Assembly: GCF_003010495.1 (NCBI RefSeq)
Contig: NZ_CP027570.1
Coordinates: 990,001-1,022,000, forward strand
From: Megasphaera elsdenii DSM 20460
GTDB taxonomy: Bacteria; Bacillota; Negativicutes; Veillonellales; Megasphaeraceae
Direction: 5' to 3'
Length of the DNA stretch: 32,000 bases
Under the pieces are notes generated by a model. The model did no database searches and was not told the DNA's origin. It was given only the letters and a program-made list of their open reading frames with translations. Position numbers and translations under genes: made by a program. This document shows, one piece after another, positions 1 to 32,000 of the stretch (the stretch's first letter is position 1; every line of letters begins with the position of its first letter).

Positions 1-182
1 GTCCCGCTATTTTCCGCCGTATTTATGGGCCGGAATTGCTTCGGTTGCACGGTGATACTGGCGGGCGCCAATTCCTGCGCAGTCCCCAGACCTGGGTTTA
101 TCGGCCAAAGAAGACGGATGAATTATTTGATATAGATTACCAGAAAGATTTAATCTTTTTAAATAAACAAGGATTAAAATAA
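1..182 (+). CDS. 3' end of an upstream gene (last 59 codons); possibly a MobA/MocA-like nucleotidyltransferase tail
   Basis: Frame 3 is open from the window edge to TAA at 180-182. It reads ...IFRRIYGPELLRLHGDTGGRQFLRSPQTWVYRPKKTDELFDIDYQKDLIFLNKQGLK. The GDxGxR and DIDxxxDL patterns resemble C-termini of MobA/MocA-type NTP transferases. The fragment is too short to be sure. Confidence 0.3.
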   Translation, partial: PAIFRRIYGPELLRLHGDTGGRQFLRSPQTWVYRPKKTDELFDIDYQKDLIFLNKQGLK

Positions 183-291
183 CTATGATTAAAGTGTATT
201 AATATTATATTTTAGACGAACTTTTGAATTGAATATATTTTTGTTATTTTTAAATTTAAATATAAAAATATAATTAAATAACGATAAAAGC

Positions 292-319
292 TTTACAAAT
301 TAAAATGAACGAGTATAAT
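292..319 (+). promoter_or_regulatory. Candidate sigma-70-type promoter for the permease gene
   Basis: TTTACA (292-297), 16-nt spacer, TATAAT (314-319), in a very AT-rich spacer about 90 nt upstream of the ATG at 409. Confidence 0.35.
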
Positions 320-408
320 AAAAGGCAGTTGAACGATTGACCGGCAGATTATTCCGTCAATCCATAGGGGAGTCAACGATACTTTACAATCATAAGGGGA
401 GAGGTTCT

Positions 409-1887
409 ATGACGAAACACATCTTTAGAACCAAAAGTATCAGTGAGTTTATTTCGGAAACGAAACAAGACGGCGGTATGAACCGCGTCCTCGGTACTTT
501 TGGCCTGACTATGCTCGGTATCGGCGCTATCGTCGGTACAGGCATCTTTGTCCTGACTGGCGTTGCCGCTGCCAACTATTCCGGTCCTGCACTCATCATT
601 TCATTTATCATTGCAGCGTTGGCCTGCGGCTGTGCCGCCCTTTGTTATGCTGAATTTGCCGCCATGGTCCCAGTTGCCGGCAGTGCCTATACCTATGGGT
701 ATGTCGCTCTCGGTGAATTTTGGGCCTGGGTCATCGGCTGGGACCTGATACTAGAGTACGCCTTTGCTGTATCAGCCGTCGCCATTGGCTGGTCCGGGTA
801 TTTCAATAATATCCTGACCAATTTGGGCATCGTCCTGCCGAAAGCTTTGACACTGGCTCCGTATGACGGTGGTATCGTCAACTTGCCGGCTGTCCTCATC
901 CTCTGTGTCATCGCCTTCATCAACATTCACGGCGTCCGCCAGAGTGCAACTGTCAACAACATCATCGTTGCCATCAAATTAGCTGTCGTCGCCTTGTTCC
1001 TGGCTTTAGGCTTCAGCCATGTCGATGCAGCCAACTGGGTTCCCTTCATGCCTTATGGCTGGTCGGGTGTCTTTGCCGGCGCATCCATCATCTTCTTCGC
1101 TTACATCGGTTTCGATGCTGTTTCTACGGCGGCTGAAGAAGTCAAGAATCCGCAGAAAGATTTGCCCCGCGGCATCATCTTGTCGCTCATCATCTGCACG
1201 GTCCTGTACATCGCCGTATCGGCTGTCCTCACCGGGATGGTTCCGTACCTCGAATTTAAGACGACAGCGGCTCCGGTTGCTTTCGCTCTCCAGGCCGTCG
1301 GCTATCATTGGGGCGCTGCAGCCATTTCCGTCGGCGCTATTTGCGGCCTCACTTCGGTCCTCCTGGTCATGAGTTTTGGCCAGAGCCGTGTCCTCTTCGT
1401 TATGTCCCGTGATGGATTGCTTCCGAAATTCTTCGGTCATGTCCATCCGAAATATAAGACTCCGGCCCGCAGCTCCCTGCTGGTCTGCGTCGTTACCGCC
1501 ATTACGGCCGGCTTCCTGCCCATCAACATCGTCGCTGAAATGACCAATATCGGCACGCTCTGTGCCTTCATCATCGTTTCGGCTGCGGTCATCGTCCTTC
1601 GCAAGAAGAACCCGAATCAGGAACGCGCTTTCAAATGTCCGCTCGTTCCCTTGGTTCCGCTCCTGGCTATCGCCTTCTGCGGTGTTCTCATTTACATGCT
1701 GCCCCTGGTTACACAGATCCGCTTCGTCGTATGGCTCTTGTTAGGCCTGGCCATTTACTTCGGCTATGGCTATAACCACAGCATCATCTCCCAGGCTCGC
1801 CGCGGTCAGCTCGGCGCAGCTCCCGTCCCGGGCGCTGTTGCACCGGCTGAACAAGCTGCTCAGGAAGGCCATCCGGCGAATCATTAA
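409..1887 (+). CDS. Amino-acid permease, APC superfamily (cationic amino-acid transporter / YhdG-like), 492 aa
   Basis: ORF-track frame 337..1887. I prefer the ATG at 409 (MTKHIFRTK...) because GGGGAGAGG lies just upstream. The protein is multi-helix and hydrophobic, with APC-type segments GAIVGTGIFVLTG and FFAYIGFDAVSTAAEEVKNPQKDLP. Confidence 0.9.
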   Translation: MTKHIFRTKSISEFISETKQDGGMNRVLGTFGLTMLGIGAIVGTGIFVLTGVAAANYSGPALIISFIIAALACGCAALCYAEFAAMVPVAGSAYTYGYVALGEFWAWVIGWDLILEYAFAVSAVAIGWSGYFNNILTNLGIVLPKALTLAPYDGGIVNLPAVLILCVIAFINIHGVRQSATVNNIIVAIKLAVVALFLALGFSHVDAANWVPFMPYGWSGVFAGASIIFFAYIGFDAVSTAAEEVKNPQKDLPRGIILSLIICTVLYIAVSAVLTGMVPYLEFKTTAAPVAFALQAVGYHWGAAAISVGAICGLTSVLLVMSFGQSRVLFVMSRDGLLPKFFGHVHPKYKTPARSSLLVCVVTAITAGFLPINIVAEMTNIGTLCAFIIVSAAVIVLRKKNPNQERAFKCPLVPLVPLLAIAFCGVLIYMLPLVTQIRFVVWLLLGLAIYFGYGYNHSIISQARRGQLGAAPVPGAVAPAEQAAQEGHPANH

Positions 1888-1914
1888 TCCGCTTTCCAAT
1901 CCAATACCAATACA

Positions 1915-1946
1915 GAAAAAGGCTGTCACTCTGTGACAGCCTTTTT
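1915..1946 (+). terminator. Intrinsic terminator after the permease gene (bidirectional architecture)
   Basis: AAAAA, then GGCTGTCAC (1921-1929), 3-nt loop, GTGACAGCC (1933-1941), then TTTTT. Confidence 0.8.
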
Positions 1947-1976
1947 CGATGTTAAAAATGCCCCAAGCGGGGTTTT

Positions 1977-2075
1977 GTAGGGGACGTCCTGAAAGGCGTC
2001 CCGCTGTGATATTCGGCCATAGCCTTATTCTGGTATAATGGTAGGCTTTTGCGAGCCACGAACCACGAGCCACTG
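1977..2075 (+). repeat. Conserved intergenic element, copy 1 (REP-like hairpin + TATAAT box + heptad array)
   Basis: GTAG-GGGACGTCC-tgaaa-GGCGTCCC (1977-2002). Then CTGTGATATTCGGCCATAGCCTTATTCTGGTATAATGGTAGGCTTTTGCGA (TATAAT at 2034-2039). Then GAGCCAC GAACCAC GAGCCAC (2053-2073). Aligns closely by eye with 8541-8635 and 13983-14092. Confidence 0.8.
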
Positions 2076-2090
2076 CTTTTCCTCGGACTC

Positions 2091-2369
2091 AGATGCCGCT
2101 ACGCGGCGACAGACTCAAACTAACAACGACGCTTCGGGAAACCCTCAGCGCGCAGCGGGACGCCCTTTGGGCGTCCCCTACGGATGCGGCGTTCCGCGGC
2201 GACAGACTCAAACTGACAACGACGCTTCGGGAAACCCTCAGCGCGTAGCGGGACGCCCTTTGGGCGTCCCCTACGGATGCGGCGTTCCGCGGCGACAGAC
2301 TCAAACTGACAACGACGCTTCGGGAAACCCTCAGCGCGTAGCGGGACGCCCTTTGGGCGTCCCCTACGG
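2091..2369 (+). repeat. 3 x 93-bp near-identical tandem repeat, each unit carrying a long GTAG/CTAC-flanked GC hairpin
   Basis: CGCGGCGACAGACTC recurs at 2102, 2195 and 2288, an exact 93-bp period. Each unit contains (G)TAGC-GGGACGCCC-ttt-GGGCGTCCC-CTAC(GG), a ~14-bp stem. Differences between units are single bases only. Confidence 0.95.
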
Positions 2370-2454
2370 TATCGCATATAGGCGATGGAGCCACGAGTCA
2401 CTGATTCTGTGTTATACTATGGGGTATATAGTTTATCATAAAGGGGGTCTCCAC

Positions 2455-3138
2455 ATGAAGTGTGTTGTGTTGCTCAGTGGCGGCGTCGATTCTACGACGT
2501 GTCTGGCCATGGCTTTGACGAAATATAAAAAAGATGATGTTTTGGCGCTGACGGCTTATTACGGTCAGAAACATGCCAAGGAATTGGAAGCGGCCCGTAA
2601 GGTAGCGGCGCATTACGGGGTGCAACAACAGGAAGTCGATTTATCTCAGGCTTTCTCTTTGAGTGATTGTTCTCTTCTCCAGGGCAGTCATAAGCCAATC
2701 GCCCATGAATCCTATGCCGATCAGCTGGCTAAAAAAGGCGGCGAAGGGACCGTCGATACGTATGTGCCTTTCCGCAATGGCTTATTCTTATCCTTTGCAG
2801 CTGCTGTAGCCGTCAGTGTCGGTGCCGAAGTCATTTATTACGGTGCCCATGCCGATGATGCCGCCGGGCGGGCTTATCCGGATTGCACGCCGGAATTTGA
2901 AACGGCCATGAATACGGCCATTTATGAAGGTTCTGGCCGGACCTGTCATCTGGAAGCGCCGTTATTGTCGTGGAACAAGGCGGGTGTCGTCAAAGAAGGG
3001 CTGCGCCTGGGAGCCCCTTATGAATTGACCTGGAGCTGCTATGAAGGCGGCGATACCCCTTGCGGTGTCTGCGGGACCTGCCGCGACCGGGCGGCTGCTT
3101 TTGCCGCCAATGGCGTCAAGGATCCGGCATTGCCGTGA
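2455..3138 (+). CDS. queC: 7-cyano-7-deazaguanine synthase QueC, 227 aa
   Basis: ATG at 2455 is preceded by AAAGGGGG. N-terminus is MKCVVLLSGGVDSTTCL (PP-loop SGGxDS). C-terminal Zn-Cys cluster is CYEGGDTPCGVCGTCRDR. The ORF-track extension back to 2038 only reads through the repeat array. Confidence 0.93.
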   Translation: MKCVVLLSGGVDSTTCLAMALTKYKKDDVLALTAYYGQKHAKELEAARKVAAHYGVQQQEVDLSQAFSLSDCSLLQGSHKPIAHESYADQLAKKGGEGTVDTYVPFRNGLFLSFAAAVAVSVGAEVIYYGAHADDAAGRAYPDCTPEFETAMNTAIYEGSGRTCHLEAPLLSWNKAGVVKEGLRLGAPYELTWSCYEGGDTPCGVCGTCRDRAAAFAANGVKDPALP

Positions 3139-3166
3139 AAGACTGAAACGGGGAGGCATATTAAAT

Positions 3167-5152
3167 ATGAAATATAAAGTGAAGACGCGGCTGACGACGA
3201 TGGTCCTGCTGGCCCTCATGGCTTTTGGGACGGTCAGCGCCAGTGAAGCCGTGTCTGAAAAGGATAATTTTTATCAGGCCGTCAATGGCCAGACTTTAGC
3301 GACCAAGAAAATCCGGCCGACGGAAGCGTCATGGTCCTGGTTCTCTGAACGGTCTTTGGAAAATAAACAGGCTTTAGGCAAGGAACTGGAAGCTGTCGCG
3401 GCCAAGGAAGGCACCTATGCCAAGGGGACGCCGGAACAGAAAATCGCCGACCTCTATGCCTGTGCTATCGACAATAAGCAGCGCAACACCACGGCCCGTG
3501 CCCATTTACAGGAACTGACGGGGCCCATCGAAAAGGCCCGGACCCTGCCGGAATTGACGGCGGCTTTGCAGGCTGTCAGTGCCAAGACGGGTACGGATAT
3601 CTTCGTCGGCTATACTGTCGACCGCCTGCCGACAGGCCTGCGCTATGTGCCGCGCATCTTGACGGTGACGCCGTCCTTTACGCGGGATGAACTGGAAAAG
3701 GAACCTCAGCCCGGTGCCTGGAAGGCGTATCGGGAGTACGTCGCCCATATCCTTCAGGAAGCCGGTGAAACGCCGGATGAGGCGACGGCACACAGCCAGG
3801 CCATCTTCGATATGGAAAAGGGTTTGGGGCCTCATTTACTGACGAGTGAACAGCGCAACGATGTGACCGTCCAGAACCGCCTGATGTCGCGGGGAAAATT
3901 GGAAAAACTCATGCCCAACATGGGTGGCAGGACGGTCCTGACTAACTTGGGCCTGAATAAAGAAAAACAATTCTTCTTATCTAATCCGGACTATTTGCAG
4001 CAATTCGACGCCCTTTATGTCCCTCAGAACCTCGATTTGCTCAAGAGTTACGCCGTCTATCAGGTTTACAGCGGCTTTGCGCCCAGTGCGGATATTAAAT
4101 TGCGGGACTTGCAGCGCAATTACGCCCTCCAGCGTTTCGGCATCGCTCAGGCCCGGGACGACAAGGAAACGGCGAGCCGCATGATCCAGAGCATGTTGTC
4201 TTATGAGTTTGGCCAGATTTACATGAAGAACCATTGTACGGCGGCCATCATCAACGACGTGAAGAACATGGTCAACGAAATCCGCAATGTCTATAAACTG
4301 CGGCTGGAAGCCAATAATTGGCTCAGCCCGGAAACGCGCGGCAAGGCTGTCGATAAACTTAACAGCCTGCGTGTCTTTGTTGGAGGCCCTGCTGCCGATG
4401 ACAAGCCGATCATCGAAAGTATGCCTGATGTCATTTCCCCGAAAGACGGCGGCGACTTACTGGCCAATGTCATGCATAACGGCGTCCTGGAGAAACAACA
4501 GGTCCACGCCCTGTTGGGAAAGGAGTTCAATCCCGATAAGTGGTATGCCTTTGATCCCCAGGATGTCAATGCCGCCTACATTCCGGAAAACAACAGTATC
4601 ACCATCCCGGCCGGCATCCTGCAGCCGCCGTTTTATGATGCCAAGGCTTCGCGCGGTGCCAATCTGGGCGGCATCGGCGTCGTCATCGGGCATGAAATTT
4701 CCCATGCCTTTGACCCGAACGGCAGCAAATACGATAGTGAAGGCCGTCTGAAGAATTGGTGGAACAAGAAGGACTACGAAGCGTTCCAAAAATTATCCGC
4801 TGCTTTCGGCCCTTATTACGATAGCTATACCCTTGGCAAAGGACTCCATGAAAATGGCAAGCTCGTCAGCAATGAAGCTATTGCCGACTGCGGCGGCCTG
4901 TCCGTCGCGACAGAATTGGCCCATGGCGATGAAGGGACTTTGCGCGACCTGTATCGTACCTTCGCTACGGTCTTTGCCACTAAGATGACGGACCAGCTGC
5001 TGCTCTACCTGGTCCAGAACGATCCACACCCGACGGGAGAAGCCCGCGTCAACGGCGCCCTGTCGGCGACCAATGGCTTCTATACGGCCTACGGCATCCA
5101 GCCCGGTGACGGCATGTATGTCGAACCGCAGAAGCGCGTCCATTTGTGGTAG
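3167..5152 (+). CDS. Secreted M13-family zinc endopeptidase (PepO / neprilysin-like), 661 aa
   Basis: ATG at 3167 with GGGAGG 10 nt upstream. Signal peptide MKYKVKTRLTTMVLLALMAFGTVSASEA. M13 motifs NAAYIPENN, VIGHEISHAFD (HExxH) and NEAIADCGG. Confidence 0.9.
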   Translation: MKYKVKTRLTTMVLLALMAFGTVSASEAVSEKDNFYQAVNGQTLATKKIRPTEASWSWFSERSLENKQALGKELEAVAAKEGTYAKGTPEQKIADLYACAIDNKQRNTTARAHLQELTGPIEKARTLPELTAALQAVSAKTGTDIFVGYTVDRLPTGLRYVPRILTVTPSFTRDELEKEPQPGAWKAYREYVAHILQEAGETPDEATAHSQAIFDMEKGLGPHLLTSEQRNDVTVQNRLMSRGKLEKLMPNMGGRTVLTNLGLNKEKQFFLSNPDYLQQFDALYVPQNLDLLKSYAVYQVYSGFAPSADIKLRDLQRNYALQRFGIAQARDDKETASRMIQSMLSYEFGQIYMKNHCTAAIINDVKNMVNEIRNVYKLRLEANNWLSPETRGKAVDKLNSLRVFVGGPAADDKPIIESMPDVISPKDGGDLLANVMHNGVLEKQQVHALLGKEFNPDKWYAFDPQDVNAAYIPENNSITIPAGILQPPFYDAKASRGANLGGIGVVIGHEISHAFDPNGSKYDSEGRLKNWWNKKDYEAFQKLSAAFGPYYDSYTLGKGLHENGKLVSNEAIADCGGLSVATELAHGDEGTLRDLYRTFATVFATKMTDQLLLYLVQNDPHPTGEARVNGALSATNGFYTAYGIQPGDGMYVEPQKRVHLW

Positions 5153-5159
5153 AATTTTC

Positions 5160-5187
5160 GTGGCTCGTGGCTCGTGGCTCGTGGTTC
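5160..5187 (+). repeat. Heptad tandem array (GTGGCTC)x3 + GTGGTTC
   Basis: Starts 8 nt after the pepO-like stop (TAG at 5150-5152). Four contiguous 7-mers. Followed by hairpin TTCGCAGG (5185-5192) / CCTGCGAA (5211-5218), with no U-tract. Confidence 0.9.
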
Positions 5188-5266
5188 GCAGGGTGTCCTT
5201 GTTATGGCGGCCTGCGAACGGCGACCTGCGGCCTGCGTTCTCATAAAGTATTTACACAACTAATCC

Positions 5267-5295
5267 TTGCATTATCTTTGGGAATACGGTACAAT
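5267..5295 (+). promoter_or_regulatory. Candidate pyk promoter
   Basis: TTGCAT (5267-5272), 17-nt spacer, TACAAT (5290-5295), about 105 nt upstream of the start codon. Confidence 0.4.
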
Positions 5296-5401
5296 CGCAG
5301 TGAGCAATAGCTGTATATTGCACTAGTGGGACAAAAAATGTACCACCTGGAACAGAAATGTCAATCGTAACGTGTACGTGAGTAGAAAAGGAGAAATCTG
5401 T

Positions 5402-7150
5402 ATGCTGAAAAAAACAAAGATCGTCTGCACCTTAGGCCCCAGTTCCAATACCCCGGAAATTATCGAAAAGATGATTAAAGCCGGCATGAACGTTGCCCGC
5501 TTTAATTTCTCCCATGGTTCTCATGAAGAACATAAACAGCGCATCGACATGGTCCGCGCTGCCTCCCAGAAACTGGGTATCCCTGTGGCACTGCTCCTGG
5601 ACACGAAAGGCCCGGAAATCCGTTTGGGCAAATTTAAGAATGGCTCGATCATGATGGAAGCCGGCAAGGACTTTACCTTGACGGCCCGTGACATCGAAGG
5701 CGACGAAACGATTGCCTCCATGAACTATAAAGAACTGCCGCAGGACGTCAAAGCCGGCGACCACATCCTCTTGTCGGACGGCCTGGTCAACTTGGAAGTT
5801 GTCAGCGTCGACGGCGAAGATATCCATACGAAGATTCTCAACAGCGGCAAGATGAGCGACCGCAAGCGCGTTGCCGTACCGGGCATTGCCATCAACCTGC
5901 CGGCCGTTTCTGAAACCGATGCCGCTGACATCGAATTTGGCTGCCGCATGAATATGGACTGGATTGCCGCTTCTTTCATCCAGCGCGGCAAAGATGTCCT
6001 GACGATCCGCAAGATTTTGGAAAAACACGACAGCCACATGAAGATTATCTCCAAAATCGAATGTCAGGCAGCTGTCAACAATATCGACGATATCATTAAG
6101 ATGAGCGACGGCATCATGGTTGCCCGTGGTGACCTCGGCGTCGAAGTCCCGGCGGAAGAAGTACCGATGCTCCAGAAAGTCCTCATCCATAAATGCCAGG
6201 CTGCGGGCAAACCGGTCATTACGGCGACGCAGATGCTGGAATCGATGTGCAACAACCCGCGTCCGACCCGGGCAGAAACGAGCGACGTTGCTAACGCCAT
6301 CCTCGATGGCACCGATGCCATCATGCTCAGCGGCGAAACGGCTGGTGGCCTCTATCCGGTAGAAGCCGTAGAAACTATGGCCCGCGTCGCAACCTTTACG
6401 GAAAGCAACTTCACGCCGAAGTCCTATGAAGATGTCGACGCCGAATCGACAACGACGACGGAATCCATCGGCAAAGCCGTCGTCAAGATTGCCAAAGACC
6501 TCCACGCTGCGGCTATCATCGCTTCGACCGAACGCGGCGGCACAGCGCAGATGATTTCTAAATTCCGCCCGGCCTGCCCGATTGTGGCCGTATCGCCGCA
6601 CGAAGCCATCGTCCGCCGCTTGCAGCTCAACTGGGGCGTCCAGGCCGTCACGGGCAAAGAAGCGAACGACACCGACGCTGTCGTCGATAATGCTATCTTC
6701 GCAGCCCTCGACAACGACCTCATCAAAGCCGGCGACCTCGTCGTCCTCACGGCCGGTGTCCCCGTTGCCAAAGCCGGTTCGACCAACATGATCCGCGTCC
6801 AGGTCGTCGGTGACGTCCTCCTCCGCGGTACCGGTATCGGCCGTAATTCGGCCATCGGCAAAGTCTGTGTCGCTGAATCGAAAGAAGACCTGGAAAAGAA
6901 CTTCAGCGACGGCTGCATCCTCGTCCTCCGTTCGGCCCGCGCTGATTTCGTCGATTATATGAAACGGGCCAGCGCCATCGTCTCCGAAGAAGTCGGCCTG
7001 ACCAGTGAATCAGCCATCGTCGCCATCACCTTGGGCATCCCGACCGTCGTCGGCGCAGCTCATGCCGTAGACACTCTGGAAAATGGCGAAATCGTCACCG
7101 TAGACGCCAGCCGCGGCACCATCTTCCGCGGCGAAGCCAACGCACGATAA
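5402..7150 (+). CDS. pyk: Pyruvate kinase with a C-terminal PEP-utilizer (PEPut) mobile-domain extension, 582 aa
   Basis: ATG at 5402 after AAAGGAG. MLKKTKIVCTLGPSS, MNVARFNFSHG and MVARGDLGVE are classic PK motifs. The last ~100 aa (…SEEVGLTSESAIVAITLGIPTVVG…) match the PEPut domain found on Bacillus/Geobacillus-type PKs. Confidence 0.95.
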   Translation: MLKKTKIVCTLGPSSNTPEIIEKMIKAGMNVARFNFSHGSHEEHKQRIDMVRAASQKLGIPVALLLDTKGPEIRLGKFKNGSIMMEAGKDFTLTARDIEGDETIASMNYKELPQDVKAGDHILLSDGLVNLEVVSVDGEDIHTKILNSGKMSDRKRVAVPGIAINLPAVSETDAADIEFGCRMNMDWIAASFIQRGKDVLTIRKILEKHDSHMKIISKIECQAAVNNIDDIIKMSDGIMVARGDLGVEVPAEEVPMLQKVLIHKCQAAGKPVITATQMLESMCNNPRPTRAETSDVANAILDGTDAIMLSGETAGGLYPVEAVETMARVATFTESNFTPKSYEDVDAESTTTTESIGKAVVKIAKDLHAAAIIASTERGGTAQMISKFRPACPIVAVSPHEAIVRRLQLNWGVQAVTGKEANDTDAVVDNAIFAALDNDLIKAGDLVVLTAGVPVAKAGSTNMIRVQVVGDVLLRGTGIGRNSAIGKVCVAESKEDLEKNFSDGCILVLRSARADFVDYMKRASAIVSEEVGLTSESAIVAITLGIPTVVGAAHAVDTLENGEIVTVDASRGTIFRGEANAR

Positions 7151-7167
7151 GCATCACCCTGATAGGA

Positions 7168-7199
7168 GGGGCTGTCGCATTAAGCGACAAGCCCCTTTT
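7168..7199 (+). terminator. Intrinsic terminator after pyk
   Basis: GGGGCTGTCGC (7168-7178), loop ATTAA, GCGACAAGCCCC (7184-7195, one bulged A), then TTTT. Confidence 0.8.
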
Positions 7200-7329
7200 G
7201 TGGTTCGTTTGGCGTGGTTCGTTTGCCGAAAATTCTCACAGCTGCAAGAAAAATGATATTTTCATACAGCAGATTGTTAAAAAATTTAAACCTTCACGGC
7301 AAACAAATCACGAACCACGGCAAACCACG
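7200..7329. repeat. 130-bp MITE-like unit: imperfect ~29-bp inverted heptad arms around a 68-bp AT-rich core
   Basis: Left arm is GTGGTTCGTTTGGC GTGGTTCGTTTGCC G (7200-7228; a 14-bp direct repeat). The right arm 7297-7329 reverse-complements to CGTGGTTTGCCGTGGTTCGTGATTTGTTTGCCG. It lies between the convergent pyk and M20 genes. Confidence 0.6.
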
Positions 7330-7331
7330 TG

Positions 7332-7384
7332 AAAAAAGGGATTGTGCATGACGGCAAAAGCCTTCGTGCGACAATCCCTTTTTT
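7332..7384 (-). terminator. Intrinsic (bidirectional-looking) terminator for the M20 peptidase gene
   Basis: AAAAAAGGGATTGT ... ACAATCCCTTTTTT flanks a long loop. It sits immediately 3' of the minus-strand stop (7384-7386). Confidence 0.65.
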
Positions 7385-8487
7385 CACATCCCCATAAATT
7401 CCAGCATTTGTATCATGCCGGCTGGGAACGTGTTTATGTCCAAGGATTCCTGCAAAGTGTGTTCACCGCGGCTGCGGCAGAAGCCGAAGGAAATGGACGG
7501 GATGCCCTGGCTCATGGGGATGTTGGCATCGGTGCTGCCGGCAATGCAGGTTGTCGGCAGGCTGTGGCGCTGACGGATTGCCGTGATGCGGTCTGCCAGG
7601 GGATTGGCGTCCAGTCGGCTGCAGGGACGTTCGCCCAGGAGCGTTGTCCCGATGTGGACGCTTTCCCGTTCTCCTGCTTTTATGATGGCGTGGAAGGCCT
7701 GGTCCAGTTTATCCAGTTCGTCGGCATTTTCCGAACGCAAGTCGACAGTGAACTTCGCTTTGGCAGCGATAGAATTGATGGTCGTACCGCCGGCGATGGT
7801 GCCGACATTGTACGTCGTCTTCGGCTGGGACGGTACAGACAGCCCATAGAGACGGCTGATGAGGCGGGCCGCTTCGGCAATGGCATTGGACTGGCCGAAA
7901 TGCATCCAGCTGTGGCCGCCGGCAGCTTCGACCGTCACGGCATAGCGCCGGGATCCGACGGCAGTCGTCACGAAGGTATCGAAAGTACAGTCGACGGCGA
8001 CGACTTCGGAAATCCGGTCGTGCCAATCGGCCATGACCTGCCGCATCCCCTTGAGATTGCCCAGGCCTTCTTCGCCGACATCGAAGGCGAAAAGCAGGCC
8101 CTGCGGCGGCATGAGCTGTAAATCGAAAAACATTTTGATGATGAATAATAAACCGGCAATACTGGCACTGTTGTCGCTGCACGACGGTGCCGACAAGATG
8201 TGTCCCGTCTGATGAATGGGGATTTCCTGTAAATCTTTAAATACAGTATCTATATGAGCGGTGTAAAGGGCGACCTTTTCACCGCTTTTTATATGGCAGG
8301 GATAGAGAATATTGCCGGCTTCATCGCGATAGGCACTGCTAGCTCCCAAGCCATGTAAATATTGGAGAATCCATTCCCCCTTGGCCTGTTCGTGACCCGT
8401 CGGCGAAGGCAGCGAAATAATCTGACAAAGTAATTCCATAAAATCACAGCGGTGCTCCCGCACATAACGTTCTATATCTTCATTCAT
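7384..8487 (-). CDS. M20-family metallopeptidase (ArgE/DapE/PepT-like), 367 aa
   Basis: Motifs AHIDTVF, SDNSASIAG, DVGEEGLGNLKG and AAGGHSW fit the M20 metal-ligand pattern. GAGGAG RBS upstream of the ATG (minus strand). Confidence 0.85.
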   Translation of the reverse strand: MNEDIERYVREHRCDFMELLCQIISLPSPTGHEQAKGEWILQYLHGLGASSAYRDEAGNILYPCHIKSGEKVALYTAHIDTVFKDLQEIPIHQTGHILSAPSCSDNSASIAGLLFIIKMFFDLQLMPPQGLLFAFDVGEEGLGNLKGMRQVMADWHDRISEVVAVDCTFDTFVTTAVGSRRYAVTVEAAGGHSWMHFGQSNAIAEAARLISRLYGLSVPSQPKTTYNVGTIAGGTTINSIAAKAKFTVDLRSENADELDKLDQAFHAIIKAGERESVHIGTTLLGERPCSRLDANPLADRITAIRQRHSLPTTCIAGSTDANIPMSQGIPSISFGFCRSRGEHTLQESLDINTFPAGMIQMLEFMGM

Positions 8488-8519
8488 GGTGATGACTCCT
8501 CTCTCTTCATGGTAACTTT

Positions 8520-8528
8520 ATTATAACA
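8520..8528 (-). promoter_or_regulatory. Candidate extended -10 promoter for the M20 gene
   Basis: The minus strand reads TG-T-TATAAT (8528 down to 8520), about 30 nt upstream of the start codon. No convincing -35. Confidence 0.35.
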
Positions 8529-8540
8529 TGGAAAAGACGC

Positions 8541-8635
8541 AGGCCGCCTGGATAAGGCGGCCCGATGTGATGTTCGACCACAGCCTATCCGAGTATAATG
8601 GCAGGCTTTTACGAACCACGAACAACGAGCCACTA
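8541..8635 (+). repeat. Conserved intergenic element, copy 2
   Basis: AGGCCGCC-tggataa-GGCGGCC hairpin (8541-8562). Then CGATGTGATGTTCGACCACAGCCTATCCGAGTATAATGGCAGGCTTTTACGA (TATAAT at 8594-8599). Then GAACCAC GAACAAC GAGCCAC (8613-8633). Collinear with 1977-2075. Confidence 0.8.
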
Positions 8636-8664
8636 TTTTTTCACGAGCCGAGGGTTACTCGAGG

Positions 8665-8759
8665 CGATGTCTTCAGTTTGAGTTTGACGCCGCGCAGCGG
8701 CATCTGAGTCTGAGGCGACCGGCGGGACCGTCAGGTCCCCGATTCGATGAACGATGAAC
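8665..8759 (-). repeat. Single inverted copy of the 93-bp repeat unit, plus a hairpin and a (GATGAAC)x2 heptad pair
   Basis: Reverse complement of 8665-8745 is GGGGACC-tgac-GGTCCC...CCTCAGACTCAGATGCCGCTGCGCGGCGTCAAACTCAAACTGAAGAC. This matches 2081-2128 (CCTCGGACTCAGATGCCGCTACGCGGCGACAGACTCAAACTAACAAC) at roughly 85% by eye. GATGAAC GATGAAC lies at 8746-8759. Confidence 0.7.
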
Positions 8760-9141
8760 GGCTTTTTTACCCATGTACTTGAGTGTCATTATCTTTTAAT
8801 TACAAAAATGACCACTTGCGACAAAAAAACGTCATTTTAGGACAAGTTTGTCTTATCCCCTCGTTTTATATCGTATAATGCAAGTAGATAAGAAACCCAT
8901 ATAACGAATGTATGAAATGTAAAAATGTAAACCTAAAATAGAAAGGGATGAAGTTATTAAAACTGATATTTTTATCAAACATTATTAAAGAACATGTGGA
9001 AGTATAACATTTAGCGAAACAATTTTATATCATATTAATTATATTATAAGTGAGAAAGACAATTGTCTATACAAATAAAAAATAATTAAAGCATTTTTAC
9101 GGTAAAATATTCTGGAGCTGAAAAAAAGGAGGCGAACATTT

Positions 9142-12100
9142 ATGAATAAGATTTACAAGGTAGTATGGAATACAGTTCGCAATTGTTACGTAGTCGGATC
9201 CGAACTGATTAGCTCGAAATCGGGCAGACATAGCGCATCGAATGGCAAGTCTTCGAGTTTGAAAGTTACTTTGACCGTACTAGCGCTCTGCGGGATGACG
9301 GCTTTAGGAAGCGGAGTGGTCCCGGCGTATGCGGCGGATGGCACGGGAGCTGTAACGGCAAAGAATCAATACGTCGCATTGAGGTTCTCTAGTCCTGATG
9401 ATGGCGATTCAAGAGCTGAATACCAGAATGGTCAATGGCATACTACTTTTAATGGAAAAAACTACGATACGGTTGACAGTGGTATGAAGGATAAATATAA
9501 TCAGCCTATTATCTATTGGGTCCGCAACGGCTATTCGCTGACCATAGTCGACGGCCAGCCTTATACGTCCTTGTCGGACAATGGCCGCCGGGCTGATGTC
9601 AGCTGGACAGATGATGCAAATGCCAAACCGTCGGATATCTTAGAAAGCGTTACTTCGACTCATGTCCAAACGAATGTGACGACCAATGTTGGCGAAACGT
9701 TGCAGCAAGTCAATGCTGGAACCTATGCTGGTGTGAGCAATTCTGATGGAACAGAGGTTAACGGCAAATGGAATTACATCGTCAAAGACTCCAGTTGGAA
9801 AGGCGTTGTCGACGCTTCGAATTATCGCAACGGGTATGCTGACTTAGTTTCTAGTGGCAAGCCTAGGGGCTTTGTCAGAACTACGGATGCTGGCTCTAAA
9901 TTAGCTTGGAACGCTACCCTTAGCGCATATACGTATAATGGAAAAGTTGTCGATTATAGCAATATCTATGTCATTGATGGGGAAATCGGTGTCTTCACCA
10001 ACGCTTCGGAATCAGAAGTCTATACAGGAACAGTCTTTGGTAAAAATAATGAAGTCTTGATGACTGTCAAGAAATCTGATGGCAGCTATTACAGCTATTG
10101 GGGCGCTGAAGTCAATGACGCTGGCGCTACGATGGATACCTATCGGGTAGCCGAATACCAGAAAGACCTCAACGTCTTGCGGGACAATGACTTTGCCCTC
10201 TATCATAACGATATTAAGTCCGTAGATATGAGCACGAACGATTCTTCGGCAACCATTTCCCTCATGCGTAATGGTGATGGTACGAGCAATCCTGCTGTCG
10301 ATGGAACGTTGACCATTACTAATGGTGGCGGCACAGGTGGTAAGGACACCTATGTCCGTATTTCCAACACGACGAATGGACAAGAAGTTTCTAAGACCTT
10401 TACGACAGGCTCGAAAGTCAGCGCCATTGGGTCAACTGATGCTACAACAGGACTGACGATTAATGGTGTCGATTACACGATTAAACCGGATGTCAGCTGG
10501 ACTGCCCAGGCTGGCGGTAAGGACGTCAATGCTGTCAATCAGAAAGTCAACTTTGTTGGAAGTGACCATATTACCGTTACCGGAACAGATGGTCAGATTA
10601 AATTTGAAGCTACTGGGTTGGCAGATACGGACCTCACCAATATCACGAACACGGCAGTAACAAAGATTCAAAACATCGCTAAAGGCGAAGATGTCCATAT
10701 CAAAGCCGATACCTATACGGTAGGTAATGATGGTTCCGTTACCATGACCTACGTCGATGGCAATGGCAATACAATTGATGGCACGGCCAAGATTACGGGC
10801 ATCGCCAAGTCGGATCTGTCGAATATCACCAATAAAGGAAATACCGTTATCAAGAATATTGCTAAAAATGCTGTGAAAGTTATTGGTGGGACGAACACGG
10901 CCGTTGAAACTTCGACGACAGATAATGGACCTGTGGAATACAAAGTCAATCTCAATAAAGATGTCAACTTGGGCGATACGATTCAGCTCAATGGCTCCGA
11001 TGGCTCCATCAGTGCTAAATCGGGCGGCGCGAGGTTGTCTTTCAACAACAACGGCTTGACGGTTTCCCAGGCCAAGAATGGCGTGACTAATGAAACGAGA
11101 ATCAATGGAGCTGAGATTACGGTCGACGGTGGTATCGGTAACCAGACAACTATCAAAGGTTCGATGGCTAGTATCGGCAGCGTCCTAGTCAACGGCGGTG
11201 GTGGAACAGCTACGATTAGTGGCCTGACCAATAAAACGACGAAGTACGCGGGTTTTGCAACATCTGGCCGGGCAGCAACGGAAGAACAGTTGAAAGAAGT
11301 CAACAGCAAAGCGACTGCAGCAAAGACGACGGTTACTAACGGCAAGAACATTACTGTCAACGAAGCGAAAGCAGATGATGGCAGCAGCACGTATACCGTA
11401 GGCTTGGCAAAAGATGTCGTTCTTGGCGACAATGCCATTAAGCTCAATGGCTCCGATGGCTCCATCAGTGCTAAATCGGGCGGCGCGAGGTTGTCTTTCA
11501 ACAACAACGGCTTGACGGTTTCCCAGGCTAAGAATGGCTTGACTAATGAAACGAGAATCAATGGAGCTGAGATTACGGTCGACGGCGGTATCGGTAACCA
11601 GACAACGATTAAAGGCTCGACGGCCCGAATTGGTAATGTCTTGGTTAACGGTGGTAGCGGAACGGCTACGATTACTGGCTTGACCAATAAAACGACGGAT
11701 TACACCGGCTTTGCAAACGGCAGTGGCCGGGCCGCAACGGAAGAACAGCTGAAAGAAGTCGACAGCAAAGCGGCAGCCGCAAAGACGACGGTCACTAACG
11801 GCAAGAATATCACTGTCGACGAAGCGAAAGCAGATGATGGCAGCAGCACGTATACCGTAGGCTTGGCAACAGATGTCGTTCTCGGCGACAATGCCATTAA
11901 GCTCAACGGTTCCGATGGTTCCATCAGTGCTAAATCGGGCGGAGCCCAGCTGGCTTTCAACAACAGCGGCTTGACGGTTTCGCAGGCTAAGAATGGCTTG
12001 ACCAATGAAACGAGAATCGATGGAGCTACGATTACAGTCGATGGTGGTACGGGTAACCAGACGATCATCAACGGTTCGACGGCTCGTATCGGCAGTGTCT

Positions 12101-13788
12101 TGGTCAACGGTGGTAGCGGAACGGCTACGATTACTGGCTTGACCAATAAAACGACGGAGTACACCGGTTTTGCAAACGGCAGTGGCCGGGCAGCTACGGA
12201 AGAACAGCTGAAGGAAGTTGCAGGCAAAGCTGGCGAAGCTATCGAAACGGCTGGCAAAGGCTGGAATCTGACGACTAACGGTAAAGAAGCTAGCAAGACC
12301 AACATCGCTCCGGACGGCACGGTAGACTTCTCCAGCAGCAATGACAATCTGATCATCAGCAATGCTGGCGCAAATCTCTCGTTCTCCCTCAGTGATAATC
12401 TCGACCTAACCAAGAATGAAGCTAATAAAGGCAGCGTCAAAGTCGGTAAAAATACGACATTGACAGATGGACTTCTCCAGGTCGGTAACTTGTCCCTGAC
12501 GGCAAATGCTCTCACAATTGACGGTTCGACCTATATCAGTGCCAGTGGTATCAATGCCAATAAACATAAAATCACCAATGTCTTAGCTGGGAAAGATGAT
12601 ATGGATGCAGTCAACGTCGGTCAGCTCAAATCGGCTATCCGCGATTCGCAAGTTTCCATCAAGGCTGGTGATGGCATCAGTGTCGCTAAGACGGGTAACC
12701 AGTACACAATCAATGTTAATATTGAAGGCGTTACCAATAACCAAGGCAAAGTAACGGTTTCGACAGGTGACAGCACTTCGACAGAAAGTGGTTCCGAATC
12801 CGGTTCGTCGGGCGCTAAGAAGTTCAAAGTCATGGACCTCATGTATCGGGCAGAATCTAATGAAGTTGCTCCAGAAACGACAACAGATACCGGTAAACCT
12901 ATGAAAATTGAAAGTATTCCGGAAGATATCAAGCTTGAAGCTGATGATAACCAGGCTGCCAGTGTCGTAAATGGTGAAACTATTAAGATTGCTGGTGATG
13001 GTACGAATATCTCGACGAAAGCTAACGTTACTGGAGCAGGCAGCATGGATACCATATCCGTTTCCCTGAAACCGGATATTCAAGTTGATAGTGTTACTAT
13101 CAACAATGGTGGACCGACCATTAATAATACTGGTATCGACATGAATGGTAAGAGCATCACCAATGTTGAAAATATTACCGTCAACAATGGTCCGACCATC
13201 AATAGCAGCGGTATCGACATGAACAGCCAGAAGATCATCAACCTGGCTGAAGGAGATATCTCCGAAACGTCGACAGATGCCGTCAATGGCGGTCAGCTCT
13301 ACAACACGAACCAGGCCGTCATTGCCAATGCGGAAAACATCAACAGCCTGAGCCATTCGCTCAACAAGCTGGACAGCCGCATCAACCGCGTCGGTGCTGG
13401 TGCAGCCGCGCTGGCAGCCCTCCACCCGCTCGACTTTGACCCGGACAACAAGTGGGACTTCGCAGCTGGTTACGGCAACTATGCTGGCGCTAATGCCGTC
13501 GCTATCGGTACCTACTATCGTCCGAACGAAAACACCATGTTCAGCATCGGTGGCAGCTTCGGCGGCGGTGAAAATATGATCAACGCCGGTGTCAGCTTCA
13601 AACTCGGCAGCGGTGGCAGCGGTATCACGACGTCCAAGACGGTCATGGCCAAGAAGATTAAAGAACAAGATGAACTCCTGAAAGCACAGGATGCTAAGAT
13701 GAAAGAACAAGACGAAAAGATTGCTAAACTGGAAGCTCTCGTAGCCCAGCAAGGCGAAATGATTCAGCAGGCACTTGGCAAGAAATAG
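9142..13788 (+). CDS. Trimeric autotransporter adhesin (type Vc, YadA-like), 1548 aa, with ESPR signal peptide and post-anchor coiled coil
   Basis: AAGGAGG RBS. N-terminus MNKIYKVVWNTVRNCYVVGSELISSK is an ESPR-type extended signal, followed by ...ALGSGVVPAYA|ADG. DAVNVGQLK and DAVNGGQLYN are Hep_Hag/neck-type motifs. The C-terminal four-strand anchor runs AGAAALAALHPLDF...GVSFKLG, followed by a ~60-aa K/E/Q-rich heptad tail. Confidence 0.93.
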   Translation: MNKIYKVVWNTVRNCYVVGSELISSKSGRHSASNGKSSSLKVTLTVLALCGMTALGSGVVPAYAADGTGAVTAKNQYVALRFSSPDDGDSRAEYQNGQWHTTFNGKNYDTVDSGMKDKYNQPIIYWVRNGYSLTIVDGQPYTSLSDNGRRADVSWTDDANAKPSDILESVTSTHVQTNVTTNVGETLQQVNAGTYAGVSNSDGTEVNGKWNYIVKDSSWKGVVDASNYRNGYADLVSSGKPRGFVRTTDAGSKLAWNATLSAYTYNGKVVDYSNIYVIDGEIGVFTNASESEVYTGTVFGKNNEVLMTVKKSDGSYYSYWGAEVNDAGATMDTYRVAEYQKDLNVLRDNDFALYHNDIKSVDMSTNDSSATISLMRNGDGTSNPAVDGTLTITNGGGTGGKDTYVRISNTTNGQEVSKTFTTGSKVSAIGSTDATTGLTINGVDYTIKPDVSWTAQAGGKDVNAVNQKVNFVGSDHITVTGTDGQIKFEATGLADTDLTNITNTAVTKIQNIAKGEDVHIKADTYTVGNDGSVTMTYVDGNGNTIDGTAKITGIAKSDLSNITNKGNTVIKNIAKNAVKVIGGTNTAVETSTTDNGPVEYKVNLNKDVNLGDTIQLNGSDGSISAKSGGARLSFNNNGLTVSQAKNGVTNETRINGAEITVDGGIGNQTTIKGSMASIGSVLVNGGGGTATISGLTNKTTKYAGFATSGRAATEEQLKEVNSKATAAKTTVTNGKNITVNEAKADDGSSTYTVGLAKDVVLGDNAIKLNGSDGSISAKSGGARLSFNNNGLTVSQAKNGLTNETRINGAEITVDGGIGNQTTIKGSTARIGNVLVNGGSGTATITGLTNKTTDYTGFANGSGRAATEEQLKEVDSKAAAAKTTVTNGKNITVDEAKADDGSSTYTVGLATDVVLGDNAIKLNGSDGSISAKSGGAQLAFNNSGLTVSQAKNGLTNETRIDGATITVDGGTGNQTIINGSTARIGSVLVNGGSGTATITGLTNKTTEYTGFANGSGRAATEEQLKEVAGKAGEAIETAGKGWNLTTNGKEASKTNIAPDGTVDFSSSNDNLIISNAGANLSFSLSDNLDLTKNEANKGSVKVGKNTTLTDGLLQVGNLSLTANALTIDGSTYISASGINANKHKITNVLAGKDDMDAVNVGQLKSAIRDSQVSIKAGDGISVAKTGNQYTINVNIEGVTNNQGKVTVSTGDSTSTESGSESGSSGAKKFKVMDLMYRAESNEVAPETTTDTGKPMKIESIPEDIKLEADDNQAASVVNGETIKIAGDGTNISTKANVTGAGSMDTISVSLKPDIQVDSVTINNGGPTINNTGIDMNGKSITNVENITVNNGPTINSSGIDMNSQKIINLAEGDISETSTDAVNGGQLYNTNQAVIANAENINSLSHSLNKLDSRINRVGAGAAALAALHPLDFDPDNKWDFAAGYGNYAGANAVAIGTYYRPNENTMFSIGGSFGGGENMINAGVSFKLGSGGSGITTSKTVMAKKIKEQDELLKAQDAKMKEQDEKIAKLEALVAQQGEMIQQALGKK
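10945..12225 (+). repeat. Three tandem ~456-459-bp (152-153 aa) near-identical repeats inside the TAA stalk
   Basis: CTCAA(T/C)GG(C/T)TCCGATGG recurs at 10987, 11443 and 11902. The repeated peptide is LNGSDGSISAKSGGARLSFNNNGLTVSQAKNG.TNETRI.GA.ITVDGG.GNQT...LVNGG.GTATI.GLTNKT...GRAATEEQLKEV. Confidence 0.95.
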
Positions 13789-13840
13789 TGCCATCCAGAA
13801 GGCTTCGCGTGAAGGTTCCGGCCATCATGCGGGGCCTTTT

Positions 13841-13875
13841 GATGTTTGATGTTTGATGCGTGATGTTTGATGTGA
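13841..13875 (+). repeat. Heptad tandem array GATGTTT GATGTTT GATGCGT GATGTTT GATGTGA
   Basis: Five contiguous 7-mers about 50 nt after the TAA stop codon. Confidence 0.9.
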
Positions 13876-13938
13876 TAATGTGGATTTTGGGAGGCAGGCC
13901 GCAAAAAAACACGGCCAACGGCCTTGTGCGTAGTATGC

Positions 13939-14092
13939 GTAGGGGCCGACCTTTAACCTCTCAGACCGCCTTTGGCGGCCAGCTCCCCTATAAAGGGAGC
14001 CTTGTGAGTCCCGTTGTGAGATTTCATTACAGCCCATTCGAGTATAATGGCAGGCTTTTACGAGCCACGAATCACGAACCACGAGCCACTAA
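13939..14092 (+). repeat. Conserved intergenic element, copy 3 (with extra GTAG-headed GC hairpins upstream)
   Basis: GTAGGGGCCGACC at 13939. CCGCC-ttt-GGCGG and CTCCC-ctataaa-GGGAG hairpins. Then GTCCCGTTGTGAGATTTCATTACAGCCCATTCGAGTATAATGGCAGGCTTTTACGA (TATAAT at 14043-14048). Then GAGCCAC GAATCAC GAACCAC GAGCCAC (14062-14089). Confidence 0.8.
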
Positions 14093-14103
14093 TTTCTCTT
14101 TTG

Positions 14104-14145
14104 GTTGTAAATGCAACAGAAATATTCCTTTCTTTTTGTTATACT
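14104..14145 (+). promoter_or_regulatory. Candidate hcp promoter: extended -10 plus an upstream imperfect palindrome (possible CRP/FNR-family, HcpR-like site)
   Basis: TG-T-TATACT (14137-14145). GTTGTAAATGCAAC (14104-14117) has inverted GTTG/CAAC ends and is centred about 41-42 nt upstream of the TSS predicted from the -10. Confidence 0.35.
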
Positions 14146-14222
14146 TTACGTGTACTCGATAAGAGCTGCGAATTTTGAATCACCCATTCATTTATATGTC
14201 CATAATATAGGAGGTTTTCCCC

Positions 14223-15794
14223 ATGACAAAAGAAAAACAGATGTTTTGTTTCCAGTGTGAACAGACCGCTATGGGTACTGGCTGTACCGGTTGTGCCGGC
14301 GTTTGTGGCAAATCGGCTGTTGAAGCTGGCTTGCAGGATGTTTTGACCGGCGCTCTCGTCGGCTTGGCCCGTACCTGTCAGACTGCCGCTCCGACGGCTA
14401 AGACCTATCGTACCATCCTCGAAGGCATGTTCACGACCATTACCAACGTCAACTTCAATACGACGACGACCCAGGCTATGGTCGATAAAGTCCATGCTGA
14501 AGCCGCTGCTCTTTCGTCCACTCCCGCAGCTGACTACGACATGAACCAGATGTGGAACGCTGACGAAGATATCCGTTCCCTCAAATCGCTCATCCTCTTC
14601 GGCATGCGCGGCATGGCTGCTTATGCTTACCACGCTCTCATGCTCGGCAAATCGAGTGAAGAAGTCGATTCCTTCTTTGTCAAAGGCTTATCGGCTATCG
14701 GCGAAGACTGGGGCATGGATGAACTTCTCCCGATTGTCATGGAAACAGGCAAAGTCAACTTGACCTGCATGGCCCTCCTCGATGAAGCCAACACGACTAC
14801 TTATGGTACACCGGTTCCGACGACGGTTCCTTTGACTGTTGAAAAAGGCCCGTTCATCGTCGTTACTGGCCACGACCTGAAAGATTTGGAACTCCTCCTT
14901 AAACAGACAGAAGGCAAAGGCATCAACATTTACACTCATGGTGAAATGCTCCCGGCCCATGCATATCCGGAATTGAAAAAATACAAACACCTCAAGGGCA
15001 ACTTCGGCACGGCTTGGCAGAACCAGCAGAAAGAATTTGATGGCGTTCCCGGTGCTTTCCTGTTCACGACGAACTGCCTCATGCCGCCTCGCAAATCCTA
15101 CATCGACCGCGTCTTCACGACGGAAGTCGTTTCCTTTGACGGCGTAACTCACATCGGCGAAGACAAAGACTTCACACCGGTCATCGAAAAAGCGCTGGAA
15201 CTCGGCGGCTACAGCGAAGACCAGCACTTCACCGGCATCAACGGCGGCAGCACGGTAACGACAGGTTTCGGTCATGGTACCGTTCTCTCCGTAGCTGACA
15301 AAGTCATCGATGCTGTCAAAGCTGGCGCTATCAAACACTTCTTCCTCGTCGGCGGTTGCGACGGCGCTCGTCCGGGCCGTAACTACTACACGGAATTTGT
15401 TAAACAGACCCCGGCTGATACGGTTGTCCTCACCTTGGCTTGCGGCAAATACCGCTTCAATGACCTCGACCTCGGCACCATCGGCGGCTTGCCGCGCATC
15501 ATGGATATGGGCCAGTGCAACGACGCTTACAGCGCTATCCAGGTAGCTGTCGCTTTGGCAAAAGCCTTCGATTGCGGCGTCAACGACCTGCCTTTGTCCA
15601 TGGTTCTCTCCTGGTACGAACAGAAGGCTGTCTGCATCCTCTTGACCCTCCTCTCCTTGGGTATCAAGAACATCTACCTCGGACCAACACTGCCGGCCTT
15701 CGTCTCCAAGAATGTCCTCAACTACTTGGTAGAAAACTTCAACATCACTCCGACCAGCACGCCGGAAGCTGACCTCAAAAAGATTTTGGGATAA
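14223..15794 (+). CDS. hcp: Hybrid-cluster protein / hydroxylamine reductase Hcp, 523 aa
   Basis: AGGAGG RBS. N-terminal Cys cluster MFCFQCEQTAMGTGCTGCAGVCGK. Conserved core segments include VTGHDLKDLELLLKQTEGKGINIYTHGEMLPAH and GQCNDAYSAI. Confidence 0.95.
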   Translation: MTKEKQMFCFQCEQTAMGTGCTGCAGVCGKSAVEAGLQDVLTGALVGLARTCQTAAPTAKTYRTILEGMFTTITNVNFNTTTTQAMVDKVHAEAAALSSTPAADYDMNQMWNADEDIRSLKSLILFGMRGMAAYAYHALMLGKSSEEVDSFFVKGLSAIGEDWGMDELLPIVMETGKVNLTCMALLDEANTTTYGTPVPTTVPLTVEKGPFIVVTGHDLKDLELLLKQTEGKGINIYTHGEMLPAHAYPELKKYKHLKGNFGTAWQNQQKEFDGVPGAFLFTTNCLMPPRKSYIDRVFTTEVVSFDGVTHIGEDKDFTPVIEKALELGGYSEDQHFTGINGGSTVTTGFGHGTVLSVADKVIDAVKAGAIKHFFLVGGCDGARPGRNYYTEFVKQTPADTVVLTLACGKYRFNDLDLGTIGGLPRIMDMGQCNDAYSAIQVAVALAKAFDCGVNDLPLSMVLSWYEQKAVCILLTLLSLGIKNIYLGPTLPAFVSKNVLNYLVENFNITPTSTPEADLKKILG

Positions 15795-15835
15795 GAGGCC
15801 GTAGTTTATAGTTTGTAGAAGAGAGATTTAAACTC

Positions 15836-15872
15836 AAAAGAGGCTGTCCAATGCGACAGCCTCTTTTTTTTT
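15836..15872 (+). terminator. Intrinsic terminator after hcp
   Basis: AAAA, then GAGGCTGTC (15840-15848), loop CAATGC, GACAGCCTC (15855-15863), then a T9 run. Confidence 0.85.
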
Positions 15873-15889
15873 CGCCTGTATGCGATTTC

Positions 15890-16072
15890 GTAGGGGACGT
15901 CCTGTCAAGGCGTCCAGCCTCTGCTGTCCGTTTTGGCGACCGTCTTGCGCCTTCCGTTGGTCGGCACCCGATGGGTCAAAAAGGCTTAGGACGGCCCCTA
16001 CGGAGGCCCCGATTGGGGCGCTTTAGCGCCCTAACTACTTGCGGAATTGCCTATTCTACGGTAATATAAACG
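15890..16072 (+). repeat. Diverged or mosaic copy of the REP-like element cluster, ending in a TATAAT-box-like segment before ppiB
   Basis: GTAGGGGACGTCC-tgtcaa-GGCGTCC (15890-15915) is nearly identical to 1977-2002. GGACGGCCCCTAC (15990-16001) and the GGGGCG-cttta-GCGCCC hairpin follow. GCCTATTCTACGGTAATATAAACG (~16049-16072) resembles GCCTTATTCTGGTATAATGG of copy 1. Confidence 0.6.
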
Positions 16073-16111
16073 TATACTAATCTTATTATATGCAAATGGG
16101 AGGCTTTTACT

Positions 16112-16591
16112 ATGGCAGACAATAAAACTTATGCTGTGTTCCAGACGAACCGCGGCGATTTTACGGTTGAACTTTTTGCGGACAAAGCTCCGATTACGGT
16201 CGAAAATTTTGTCAATTTGGCAAAATCCGGTTTTTATGATGGCACGATTTTCCATCGCATCATTGCCGATTTCATGATCCAAGGCGGCGACCCGACGGGT
16301 ACGGGCTGCGGCGGCTCGAAGCAGACGATCCCTGATGAATTTGGTCCGGGCCTTGATTTCAGCGAACCCGGTATCCTGGCTATGGCCAATGCCGGCCCCA
16401 ATACGGGCAGCTCTCAGTTCTTTGTGACTGTTGTCCCGACGCCGTGGCTCCAGAACCATCATTCGATTTTCGGCAAGGTCGTCAAAGATTACGATGTCGT
16501 CGAAGGTATCAGCAGAGTCAAAACGAATTTTGCAGATAAACCCCTGGAAGATGTCGTCTTGAACACGGTGAAAATCGTAACGGAAGCCTAA
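16112..16591 (+). CDS. ppiB: Cyclophilin-type peptidyl-prolyl cis-trans isomerase, 159 aa
   Basis: GGGAGG RBS. Motifs FHRIIADFMIQGGDPTGTG, MANAGPNTGSSQFFV and HSIFGKV. Confidence 0.93.
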   Translation: MADNKTYAVFQTNRGDFTVELFADKAPITVENFVNLAKSGFYDGTIFHRIIADFMIQGGDPTGTGCGGSKQTIPDEFGPGLDFSEPGILAMANAGPNTGSSQFFVTVVPTPWLQNHHSIFGKVVKDYDVVEGISRVKTNFADKPLEDVVLNTVKIVTEA

Positions 16592-16598
16592 GTGCTTC

Positions 16599-16868
16599 AT
16601 GTTGTATTATACGTATATGGTGCGCTGTGCCGACCAGTCTTTATATACGGGCTGGACGCTGGATGTAGCCAAACGGGTGGCAGCGCACAATGACGGCAGA
16701 GGGGCCAAGTATACCCGTTCCCGTCGCCCTGTGACCCTGGCCTGGTGCCAGGGTTTTCCTACAAAACACGAAGCGATGCATTGGGAATGGCAGATCAAGC
16801 AGTGGACGAGAAAGAAGAAGGAGAAGCTCTGCCGGGAACAGCTTTCCGTAACGGATGAGGAAGGATGA
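16599..16868 (+). CDS. GIY-YIG nuclease-domain protein (UPF0213 / YhbQ-like), 89 aa
   Basis: YTYMVRCADQSLYTGWTLDVAKRVAAHNDGRGAKYTRSRRP matches the GIY-YIG pattern (Y..V...LYTG...R...H..G.GAKYT). Starts 8 nt after the ppiB stop. Confidence 0.85.
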   Translation: MLYYTYMVRCADQSLYTGWTLDVAKRVAAHNDGRGAKYTRSRRPVTLAWCQGFPTKHEAMHWEWQIKQWTRKKKEKLCREQLSVTDEEG

Positions 16869-18076
16869 TCGAAATGAAACTATGGAAAAAATGGCTGACG
16901 ACAATCGTTGCCAGTTTATCCCTCTGTATCGCACCGGCAGCGATGGCTTCGGCCGCTTCGACGGCGCAGATCTTGCTTTACGGGGCCGCGACGATGGTCC
17001 TGGCAAAACAGCAGCTGCTCCAGATGGACAACAATAACCAGAAACAGATGCTGGCCAATACCCAGGCCAAGACGGGCGTCGTCAATAATGAAGCCTACAG
17101 CGACCGCCTGGAAAATATCCAGCGCAATCTCGTGGCGACGGGCCTGATTAAGCGCAATTACGATGTCTATGCCAATCCCTCGACGGATTTGAACGCCTTT
17201 GAAACGATCGGCGGCGTCATTTCCGTCAATAAGGGGATGCTCGATGCCCTCAATGATGACGAACTGGCCTTTACGCTGTGCCATGAAATGCAGCACGGTG
17301 AAAAACGCCATGCCATCAACGGCGTCCTCAAGAGTATCGGTATTTCGACCCTCGTCGACGTGTCCCTCGGCGGCAATGCCGATGTCCTGGACATCCTCTT
17401 GGGCAGTGTAGCCGTCAATTACATCGACAATGAATTTGTCACTATGGACCAGGAAAAACAGGCTGATGCGACGGGCTTCAATGTCTTCAAGAACACGGCA
17501 TATAATGTCGGTGGTGCCGCTTCGTCCATGCAGTACGTCTATGAACAGTATGGCGAATTGTGGCAGGAAGGTTTCAAACGCATCATCAGCCCGAACAACC
17601 ATCCGCAGATGTCGAGCCGTATCGAAAAGCTGGCCGGACGCATGAGCTTGTGGTCAGGCAACCACGTCCAGGTCGGCGGCAACACGGTATATGTCAACGC
17701 ACAGCCTGTTGTTACGCCGGCCGTGTCCGGAACCTATTCGTCACGGCGTCGGGCTTTCCTGGTCGCCGGCAATCTGGCCCGGGCTACGCACGATGTCTAC
17801 GGCGAAGCGACGAAAGACGATAAAGTCGTCACCGAAGCGATGAACAAGAAGCAGCCGTCGTGGAAGGTGTCGTCCCGCGGCGATGACGTCTACGTCAACG
17901 GCTTGCGCGTCATGACCTGTGCCGACGGCGATAACCAGCCGGTCATCGTCAAGAATATCCAGTCGGCCCTGGAAGCCAAACCGGCCATGCTGAACAAGAA
18001 GGAAATCCAGAAGCAGAATAAAGCCTGGACCCATAAGTATGGCTATAAGAAACAGAAGAAGGAGAAAAATGCGTAA
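16865..18076 (+). CDS. Secreted M48-like zinc metalloprotease (HExxH), ~400 aa
   Basis: ATGA overlap with the GIY-YIG stop. An alternative start at 16874 (MKLWKK...) has better RBS spacing. Signal peptide ...SLCIAPAAMASAAS. Motif FTLCHEMQHGEKRH (HEMQH at ~17282-17296). Confidence 0.8.
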   Translation: MIEMKLWKKWLTTIVASLSLCIAPAAMASAASTAQILLYGAATMVLAKQQLLQMDNNNQKQMLANTQAKTGVVNNEAYSDRLENIQRNLVATGLIKRNYDVYANPSTDLNAFETIGGVISVNKGMLDALNDDELAFTLCHEMQHGEKRHAINGVLKSIGISTLVDVSLGGNADVLDILLGSVAVNYIDNEFVTMDQEKQADATGFNVFKNTAYNVGGAASSMQYVYEQYGELWQEGFKRIISPNNHPQMSSRIEKLAGRMSLWSGNHVQVGGNTVYVNAQPVVTPAVSGTYSSRRRAFLVAGNLARATHDVYGEATKDDKVVTEAMNKKQPSWKVSSRGDDVYVNGLRVMTCADGDNQPVIVKNIQSALEAKPAMLNKKEIQKQNKAWTHKYGYKKQKKEKNA

Positions 18077-19481
18077 ACAAATAGCTTTTGTCACGGCCCT
18101 CATGGCCTTGACCCTGGGCGTCGGCATCCTCGCCGGTGCCCGCCAGTCGACGGACTCTCATGGCGTCGATGTGGCCCTGGAAGAAGCGCGGCAGCATGCG
18201 ACGACTGATGGCGATGACGTGCCAGCCTTGCGGGAAAAACCGCAGGTCACTCTTCATTATCCGGCGACGGATCCGGCCGATGCCCATCCCATCCTGCGCT
18301 GGAGCCGTGTCGACGGGGCTGTCATGTATGACGTGCAGATATTGAAGAAGGAAGAAGAAAAGGACGCGGACGGGAAACCCAGTACGTCTTATGAACCGTT
18401 CATGGATGACCAGAAGGCCTATACGACAGGACTGGAACTGGATTTGCCCGATACTTTCCTGGGACAGGTCTTTTACTGGCGCGTCCGCGGCCTCGATTTG
18501 AAGGGGCGTCCCGTCAGTGAGTTCTCGGATGTCGAAGAAGTACATGTCGATATTTTCCAGCCTTTTACGGAAAAGCCGACGCCCTTGTCCTTTTTCAACC
18601 AGGGACCGGGACAGACCCTGCTCTACCCGGTCTACGACTGGATTGCCGTACCCGGGGCGGCCAAGTATGAGGTGGAAATCCTCAACGACCTGCCGGAAGA
18701 CCCGAACGGCACGGCACCGTCAATCCATCGCATCGACAGTTATACGCCTCAGTATGCTCAGCAGTATGACCAGAAGGCCCGCATGGGCGACAAGCCGTTC
18801 TACTGGCGCGTCCTGGCCCTGGACGGGGCGGGGAATCCCATCGGCGGCTATTCCGATGCCCTGCCTTTCGAACTGGATCCGGCTGCCGAACAGGGCGTCG
18901 TCGCTATCTTCGGCGACAGTATCAGCCATGGCGGTGGCAGTATTTCTTATTCGCCGACGGACTGGGATTTCAGCTACGCTTCGTATCTCATGTTCCCGAC
19001 GATCAACCTGGCTCAGAGCGGTGACACGAGCGCCATGGGCGTCGAACGCTTCGACCGCGATGTCCTGCCTTTCAAGCCCTCGTATGTCATCATCCTCATC
19101 GGCTCCAACAGCCTCCGGGCCGGCGTGCCGGCAGGCGAAGTCATTGCTGATTTACGGACGCTGAAGAAAAAATGCCTGAGCCACGGCATCAAACCGGTTT
19201 TCCTGACCATTCCGCCGCTTAACCCGCAGAACATCAAGGCCGCCTTCGACCAGGATACGGCCGATGACTGGCGCAGCGCCATTGCCGAAGTCAACGACTA
19301 CATCGACACGCAGGTCCACATCGACATCACGCCGGGCATGGCTGACAGCCACGGCGAACTCAAGACCGAACTGGCTCTGGACGGCCTCCATCTCGACCCA
19401 CCGGGCAAAAAAATGATGGCCGCCGCCATCAATAACGCCTGGGCCAGCATCACGGAATTACCCGATAGTGCCTGGGAGTGA
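18069..19481 (+). CDS. Secreted SGNH/GDSL hydrolase with a duplicated N-terminal ~90-aa domain, 470 aa
   Basis: I prefer the ATG at 18069 (MRKQIAFVTALMALTLGVGILAGA) with AGGAG upstream. It overlaps the M48 stop by 8 nt. SGNH blocks are IFGDSISHGG (~18906), ILIGSNSL and DGLHLDPPG. The two N-terminal repeats each contain W..V.GA.xY.V.IL ... FYWRV..LD. Confidence 0.8.
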   Translation: MRKQIAFVTALMALTLGVGILAGARQSTDSHGVDVALEEARQHATTDGDDVPALREKPQVTLHYPATDPADAHPILRWSRVDGAVMYDVQILKKEEEKDADGKPSTSYEPFMDDQKAYTTGLELDLPDTFLGQVFYWRVRGLDLKGRPVSEFSDVEEVHVDIFQPFTEKPTPLSFFNQGPGQTLLYPVYDWIAVPGAAKYEVEILNDLPEDPNGTAPSIHRIDSYTPQYAQQYDQKARMGDKPFYWRVLALDGAGNPIGGYSDALPFELDPAAEQGVVAIFGDSISHGGGSISYSPTDWDFSYASYLMFPTINLAQSGDTSAMGVERFDRDVLPFKPSYVIILIGSNSLRAGVPAGEVIADLRTLKKKCLSHGIKPVFLTIPPLNPQNIKAAFDQDTADDWRSAIAEVNDYIDTQVHIDITPGMADSHGELKTELALDGLHLDPPGKKMMAAAINNAWASITELPDSAWE

Positions 19482-19482
19482 G

Positions 19483-19605
19483 GGAAAGGGCTGACGCCCT
19501 TTCCAGTGGTTCGTGGTTCGTAAGCGGGCCGATAACCCTGTGGCGCCCCTACTTTTAAATTTAAAACCATCCACTAACCCCTAGCCACTAACAACTAACC
19601 ACTAA
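19483..19605 (+). repeat. Intergenic mosaic: 9-bp-stem hairpin, (GTGGTTC)x2, a CCCCTAC head, and five CCACTAA-type heptads
   Basis: GGAAAGGGC-tgac-GCCCTTTCC (19483-19504, no U-tract). GTGGTTC GTGGTTC (19507-19520). GGCGCCCCTAC (to 19552). CCACTAA CCCCTAG CCACTAA CAACTAA CCACTAA (19571-19605). Confidence 0.85.
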
Positions 19606-19641
19606 AAAGACGCTGTCGCATTATGCGACAGCGTTTTTTTA
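19605..19641. terminator. Bidirectional intrinsic terminator shared by the SGNH operon (+) and the SorC regulator gene (-)
   Basis: AAAAAG, then ACGCTGTCGCA (19610-19620), loop TTA, TGCGACAGCGT (19624-19634), then T7. The T-run overlaps the minus-strand stop codon (19639-19641). Confidence 0.85.
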
Positions 19642-20580
19642 CACCTCCTCCAGCAAGCGCTTGGCTGTGAACTGGTCGGTGATGAGGACGTTGGCGTAGC
19701 CGCCTTTCAGGGCGGCGCGGATGCTGGCGATTTTGCCTTCGCCGCCGGAGAGGAGGATGCTGTATTCTTTGTTGCGCAGGTCATCCAGGGCGATGCCGAC
19801 GGTGCGGTCATTCAATTCCTGGCTGGAGATGTTGCCGTCTTTGTCGAAGAAGCGGGAGCAGATGTCGCCGACGGCGTGGCTCTTGAGGTAGGCTTTTTCT
19901 TGGGTATCGGCATAGCCCAGGCGGAAGAATAGGGCGTTGTCGCGGACTGTACCGACGCTGAAGATGGCGATGTTGGCATTGCGCCCCAGTTCCAGGACGC
20001 GCTTGATGTGGCGGTCGCGGTAGACCATTTCCTTGACTTCTTTGGAGTCGAAGAGGACCGGCAGGGGCAGGTACTGGGCGATAGTTTCGTAGTTCTTGGC
20101 GAATTTTTCCAGGATTTCATTGGCGTAGGTTTCGCTCGTTGAAAGGGTGATGCCCCCTTCGAGCTGGACGATTTGGGCGCCCTTCAGGGGGTGGGGGATG
20201 AGCTGATGGGACAGGCTGTGGAGGGTTGTGCCCCAGCCGACGCCGATGATGTCGCCGTCCTGGATGATTTCATTGATATAGGCTGCGCCGCGCTGGCCGA
20301 TATATTTCTTGACTTCTTCTTCATCTTCGATGGGTGCGTTGGCGATGCAGACCTGGCGCAGCCCGTAGGCCGAGGCCACTTTTTGGGCCAGCTGGCCCTG
20401 GTCTTCGATGGGGTCGAAGATTTCGATGCGCACGAAACCCATGTCCTTGGCGTACTGCAAGAGCCGGGAAACGGACGGTCGGGACAGCTGCAATTCCTTG
20501 GCGATATCGGCTTGGCTAAAGCCTGACTGATAATATAATTTGGCTGCGCTGATGGCTAGTTTATTCTTATTATGTTGCAT
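19639..20580 (-). CDS. SorC/DeoR(Bs)/CggR-family sugar-phosphate-binding transcriptional regulator, 313 aa
   Basis: N-terminal HTH KLYYQSGFSQADIAKELQLSRPSVSRLLQYAKDMGFVRIEI, followed by a SorC-type effector domain (…GVGWGTTL…, …DICSRFFD..G…). Divergent from glpK. Confidence 0.88.
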   Translation of the reverse strand: MQHNKNKLAISAAKLYYQSGFSQADIAKELQLSRPSVSRLLQYAKDMGFVRIEIFDPIEDQGQLAQKVASAYGLRQVCIANAPIEDEEEVKKYIGQRGAAYINEIIQDGDIIGVGWGTTLHSLSHQLIPHPLKGAQIVQLEGGITLSTSETYANEILEKFAKNYETIAQYLPLPVLFDSKEVKEMVYRDRHIKRVLELGRNANIAIFSVGTVRDNALFFRLGYADTQEKAYLKSHAVGDICSRFFDKDGNISSQELNDRTVGIALDDLRNKEYSILLSGGEGKIASIRAALKGGYANVLITDQFTAKRLLEEV

Positions 20581-20781
20581 ACAAATCCATCCTTAAGATA
20601 AAATGGTAAATTTATATAATCCTCTGACGAAAAAGTAGTAGCGAATACAAATATATTCTTTTTCATTATCGCATTTTTGTTCAGGTAAATGCAAGGCAAA
20701 ATGCAAAGCAATCTGCAAATATGACTTTTTATGTATACTATATTTTGCATAAAAATTATAGCCTTCACAACGACTATACGT

Positions 20782-20835
20782 AATGTGAAAATATGTTAAT
20801 ATTTTGTTGAAAAAATGTGCCGTCTGATGTATGAT
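20782..20835 (+). promoter_or_regulatory. glpK promoter with an upstream conserved 15-mer (candidate operator or activator site)
   Basis: AATGTGAAAATATGT (20782-20796). TTGAAA (20807-20812), 17-nt spacer, TATGAT (20830-20835). The 15-mer is identical to 23325-23339 and sits at the same distance from the -35. Confidence 0.55.
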
Positions 20836-20837
20836 GA

Positions 20838-22415
<1,578 letters not shown>

Positions 22416-22433
22416 GAGAGAGGTGCTAGCATC

Positions 22434-23165
22434 ATGATGTTTGACAACTTATTAGGAGAGTTTCTCGGGACGATGGTCCTCATCGTCTTTGGGGCCGGCG
22501 TCTGCGCCTGCAACACGCTGACCAAATCGAAAGGCCAGAATGGCGGCTGGATCTGCATCACCGCAGCCTGGGGTTTTGCCGTAACCCTCGGCGTTTACAC
22601 GGCAACGACCTTGGGCGCTCCGCAGGGCGACCTGAACCCGGCTGTTACCTTGGGCAAGACCCTGATCGGGATTTATTCGGTGCCTCAGTTCTTCGCTACG
22701 TCCATCGCTCAGATCCTGGGCGGTATCCTCGGCGCAGCTATTGTCTGGCTGGCATACCTGCCGCACTGGGCTGAAACGGAAGATAAATCGGCAAAACTCG
22801 GTATCTTCTGCACGGCTCCGGCTATCCGTAACTATCCGGCCAACTTCCTTTGCGAATTTATTGCGACGTTCTTCCTGATGTTCGTCATCTGGATGATCTT
22901 CTCCAATAAAGTCGGTGCAATGCCTGCTGGCCTTGGGCCGTACATCGTCGGTATCCTCATCTGGGCTCTGGGCATGAGTCTTGGCGGTCCTACCGGGTAC
23001 GCCATGAACCCGGCTCGAGACCTGGGTCCCCGTATTGCCCATGCTATCCTGCCGATTGCCGGCAAAGGCGGCTCGGACTGGGCTTATGCCTGGATCCCTG
23101 TCTTGGCTCCGCTGGCTGGTGCCTTTGCTGCCTACGTCGTGGCGATGGCTTTGAATGTCTTCTAA
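22434..23165 (+). CDS. glpF: Glycerol uptake facilitator (MIP/aquaglyceroporin), 243 aa
   Basis: Two NPA boxes (LNPAVTLG, MNPARDLGPR), six hydrophobic segments, and position directly after glpK. Confidence 0.92.
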   Translation: MMFDNLLGEFLGTMVLIVFGAGVCACNTLTKSKGQNGGWICITAAWGFAVTLGVYTATTLGAPQGDLNPAVTLGKTLIGIYSVPQFFATSIAQILGGILGAAIVWLAYLPHWAETEDKSAKLGIFCTAPAIRNYPANFLCEFIATFFLMFVIWMIFSNKVGAMPAGLGPYIVGILIWALGMSLGGPTGYAMNPARDLGPRIAHAILPIAGKGGSDWAYAWIPVLAPLAGAFAAYVVAMALNVF

Positions 23166-23184
23166 TCTATTTATATATGGTTTT

Positions 23185-23224
23185 AGGAAAGGGCTTGTCA
23201 TTTTTCGGCAAGCCCTCTCCTTTA
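23185..23224 (+). terminator. Probable terminator after glpF
   Basis: AGGAAAGGGCTTG (23185-23197), 11-nt loop, CAAGCCCTCTCCT (23209-23221, one mismatch). Only a short T-run follows. Confidence 0.55.
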
Positions 23225-23324
23225 CCTCGATTTACAAATTTGCTTATTTATTTTGAACATAATTTCATCGTTCATTAAAGGTAATATTTCTATATTTTCC
23301 CATGAAAAAATTGTATAAGTTGAC

Positions 23325-23378
23325 AATGTGAAAATATGTAAAAATAGACTTGCAATTATTTTCACAAACTTATATAAT
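23325..23378 (+). promoter_or_regulatory. Promoter of the G3P-dehydrogenase-like operon, with the same conserved 15-mer and a 10-bp inverted repeat
   Basis: AATGTGAAAATATGT (23325-23339). TTGCAA (23350-23355), 17-nt spacer, TATAAT (23373-23378). TGTGAAAATA (23327-23336) is the perfect inverse of TATTTTCACA (23357-23366), so the pair brackets the -35. Confidence 0.6.
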
Positions 23379-23431
23379 AAGGGCATCAAAGATAGTGATA
23401 CTTGGTATTTACAGAGAAAGAGGTTGTGAAC

Positions 23432-24892
23432 ATGACAAAACAAGCAGATGTCGTCGTAATTGGCGGCGGTATTACCGGCACAGCCATTTTGCACGAATTG
23501 GCGAAGTACAATCTTCGTGCAGTCCTGGTTGAACAGGAACCGGAACTGGCTGCCGGCACGACAAAGGCCAACAGTGCCATCCTTCACGCAGGTTTCGATG
23601 CGCCTACGGGCAGTATGAAAGCCCGCATGAACGTCGCAGGCAATGCGATGTATCATGATTTGAAAGACGAATTGGATCTGGACATCCGCTGGTCTGGCTC
23701 GTATGTAGCCGCTCTCGATGATGAACAGATGGCCGTCCTCCAAGAACTCCTCGAACGGGGCAATGCCAACGGCGTTCCGGGACTGAAAATCATCAGCGGC
23801 GATGAAATGCGCAAAGAAGAACCGAATGTCAGCAAAGACATCAAAGGCGCACTCTGGGCTCCAACTGCCGGTATCTGCTGGCCTTTCGGATTGGCCCTGG
23901 CCTTTGCGGAAAACGCTGTCATCAACGGTGCCGAAGTCATCCGTGAATGTCAGGTTACGGGTATCACCGTAGAAGATGGCGCTGTCAAAGCTGTCGAAAC
24001 GGATAAGGGCACTATCGAAACGAAATACGTCATCAATGCCGCCGGTGTCCACGCCGACGAAATCAGCCGCCTCGCCGGGGATGATTCCTTCCAGATCCAT
24101 CCGCGCCGTGGTGAATACATCCTCTTTGATAAGACGGCTCAGAAAGATCTGGTCTACTCGCCGATTTTCCCGACACCGACGAAAATGGGCAAAGGTATCC
24201 TGGTCTGTGCGACGACTCACGGCAACGTCTTCGTCGGCCCGAACGCCCAGGATATGCCGGACAGTGAAAAAGACGACACGGCTGTTACCATTCCGGGTAT
24301 GGACGACATCCTGGACAAAGCCCGCCGCCTGGTTCCGAACATCCCCGTCGGCGCTACGATTACGGAATTTGTCGGCGTCCGCGCCGTATCCAGCACAGGT
24401 GACTTCATCCTCGGCCCGTCGGAAAAGACGAAAGGCCTCATCCAGGCTGCCGGCATCCAGTCGCCGGGCCTGACTTCAGCTCCGGCTATTGCCAAGTACC
24501 TCGTCGACGGCATCGTCGCTGAAACCGGTGCTGCGGCCAAGACCGATTACAAGAAAGGCCGTCCGGCTCAGCCCTGCTTCCGCATGATGGCTGAAGCAGA
24601 TCAGAAAGCCCTCATCGCCAAGGATCCCCGCTATGGCCGCGTCATCTGCCGCTGCGAAACGATTACGGAAGGCGAAATCGTCGATGCTATCCATCGTCCC
24701 GTCGGCGCCCGCACCGTCGATGGTGTCAAACGCCGCACCCGTGCCGGCATGGGCCGCTGCCAGGGTGGCTTCTGCGGACCTCGTGTCACACAGATCTTGT
24801 CCCGTGAATTGAACATCCCCGTTACGGAAGTACGGAAAGAAATGCGTAATTCTTATATGTTCTATGATAAAGAAAGCGGAGGTAAAGCATAA
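23432..24892 (+). CDS. FAD-dependent glycerol-3-phosphate dehydrogenase/oxidase-like protein (GlpA-like) with C-terminal BFD-like [2Fe-2S] domain, 486 aa
   Basis: ATG at 23432 after AGAAAGAGG. Dinucleotide fold DVVVIGGGITGTAILHELA. C-terminal motif ICRCETITEGEIVDAIHRP...RAGMGRCQGGFC. Confidence 0.88.
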   Translation: MTKQADVVVIGGGITGTAILHELAKYNLRAVLVEQEPELAAGTTKANSAILHAGFDAPTGSMKARMNVAGNAMYHDLKDELDLDIRWSGSYVAALDDEQMAVLQELLERGNANGVPGLKIISGDEMRKEEPNVSKDIKGALWAPTAGICWPFGLALAFAENAVINGAEVIRECQVTGITVEDGAVKAVETDKGTIETKYVINAAGVHADEISRLAGDDSFQIHPRRGEYILFDKTAQKDLVYSPIFPTPTKMGKGILVCATTHGNVFVGPNAQDMPDSEKDDTAVTIPGMDDILDKARRLVPNIPVGATITEFVGVRAVSSTGDFILGPSEKTKGLIQAAGIQSPGLTSAPAIAKYLVDGIVAETGAAAKTDYKKGRPAQPCFRMMAEADQKALIAKDPRYGRVICRCETITEGEIVDAIHRPVGARTVDGVKRRTRAGMGRCQGGFCGPRVTQILSRELNIPVTEVRKEMRNSYMFYDKESGGKA

Positions 24893-26160
24893 TGGGTGAA
24901 CAACTTTATGATATTATCATCGTTGGCGGCGGCCCGGCAGGCTTATCCGCTGCCTACAGCGCTTGGCAGAATGGCGCTAAAAAAATCCTCGTCCTCGAAC
25001 GTGACCGCGAAGCTGGCGGCATCCTCCAGCAGTGCATCCACAACGGCTTCGGCCTCCATCACTTCAAAGAAGAACTGACGGGCCCGGGCTATGCACAGCG
25101 CTGCTATGACTTGGTCAAAGATAAACCGGAAATCGAAATCCTCGTCGATACCATGGTCCTCAGCGTCAATCCCGACAAGACCGTTACGGCTGTCAGCCCG
25201 GCACACGGCTTGATGAAAGTCCAGGGCAAGACGATCATCCTTACCATGGGCTGTCGTGAACGGACGCGCGGTGCCATCCGCATCCCCGGCTACCGTCCGG
25301 CTGGCGTCTTCACGGCCGGCGCAGCACAGCGCATGGTCAACATGGAAGGCTATCTGCCGGGCAAGAAAATCGTCATCCTCGGCAGTGGCGACATCGGCCT
25401 CATCATGGCCCGCCGTATGACCCTCGAAGGCTGCAAAGTCCAGGCTGTCCTGGAAATCTGCCCCTTCTCGAACGGCTTGACCCGTAATATGGTACAATGT
25501 CTGTATGACTATGATATTCCTTTATATCTGTCCCACACCATTACGGCCATCCATGGCAAAGACCGGGTCAATGGCATTACGGCAGCCAAAGTCGACGACC
25601 ATATGAAACCGATTCCGGGCACGGAATTCGATATCGACTGCGATACGCTGCTCTTGTCTGTCGGCCTGATCCCGGAAAATGAATTGTCCCGCGGCTTAGG
25701 GCTGGCTATGCATCCGCTCACCAATGGTCCTATCGTCGACCAGCATCGTGAAACGAGTATCCCTGGCATCTTCGCAGCCGGTAACGTCGTCCATGTCCAT
25801 GACCTGGTAGACTTCGTATCGGAAGAAGCTGAAATCGCCGGCAAATATGCGGCCCTCAAGGCTCAGGAACAGCTGCCGGAAGACGTAGCTGACGTAAAAG
25901 TCGAAGCTATCGACGAAGTCCGCACCTGCGTTCCCCAGCATGTCCGCGCTACGGCAGACGGCGAAACAATCCGTTTGTTCATGCGTGTCCGCAAACCGAT
26001 GAAGAAAGTCCGCCTTACGGTCAAGAGCGGTGACGATACGCTGCTGACGAAAGTCCTCCCCGTCGCCAAACCGAGTGAAATGATCGCCGTCAACGTACCG
26101 GCTGAAAAAGCCAAAGGCCATCATGCGGATTGGACCGTTTCCGTAAAGGAGGAAGCATAA
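24892..26160 (+). CDS. FAD/NAD(P)-binding pyridine-nucleotide-disulfide-type oxidoreductase, 422 aa
   Basis: TAATG overlap with the upstream gene. Two Rossmann motifs, IIIVGGGPAGLSAA and IVILGSGDIGLIMA. GIFAAGNVVH is present. Confidence 0.88.
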   Translation: MGEQLYDIIIVGGGPAGLSAAYSAWQNGAKKILVLERDREAGGILQQCIHNGFGLHHFKEELTGPGYAQRCYDLVKDKPEIEILVDTMVLSVNPDKTVTAVSPAHGLMKVQGKTIILTMGCRERTRGAIRIPGYRPAGVFTAGAAQRMVNMEGYLPGKKIVILGSGDIGLIMARRMTLEGCKVQAVLEICPFSNGLTRNMVQCLYDYDIPLYLSHTITAIHGKDRVNGITAAKVDDHMKPIPGTEFDIDCDTLLLSVGLIPENELSRGLGLAMHPLTNGPIVDQHRETSIPGIFAAGNVVHVHDLVDFVSEEAEIAGKYAALKAQEQLPEDVADVKVEAIDEVRTCVPQHVRATADGETIRLFMRVRKPMKKVRLTVKSGDDTLLTKVLPVAKPSEMIAVNVPAEKAKGHHADWTVSVKEEA

Positions 26161-26161
26161 C

Positions 26162-26533
26162 ATGAGTGTAGAAACGAAACAACTGAACTGCATCAACTGC
26201 CCGCTGGGCTGCTTGCTTACGGTTACCCTGGAAGACGGTAAAATTACCAGCGTTACCGGCAATACGTGCCCGCGCGGTGAAAAATATGCCCATCAGGAAC
26301 TGACGGACCCGCAGCGCATGCTGACCTCGACGGTCCGCATCGAAGGCGGCGAACTGCCGCTCCTGCCGGTCGTATCCAAGACGACCCTGCCGAAAGGCAA
26401 GATCCTCGACTGTGCCGAAGCATTGCGCAGCGTCGAAGTCAAAGCCCCGGTCCATACAGGCGACGTCATCGTCAAAGATATCCTGGGTCTCGGCGTAGAT
26501 ATCGTGGCCAGCCGCGATATGGGCAAAGAATAA
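26162..26533 (+). CDS. DUF1667-domain protein (small Cys-rich partner of the two oxidoreductases), 123 aa
   Basis: Starts 2 nt after the previous stop; AAAGGAGGAAG RBS. CINCPLGC...TGNTCPRGEKYA is the characteristic DUF1667 N-terminus. Confidence 0.85.
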   Translation: MSVETKQLNCINCPLGCLLTVTLEDGKITSVTGNTCPRGEKYAHQELTDPQRMLTSTVRIEGGELPLLPVVSKTTLPKGKILDCAEALRSVEVKAPVHTGDVIVKDILGLGVDIVASRDMGKE

Positions 26534-26566
26534 TAGGTACCAATATATTCCCTCTTACATATACCG

Positions 26567-26598
26567 AAAAGGAGGCTGCCTTATAGCAGCCTCCTTTT
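26567..26598 (+). terminator. Intrinsic terminator after the DUF1667 gene
   Basis: AAAA, then GGAGGCTGC (26571-26579), loop CTTATA, GCAGCCTCC (26586-26594), then TTTT. Confidence 0.85.
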
Positions 26599-26602
26599 CG
26601 AG

Positions 26603-26756
26603 TTTGTAGTATAATGTTTGCAGTACGAAGTAGTATTTGCTTGATTTATCGCTTCGTTGCTAAAATAATCAGCACTATATCGAATGGGCTATGGTAAAAT
26701 CTCACAGTGGGCCGCCCTCTGGGACGGCCCCTACGCAGCTAACTGCTAACTGCTAA
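26603..26756 (-). repeat. Inverted, partly degenerate copy of the conserved intergenic element, flanked by heptad arrays
   Basis: Reverse complement of 26682-26737 is GCGTAGGGGCCGTCC-cagag-GGCGGCCC-ACTGTGAGATTTTACCATAGCCCATTCG, which matches copies 1 and 3. The TATAAT-box and heptad part (26603-26681) is decayed to GT-phased 7-mers (GTTTGTA GTATAAT GTTTGCA GTACGAA GTAGTAT). CAGCTAA CTGCTAA CTGCTAA lies at 26736-26756. Confidence 0.65.
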
Positions 26757-26792
26757 AAAAGGACATGTCGCATGGCGGCATGTCCTTTTTTT
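26755..26792. terminator. Bidirectional intrinsic terminator (serves cysK on the minus strand)
   Basis: A6, then GGACATGTCGC (26761-26771), loop ATG, GCGGCATGTCC (26775-26785, one G-U pair), then T7. Confidence 0.85.
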
Positions 26793-26816
26793 GGTATTGG
26801 TTGGAAAATGGTTTGT

Positions 26817-27761
26817 TTATTTTGTTTTCTGCTGGATGAAGCCCGGCGTCGTGAGGTAACGGTCGCCGTTATCCGGCAGGAAGGCTACGATGGTCTTGCC
26901 GGCGTTTTCCGGACGTTTTGCGACTTCCGAAGCGGCATAGAGGGCAGCCCCGCCGGAGATACCGATGAGGAGGCCTTCGGATTCGGTGAATTTCTGAGCC
27001 GTTTCATAAGCCTGTTCTGTCGTGACCGTGAAGACTTCGTCGTAAATCTTGGTGTCCAAGGTTTCCGGTACGAAGTTGGCGCCGATGCCCTGGAGTTTAT
27101 GCGGGCCGGCATGGCCTTCGGAGAGGAGCGGCGAATCTTTCGGTTCGATAGCGATGATCTGGACAGACGGTTTCTTTTCTTTGAGGTACTGGCCGACGCC
27201 GGAGAGGGTACCGCCTGTGCCGACACCAGCTAAGAAGATGTCGACAGCGCCGTCTGTATCTTCGTAGATTTCCGGGCCTGTCGTCAGGCGATGGATTTCC
27301 GGATTGACCGGGTTGGTGAACTGGCCGGGAATGAAGGAATCGGGGATTTCTTTAGCCAATTCGTTGGCTTTGTCGACGGCGCCTTTCATGCCGGTCTTGC
27401 CTGGTGTCAGGACGATTTCAGCGCCATAAGCGGAGATGAGGTTGCGGCGTTCGATGGACATGGTTTCCGGCATGGTGAAGATAGCGCGGTAACCTTTGGC
27501 AGCTGCGACGGCAGCCAGGCCGATGCCGGTGTTGCCGCTGGTCGGTTCGATGATGACCGAGCCTTCTTTGAGGATGCCTTTCTTTTCAGCGTCTTCAATC
27601 ATGGCTTTGGCGATACGGTCTTTGGCAGAGCCAGCCGGGTTGAAAGCGTCGAGTTTGACTAAGAGGTTAGCAGCGACGCCAGCGGCGTTGTTGTAACGTT
27701 CCGGTTTCAATAACGGTGTGTTGCCGATCAACTGTAACATAGATGTGTAGATTTTGCTCAT
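26817..27761 (-). CDS. cysK: Cysteine synthase A (O-acetylserine sulfhydrylase), 314 aa
   Basis: Motifs LIGNTPLL, NPAGSAKDRIA (PLP lysine), PTSGNTGIGLA and GVGTGGTLSG. AGGAGA RBS. Confidence 0.95.
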   Translation of the reverse strand: MSKIYTSMLQLIGNTPLLKPERYNNAAGVAANLLVKLDAFNPAGSAKDRIAKAMIEDAEKKGILKEGSVIIEPTSGNTGIGLAAVAAAKGYRAIFTMPETMSIERRNLISAYGAEIVLTPGKTGMKGAVDKANELAKEIPDSFIPGQFTNPVNPEIHRLTTGPEIYEDTDGAVDIFLAGVGTGGTLSGVGQYLKEKKPSVQIIAIEPKDSPLLSEGHAGPHKLQGIGANFVPETLDTKIYDEVFTVTTEQAYETAQKFTESEGLLIGISGGAALYAASEVAKRPENAGKTIVAFLPDNGDRYLTTPGFIQQKTK

Positions 27762-27905
27762 GAGAATCTCTCCTTTTCCTATGATTCATCCCCCGATGAA
27801 TGCAAAATATATTGAAAATATAGTAAGGTATACCAATTGGGTATAGATTTTATGTACACCTATACTGGATTTTTCATTTCCGTATAGGGGTGACAACGAA
27901 TTTGG

Positions 27906-28604
27906 TTATTTCAAAGGCCTCATTTTGCCGATGCAGCGTTCATCATGCTGCTGGTCCATCATTTCCACGCGGCGCTGCAGGATGGCTACCTGATGCTGCA
28001 AGGCAATAATCTGGTCTTCGATGGGATCGGGCAGGCGGTTGTGATTGAGGTCGACGTCGCGTTCGCTGTGGCTGGCTTTGATGCGTTTGCCCTGCTGGAC
28101 GACGACGCGGCCCGGGATGCCGACGACTGTCGAGTACGGCGGCACTTCTTTGAGGACGACGGAACCGGCGCCGATTTTTGCGCCTTCGCCGACGGTAAAG
28201 GAACCGAGGACTTTGGCACCGCAGGCGACGACGACGTAGTCGCCGATGGTCGGATGGCGTTTGCCTTTTTCCTTACCCGTCCCGCCGAGGGTCACGCCCT
28301 GATAGAGGGAAACGTTGTTGCCGATGACCGTCGTTTCTCCGATGACGATGCCCATGCCATGGTCGATGAACAGGCCTTCGCCAATCTGGGCGCCGGGATG
28401 GATCTCGATGCCCGTGAAGAAGCGGGAAATGGTGGAAATGATGCGGGCCGTGACAAACCACTGATGCTTGTAGAAGAAGTGGGCCAGGCGATGGGCCCAG
28501 ATGGCATGAAGGCCGGAATAGCAAAGCAAGACTTCCAGCGTATTCTTAGCAGCTGGATCGCGGTCCTTGATGACGCGAATGTCGTTGCGAAGTGATTTGA
28601 ACAT
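27906..28604 (-). CDS. cysE: Serine O-acetyltransferase, 232 aa
   Basis: [27 protein letters not shown] and [27 protein letters not shown], with hexapeptide repeats. AGGAGGG RBS. Confidence 0.93.
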
Positions 28605-28635
28605 GGCGTAGCGCCCTCCTGTGATGTGAAAAAAG

Positions 28636-28884
28636 TAAATAAAAAAGACCTGCCGTCATACAGAGACGGTGGTCCGTGGTTCCACTCTGATTGCAGTCCT
28701 TAGACTGCCACTCAATACCCGTAACGGCGGCAACCGGGATGACCTACTCGCGTTCAATCATCCTGCTCCCAAAGGCATTCCATCACATTCAACTTCGATA
28801 GGGGCTTTCAGCCGATGGCCCTTACTCTCTGTGCCGTTATCCTGTGTGTACTTGTTTTGGTCATTGCATTTTTGTTTTCGTGTT
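28636..28884 (-). promoter_or_regulatory. T-box riboswitch leader (cysteine-specific) controlling cysE(-cysK)
   Basis: Minus strand, 5' to 3': AGAGAG/GTAA stem-I elements (~28825-28835). Tandem GAAUGU/GAAUGC specifier candidates (codons at 28785-28787 and 28775-28777). T-box sequence AATCAGAGTGGAACCACGG (28693-28675; consensus AAnnnGGGTGGnACCGCG). Terminator GACCACCGTC...GACGGCAGGTC plus T6 (28674-28641), which overlaps the T-box as expected for the antiterminator/terminator switch. Confidence 0.75.
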
Positions 28885-28890
28885 GAACAC

Positions 28891-28919
28891 ATGATACCCC
28901 TTCATAGGACGTTTGTCAA
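28891..28919 (-). promoter_or_regulatory. Promoter of the T-box/cysE transcript
   Basis: The minus strand reads TTGACA (28919-28914), 17-nt spacer, TATCAT (28896-28891). Confidence 0.55.
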
Positions 28920-29490
28920 TAGAAAGATCCTAAAAAGATGACAAAATTGGTATCTTATTCAAAATGGCCGTTAGAATCGCTTTCTTTATATATCTATATA
29001 AGGGCATTTGCAGTTTGTAGTTTGTAGCAGTGGGAGTTTTGTTGGTTGTCGATACATAAAGACTCATCATTTTTGATTAAATTTGTCTGCATACAATATC
29101 CATGTTTGGTAGACATGAACTGTATTCGCTCCAATCAATGGTATAATATAAAGCAAAATGAGTTTAATATGATTTAATGTAATTTTAAAAATCTAAAAAT
29201 ATCATTACAAAAACACATGCTTTAGTGTAGTTGAATAAAGTATATGGCGGTAATAAGCCGTTTTTATAAAAATTTTATCTATAAAAAGCATAGAGTACTA
29301 AAAGAATACCATATTAGTAATGAATGGATATATAACTAAAAAGCATAGGTACATATTCAAGGTTTCTCATTTTGTATTACTCATTTTTCTATACTTATTG
29401 CACTTTACGCATGAAATGGTATACTTATGGTAAATACTTTACTTCATAGTATTCGTTGTAGTTGTAATTTATAAGTAAAGAGGTGTGAAA

Positions 29491-30036
29491 ATGGAAAAGA
29501 CAGAATTGTATGAAACATTCCAGAAAGGGTTGACCAGCGTCAACGGCGAAAGTTACATCGCTAAAAAAGCAGACGTTGCTGCAACTCTCACCAAAATTTT
29601 CCAGGACAAGGACACACATGAAGTTGCCCTCGTTGAAACGCCGCTCCTGAAAGAAATCGGCGCTGTAGACGCATTGAAAGCCGCAGGCATCAAAGTGGAT
29701 ACGGATCACTTCCGCAAGAATGCCCCGGACGATAAAGGCGGCGTTACCGAAGCCGATTATGGCATCGCTAACTTGGGCTCTATTGTCCAGATGAAGGACG
29801 ACATCGACTGTCGTATCGTTGAAACGGTATCGGACGTCTATGTCGGCATCGTCAAACTTTCTAAGATCGTCGATACTTTCGATGACATGATCGACATCAT
29901 GGCCGAAACGAAGCCGTTCCCGAAATTCGCTGGTATCATCACCGGCCCGAGCCGGACAGCTGATATCGAATGCGTCGGTACTGTAGGGGTTCATGGCCCG
30001 CGTCAGTATTCGGTCATCGTCGTAGAAGATGAGTAA
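29491..30036 (+). CDS. lutC: LutC/YkgG-family LUD-domain protein (lactate utilization protein C-like), 181 aa
   Basis: ATG at 29491 with AAAGAGG 7 nt upstream (the ORF track starts at the GTG at 29485). The C-terminal ITGPSRTADIE....GVHGPRQ motif is typical of the LUD domain. Confidence 0.82.
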   Translation: MEKTELYETFQKGLTSVNGESYIAKKADVAATLTKIFQDKDTHEVALVETPLLKEIGAVDALKAAGIKVDTDHFRKNAPDDKGGVTEADYGIANLGSIVQMKDDIDCRIVETVSDVYVGIVKLSKIVDTFDDMIDIMAETKPFPKFAGIITGPSRTADIECVGTVGVHGPRQYSVIVVEDE

Positions 30037-30051
30037 GGGAGGGAACAGCAC

Positions 30052-32000
30052 ATGTCTAACGAATTACTGAAGCAAGAAATCGAGCGCGCCATGGATAACG
30101 CGCCTTTGCAGAAGGCGTTAAAGAAGTTTACGACGGCCTATCCTGGCAACCGTGCGAAAGTTTACAAAGGATATGACTTTGAAGCACTTCGTGATAAAGT
30201 CCATGAAGTCAAATCTTATGCTCGTGACCATCTGGATGAAGTCATGGCCGAATTCATCAAGAATGCGGAAGCCAACGGGGCTCATGTATTCGTTGCCCAT
30301 TCTCCGGAAGAAGCTATGGACTATGCTTTGAAACTGGCTAAAGACAACAACGTAAAACTTTGCGTTAAATCGAAATCCATGGCATCAGAAGAAATGCACT
30401 TCAACCAGAACTATGAAAAAGCTGGCATTACGGCTCAGGAAACGGACTTAGGTGAATTCATCAACTCCATCGCTGGTGATACGCCGTCCCACATGGTTAT
30501 GCCGGCTATCCATTATTCTAAAGAAGACGTTGCCGACCTCTTTGAATCGTATACGAAACAGCCGGAAGAACCGGTCATCACGAAAGAAGTCAAGACGTCC
30601 CGCCGCGTCATGCGCCCGAAATTCCTCAGCGCTGAAATGGGTGTTTCCGGTGCCAACGTCGCTGTCGCTGAAACGGGGACAGTCATTACCATGACGAATG
30701 AAGGCAACGGCCGTATGGTCGCAACCCTTCCGAAAACGCACTTATATATCTTTGGTATTGAAAAATTCGTCGCTAAGATGAGCGATATCCGCTACATCTT
30801 CAAGGTATTGCCTCGTAACGGTACAGCTCAGAACATCACGGCATACCTCTCCTTCTACACGGGCGCTACGAAAGTCGTTACGGATCCGGAAAACGATACC
30901 AAGGAAGACAAGAACTTCCACATGATCATCCTCGATACGCCAGAACGCCGTAAGATCATGGCCAGTGAAGATTACAAAGACATCTTCTGCTGCATCCGCT
31001 GCGCAGCCTGCTTGAATGTATGTCCGGCCTTCCGCCTCGTCGGCGGCCACGTCTATGGCGGCTCCATTTATACCGGCGGTATCGGCACGCTGCTCACGAG
31101 CTTCCTCAACAGCCGTGAACGCGGTAAAGATATCCAGAACATCTGTCTCCAGTGCGGTACGTGTAACACAGTCTGCGGCGGCAAACTCGATATTGCCGGC
31201 ATGATCCTGAAATTACGTACGAAATTCGCTCAGGAAGATGGCCTCAATCCGGTCCATAAATTCTGTCTCGATACGGTTGCTGACCGTCACCTCTTCCACT
31301 CCATGCTGCGTATCGCTTCGGTGGCTCAGGGCATGATTACTAAAGGTCAGCCGATGATCCGTCATCTGCCGATGTTCTTGTCCGGTCTGACAGCAGGCCG
31401 CAGCCTGCCGAGCATTGCTCCGCAGCCGTTCCGCGACATCCTGCCGACGATCAAACAGGACGTTCCTAACCCGAAGGGCAAGATCGCTATCTTCACGGGC
31501 TGCCTCCTCGACTTCGTCTATGTCGACATCGCAACGGACGTCGTCAAAGCCCTCAACATGGCTGGCTATATCGTAGAAATGCCGCTTGGCCAGGCCTGCT
31601 GCGGTGCTCCGGCTACCTATATGGGCGATGTTGAAAACGCCAAGAAAGCTGCTGAATTGAACTTGAATGCTATGGAAGCTGAAAAATACGATTACATCGT
31701 ATCGGCTTGCCCGACTTGTACGCATGCCCTCCGCGATTACGTCGACTTCTTCAAGGACGATCCGGAAATGCTCAAGAAAGCGGAAGAACTCCGCAGCAAG
31801 ACCTTCGACTTCTGCAAACTCGTTTCCATGCTCGGCGGCTTGCCGGATACCGGCGATGGCGTACCGATGAAGGTCACCTATCACGATTCCTGCCACTTGA
31901 ACCGTTACCTCGGCGTCACCAAGGAACAGCGTGAACTCTTGAAAGCTACCAAGGGCGTCGAACTCATCGAAATGCACGATTGCGATAAATGCTGCGGCTT
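30052..32000 (+). CDS. LutB-like LUD/4Fe-4S protein fused to a LutA-like CCG-domain Fe-S oxidoreductase (5' 649 codons; continues beyond the window)
   Basis: Absent from the ORF track because there is no stop in the window. ATG at 30052 after AAGGGAGGG. My translation is open in frame 1 to position 32000: MSNELLKQEIERAMDNAPLQKALKKFTTAY... LUD-domain motifs are GVSGANVAVAETGTVITMTNEGNGR and HMIILD. Ferredoxin motifs are CCIRCAACLNVCP (~30988-31026) and CLQCGTCNTVCGG (~31144-31176). The CCG-domain half contains FTGCLLDF, CCGAP, CPTCTH, YHDSCHL and CDKCCG. Confidence 0.88.
   Translation, partial: MSNELLKQEIERAMDNAPLQKALKKFTTAYPGNRAKVYKGYDFEALRDKVHEVKSYARDHLDEVMAEFIKNAEANGAHVFVAHSPEEAMDYALKLAKDNNVKLCVKSKSMASEEMHFNQNYEKAGITAQETDLGEFINSIAGDTPSHMVMPAIHYSKEDVADLFESYTKQPEEPVITKEVKTSRRVMRPKFLSAEMGVSGANVAVAETGTVITMTNEGNGRMVATLPKTHLYIFGIEKFVAKMSDIRYIFKVLPRNGTAQNITAYLSFYTGATKVVTDPENDTKEDKNFHMIILDTPERRKIMASEDYKDIFCCIRCAACLNVCPAFRLVGGHVYGGSIYTGGIGTLLTSFLNSRERGKDIQNICLQCGTCNTVCGGKLDIAGMILKLRTKFAQEDGLNPVHKFCLDTVADRHLFHSMLRIASVAQGMITKGQPMIRHLPMFLSGLTAGRSLPSIAPQPFRDILPTIKQDVPNPKGKIAIFTGCLLDFVYVDIATDVVKALNMAGYIVEMPLGQACCGAPATYMGDVENAKKAAELNLNAMEAEKYDYIVSACPTCTHALRDYVDFFKDDPEMLKKAEELRSKTFDFCKLVSMLGGLPDTGDGVPMKVTYHDSCHLNRYLGVTKEQRELLKATKGVELIEMHDCDKCCG

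What the first reader, a model, noticed from the sequence alone, without database searches (positions are those of the whole stretch)
2053..29030. Tandem 7-bp micro-arrays of differing sequence in almost every intergenic spacer
I count 15 short tandem arrays with a strict 7-nt period, and every one lies between genes:
- 2053-2073: GAGCCAC GAACCAC GAGCCAC
- 2388-2401
- 5160-5187: (GTGGCTC)x3 + GTGGTTC
- 7200-7228 and its inverse 7297-7329
- 8613-8633
- 8746-8759: (GATGAAC)x2
- 13841-13875: (GATGTTT)-type x5
- 14062-14089
- 15801-15818: GTAGTTT ATAGTTT GTAG
- 19507-19520
- 19571-19605: (CCACTAA)-type x5
- 26603-26637
- 26736-26756: (CTGCTAA)x3
- 29010-29030: GCAGTTT GTAGTTT GTAGCAG

Read on one strand, they share a loose consensus G-N-D-G-Y-T-N (GTGGTTC, GTGGTTA, GCAGTTA, GTAGTTT, GATGTTT). 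The period and phase are conserved, but the sequence is not. Arrays sit next to stop codons, terminators or REP-like hairpins.

This is not explained by coding, by ordinary terminators or by a single repeat family. It suggests a period-7 recognition system. One precedent is HutP-type proteins, which read UAG-N4-UAG-N4-UAG, and that is literally what 15801-15818 spells. Alternatively, a slippage or insertion process may be tied to the REP-like elements.
Basis: seen in the sequence. Interest (0 to 1): 0.72.

Follow-up and report, generated by a model that had tools for sequence, protein, structure and literature searches.

The report
Seven-base repeat arrays beside REP elements
The short 7-base tandem repeats between genes are real and far beyond chance, but they are an ordinary, fast-changing kind of bacterial simple-sequence repeat that here sits on the edges of a family of small palindromic (REP) mobile elements, not a new regulatory code.

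Summary
The window is Megasphaera elsdenii DSM 20460 (identical to HE576794.1).

**Observation:** it holds. Period-7 arrays occur only in intergenic DNA: 9 at a strict threshold against 0.06 expected, none in 26.5 kb of coding sequence, and 0-1 for the other periods from 4 to 13. Twelve of the 15 listed arrays are solid. Three are period-14 or degenerate. Nine of 15 spacers carry arrays, not "almost every" one.

**What they are:** heptanucleotide simple-sequence repeats.
- Long pure arrays differ between strains by whole units. One locus has 10 alleles of 4-10 units. Short or impure arrays are stable.
- They lie at the borders of a mosaic of GTAG-tagged REP hairpins, conserved linkers and terminators.
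- In other strains the same spacer holds a REP-associated tyrosine transposase (RAYT) gene.
- In four loci of other Megasphaera species, long arrays run in register into the REP's GTAG tag.

**Beyond Megasphaera:** period-7 arrays of unrelated sequence are common in many phyla. (GTGGYTC)n is no more frequent than permuted heptamers, and RAYT neighbourhoods elsewhere lack arrays. So the period is general and the sequence is incidental.

**Verdict:** the HutP-like reading is not supported. This is a new member of a known kind.

The parts
2053..2073 (-). Heptad array GAGCCAC GAACCAC GAGCCAC (reverse complement GTGGYTC). It is the right arm of 'module A': REP hairpin, linker with TATAAT, then heptads.
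   Evidence: lag-7 identity 12/14. Module A recurs at 8561-8633 and 14010-14082 (family D5).
2388..2401 (-). Two-unit heptad GAGCCAC GAGTCAC closing the REP cluster, just upstream of the queC promoter region.
   Evidence: 6/7. It flanks the 93-bp tandem units seen.
1977..2002 (+). GTAG-tagged REP hairpin GTAGGGGACGTCC tgaaa GGCGTCCC (REP-a type).
2102..2369 (+). 93-bp unit repeated 2.9 times. Each copy carries a REP-b palindrome GTAGCGGGACGCCCtttGGGCGTCCCCTAC, giving a BIME-like tandem cluster. Strains L002, L005 and L010 carry a RAYT gene in this same spacer.
   Evidence: score 522; family D3.
5160..5187 (+). (GTGGCTC)3 GTGGTTC directly after the pepO stop codon. It runs in register into a degenerate REP (GCAGGGTGTCC..GGCGGCC, 5188-5215). 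Hypervariable between strains.
   Evidence: Ten alleles of 4-10 whole units. Folds with 5207-5237 (z = -3.4).
5207..5237 (-). Degenerate heptad array GCGGCCT GCGAACG GCGACCT GCGGCCT GCGTTC, the inverted partner of 5160-5187.
   Evidence: (period 7, score 34).
7200..7228 (+). GTGGTTC GTTTGGC GTGGTTC GTTTGCC (true period 14), placed after the pyk terminator. Left arm of a long inverted repeat.
   Evidence: lag-7 identity only 10/22; 7196-7333 folds as a hairpin, z = -5.0.
7297..7329 (-). Inverted partner of 7200-7228, next to the terminator of the convergent M20 peptidase gene.
   Evidence: Strain L141 has an unrelated filling at this spacer: CCACTAR heptads, a REP and a terminator.
8540..8564 (+). 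REP-a remnant GGCCGCCTggataaGGCGGCCC. Its GTAG tag has been lost by deletion and is intact in L001 and L008.
   Evidence: alignment.
8613..8633 (-). Heptad array GAACCAC GAACAAC GAGCCAC (module A arm).
   Evidence: 11/14. L008 has one extra unit.
8746..8759 (+). (GATGAAC)2. There are 4 units in L001 and L008.
13841..13875 (+). GATGTTT-type array of 5 units after the adhesin gene's terminal hairpin. L001 has 4 units.
   Evidence: 22/28.
13939..14020 (+). GTAG-tagged REP-a whose loop is interrupted by a nested element of about 50 bp.
   Evidence: The nested element recurs in L020, L064 and L084.
14062..14089 (-). GAGCCAC GAATCAC GAACCAC GAGCCAC (module A arm), upstream of hcp. Strains carry 3, 4 or 5 units.
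   Evidence: 17/21.
15801..15818 (+). GTAGTTT ATAGTTT GTAG, lying between the hcp stop codon and its terminator (15836-15867).
   Evidence: (9/11). Copy number is stable in 10 strains, with one SNP.
15890..15915 (+). GTAG-tagged REP hairpin. A second REP half lies at 15985-16007 on the minus strand. Some strains have a 113-bp module inserted nearby.
19507..19520 (+). (GTGGTTC)2 after a terminator-like hairpin, followed by a REP remnant ending in ..GGCGCCCCTAC (19521-19552).
   Evidence: 7/7.
19571..19605 (-). CCACTAA-type array of 5 units (reverse complement GTGGTTA), abutting the sorC terminator (19610-19634). The heptads-plus-terminator module recurs in other Megasphaera species.
   Evidence: (22/28).
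26603..26637 (+). Degenerate array with a period of 7 or 14, after the terminator at 26565-26600. Weak.
   Evidence: (13/28).
26709..26734 (-). GTAG-tagged REP-a hairpin GTAGGGGCCGTCCcagaGGGCGGCCC, with inverted module-A linker at 26680-26711.
   Evidence: (I7).
26736..26756 (-). CAGCTAA (CTGCTAA)2 (reverse complement GCAGTTA), lying between the cysK terminator and the GTAG of the REP.
   Evidence: (13/14). Copy number is stable in 9 assemblies.
29010..29030 (+). GCAGTTT GTAGTTT GTAGCAG. No REP is nearby.
   Evidence: 10/14. Two sequence alleles with the same length.

Best explanation
The micro-arrays are heptanucleotide simple-sequence repeats, micro/minisatellite-like DNA. They grow and shrink by whole 7-bp units through slipped-strand mispairing, or through unequal exchange between units.

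In Megasphaera elsdenii they are not free-standing. They form the variable arms and junctions of a BIME-like intergenic mosaic. That mosaic is built from GTAG-tagged REP hairpins, conserved linkers and terminator hairpins, and it belongs to a REP-associated tyrosine transposase (RAYT) system. Arrays are carried into spacers together with REP modules and then drift locally in copy number and unit sequence.

Shown here:
- The arrays are restricted to intergenic DNA.
- They change between strains in whole units.
- They sit at module borders of the mosaic.
- In several Megasphaera loci they are in register with the REP tag.
- The same modules recur in other species.

Inferred:
- Slippage is the generating process.
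- Adjacent hairpins favour slippage by stalling replication.
- The 7-nt quantum reflects a general property of bacterial replication or repair. This is the idea attributed to Mrazek and co-workers (2007) in PMC4679880 and PMC4692102.

The arrays probably have no dedicated sequence-specific function. Where paired in inverted orientation they lengthen the hairpin arms of the element.
For: 1. **Period-7 excess confined to intergenic DNA.**
2. **Whole-unit polymorphism.**
   - The pepO-pyk spacer is 249, 256, 263, 270 or 291 bp long.
   - It has 10 alleles of 4-10 units. The homogeneous blocks (GTGGCCA)n, (GTGGCTA)n, (GTGGCTC)n and (GTGGTTC)n vary independently.
   - The arrays at 8746, 13841 and 14062 also vary.
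3. **Purity and length dependence typical of slippage.** Short or impure arrays (7200, 15801, 19507, 19571, 26736, 29010) keep their copy number in 9-10 assemblies.
4. **REP/RAYT context.**
   - GTAG-tagged hairpins are all intergenic in the window. There are 83 unique ones in the Megasphaera sequences examined.
   - A 149-aa Y1 transposase lies between the permease gene and queC/hcp in L002, L005 and L010. It is flanked on both sides by REP-linker-heptad units.
   - Its best family match is NCBIfam 'REP-associated tyrosine transposase', E = 1.3e-20, 73.8 bits. Its PDB match is TnpA-REP 4ER8. Homologues are named RayT.
5. **Array-to-tag register.** Arrays run in register into the tag..GTGGTTC GTGGCTC|GTAGGGG.., at L064:6708, L084:5883, L120:315(-) and L120:2125. 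The window's array at 5160-5187 runs the same way into a degenerate tag (GCAGGGT at 5188).
6. **Module recurrence.** Module A and the heptad-plus-terminator module recur in non-orthologous loci of other Megasphaera species.
7. **Spacer co-occurrence.** By my reading of the sequence, 8 of the 9 array-bearing spacers also hold a REP or a REP-derived piece, and the 6 spacers without arrays hold none. One of the eight, 7151-7383, rests on a 13-nt linker match only.
8. **The period is general, the sequence is not.**
   - In 840 kb from 120 loci of many phyla, there are 115 non-seed period-7 arrays against 2-43 for other periods.
   - Their units are heterogeneous.
   - Permuted heptamers are about as common as GTGGYTC in viral contigs: 15 and 17 stretches against 26.
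9. **Literature.** Heptanucleotide repeats are the most abundant long simple-sequence repeats in many prokaryotes, are intergenic, vary in length, and often occur as convergent pairs (PMC4679880, PMC4692102).
Against: - Slippage itself was not observed. Only its footprint was.
- Nothing here explains why 7 rather than 6 or 8.
- The window's arrays keep a G-N-D-G-Y-T core while other positions vary. In most spacers they point inward as convergent pairs. Pure neutral slippage does not predict either pattern, though common descent from one element family could.
- One array (29010) has no REP nearby.
- One array (15801) lies inside a 3' UTR.
- The sample outside this 40-kb region was chosen by the presence of a heptad array. 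Genome-wide frequencies in M. elsdenii are therefore extrapolated.
Confidence: 0.72

Rival explanations
1. RAYT-made tag arrays. Each unit carries a GTAG-like tetranucleotide (GTGG, GTAG, GCAG or GATG), and in GTGGCTC also a C|T cleavage dinucleotide. Under this reading the arrays are substrates or by-products of cut-and-rejoin by the Y1 transposase next to the REP foot, and the transposase rather than the replisome sets the 7-nt step.
For: - Arrays run in register into the REP tag in at least 4 independent Megasphaera loci, and into a degenerate tag in the window.
- Intermediate units GTAGTTC and GTAGCTC occur next to the tag.
- A RAYT gene is flanked by heptad-bearing units.
- E. coli TnpA-REP needs GTAG, cleaves ssDNA at C|T at variable distance, and performs strand transfer that can amplify BIMEs (PMC3333891).
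Against: - About 60 kb around RAYT homologues in Paludicola, Actinobacillus, an unnamed low-GC (0.37-0.38) taxon found in metagenome assemblies, and a 51%-identical homologue on an unnamed metagenome contig holds no period-7 array. The last of these does have dense GTAG-REPs.
- Heptad arrays in other phyla are not next to GTAG hairpins: 1 of 21 hairpins.
- Most Megasphaera REPs are preceded by linkers, not heptads.
- GTGGTTC units and many others lack a CT dinucleotide.
- The window strain varies and keeps arrays although no RAYT gene is in the window.
Confidence: 0.1
2. A period-7 nucleic-acid-binding protein reads the arrays in RNA or DNA and controls termination, mRNA stability or translation. 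Candidates are a HutP-like, cold-shock-domain or other factor that contacts about 7 nt per subunit.
For: - 15801-15818 spells UAG-N4-UAG-N4-UAG just 5' of a terminator.
- The window's arrays share a G-N-D-G-Y-T core.
- MacGregor proposed S1, Csp or CsrA binding for TAACTGA heptads (PMC4679880).
Against: - Arrays lie before and after terminators, on both strands relative to transcription, and inside REP clusters.
- Units at one locus change between strains with no conservation of the variable three bases, and copy number ranges from 4 to 10.
- Whole spacers are swapped for unrelated fillings.
- There is no Rfam match.
- The HutP site architecture is absent: no two triplet sets, no 5' leader, no hut genes.
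Confidence: 0.05
3. Contingency (phase-variation) loci. Copy number of arrays in promoter regions tunes expression of the neighbouring genes, as the 7-bp repeats do upstream of Haemophilus hmw1A.
For: - The arrays at 2388-2401 and 14062-14089 lie just upstream of the queC and hcp promoter regions. The latter has 3-5 units among strains.
- A variable YadA-type adhesin is adjacent to two array-bearing spacers.
- 7-bp repeat phase variation is documented in H. influenzae (title of PMC8262952, listed; not read here).
Against: - The most variable array (5160) and most others lie downstream of genes or beyond terminators.
- The flanking genes are mostly housekeeping: pyk, hcp, queC, cysK.
- There is no consistent distance to the -35/-10 elements.
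Confidence: 0.06
4. Recombination or repair signals. Arrays such as GTGGCTC/GTGGCTA contain GCTNGTGG, one base from E. coli Chi. They face outward-moving exonucleases from the fragile palindromic core, so they could protect the flanking genes.
For: - Arrays are arranged as convergent pairs around hairpin cores in most spacers.
- The spacers are rearrangement junctions between strains.
- The resemblance to Chi is from my own knowledge and was not tested.
Against: - Unit sequences are too diverse (GATGTTT, GTAGTTT, GCAGTTA, GATGAAC).
- Chi for Megasphaera is unknown.
- Permuted heptamers are equally common elsewhere.
Confidence: 0.03

Closest known systems
Heptanucleotide long simple-sequence repeats of prokaryotes (Mrazek, Guo and Shah 2007, as summarised in PMC4679880 and PMC4692102)
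   Same: - 7-nt unit in head-to-tail arrays.
- Strong intergenic bias.
- Many different unit sequences within one genome.
- Length variation between relatives.
- A slippage origin has been proposed.
   Different: Not reported for Megasphaera or Negativicutes in the papers I could search. Here the arrays are physically tied to REP modules.
Xanthomonas GGGAATC and Nostoc GGGGAYT intergenic heptamer repeats (Rehm et al. 2015, PMC4692102)
   Same: - Intergenic and close to stop codons.
- 2 to more than 20 units, with extensive length and sequence variation between relatives.
- Frequent convergent inverted pairs.
   Different: Those units are G-tracts able to form quadruplexes, with a preference for 4 units. 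The authors found no link to mobile elements. The Megasphaera units have no G-tracts and abut REPs.
REP/BIME/REPIN elements with their RAYT (Ton-Hoang 2012, PMC3333891; Bertels and Rainey 2011, PMC3116915; Di Nocera 2013, PMC3733652)
   Same: - GTAG tag 5' of an imperfect palindrome.
- Extragenic and high in copy number.
- Mosaic clusters with linkers, tandemly amplified units (93 bp x 2.9), and copy number that varies between strains.
- A single Y1 transposase gene flanked by the repeats.
   Different: - Heptad arrays as linker or arm modules are not described for BIMEs or REPINs.
- The host is a Negativicute.
- The transposase scores just under NCBIfam's RAYT cut-off (73.8 vs 80 bits).
TAACTGA repeats of Beggiatoaceae, cyanobacteria and Bacteroidetes (PMC4679880) and cyanobacterial STRR heptamers (Calothrix, cited in PMC4692102)
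   Same: Short intergenic heptamer arrays of unknown function that are widespread within a genome.
   Different: In those cases a single dominant unit lies mostly just upstream of start codons. Here there are many units, mostly downstream of genes.
HutP binding sites (UAG-N4)3 x 2 in the Bacillus hut leader (from my own knowledge)
   Same: A 7-nt spacing of UAG in one array (15801-15818).
   Different: - One triplet set only.
- A 3' UTR location.
- No hut genes nearby.
- The other arrays lack UAG.

Membership tests
Heptanucleotide simple-sequence repeats (prokaryotic LSSR class) | Head-to-tail copies of a 7-nt unit, more frequent or longer than chance | tested here: met
   9 arrays against 0.06 expected; other periods from 4 to 13 give 0-1.
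Heptanucleotide simple-sequence repeats (prokaryotic LSSR class) | Bias to non-coding DNA | tested here: met
   9 of 9 arrays fall in the 5.5 kb of intergenic DNA and 0 in the 26.5 kb of coding DNA.
Heptanucleotide simple-sequence repeats (prokaryotic LSSR class) | Copy-number polymorphism in whole units between strains | tested here: met
   spacer lengths step by 7 bp, and one locus has 10 alleles of 4-10 units.
Heptanucleotide simple-sequence repeats (prokaryotic LSSR class) | Generated by replication slippage | not testable with these tools
   Only the footprint is seen: the dependence on purity and length.
REP / BIME elements | GTAG tetranucleotide 5' of an imperfect GC-rich palindrome of 20-40 nt | tested here: met
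   An example is GTAGGGGACGTCCtgaaaGGCGTCCC at 1977-2002. There are 83 unique tagged hairpins in the Megasphaera sequences.
REP / BIME elements | Extragenic, many copies, clustered with linkers and tandemly amplified | tested here: met
   tagged GTAGGGG/GTAGCGG-type hairpins are found only in spacers, and there is a 93-bp x 2.9 cluster.
REP / BIME elements | Cognate RAYT (Y1 HUH transposase) flanked by the repeats (REPtron) | tested here: inconclusive
   - Present in strains L002, L005 and L010.
- Matches NCBIfam NF047646 with E = 1.3e-20, but at 73.8 bits against a cut-off of 80. Matches PDB 4ER8 with E = 1.3e-4.
- No RAYT gene lies in this window. The rest of the DSM 20460 genome could not be searched.
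REP / BIME elements | The heptad arrays themselves are REP sequences | tested here: not met
   The arrays are not palindromes (13836-13880 has no fold). They also occur without REPs at 29010 and in other phyla.
HutP-type antitermination site | Two sets of three UAG spaced by 4 nt, in a 5' leader overlapping a terminator, with a hutP gene | tested here: not met
   There is one set only, at 15801-15818, in the hcp 3' end. The other arrays have no UAG periodicity. Whether a hutP gene exists elsewhere in the genome was not tested.
Phase-variable contingency locus (SSR in a promoter or ORF) | A repeat between or within promoter elements or the reading frame, with expression dependent on copy number | not tested
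   The position is compatible only for 2388-2401 and 14062-14089. No expression data are available.
Known RNA families (Rfam 15) | A match to a curated covariance model | tested here: not met
   the only hit in the window is the T-box leader at 28659-28873.

The most novel reading that the evidence does not exclude
The heptad arrays are made and remodelled by the REP-associated Y1 transposase. Each unit is a degenerate copy of the REP's GTAG tag plus three bases. Repeated cleave-and-rejoin next to the hairpin foot adds or removes 7-nt units.

If this is right, at least part of the long-unexplained excess of heptanucleotide repeats in REP-rich bacteria (Xanthomonas, Nostoc, Megasphaera) is a transposase footprint rather than polymerase slippage.
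Probability: 0.08. Interest if true: 0.7.

Novelty: new member of a known kind. Interest (0 to 1): 0.33.

Why it matters
The finding matters in three ways.

- **Annotation.** It shows that M. elsdenii spacers are filled by a REP/RAYT mosaic whose borders are hypervariable 7-bp repeats. These should not be read as regulatory sites. They are ready-made strain-typing (VNTR) markers for a gut and rumen species of probiotic interest.
- **The open question of period 7.** Why 7 nt is the favoured repeat quantum in many bacteria has been open since 2007. Megasphaera offers a compact case for testing slippage against transposase action. It has hundreds of assemblies, arrays with ordered variant blocks, and a defined neighbour (the GTAG-REP and its RAYT).
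- **Range of REP/RAYT systems.** None of the papers I searched describes one in Negativicutes, so this appears to extend their known range.

Tried and rejected
1. **A known RNA family at the arrays.** The Rfam gathering scan found only a T-box.
2. **A small-RNA gene driven by the TATAAT in module A.** The hexamer decays to TATGAT or TATGGT in other copies and strains.
3. **A heptamer conserved across phyla.** But permuted heptamers are about as frequent in viral contigs. Distal arrays in the same loci have unrelated units. So the unit is not special.
4. **A general link between heptads and GTAG-REPs.** GTAG is not enriched at hairpins near arrays outside Megasphaera.
5. **A general link between heptads and RAYT.** There are no period-7 arrays around six RAYT-homologue loci, and no RAYT in the 120 heptad loci.
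6. **Orthologous spacers in other species.** The pyruvate-kinase homologue search returned only M. elsdenii variants at 99% identity or more. I used these for allele counting instead.
7. **Paired arrays always forming hairpins.** This holds for 7196-7333 and 5156-5240 but not for 19503-19608.
8. **A Chi-like reading (GCTNGTGG).** I considered it from memory and set it aside because the units are too diverse.

Full report
**Source and gene map.** The window is identical to Megasphaera elsdenii DSM 20460, HE576794.1. Locus L003, fetched through the Hcp protein, matches window 4223-25794 base for base. Pfam calls on the same genes in related assemblies give this order:
- amino-acid permease, QueC, M13 peptidase, pyruvate kinase, M20 peptidase (minus strand);
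- a 1548-aa YadA-type adhesin, hybrid-cluster protein (hcp), PPIase, GIY-YIG, M48 peptidase, GDSL lipase;
- a SorC regulator (minus strand) and the glycerol genes; cysK and cysE (minus strand) follow (Pfam calls on them).

The cysE-cysK pair sits behind a T-box leader.

- Tandem Repeats Finer lists eleven period-7 rows.
- A lag-identity scan finds 9 period-7 arrays at a strict threshold. All lie in the 5.5 kb of intergenic DNA and none in the 26.5 kb of coding DNA. Each other period from 4 to 13 gives 0-1. Markov simulations of the intergenic DNA give 0.06.
- Twelve of the 15 listed arrays have lag-7 identity of 71% or more.
- 7200-7228 and 7297-7329 are really period 14, and 26603-26637 is degenerate.
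- Nine of 15 spacers of at least 100 bp carry arrays, so "almost every spacer" is too strong.

**Anatomy.** The arrays are embedded in a mosaic of repeated intergenic modules.
- *Module A.* It recurs at 1977-2073, 8540-8633 and 13939-14089, and inverted at 26640-26734. It consists of a GC-rich palindrome preceded by GTAG (GTAGGGGNCGTCC..GGCGGCCC), a conserved linker (gctgtgagatt...tataatggcaggctttt), and then 3-5 heptads ACGARCC.
- *REP-b.* A second palindrome, GTAGCGGGACGCCCtttGGGCGTCCCCTAC, sits in a 93-bp unit repeated 2.9 times at 2102-2369.
- *GTAG tag.* A GTAG next to an imperfect palindrome is the hallmark of REP elements (PMC3333891, PMC3733652). My hairpin search finds the GTAGGGG/GTAGCGG-type tagged hairpins only in spacers.
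- *Orientation.* In most spacers the outermost arrays, read as G-N-D-G-Y-T-N, point inward as a convergent pair around the REP/linker core (5153, 7151, 13789, 19482, 26534). Two of these pairs extend a long hairpin: 7196-7333 with z = -5.0 and 5156-5240 with z = -3.4. A third pair does not.
- *Co-occurrence.* By my reading, 8 of the 9 array-bearing spacers contain a REP or REP-derived piece, although 7151-7383 rests only on a 13-nt linker match. The 6 spacers without arrays contain none.

**The transposase.** In three other M. elsdenii assemblies (L002, L005, L010), the spacer holding the 93-bp cluster in this window instead contains a 149-aa gene. REP-linker-heptad units flank it on both sides.
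- Its best family match is NCBIfam "REP-associated tyrosine transposase" (E = 1.3e-20, 73.8 bits, cut-off 80).
- It matches Pfam Y1_Tnp, and the only PDB hit is E. coli TnpA-REP, 4ER8.
- It carries an HUH motif (MPNHVHLVV) and the YEHVVRN tyrosine.
- Homologues at 40-47% identity are named RayT by their sources.
- No copy lies in this window.

**Strain comparison.** Twenty-odd assemblies with identical Hcp, Pyk or CysK proteins were compared.
- The pepO-pyk spacer comes in lengths of 249, 256, 263, 270 and 291 bp.
- Its array has ten alleles of 4-10 whole units. Blocks of GTGGCCA, GTGGCTA, GTGGCTC and GTGGTTC vary independently.
- The arrays at 8746, 13841 and 14062 also change by whole units. 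One strain has four GCAGNNC units where the window has one.
- Short or impure arrays (7200/7297, 15801, 19507/19571, 26736, 29010) keep their copy number and show only point changes.
- Modules of 113-230 bp are present or absent between strains, with ends at heptads or at CTAC.
- The pyk-M20 spacer has two unrelated fillings, both with heptads.
- This dependence on length and purity is the usual signature of slipped-strand mispairing.

**Other Megasphaera species.** A scan of one genome per species for (GTGGYTC)3 returned loci from Megasphaera sp. WILCCON 0056, M. intestinihominis and others.
- A recurrent layout there is: terminator hairpin, TTTTTA, a long array (up to 24 units), then a GTAG-REP.
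- The array is in exact register with the tag..GTGGTTC GTGGCTC|GTAGGGGCCGTC.., at L064:6708, L084:5883, L120:315(-) and L120:2125.
- Different loci share the same order of variant blocks. Module A and the heptad-plus-terminator module of 19554-19642 recur in non-orthologous places.
- So the arrays travel with the element. Even so, most of the 83 tagged hairpins are preceded by linkers, not heptads.

**Beyond Megasphaera.** My own arithmetic gives about two matches by chance.
- In these 840 kb, period-7 arrays that do not overlap the seed number 115, against 2-43 for other periods.
- Several different heptads often abut, and convergent pairs are common.
- Units far from the seed are heterogeneous. 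They do not fit G-N-D-G-Y-T-N beyond background, 0.15 against 0.10.
- Two permuted heptamers are about as frequent as GTGGYTC in viral contigs, 15 and 17 stretches against 26.
- GTAG hairpins are not enriched near arrays outside Megasphaera.
- About 60 kb around RAYT homologues in other taxa has no period-7 array.
- The period is therefore a general property and the sequence is incidental. The REP link is specific to this lineage.

**Literature.**
- According to PMC4679880 and PMC4692102, Mrazek and co-workers (2007) found heptanucleotide repeats to be the most abundant long simple-sequence repeats in many prokaryotes. They attributed this to polymerase slippage over a contact of about 7 nt.
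- Xanthomonas GGGAATC and Nostoc GGGGAYT repeats are intergenic, lie near stop codons, vary in length, and often form convergent pairs (PMC4692102).
- TAACTGA repeats fill the spacers of Beggiatoaceae (PMC4679880).
- E. coli TnpA-REP needs GTAG, cuts ssDNA at C|T, and can amplify BIMEs by strand transfer (PMC3333891).
- RAYT groups reach Clostridia (PMC5581495).
- I found no paper linking REPs with heptads, and none on REPs in Megasphaera.

**Verdict.** The arrays are heptanucleotide simple-sequence repeats that ride on, and vary at the borders of, a REP/RAYT mosaic.
- The HutP-type reading fails its defining features.
- A transposase origin for the 7-nt step remains possible but is disfavoured by the negative controls.
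- This is a new member of a known kind, of modest interest.

Noticed in passing
window 2102-2369; L002 3160-3609, L005 1966-2415, L010 9047-9496: A 93-bp REP-bearing unit is repeated 2.9 times between the permease gene and queC. In three other strains the same spacer holds a 149-aa RAYT-like Y1 transposase gene, which is absent from this window.
   Followed up: yes
window 9142-13788 (internal repeat 10981-12230): A YadA-type trimeric autotransporter adhesin carries a 459-bp x 2.7 internal repeat. Among strains with identical Hcp, the gene encodes 2322, 1548, 1434 or 507 aa, or is missing.
   Followed up: no
window 28659-28873 (-): A T-box leader (Rfam RF00230, 110.5 bits) lies upstream of cysE-cysK.
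   Followed up: no
L131-L150 (pyk loci); window 5153-5401 and 7151-7383: The identical pyruvate kinase protein lies in two gene contexts among assemblies: glxK-pyk-lactamase_B and pepO-pyk-M20. Hybrids also exist. The array-bearing spacers on either side of pyk are the junctions where the two contexts differ.
   Followed up: partly
window 1923-1939, 19613-19631 (imperfect copies near 7172 and 15843); L084, L120, L127: Rho-independent terminators share a core CTGTCNC..GNGACAG (0 expected by chance). The heptad-plus-terminator segment 19554-19642 recurs in other Megasphaera species, so terminators may themselves be repeat modules.
   Followed up: partly
window 13952-14003; L020, L064, L084: An element of about 50 bp (..ctctcagaccgcctttggcggccagctcccctataaagggagcc..) is nested in the loop of a REP hairpin. 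It recurs in other species' loci.
   Followed up: no
L152-L155, position 6001-6561: RAYT homologues (43-45% identical) sit between hsdS and hsdR of type I restriction-modification operons, in Actinobacillus vicugnae and in an unnamed low-GC taxon.
   Followed up: no
L015, L017, L021, L014, L080: In distant phyla, including a Methanomicrobiaceae MAG, several different heptad arrays abut one another in a single spacer. An example is (GAGCCAC)8 (GAGCTTC)4 ... (GCCCGCA)7.
   Followed up: partly
window 8760-9140 and 29040-29480: Two long AT-rich stretches (GC about 0.3-0.4) lie upstream of the adhesin gene and after the 29010 array. They contrast with the roughly 0.53 GC of the rest of the window.
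   Followed up: no

Follow-up and report, generated by a model that had tools for sequence, protein, structure and literature searches.

Among the repeats closest to the locus considered here are the REP/BIME elements of Escherichia coli, in which REPs have roles as mRNA stabilisers, terminators and binding sites (PMC3333891, PMC3733652), and the REPINs, abundant sets of which have been reported solely for RAYT groups 2 and 3 (PMC5581495). The biology of GTAG-tagged REPs and their RAYTs ("REPtrons") has mainly been described in Proteobacteria, and the literature searched yielded neither a description of a Megasphaera repeat nor a RAYT-REP link in Firmicutes. Here, we analysed the window, a 32,000-nt stretch of Megasphaera elsdenii DNA, in which an intergenic element carrying a perfect TATAAT had been singled out as a candidate promoter cassette, small RNA family or protein-binding insulator. 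Our analysis indicates that the element is likely one module, the half next to the REP, of a selfish repeat of the REP/BIME-REPIN kind, which is composite and non-autonomous, bounded by hairpins, linked to a RAYT and specific to intergenic regions of the M. elsdenii group, and that the element probably does not serve as a dedicated promoter or as the gene of a small RNA. If so, REPtron biology extends to a gut and rumen Negativicute.

A dispersed intergenic family and its modules

A repeat search of the window recovered 3 collinear plus-strand copies at positions 2001-2073, 8561-8633 and 14010-14082 (copies 1 to 3), in agreement with the original prediction and far above chance. They share the 22-mer GTATAATGGYAGGCTTTTRCGA (2033-2054, 8593-8614 and 14042-14063), for which shuffled sequences are expected to give 0 matches even with 3 mismatches, and the TATAAT hexamers lie at 2034-2039, 8594-8599 and 14043-14048. 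The inverted decayed copy (copy 4) proved equally real, with arms 14010-14041 and 26680-26711 being 81% complementary, again far above chance, and with an nhmmer match on the minus strand at 26676-26715 (E-value of 2e-6). The GC hairpin upstream of the core was likewise recovered, as were the GARCCAC heptads (3-4 per copy), with 13 heptad dimers against 0.01 expected. Two further details did not survive: the core HMM did not detect the "partial boxes" (16049-16072 and 2404-2420), even at E-values up to 50, and these overlap what appear to be the own promoter regions of ppiB and queC, respectively, while the AGCCT...AGGCT inverted repeat said to flank the TATAAT shows no covariation and is frequently broken across copies.

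Exact matches to the 22-mer core numbered 23 among 185,579 species genomes scanned, all of them in 5 Megasphaera species-level genomes and none elsewhere. Together with at least 119 metagenome loci, these matches rule out local duplication as the source of the similarity and reveal further copies beyond the window. When loci collected earlier are included, 219 copies at approximately 98 distinct intergenic sites were sampled from M. elsdenii-group genomes and gut metagenomes. Thus, the element is dispersed, as had been proposed, as well as intergenic and evidently mobile or recombining. Several matches come from short contigs or from the vicinity of a contig end, so that the repeats may add to the fragmentation of Megasphaera draft assemblies.

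From the copies compared, a full unit of approximately 210-230 nt consists of an A-run with a small hairpin, a GTAGGGG hairpin (a GTAG-tagged REP), the TATAAT core, (ACGAGCC)n heptads, a module denoted m5 and an inverted REP. Copy 1 displays this organization on the plus strand. Sequence reading and a motif search place its 5' boundary module, an A-run followed by a short GC hairpin (AAAAATGCCCCAAGCGGGGTTTT), at 1954-1976, and an A-run and hairpin with differing compensating stems precede most copies. Next come the left REP (1977-2003), with its GTAGGGG head and GC-rich hairpin (GTAGGGGACGTCCTGAAAGGCGTCCCG), and the core (CCCGCTGTGATATT...GTATAATGGTAGGCTTTTGCGA; 2000-2054), which corresponds to the element originally noticed and was recovered by the repeat search, nhmmer and the motif. 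The core runs into the heptad tandem (CGAGCCA) x3 (2052-2073, TRF), the heptad number ranging from 0 to 17 across the family, and then into m5 (CCTCGGACTCAGATGCCGC...CTCAGCGCG; 2074-2155, sequence reading and motif search), which spans the segment up to the right REP and recurs inverted at 8643-8715 (repeat search). The right REP is in the inverted orientation (2156-2181, minus strand, motif search). As single-stranded DNA, the left and right REPs pair in a REPIN-like unit (1977-2185), and the fold of 1975-2190 features a stem of approximately 33 bp between them (z = -4.1). Part of m5 together with the inverted REP is repeated as 3 tandem 93-nt copies (2097-2375, plus strand, repeat search and TRF), with inverted REP heads at 2156-2181, 2249-2274 and 2342-2367. 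At the right end of the mosaic, the motif search identified an ATCGCA..GGCGA mini-hairpin with 2 more heptads (2371-2401, plus strand), directly followed by the queC promoter-like TGTGTTATACT box; the same sequence also follows the RAYT-flanking units in strains L031 and L040.

The other members are less complete. Many copies are fragments, as copies 2 and 3 lack the GTAG head or the right REP. In copy 2, sequence reading shows a degenerate REP hairpin, the head of which has decayed from GTAGGGG to GCAGG (8541-8564, plus strand), followed by the core and heptads (8561-8633, plus strand; repeat search, nhmmer, 22-mer and TRF) and, as the right part of this mosaic, by m5 in the orientation opposite to that of copy 1, a GC hairpin and (CGATGAA) heptads (8643-8760, plus strand; repeat search and TRF). 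Both the 93-nt tandem next to copy 1 (2097-2375) and the 8643-8760 region are part of the same mosaic as the element. These two stretches, like the fragments at 5157-5237 and 19500-19552 described below, were absent from the original prediction. The 5' boundary module of copy 3 consists of a GCAGGCC heptad remnant, an A-run and a hairpin (AAAAAAACACGGCCAACGGCC; 13893-13935, plus strand, motif search); this type of module recurs in many copies and is also found directly 3' of the RAYT stop codon. The left REP of copy 3 (13939-14013, plus strand), as judged by sequence comparison, contains in its loop a nearly invariant insertion of approximately 57 nt with 2 small hairpins. It is followed by the core and 4 heptads (14010-14089, plus strand; repeat search, nhmmer, 22-mer and TRF), with no right REP after the heptads, which abut the unique region just upstream of hcp.

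The decayed inverted copy (26640-26734, minus strand; repeat search and nhmmer) comprises a REP (GTAGGGGCCGTCCCAGAGGGCGGCCC) and the left half of the core and is located between convergent genes. Other relatives in the window are without the core: a deletion derivative with (GCAGGYC) heptads, a short spacer and GCGA(ACCACGA)n, also devoid of a REP (5157-5237, minus strand; repeat search and TRF); a REP (GTAGGGGCGCC...GGCCCG) joined straight to TTACGA and heptads (19500-19552, minus strand, motif search); and a REP pair of the same family, which has an ATCGCA hairpin but differs in its interior (15872-16001, with the plus-strand head at 15890 and the minus-strand head at 15990-16001, motif search), adjoined by a strain-variable 113-nt m5 indel.

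GTAG-tagged REPs are imperfect, GC-rich palindromes, 20-40 nt long, whose 5' foot holds an unpaired GTAG, and the hairpin that bounds the units, whose GTAGGGG head was absent from the original prediction, fits this description. In the window, the motif search located GTAGGGG with a hairpin at 1977, 13939 and 15890 and, on the minus strand, at 26734, 2181, 2274 and 2367, and across the family GTAGGGG is found no more than 110 nt upstream of the core in 192 of the 240 cores. Compensatory changes are evident from the stem pairs GGGGCCGCC/GGCGGCCC, GGGGCTTCC/GGAAGCCC and GGGGACGCC/GGCGTCCC. In an alignment of 22 copies, the hairpin covaries, with 86% of cells paired and 3 pairs altered on both sides, and none of 500 shuffles equalled the observed score. 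Since no RNA structure was found beyond this hairpin, a sequence HMM was used in place of a covariance model. The alignment of copies also revealed a conserved TTAC after the core, which we regard as no more than a lead to RAYT cleavage. The GTAGG...TTTTAC complementarity suggested by RNAalifold shows no compensatory change and is likewise only a lead.

The family is high in copy number and extragenic, and its approximately 98 sites lie mostly between unidirectional or convergent open reading frames: 59 sites are co-directional, 25, with 35 copies, are convergent and 14 are divergent. This distribution fits the unidirectional and convergent placement reported for REPs (PMC3733652). In the co-directional regions, 76 copies run with the direction of the genes and 10 are antisense (88% co-oriented), a bias which could reflect selection on a transcription-related role. 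The prediction that the TATAAT always points at the downstream gene holds only in part, failing for the inverted copy between convergent genes and for about one-third of the family, in which copies point into the 3' end of a gene. The GC skew in the window gave too weak a signal for the replication strand to be inferred.

A RAYT-type gene and turnover among strains

No RAYT gene is present in the window. In other M. elsdenii strains, one is located in the intergenic region between the AA-permease gene and queC, i.e., the region of window copy 1, and is flanked by units. Its product, a 149-aa Y1 protein found in L029, L031, L040 and L043, matches Pfam Y1_Tnp (2.4e-8), and its best NCBIfam match is REP_Tyr_transpos (1.4e-19; 70.4 bits, below the curated cut-off of 80). 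The sole PDB match is E. coli TnpArep (4ER8), with the H-x-H and WQ..F.EH..RN motifs aligned in what is a weak alignment overall (E-value of 2.3e-4, query residues 66-142), and homologues of the protein carry the name RayT. In L029, L031 and L040, the gene is preceded by ...GTCCCCTACGG and followed by GCGTAGGGGCCG..., each inside a full unit, and is thus flanked on both sides by inverted REPs of the family. Across the samples, the gene occupies at least 2 genomic contexts (L031 versus L032), and other Megasphaera RAYT lineages (47-50% identity) are likewise flanked by GTAGGGG REPs. The corresponding intergenic region in the window, which is identical to that of DSM 20460/HE576794.1, is without the RAYT gene. 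The RAYT gene together with its flanking units would constitute a "REPtron"; the window strain has lost the gene from this region and retains a RAYT-less scar, to which copy 1 belongs.

Even where their Hcp or QueC proteins are identical, strains differ in the number of units, heptads and 93-nt repeats (2 of the latter in strain L039 versus 3 in the window and DSM 20460), in the presence of RAYT and in having TATAAT or TTATGG at the same position; in L022, the TATAAT of the orthologous copy 3 is mutated. As the heptad and 93-nt copy numbers vary between near-identical strains, they are possible typing markers. By sequence comparison, the units bracket a strain-variable segment with the gene for a trimeric autotransporter adhesin (TAA). 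Given that they bracket this gene and mark the site of RAYT gain or loss, the units are likely substrates for strain-differentiating recombination. The TAA-less strains were considered as simple recombinants of copy 2 with copy 3, which their mosaic does not fit. No transposition event was captured by the strain comparison, in which whole units gave no clean contrast between a filled and an empty site. No target-site rule was derivable from the copies sampled, and recombination or slippage can account for every indel observed (113 nt, 93 nt and the presence or absence of RAYT).

We propose that a RAYT-type HUH/Y1 transposase is the partner of the repeat family, as the GTAG-tagged hairpin and the RAYT link account for the family better than the functions originally suggested. 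The enzyme would recognize GTAG and the hairpin on single-stranded DNA, cut and rejoin there and in this way disperse REP pairs together with the intervening sequence. Homologous recombination and gene conversion between copies may then reshuffle the modules, and slippage at the heptads and the 93-nt unit, along with breaks at hairpin loops, would yield strain-specific mosaics. The TATAAT would be a passenger motif of the inter-REP spacer, which may give weak outward transcription but would not be the reason for the family's existence.

The TATAAT box and alternative explanations

The leading idea originally put forward, a mobile promoter cassette in which TATAAT is a functional sigma-A -10 box spread through the genome to drive or modulate the downstream gene, appears unlikely. 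The hexamer is perfect in the 3 window copies and in 110 of the 169 unique cores (65%, in a scan with TATA left unconstrained), a TGn extended -10 directly precedes it in copy 1 and a minority of the other copies, a second REP-adjacent module also holds a TATAAT (GTAATATAAT), and the orientation bias described above speaks for it too. Nevertheless, none of the 3 sites was called in a sigma-70 scan, because none has a -35 hexamer with at least 4 of 6 matches at a spacing of 16-18 nt; GAG rather than TGn precedes the hexamer in 98 of the 169 cores, with copy 1 being the only one of the 3 to carry TGn. TATAAT is no better conserved than the flanking columns and is mutated in approximately 35% of copies, the critical A2 position is altered in about 19 unique cores versus about 4 for T3, and same-position copies in sister strains read TTATGG or TATGAT. 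Furthermore, queC, hcp and other downstream genes have kept promoter-like boxes in the interval that separates the element from the start codon (TGnTATACT for queC and hcp), the distance from the TATAAT copy to the next start codon ranges from less than 20 to more than 900 nt, and the excess of convergent over divergent sites (25 versus 14) and the 10 antisense copies in co-directional regions do not fit a promoter either. Some copies may still have weak promoter activity, given that 65% of unique cores have an intact TATAAT and that TGn precedes it in some copies. No relevant M. elsdenii transcription-start data were found in the literature searched. That the element instead founds a small structured RNA or cis-regulatory RNA family, starting at the TATAAT or antisense to it, is exceedingly improbable. 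The dispersal and conservation of the sequence, its intergenic location and its -10-like box speak for such a family, but Rfam searches at the element, run with the gathering threshold and with an E-value threshold, gave no match, the RNAalifold consensus energy of the core is close to 0 on both strands, with covariation confined to the REP hairpin, the predicted transcript would be a heptad run of variable length with no terminator after the core, and copy 3 folds no better than shuffled sequence (z = -0.6).

Two further explanations concern the unit as a whole. The repeats might benefit the host as cis elements riding on REPs, e.g., as mRNA 3'-end stabilisers, insulators or terminators, or sites for nucleoid proteins or gyrase, an idea which is compatible with a RAYT origin but which we judge to be unlikely. 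Copies mainly follow coding regions, at co-directional or convergent sites, and their orientation strongly matches that of the genes, the 5' boundary module reads on the opposite strand as a terminator-like hairpin with a T-run, and E. coli REPs have such roles (PMC3333891, PMC3733652). However, most copies sit after the terminator of the upstream gene and would therefore rarely be part of an mRNA, and their rapid gain, loss and decay between strains with identical flanking proteins argues against strong selection on individual copies. Protein binding as an insulator, as originally suggested, may be a secondary role. An ordinary MITE derived from a DDE-type insertion sequence would carry terminal inverted repeats and target-site duplications and have no connection with RAYT, an explanation which we consider highly improbable. 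The 2 inverted REPs do act like terminal inverted repeats of approximately 33 nt, and the 113-nt m5 indel has a 5-nt direct repeat, GGGCG, on either side, but that indel concerns an internal module and no consistent target-site duplication surrounds the units. In addition, the unit ends are GTAG-tagged hairpins of the RAYT-bound kind, the only adjacent transposase found, in 3 lineages, is a RAYT homologue, and the modules are found in either orientation as well as in fragments. A more speculative and rather doubtful extension of the RAYT-based reading is that the units are cargo-carrying REPINs, i.e., RAYT-REP doublets that disperse a backward terminator-like hairpin, a forward -10 box and slippage-prone heptads starting at the conserved TTAC. 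The predominance of intact TATAAT, the agreement of copies in co-directional regions with gene orientation and the unusual abundance of period-7 arrays near REPs are compatible with it. In that case, the units would either set directional boundaries to transcription or serve as tunable promoters facing outward, and cleavage and rejoining by the RAYT would have left their trace in the 7-nt register (TTAC|GAGCC AC|GA...). On the best reading, the family is of the REP/BIME-RAYT kind, represented here in the Negativicutes, and TATAAT is a passenger motif; for annotators, a perfect TATAAT repeated intergenically here would be repeat cargo and not evidence of a promoter.

Relationship to described repeat systems

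The BOX elements of Streptococcus pneumoniae (boxA-boxB(n)-boxC) are modular intergenic repeats of a Firmicute with variable internal tandem modules, to which the heptads and the 93-nt tandem can be compared. BOX elements have, to our knowledge, neither a GTAG-tagged hairpin nor a RAYT partner, and they show no sequence similarity to the element, which has no match in Rfam. In Neisseria, NIME/dRS3 repeats form intergenic mosaics of exchangeable repeat units enclosed by short hairpin repeats and flank variable surface-protein genes, and Correia elements can bear outward promoter boxes; the bracketing of the strain-variable trimeric autotransporter gene is reminiscent of both. The dRS3/NTS repeats are, however, CGTC-tagged and tied to the Ssn GIY-YIG nuclease rather than to a RAYT (PMC11893778, PMC3733652). 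A link to such a nuclease was considered and dismissed, the GIY-YIG gene of the window (16599-16868) being of the UPF0213 type (PDB 1zg2, E-value of 5e-22) and not flanked by repeats; its product had no NCBIfam match.

A further comparison is with the REPIN-RAYT systems of Pseudomonas and Enterobacteria described by Bertels and Rainey. As in these systems, inverted REPs can fold into one long hairpin and are dispersed as a doublet, and there is a link to RAYT, although the RAYT is absent from most of the loci sampled here (PMC3116915, PMC5581495). The REPs of the copy 1 unit pair, but whereas classical REPINs are approximately 70-110 nt in length, their spacer being short and their stem symmetric, the spacer here is long (about 150 nt), asymmetric and modular, and copies 2, 3 and 4 are each without one REP. 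The family also resembles the REP/BIME repeats of E. coli and their transposase TnpA-REP (4ER8), with which it shares GC-rich imperfect palindromes with a conserved GTAG head, mosaic clusters of alternating orientation with other conserved motifs in between, an extragenic location mostly after genes and a REP-flanked RAYT gene that is deleted in some strains (PMC3333891, PMC3479197, PMC3733652). It differs from them in that the host is a Negativicute (Firmicutes/Bacillota) rather than a proteobacterium, and in that the inter-REP segment of approximately 150 nt is much longer than BIME linkers and contains a TATAAT, heptads and an invertible module.

Copies of the repeat and anatomy of the unit

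Repeat finding in the window grouped 2001-2073, 8561-8633 and 14010-14082 into a single family, and a 72-column HMM of the core matched the same elements with E values of 1e-19 to 1e-23, bearing out the 3 plus-strand copies that had been predicted upstream of queC (copy 1, 1977-2075), a trimeric autotransporter adhesin gene (copy 2, 8541-8635) and hcp (copy 3, 13983-14092). The 22-mer GTATAATGGYAGGCTTTTRCGA occurs exactly 3 times in the window, with no occurrence expected even when 3 mismatches are allowed. The predicted GARCCAC heptads are real (13 dimers versus 0.01 expected in the window), with their tracts detected by repeat finding as well, and so is the decayed inverted copy, which the core HMM matched on the minus strand (26676-26715, E = 2e-6) and which is 81% complementary to copy 3 over one arm (26680-26711 against 14010-14041). 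The partial boxes proposed at 16049-16072 and 2404-2420 gave no core HMM match even at E ≤ 50. Overlooked in the original prediction were a heptads-only fragment (5157-5237) and a hairpin fused directly to TTACGA and heptads (19500-19552), both on the minus strand. Repeat finding further delineated a 93-nt tandem repeat (2097-2375), composed of part of the m5 module described below and an inverted REP hairpin, and an inverted copy of part of this unit (8643-8715). In the ribosome-binding region of ppiB, 15 of the 16 nucleotides of AATGGGAGGCTTTTAC (16095-16110) agree with AATGGCAGGCTTTTAC of the core (nhmmer E = 0.05), a likeness that may be due to chance or represent a relic.

The order of modules is constant across the aligned copies: (GCAGGYC)n heptads; an A-run with a small hairpin; a GC-rich hairpin with GTAGGGG as its 5′ foot (the REP); the core, CCCG-YTGYGAGATT...CACAGCC.ATTCGAG-TATAAT-GGCAGGC-TTTTACGA; (GCCACGA)n heptads; usually m5, a module of ~75 nt in either orientation; and, often, the GTAGGGG hairpin again, inverted. 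Among the matches listed, GTAGGGG lies at most 110 nt upstream of 192 of 240 cores; GTAG-tagged REPs are recognized by just such a combination, a GC palindrome headed by GTAG (PMC3733652, PMC3333891, PMC3479197). The stem of the REP hairpin varies by subfamily, yet pairing is kept (86% of cells paired), with 3 pairs altered on both sides and a score that was reached by 0 of 500 shuffles. When the unit at 1975-2190 is folded as single-stranded DNA, its 2 inverted hairpin modules form a stem of ~33 bp (z = −4.1). Copies have anywhere from 0 to 17 heptads (mode 3-4), and strains differ in this number at one and the same site. In some copies, including copy 3, the loop of the REP hairpin carries a near-invariant insertion of ~57 nt (13952-14008; ACCTTTAACCTCTCAGACCGCCTTTGGCGGCCAGCTCCCCTATAAAGGGAGCCTTGTG), which recurs in many copies, contains 2 small hairpins, has no Rfam match and looks like a nested element.

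Period 7 also characterizes 11 of the 28 tandem-repeat rows of the window, all 11 intergenic (2052-2073, 5158-5188, 5207-5237, 8611-8633, 8745-8760, 13838-13873, 14060-14089, 19506-19521, 19587-19605, 26738-26756 and 29007-29027). Their units (CGAGCCA, GCGACCT, CGATGAA, TTTGATG, ACTAACA, GCTAACT and TTTGTAG, the last containing GTAG) are mutually unrelated, and such a genome-wide habit of heptanucleotide microsatellites beside terminators and REPs is unusual. Separately, a T-box leader (Rfam RF00230, 110.5 bits; 28659-28873, minus strand) precedes the minus-strand gene at 27906-28604.

Spread of the family

When 185,579 species were scanned, each represented by one genome, the 22-mer turned up 23 times at 20 loci, and only in Megasphaera (M. 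elsdenii, M. intestinihominis, Megasphaera sp. WILCCON 0056 and 2 MAGs). Between the permease gene and queC, the window and M. elsdenii DSM 20460 (HE576794.1) do not differ in sequence. A metagenome scan with unconstrained TATA positions yielded at least 119 loci, most from human gut; among the metagenome matches listed, nhmmer recovered at least 219 core copies with at least 169 unique core sequences, and clustering by flanking genes left at least ~98 distinct sites. Given these copies in several Megasphaera genomes and in metagenomes, the family is dispersed and does not merely reflect local duplication.

One core copy resides on an 18-kb contig assigned to viruses (IMGVR_UViG_3300029417_000091), perhaps a prophage or else a sequence classified wrongly. 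The unit is complete there (1540-1900; heptads, A-run hairpin, GTAGGGG REP, core, heptads, m5 and inverted REP) and directly follows the 3′ end of a 463-aa ORF, the C-terminal sequence of which appears HTH-like by eye only.

Association with a transposase gene and turnover between strains

Sister strains were obtained by looking up contigs encoding the Hcp and QueC of the window. In 3 of these contigs (L031, L040 and L043), a 149-aa gene is located between the amino-acid permease gene and queC, the exact region of copy 1; it is also present, in a different arrangement, in L029. Its product matches Pfam Y1_Tnp (2.4e-8) and, as the best NCBIfam match, REP-associated tyrosine transposase (1.4e-19), the score of 70.4 bits falling short of the cut-off of 80. 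The sole PDB match is E. coli TnpArep (4ER8), with the H-x-H and WQ..F.EH..RN motifs aligned, and homologues at 40-45% identity bear the name RayT. Two full units lie 5′ of this putative RAYT gene, the closest terminating in ...GTCCCCTACGG, and the stop codon is followed immediately by the heptad/A-run/hairpin/GTAGGGG-REP/core/heptad/m5/inverted-REP series. REPtrons have been defined, and their deletion in some strains described, previously (PMC3733652); by that definition, the putative RAYT gene with its flanking units would be a REPtron. The window strain looks like a REPtron deletion in which the outer units were retained and fused, with three 93-nt repeats. The number of these repeats is 3 in the window and DSM 20460 and 2 in another strain (L039), and the tandem repeat could serve as a minisatellite-like typing marker. 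In a complete genome (CP199043.1; 1274-2600 of contig L045), a separate IS200-like element, which has its own hairpin ends and encodes a Y1 transposase of 151 aa on its minus strand, is inserted within the second 93-nt repeat (~2214 in the window), at ACTCAAA|CTGACAAC.

The RAYT genes of 2 other lineages in Megasphaera (47-50% identity) have GTAGGGG hairpins and m5-like modules alongside, without the TATAAT core, indicating that the core is a lineage-specific inter-REP module. Besides the RAYT of the permease-queC region, 3 lineages at 44-50% identity are found on contigs L047 (1-450 and 903-1250), L050 (586-2110) and L131 (6258-6686); the RAYTs of L047 and L050 are embedded in dense GTAGGGG-hairpin arrays with different inter-REP modules. 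This suggests that several REP/RAYT systems co-exist in the genus. Ssn GIY-YIG nucleases act on hairpin repeats in Neisseria (PMC11893778); the 89-aa GIY-YIG protein (16599-16868) of the ppiB-M48 peptidase operon is of the UPF0213 type (PDB 1zg2, E = 5e-22), and nothing was found for an Ssn identity or a link to the repeats.

Strains with identical Hcp carry very different mosaics 5′ of hcp, with the unique sequence directly 5′ of the gene unchanged. The sequence 5′ of hcp measures 434 nt in strains with the window-type copy 3 and 504 nt where the RAYT is present; it reaches 1015 nt where 2 cores and several m5/REP modules are present and the adhesin gene is absent. That gene (9142-13788), bracketed by copies 2 and 3, encodes 1548, 2322, 1415 or 507 aa or is missing among the identical-Hcp strains compared (L021-L030); repeats of 456-459 nt occur within it (10809-12230). 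Between hcp and ppiB, strains differ by a clean 113-nt indel corresponding to m5. The form of the core occupying a particular position alternates between GAGTATAATGGCAGGC and GATTATGGTGGTATGT, and several breakpoints are located in hairpin loops. In 3 contigs (L025, L026 and L028; 2540-2975), the hcp leader is interrupted, between the promoter-like box and the ribosome-binding site, by an insertion of ~395 nt, unrelated in sequence, that contains several hairpins and a TGGTATAAT box. The stretch 5′ of hcp at 14100-14150, with TTTTGGTTGTAAATGCAACAG...TTTTTGTTATACTTT and GTTG-N6-CAAC, is kept in all strains whatever the mosaic to its left and may comprise a putative regulator site (HcpR/FNR type?) and an extended −10 box.

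Possible readings: promoter cassette, small RNA or REP/RAYT mosaic

The embedded TATAAT had been described as always pointing at the downstream gene, and a promoter cassette had been proposed as one possibility. None of the 3 sites was called by a sigma-70 scan of the window, because they lack a −35 box, and among them only copy 1 has the TGn extension. Among the metagenome matches listed, 110 of the 169 unique cores have the exact hexamer, and the variants include TATGAT, TTTGAT, TATCAT, TATAAC, TCCAAT and TTATGG types; the hexamer columns are conserved no better than GAGATT, CACAGCC or TTTTACGA, and the critical position 2 is altered more often than position 3. Furthermore, queC and hcp have TGnTATACT boxes of their own between the element and the start codon, retained in all strains regardless of the mosaic upstream. 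The sites (59 co-directional, 25 convergent and 14 divergent among the matches listed) are distributed as reported for REPs (PMC3733652) and not as expected for a promoter cassette; copies facing the 3′ end of a gene number 35 in convergent regions and, in antisense, 10 in co-directional ones. Co-orientation with genes in co-directional regions (76:10 among the matches listed) is real but ambiguous as evidence, since it could stem from strand-specific insertion into single-stranded DNA under gene-strand bias or from selection. We regard both a selected promoter cassette and a cis function for the host carried by the REP as unlikely, weak outward transcription from some copies being conceivable. 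The proposed small RNA family fares worse: the element has no Rfam match, the core has a consensus folding energy of ~0 on both strands, covariation is confined to the REP hairpin and copy 3 has no folding advantage over shuffled sequence. Both this reading and that of a DDE-type MITE are highly improbable.

The element probably makes up the REP-proximal half of a composite repeat of the REP/BIME-REPIN type, linked to a RAYT that would mobilize the repeats, with the TATAAT as a passenger. Elements of this kind are already known; as far as the literature searched shows, this one is new for Megasphaera and the Negativicutes.

Follow-up and report, generated by a model that had tools for sequence, protein, structure and literature searches.

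Introduction

What is a regular array of hairpin-forming units doing between an amino-acid permease gene and queC in Megasphaera elsdenii DSM 20460, and to which class of repeats does it belong? An earlier note, made from the letters of the sequence, had described three tandem units of 93 bp at this locus and likened them to the bacterial interspersed mosaic elements (BIMEs) of enterobacteria. REP sequences and their REP-associated tyrosine transposases (RAYTs) have been studied almost solely in Proteobacteria. Heptanucleotide intergenic repeats, which also occur in this spacer, are familiar as the cyanobacterial STRR and the Xanthomonas GGGAATC repeats. In Escherichia coli, the transposase TnpA-REP binds single-stranded REP hairpins and cuts and rejoins them beside a GTAG foot (PMC3479197). 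A RAYT gene is present as a single copy, and its loss can leave the REPs behind (PMC6006769, PMC5581495). The survey of GTAG-tagged REPs by Di Nocera et al. (2013) covered more than 80 species of eight phyla, mainly Proteobacteria, and its main text never mentions Firmicutes or Megasphaera (PMC3733652); RAYT-family genes have been reported in Clostridia (PMC5581495). Our literature search found no paper linking Megasphaera with REP or RAYT.

In this study, we analysed a window of 32,000 nucleotides (contig NZ_CP027570.1, positions 990,001 to 1,022,000 of the forward strand), to which positions below refer unless genome coordinates are indicated, together with the complete genome and the corresponding locus in other strains and species. 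The array is probably a REP/BIME-type mosaic of selfish extragenic repeats, and more precisely a transposase-less allele of the M. elsdenii REPtron.

Architecture of the permease-queC spacer

The features of the locus are collected in Table 1. Tandem Repeats Finder reports a repeat at 2102-2369 with a period of 93, 2.9 copies, 98% matches, no indels and a score of 522, and a repeat search of the window places the 93-bp copies at 2097-2189, 2190-2282 and 2283-2375, so that the array described earlier is present over 2097-2375. Over 87 nt there is no difference between units 2 and 3, and four positions set unit 1 apart. When a single unit is folded as single-stranded DNA, it reaches -24.5 kcal/mol (z = -3.1), and none of 200 shuffled sequences folds equally well. 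This fold recovers both hairpins that had been proposed for each unit, namely a larger 9+5-bp stem, CGTAG(C)GGGACGCCC-TTT-GGGCGTCCCCTACG, and a smaller one, CGCT..GGG-AAA-CCC..AGCG. The hairpins of the H part of the units (see below) carry GTAG/CTAC on both sides, with the exception of unit 1, where one side reads GCAG. A 491-nt region folds with z = -5.8, and in a long RNA fold the H hairpin at 1977-2004 pairs with that at 2155-2182. Orientation alternates only between this first H and the H copies of the array; within the array the units are direct.

Table 1. Features of the permease-queC spacer and of the related repeat block 6 kb downstream.
Feature	Position	Strand	Basis or remark
Permease ORF	337..1887	+	Pfam AA_permease recorded for orthologous gene
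Intrinsic terminator behind the amino-acid permease ORF, GGCTGTCAC-TCT-GTGACAGCC + TTTTT	1921..1946	+	Read from sequence
REP-like hairpin H, forward, GTAGGGGACGTCC-TGAAA-GGCGTCCCGC; inverted relative to array H copies	1977..2004	+	nhmmer module map
P module, ~73 nt, TGGTATAAT at 2031-2039, CCACGAN heptads at 2052-2073	2001..2073	+	Repeat family
Unit 1: lead-in, hairpin GCCGC-TAC-GCGGC, A (2100-2157), H (2155-2182); marker base GCGCAGCGGG	2083..2189	+	
Unit 2: A 2193-2250, H 2248-2275	2190..2282	+	
Unit 3, 87 nt: A 2286-2343, H 2341-2368	2283..2369	+	
Tail hairpin ATCGC-ATATAG-GCGAT, closes A-H blocks in all strains	2371..2386	+	TATCGCATATAGGCGATGG after last unit in every assembly
Second heptad stretch GAGCCACGAGTCACTG, 14/16 direct repeat of 2060-2075 (GAACCACGAGCCACTG)	2388..2403	+	
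Candidate queC promoter, extended -10, TGTTATACT	2410..2418	+	Sequence; conserved at sister-species locus
queC, 227 aa	2455..3138	+	TIGR00364, 178.8 bits; first profile position falls on residue 142 of long ORF
Second P module with heptads	8561..8633	+	Repeat family
Inverted, diverged lead-in + A copy	8644..8715	-	72 nt, 81% complementary to 2081-2152

Heptad stretches bracket the array, as had been noticed before, and the two -10-like boxes lie where they had been placed (TATAAT at 2034-2039, TATACT at 2413-2418). The three A-H units and the tail hairpin are enclosed by a 16-nt direct repeat, GA[A/G]CCACGAG[C/T]CACTG, which could be the remnant of two P heptad tracts or could resemble a target duplication. 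The copy in opposite orientation some 6 kb away also exists, although it had been placed slightly off its actual limits (Table 1); it is followed by a hairpin, GGGACCGTCAGGTCCC, at 8725-8740. Within the window, the P-module family has copies at 2001, 8561 and 14010.

Two further features of the window were recorded. A T-box leader lies on the minus strand at 28659-28873 (110.5 bits, above the gathering score of 93), and a YadA-type adhesin gene of 1548 aa at 9142-13788 contains a 456/459-bp triplication at 10981-12230 with 89% matches.

A genome-wide family of A, H and P modules

The genome searched comprises one contig of 2,478,942 bp with 52.8% GC and no N. Genome-wide, the 93-bp unit splits into two independent modules, A and H. 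Module A is about 68 nt long and forms the hairpins GCCGC-TAC-GCGGC and CGCT..GGG-AAA-CCC..AGCG, and module H is a palindrome of 28-34 nt with GTAG/CTAC feet, a 9-bp + 5-bp stem with one bulged C, and a TTT loop. A third module, P, of about 73 nt with a TATAAT-like box and CCACGAN heptads, lies just upstream of the array. Counted by iterated nhmmer on the whole genome, there are 71 copies of A, 98 of H and 57 of P, distributed over 122 loci in many orders, and other tandem composites of 301-304 bp are found at 478, 742 and 800 kb.

The abundance of the underlying words is far above expectation: CGTAGGGG occurs 277 times in the genome and 26 times in a genome simulated with a third-order Markov model, and GTAGGGG 445 and 95 times, respectively. 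Although 80% of the genome lies in open reading frames of 200 aa or more, these contain only three of the 71 A copies, three of the 57 P copies and 22 of the 98 H copies. Stems are preserved by compensatory changes, as in one base pair of H that is A-T in 25 copies and C-G in 25. By cumulative GC skew, replication starts at about 860 kb and ends at about 2.28 Mb, and most P (53/57) and A copies (55/71) are co-oriented with the leading strand.

Module H has the hallmarks of a REP, being a short, GC-rich, imperfect palindrome with a GTAG foot that is extragenic and present in high copy number. Among the traits of BIMEs, mosaic structure and tandem amplification are both present, and alternating orientation is seen only between the first H and the array H copies. 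Neither clean insertion ends nor a target site could be defined at a near-identical solo A-H-tail copy (genome 1186763-1186873), which is embedded in another mosaic, and no dispersed copy was found whose insertion is polymorphic, with a matching empty site.

Heptad arrays form a population of their own in this genome: 432 tandem 7-nt arrays were counted, compared with 50 in the third-order Markov simulation. A few classes of unit dominate (CATCAAA, CACGAGC, CACGAAC, CACTAAC and the like). The arrays often adjoin terminators or REP hairpins, and in the window they occupy 5158-5237, 8611-8633, 8745-8760, 13838-13873, 14060-14089, 19506-19605 and 26738-26756.

A predicted RAYT gene at the same locus in other strains

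An exact lookup of QueC in public assemblies led to conspecific contigs with three, two and one units at this locus. The three-unit contig is a complete genome (CP198969.1); the assemblies with one and two units were built from short reads or metagenomes, in which tandem repeats can be collapsed. One conspecific contig carries a Y1_Tnp gene of 149 aa, P0001, between the repeats and queC. The identical protein is indexed in 479 blocks of the assembly collection and, in a sample of 23 contigs read, lies downstream of the same permease gene in 10 of the 10 places listed, followed by queC or, in one strain, by an adhesin gene. In these strains the spacer runs permease, [H P A-H], [H P (A-H)1-2], RAYT, [H P (A-H)1-3], tail and heptads, queC, and inverted H hairpins flank the RAYT gene within about 130 nt upstream and about 50 nt downstream. 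A RAYT gene between inverted REPs, as in a REPtron, was found at the locus in conspecific assemblies (L018, L034-L043), and such a gene is also present in two genomes of other Megasphaera species, G022 and G001.

The best NCBIfam match of P0001 is the REP-associated tyrosine transposase family NF047646, at 73.8 bits (E = 1.3e-20) against a curated cut-off of 80 bits; the IS200 family scores 27.7 bits (E = 2.6e-6). A sequence search of the PDB matches P0001 to E. coli TnpA-REP (4ER8) and to no other entry; the NHVH motif (H76, H78) and Y135 of P0001 align with the HMH motif and the DYIYINP tyrosine of 4ER8, and the HUH motif and the tyrosine are invariant among three Megasphaera homologues. The predicted fold (pLDDT 75, pTM 0.74) has Y1 transposases as all of its best 30 PDB matches; 4ER8 superposes best, with a TM score of 0.64 and an r.m.s.d. 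of 3.0 Å, compared with 6-10 Å for the IS608 and ISDra2 transposases. Unlike an insertion sequence, P0001 is a single copy at a fixed chromosomal site. Homology and model point to P0001 as a RAYT-type HUH/Y1 transposase of predicted activity.

The genome of DSM 20460 has no RAYT; it yields nothing better than E = 2.8e-4 with P0001. A Pfam Y1_Tnp search of the same genome returns only an IS200-type pseudogene at 766 kb and fragments at 88 kb, and both were rejected as RAYT candidates. The pseudogene, an IS200-type TnpA gene at genome 766044-766403 (L001 1555-1935, minus strand), has an in-frame TAA, lies in low-GC DNA and is unrelated to the REP family. The weak P0001 match at 1805862 was also set aside, the encoded protein of 183 aa being HUH-only and its gene lacking flanking H hairpins. 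This ORF (genome 1805862-1806257; L021 1483-2034, minus strand) contains MPNHIHL, an HUH-like motif, reaches only 16.5 bits with Y1_Tnp, is without GTAG hairpin flanks and has homologues in at least eight other Megasphaera species (L025-L033); its product may be an HUH protein that has been domesticated or inactivated.

A complete REPtron is accordingly absent from DSM 20460, whose window holds a RAYT-less remnant. As read from these alignments, the queC spacer is the site of the predicted RAYT of the species, and the array in DSM 20460 is a RAYT-less allele of it. The BIME-like assignment of the earlier note is upheld by the GTAG-tagged palindrome, the roughly 60-100 copies of each module and the RAYT-type gene in the conspecific spacer, and the search of the genome and of related strains showed the unit to be neither confined to two loci nor invariant.

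Proposed origin of the RAYT-less allele

Positions 1-2183 of the window are 99.9% identical to a RAYT-bearing strain through its block 1, and the tail after unit 3 is the tail of block 3 in that strain. The array is therefore the left block joined to the right block, for which a deletion between direct A-H units is the simplest account. A single recombination between such units would have removed block 2 and the RAYT gene and left H P (A-H)3. The direction of this event (a deletion or a recombinational allelic replacement) rests on parsimony. The marker base of unit 1 (GCGCAGCGGG) is common to the RAYT-less alleles with three, two and one units, the one-unit contig reading N at this position, which suggests later changes of unit number within the RAYT-less allele. 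Unit number (1-3) would then vary by unequal recombination or slippage between 93-bp units, and the occurrence of one, two or three units among assemblies fits the recent amplification that had been suggested from the near-identity of the units.

By analogy with known systems, H would be the recognition hairpin and the mosaics at this locus would be the REPtron flanks. An enzyme of the RAYT type would bind the single-stranded REP hairpins and cut and rejoin them by the GTAG foot, and the repeats would have spread in this way. Without the RAYT, the array would change only through recombination or slippage, and, as the genome has no RAYT, the ~70-100 dispersed copies can probably no longer move and would serve as substrates for recombination.

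A separate observation concerns GCA_024436295.1, which has the RAYT gene and lacks about 6.2 kb (L036 3450-4175 compared with window 2184-8555). The missing segment comprises queC, the genes at 5372..7150 and 7384..8487, and one for an M13 peptidase. Each junction falls within a repeat module, with 99.9% identity in the flanking DNA; the gap is either a repeat-mediated deletion or an assembly mis-join.

Distribution in Megasphaera and the class

Genomes of 35 other Megasphaera species were compared. Six carry the repeat family, each with 20-41 listed matches; 15 match only the start of queC, and 14 are without a match. Among these genomes, the family is restricted to the M. elsdenii lineage of the genus. 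In a sister species (G026), whose flanks are 87% identical, the orthologous spacer has one A unit in a different mosaic. In another (G021), the permease-queC synteny is kept around a 270-nt spacer without A, H or P modules. The G021 spacer (L012) contains a perfect-armed hairpin of about 100 nt, AAGGGGAATAGAGGT ... ACCTCTATTTCCCCTT, after an ATATACT box and just before the queC ribosome-binding site, which may be a leader structure. In G007, also a sister species (L007, end of contig C22), the orthologous contig stops inside the first A-H unit, which suggests that repeats of this kind cause draft assemblies to break or collapse.

Homologues of the predicted RAYT at 49% identity were found in two other Megasphaera species, G022 and G001; the former gene is flanked by A-like and H modules and the latter by arrays of a different GTAGGGG hairpin family. 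At E <= 1e-5, the RAYT was not found in five of the six other repeat-bearing species genomes, some of which are drafts, nor in the genome of DSM 20460, and the repeat family therefore often occurs without the enzyme. In the class as a whole, RAYT-family genes are present in 49 of the 151 genomes sampled.

Alternative explanations

A bolder version of the REP/BIME reading, which we regard as unlikely, is that what is mobilized is the entire H-P-A-H composite instead of a REP or REPIN alone. The composite would be a RAYT-dependent element with an outward promoter-like box, a heptad microsatellite and a conserved two-hairpin module of 68 nt. The A module is about 80% conserved beside RAYTs that are only 49% identical, and it could be a guide or recognition element for the RAYT, or an expressed RNA. 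If the composite were the mobile unit, the RAYT-positive and RAYT-negative M. elsdenii strains, with their near-identical flanks, would form a test system for the upkeep of repeats by a RAYT.

It is also conceivable, if unlikely, that the family has no dedicated enzyme, or a different one such as a DUF559 nuclease, and that it has spread by recombination, slippage and gene conversion with the RAYT as a chance neighbour. Both this genome and most sister-species genomes have the family without a detectable RAYT, and the only DUF559 gene (genome 1414413) has an A copy 218 nt upstream. Chance neighbourhood is countered by three different RAYT genes of the genus, each of which has GTAG-footed hairpins on either side; two of these genes are flanked by A-like modules as well, despite 49% protein identity. 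Given the approximately 20 family matches in the 1.8-Mb genome G022, two within 600 nt of one gene would be very unlikely by chance. The tandem repeats that touch the DUF559 gene belong to another family, with a 130-bp unit (...CTCTCCTATGAGGAGAGCC...), and DUF559 was rejected as the partner of A, H and P on this ground. This second hairpin family (...CAGCTCCCCTATAAAGGGAGCC..., ...GCAACCTCTCAGTCAGC...) also occurs at 13960-14003 of the window and at genome 1414755-1415124 and 1186620-1186670, its 130-bp tandem units directly beside the DUF559 gene spanning 1414413-1414730.

We consider it very unlikely that P-A-H is a small-RNA gene or cis leader, in which transcription from TGGTATAAT in P would run through the C-rich heptads and A-H, giving an RNA that acts on queC or in trans. 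In its favour are the perfect extended -10 in the P copy at 2001-2073, the preservation of the hairpins by compensatory changes, the stable fold of the 491-nt region (z = -5.8) and the orientation of 53 of the 57 P copies with replication, which is usual for transcription units. However, of the 57 P copies only about 20 keep TATAAT and 12 read GAATGAT, and no T-run follows H. A consensus scan found no -35/-10 promoter or terminator in 1850-2500, although it also overlooked the terminator of the permease gene, which can be seen by eye. At the same locus, strains and species vary in the number of units and the order of modules; the modules adjoin genes that are unrelated to one another, and some A copies are inverted with respect to P. 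A search of 1880-2480 against Rfam gave no match above threshold and nothing relevant at the gathering score and E <= 1, including no preQ1 riboswitch; a match to mir-63 was discarded as spurious (26.8 bits compared with a gathering score of 55).

queC and its probable promoter

An ORF of 366 aa (2038..3138) is open through the array and ends with queC. The QueC profile TIGR00364 begins at residue 142 of this long ORF, so that queC starts with the ATG at 2455, which has a GGGGG ribosome-binding site in front of it. The N-terminal stretch of the long ORF is an artefact, in agreement with the earlier suggestion that the array falsely lengthens queC, and the locus is a caution for annotation, since the array artificially extends the ORF. 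That the array is translated as a genuine N-terminal QueC extension, as the open frame 2038..3138 might suggest, is effectively refuted by the profile start and ribosome-binding site, by two reverse frames that are open through the array as well (2089..2394 and 2120..2401), by the variable unit number and the whole RAYT gene that many strains have between P and queC, and by the short, unrelated spacers of other species.

The candidate extended -10 box in Table 1 lies downstream of the array, and ATTCTGTGTTATACT near queC is also present in the sister species G026. queC is probably transcribed from its own promoter downstream of the array, and any effect of the array on queC would be a side effect.

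Comparison with known REP, BIME and RAYT systems

The closest parallel is the REP/BIME system of E. coli with its transposase TnpA-REP (4ER8; PMC3479197, PMC6006769). Both systems consist of GC-rich imperfect palindromes with a GTAG foot, high in copy number, extragenic and mosaic with other motifs, and the tandem amplification of composites is as in BIME-2. Both have a REPtron in which a single-copy HUH/Y1 gene occupies a fixed locus between inverted REP flanks, and in both the RAYT is naturally lost from some strains. The host here belongs to the Negativicutes, Firmicutes that possess an outer membrane, and the unit is 93 bp long and joins a REP to a 68-nt two-hairpin module. Whereas the REPs of classical BIMEs alternate in orientation, the Megasphaera units are direct tandem repeats; H has GTAG on both strands, unlike the E. 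coli REP; a promoter-like module with heptad microsatellites is added to the mosaic; and P0001 and TnpA-REP are only 22% identical.

With the REPIN-RAYT systems of Pseudomonas and Enterobacteria (PMC3116915, PMC5581495) the locus shares non-autonomous repeats tied to a vertically inherited, single-copy RAYT. A REPIN is an inverted REP pair that folds into a long hairpin, to which H 1977 and H 2155 would correspond here; the spacer between them is about 150 nt with P and A, whereas that of a REPIN is short. The H doublet (1977/2155) is at most a putative replicating unit. The GTAG-tagged REP super-family (PMC3733652) has in common with the Megasphaera repeats the GTAG palindromes, the GTAG-flanked RAYT genes and closely spaced units in opposite orientation.

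Like STRR and the Xanthomonas heptads, the Megasphaera heptads are 7-nt tandem arrays between genes, but they are built into the P module. The kind of system, REP/BIME-RAYT, is known; no description of it in this group came to light in our literature search, and the present analysis adds the RAYT site at the queC spacer and the RAYT-less allele.

Biological implications

The repeat blocks of this locus bear on the question of whether such repeats cause deletions, one strain being without the 6.2 kb, including queC, that lie between two of them. In a Negativicute of the gut and rumen, one and the same site, between flanks that are 99.9% identical, is occupied by a full REPtron in some strains and by a clean RAYT-less allele in others. 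This would offer a natural comparison for the question of whether a population of repeats needs its transposase in order to persist.
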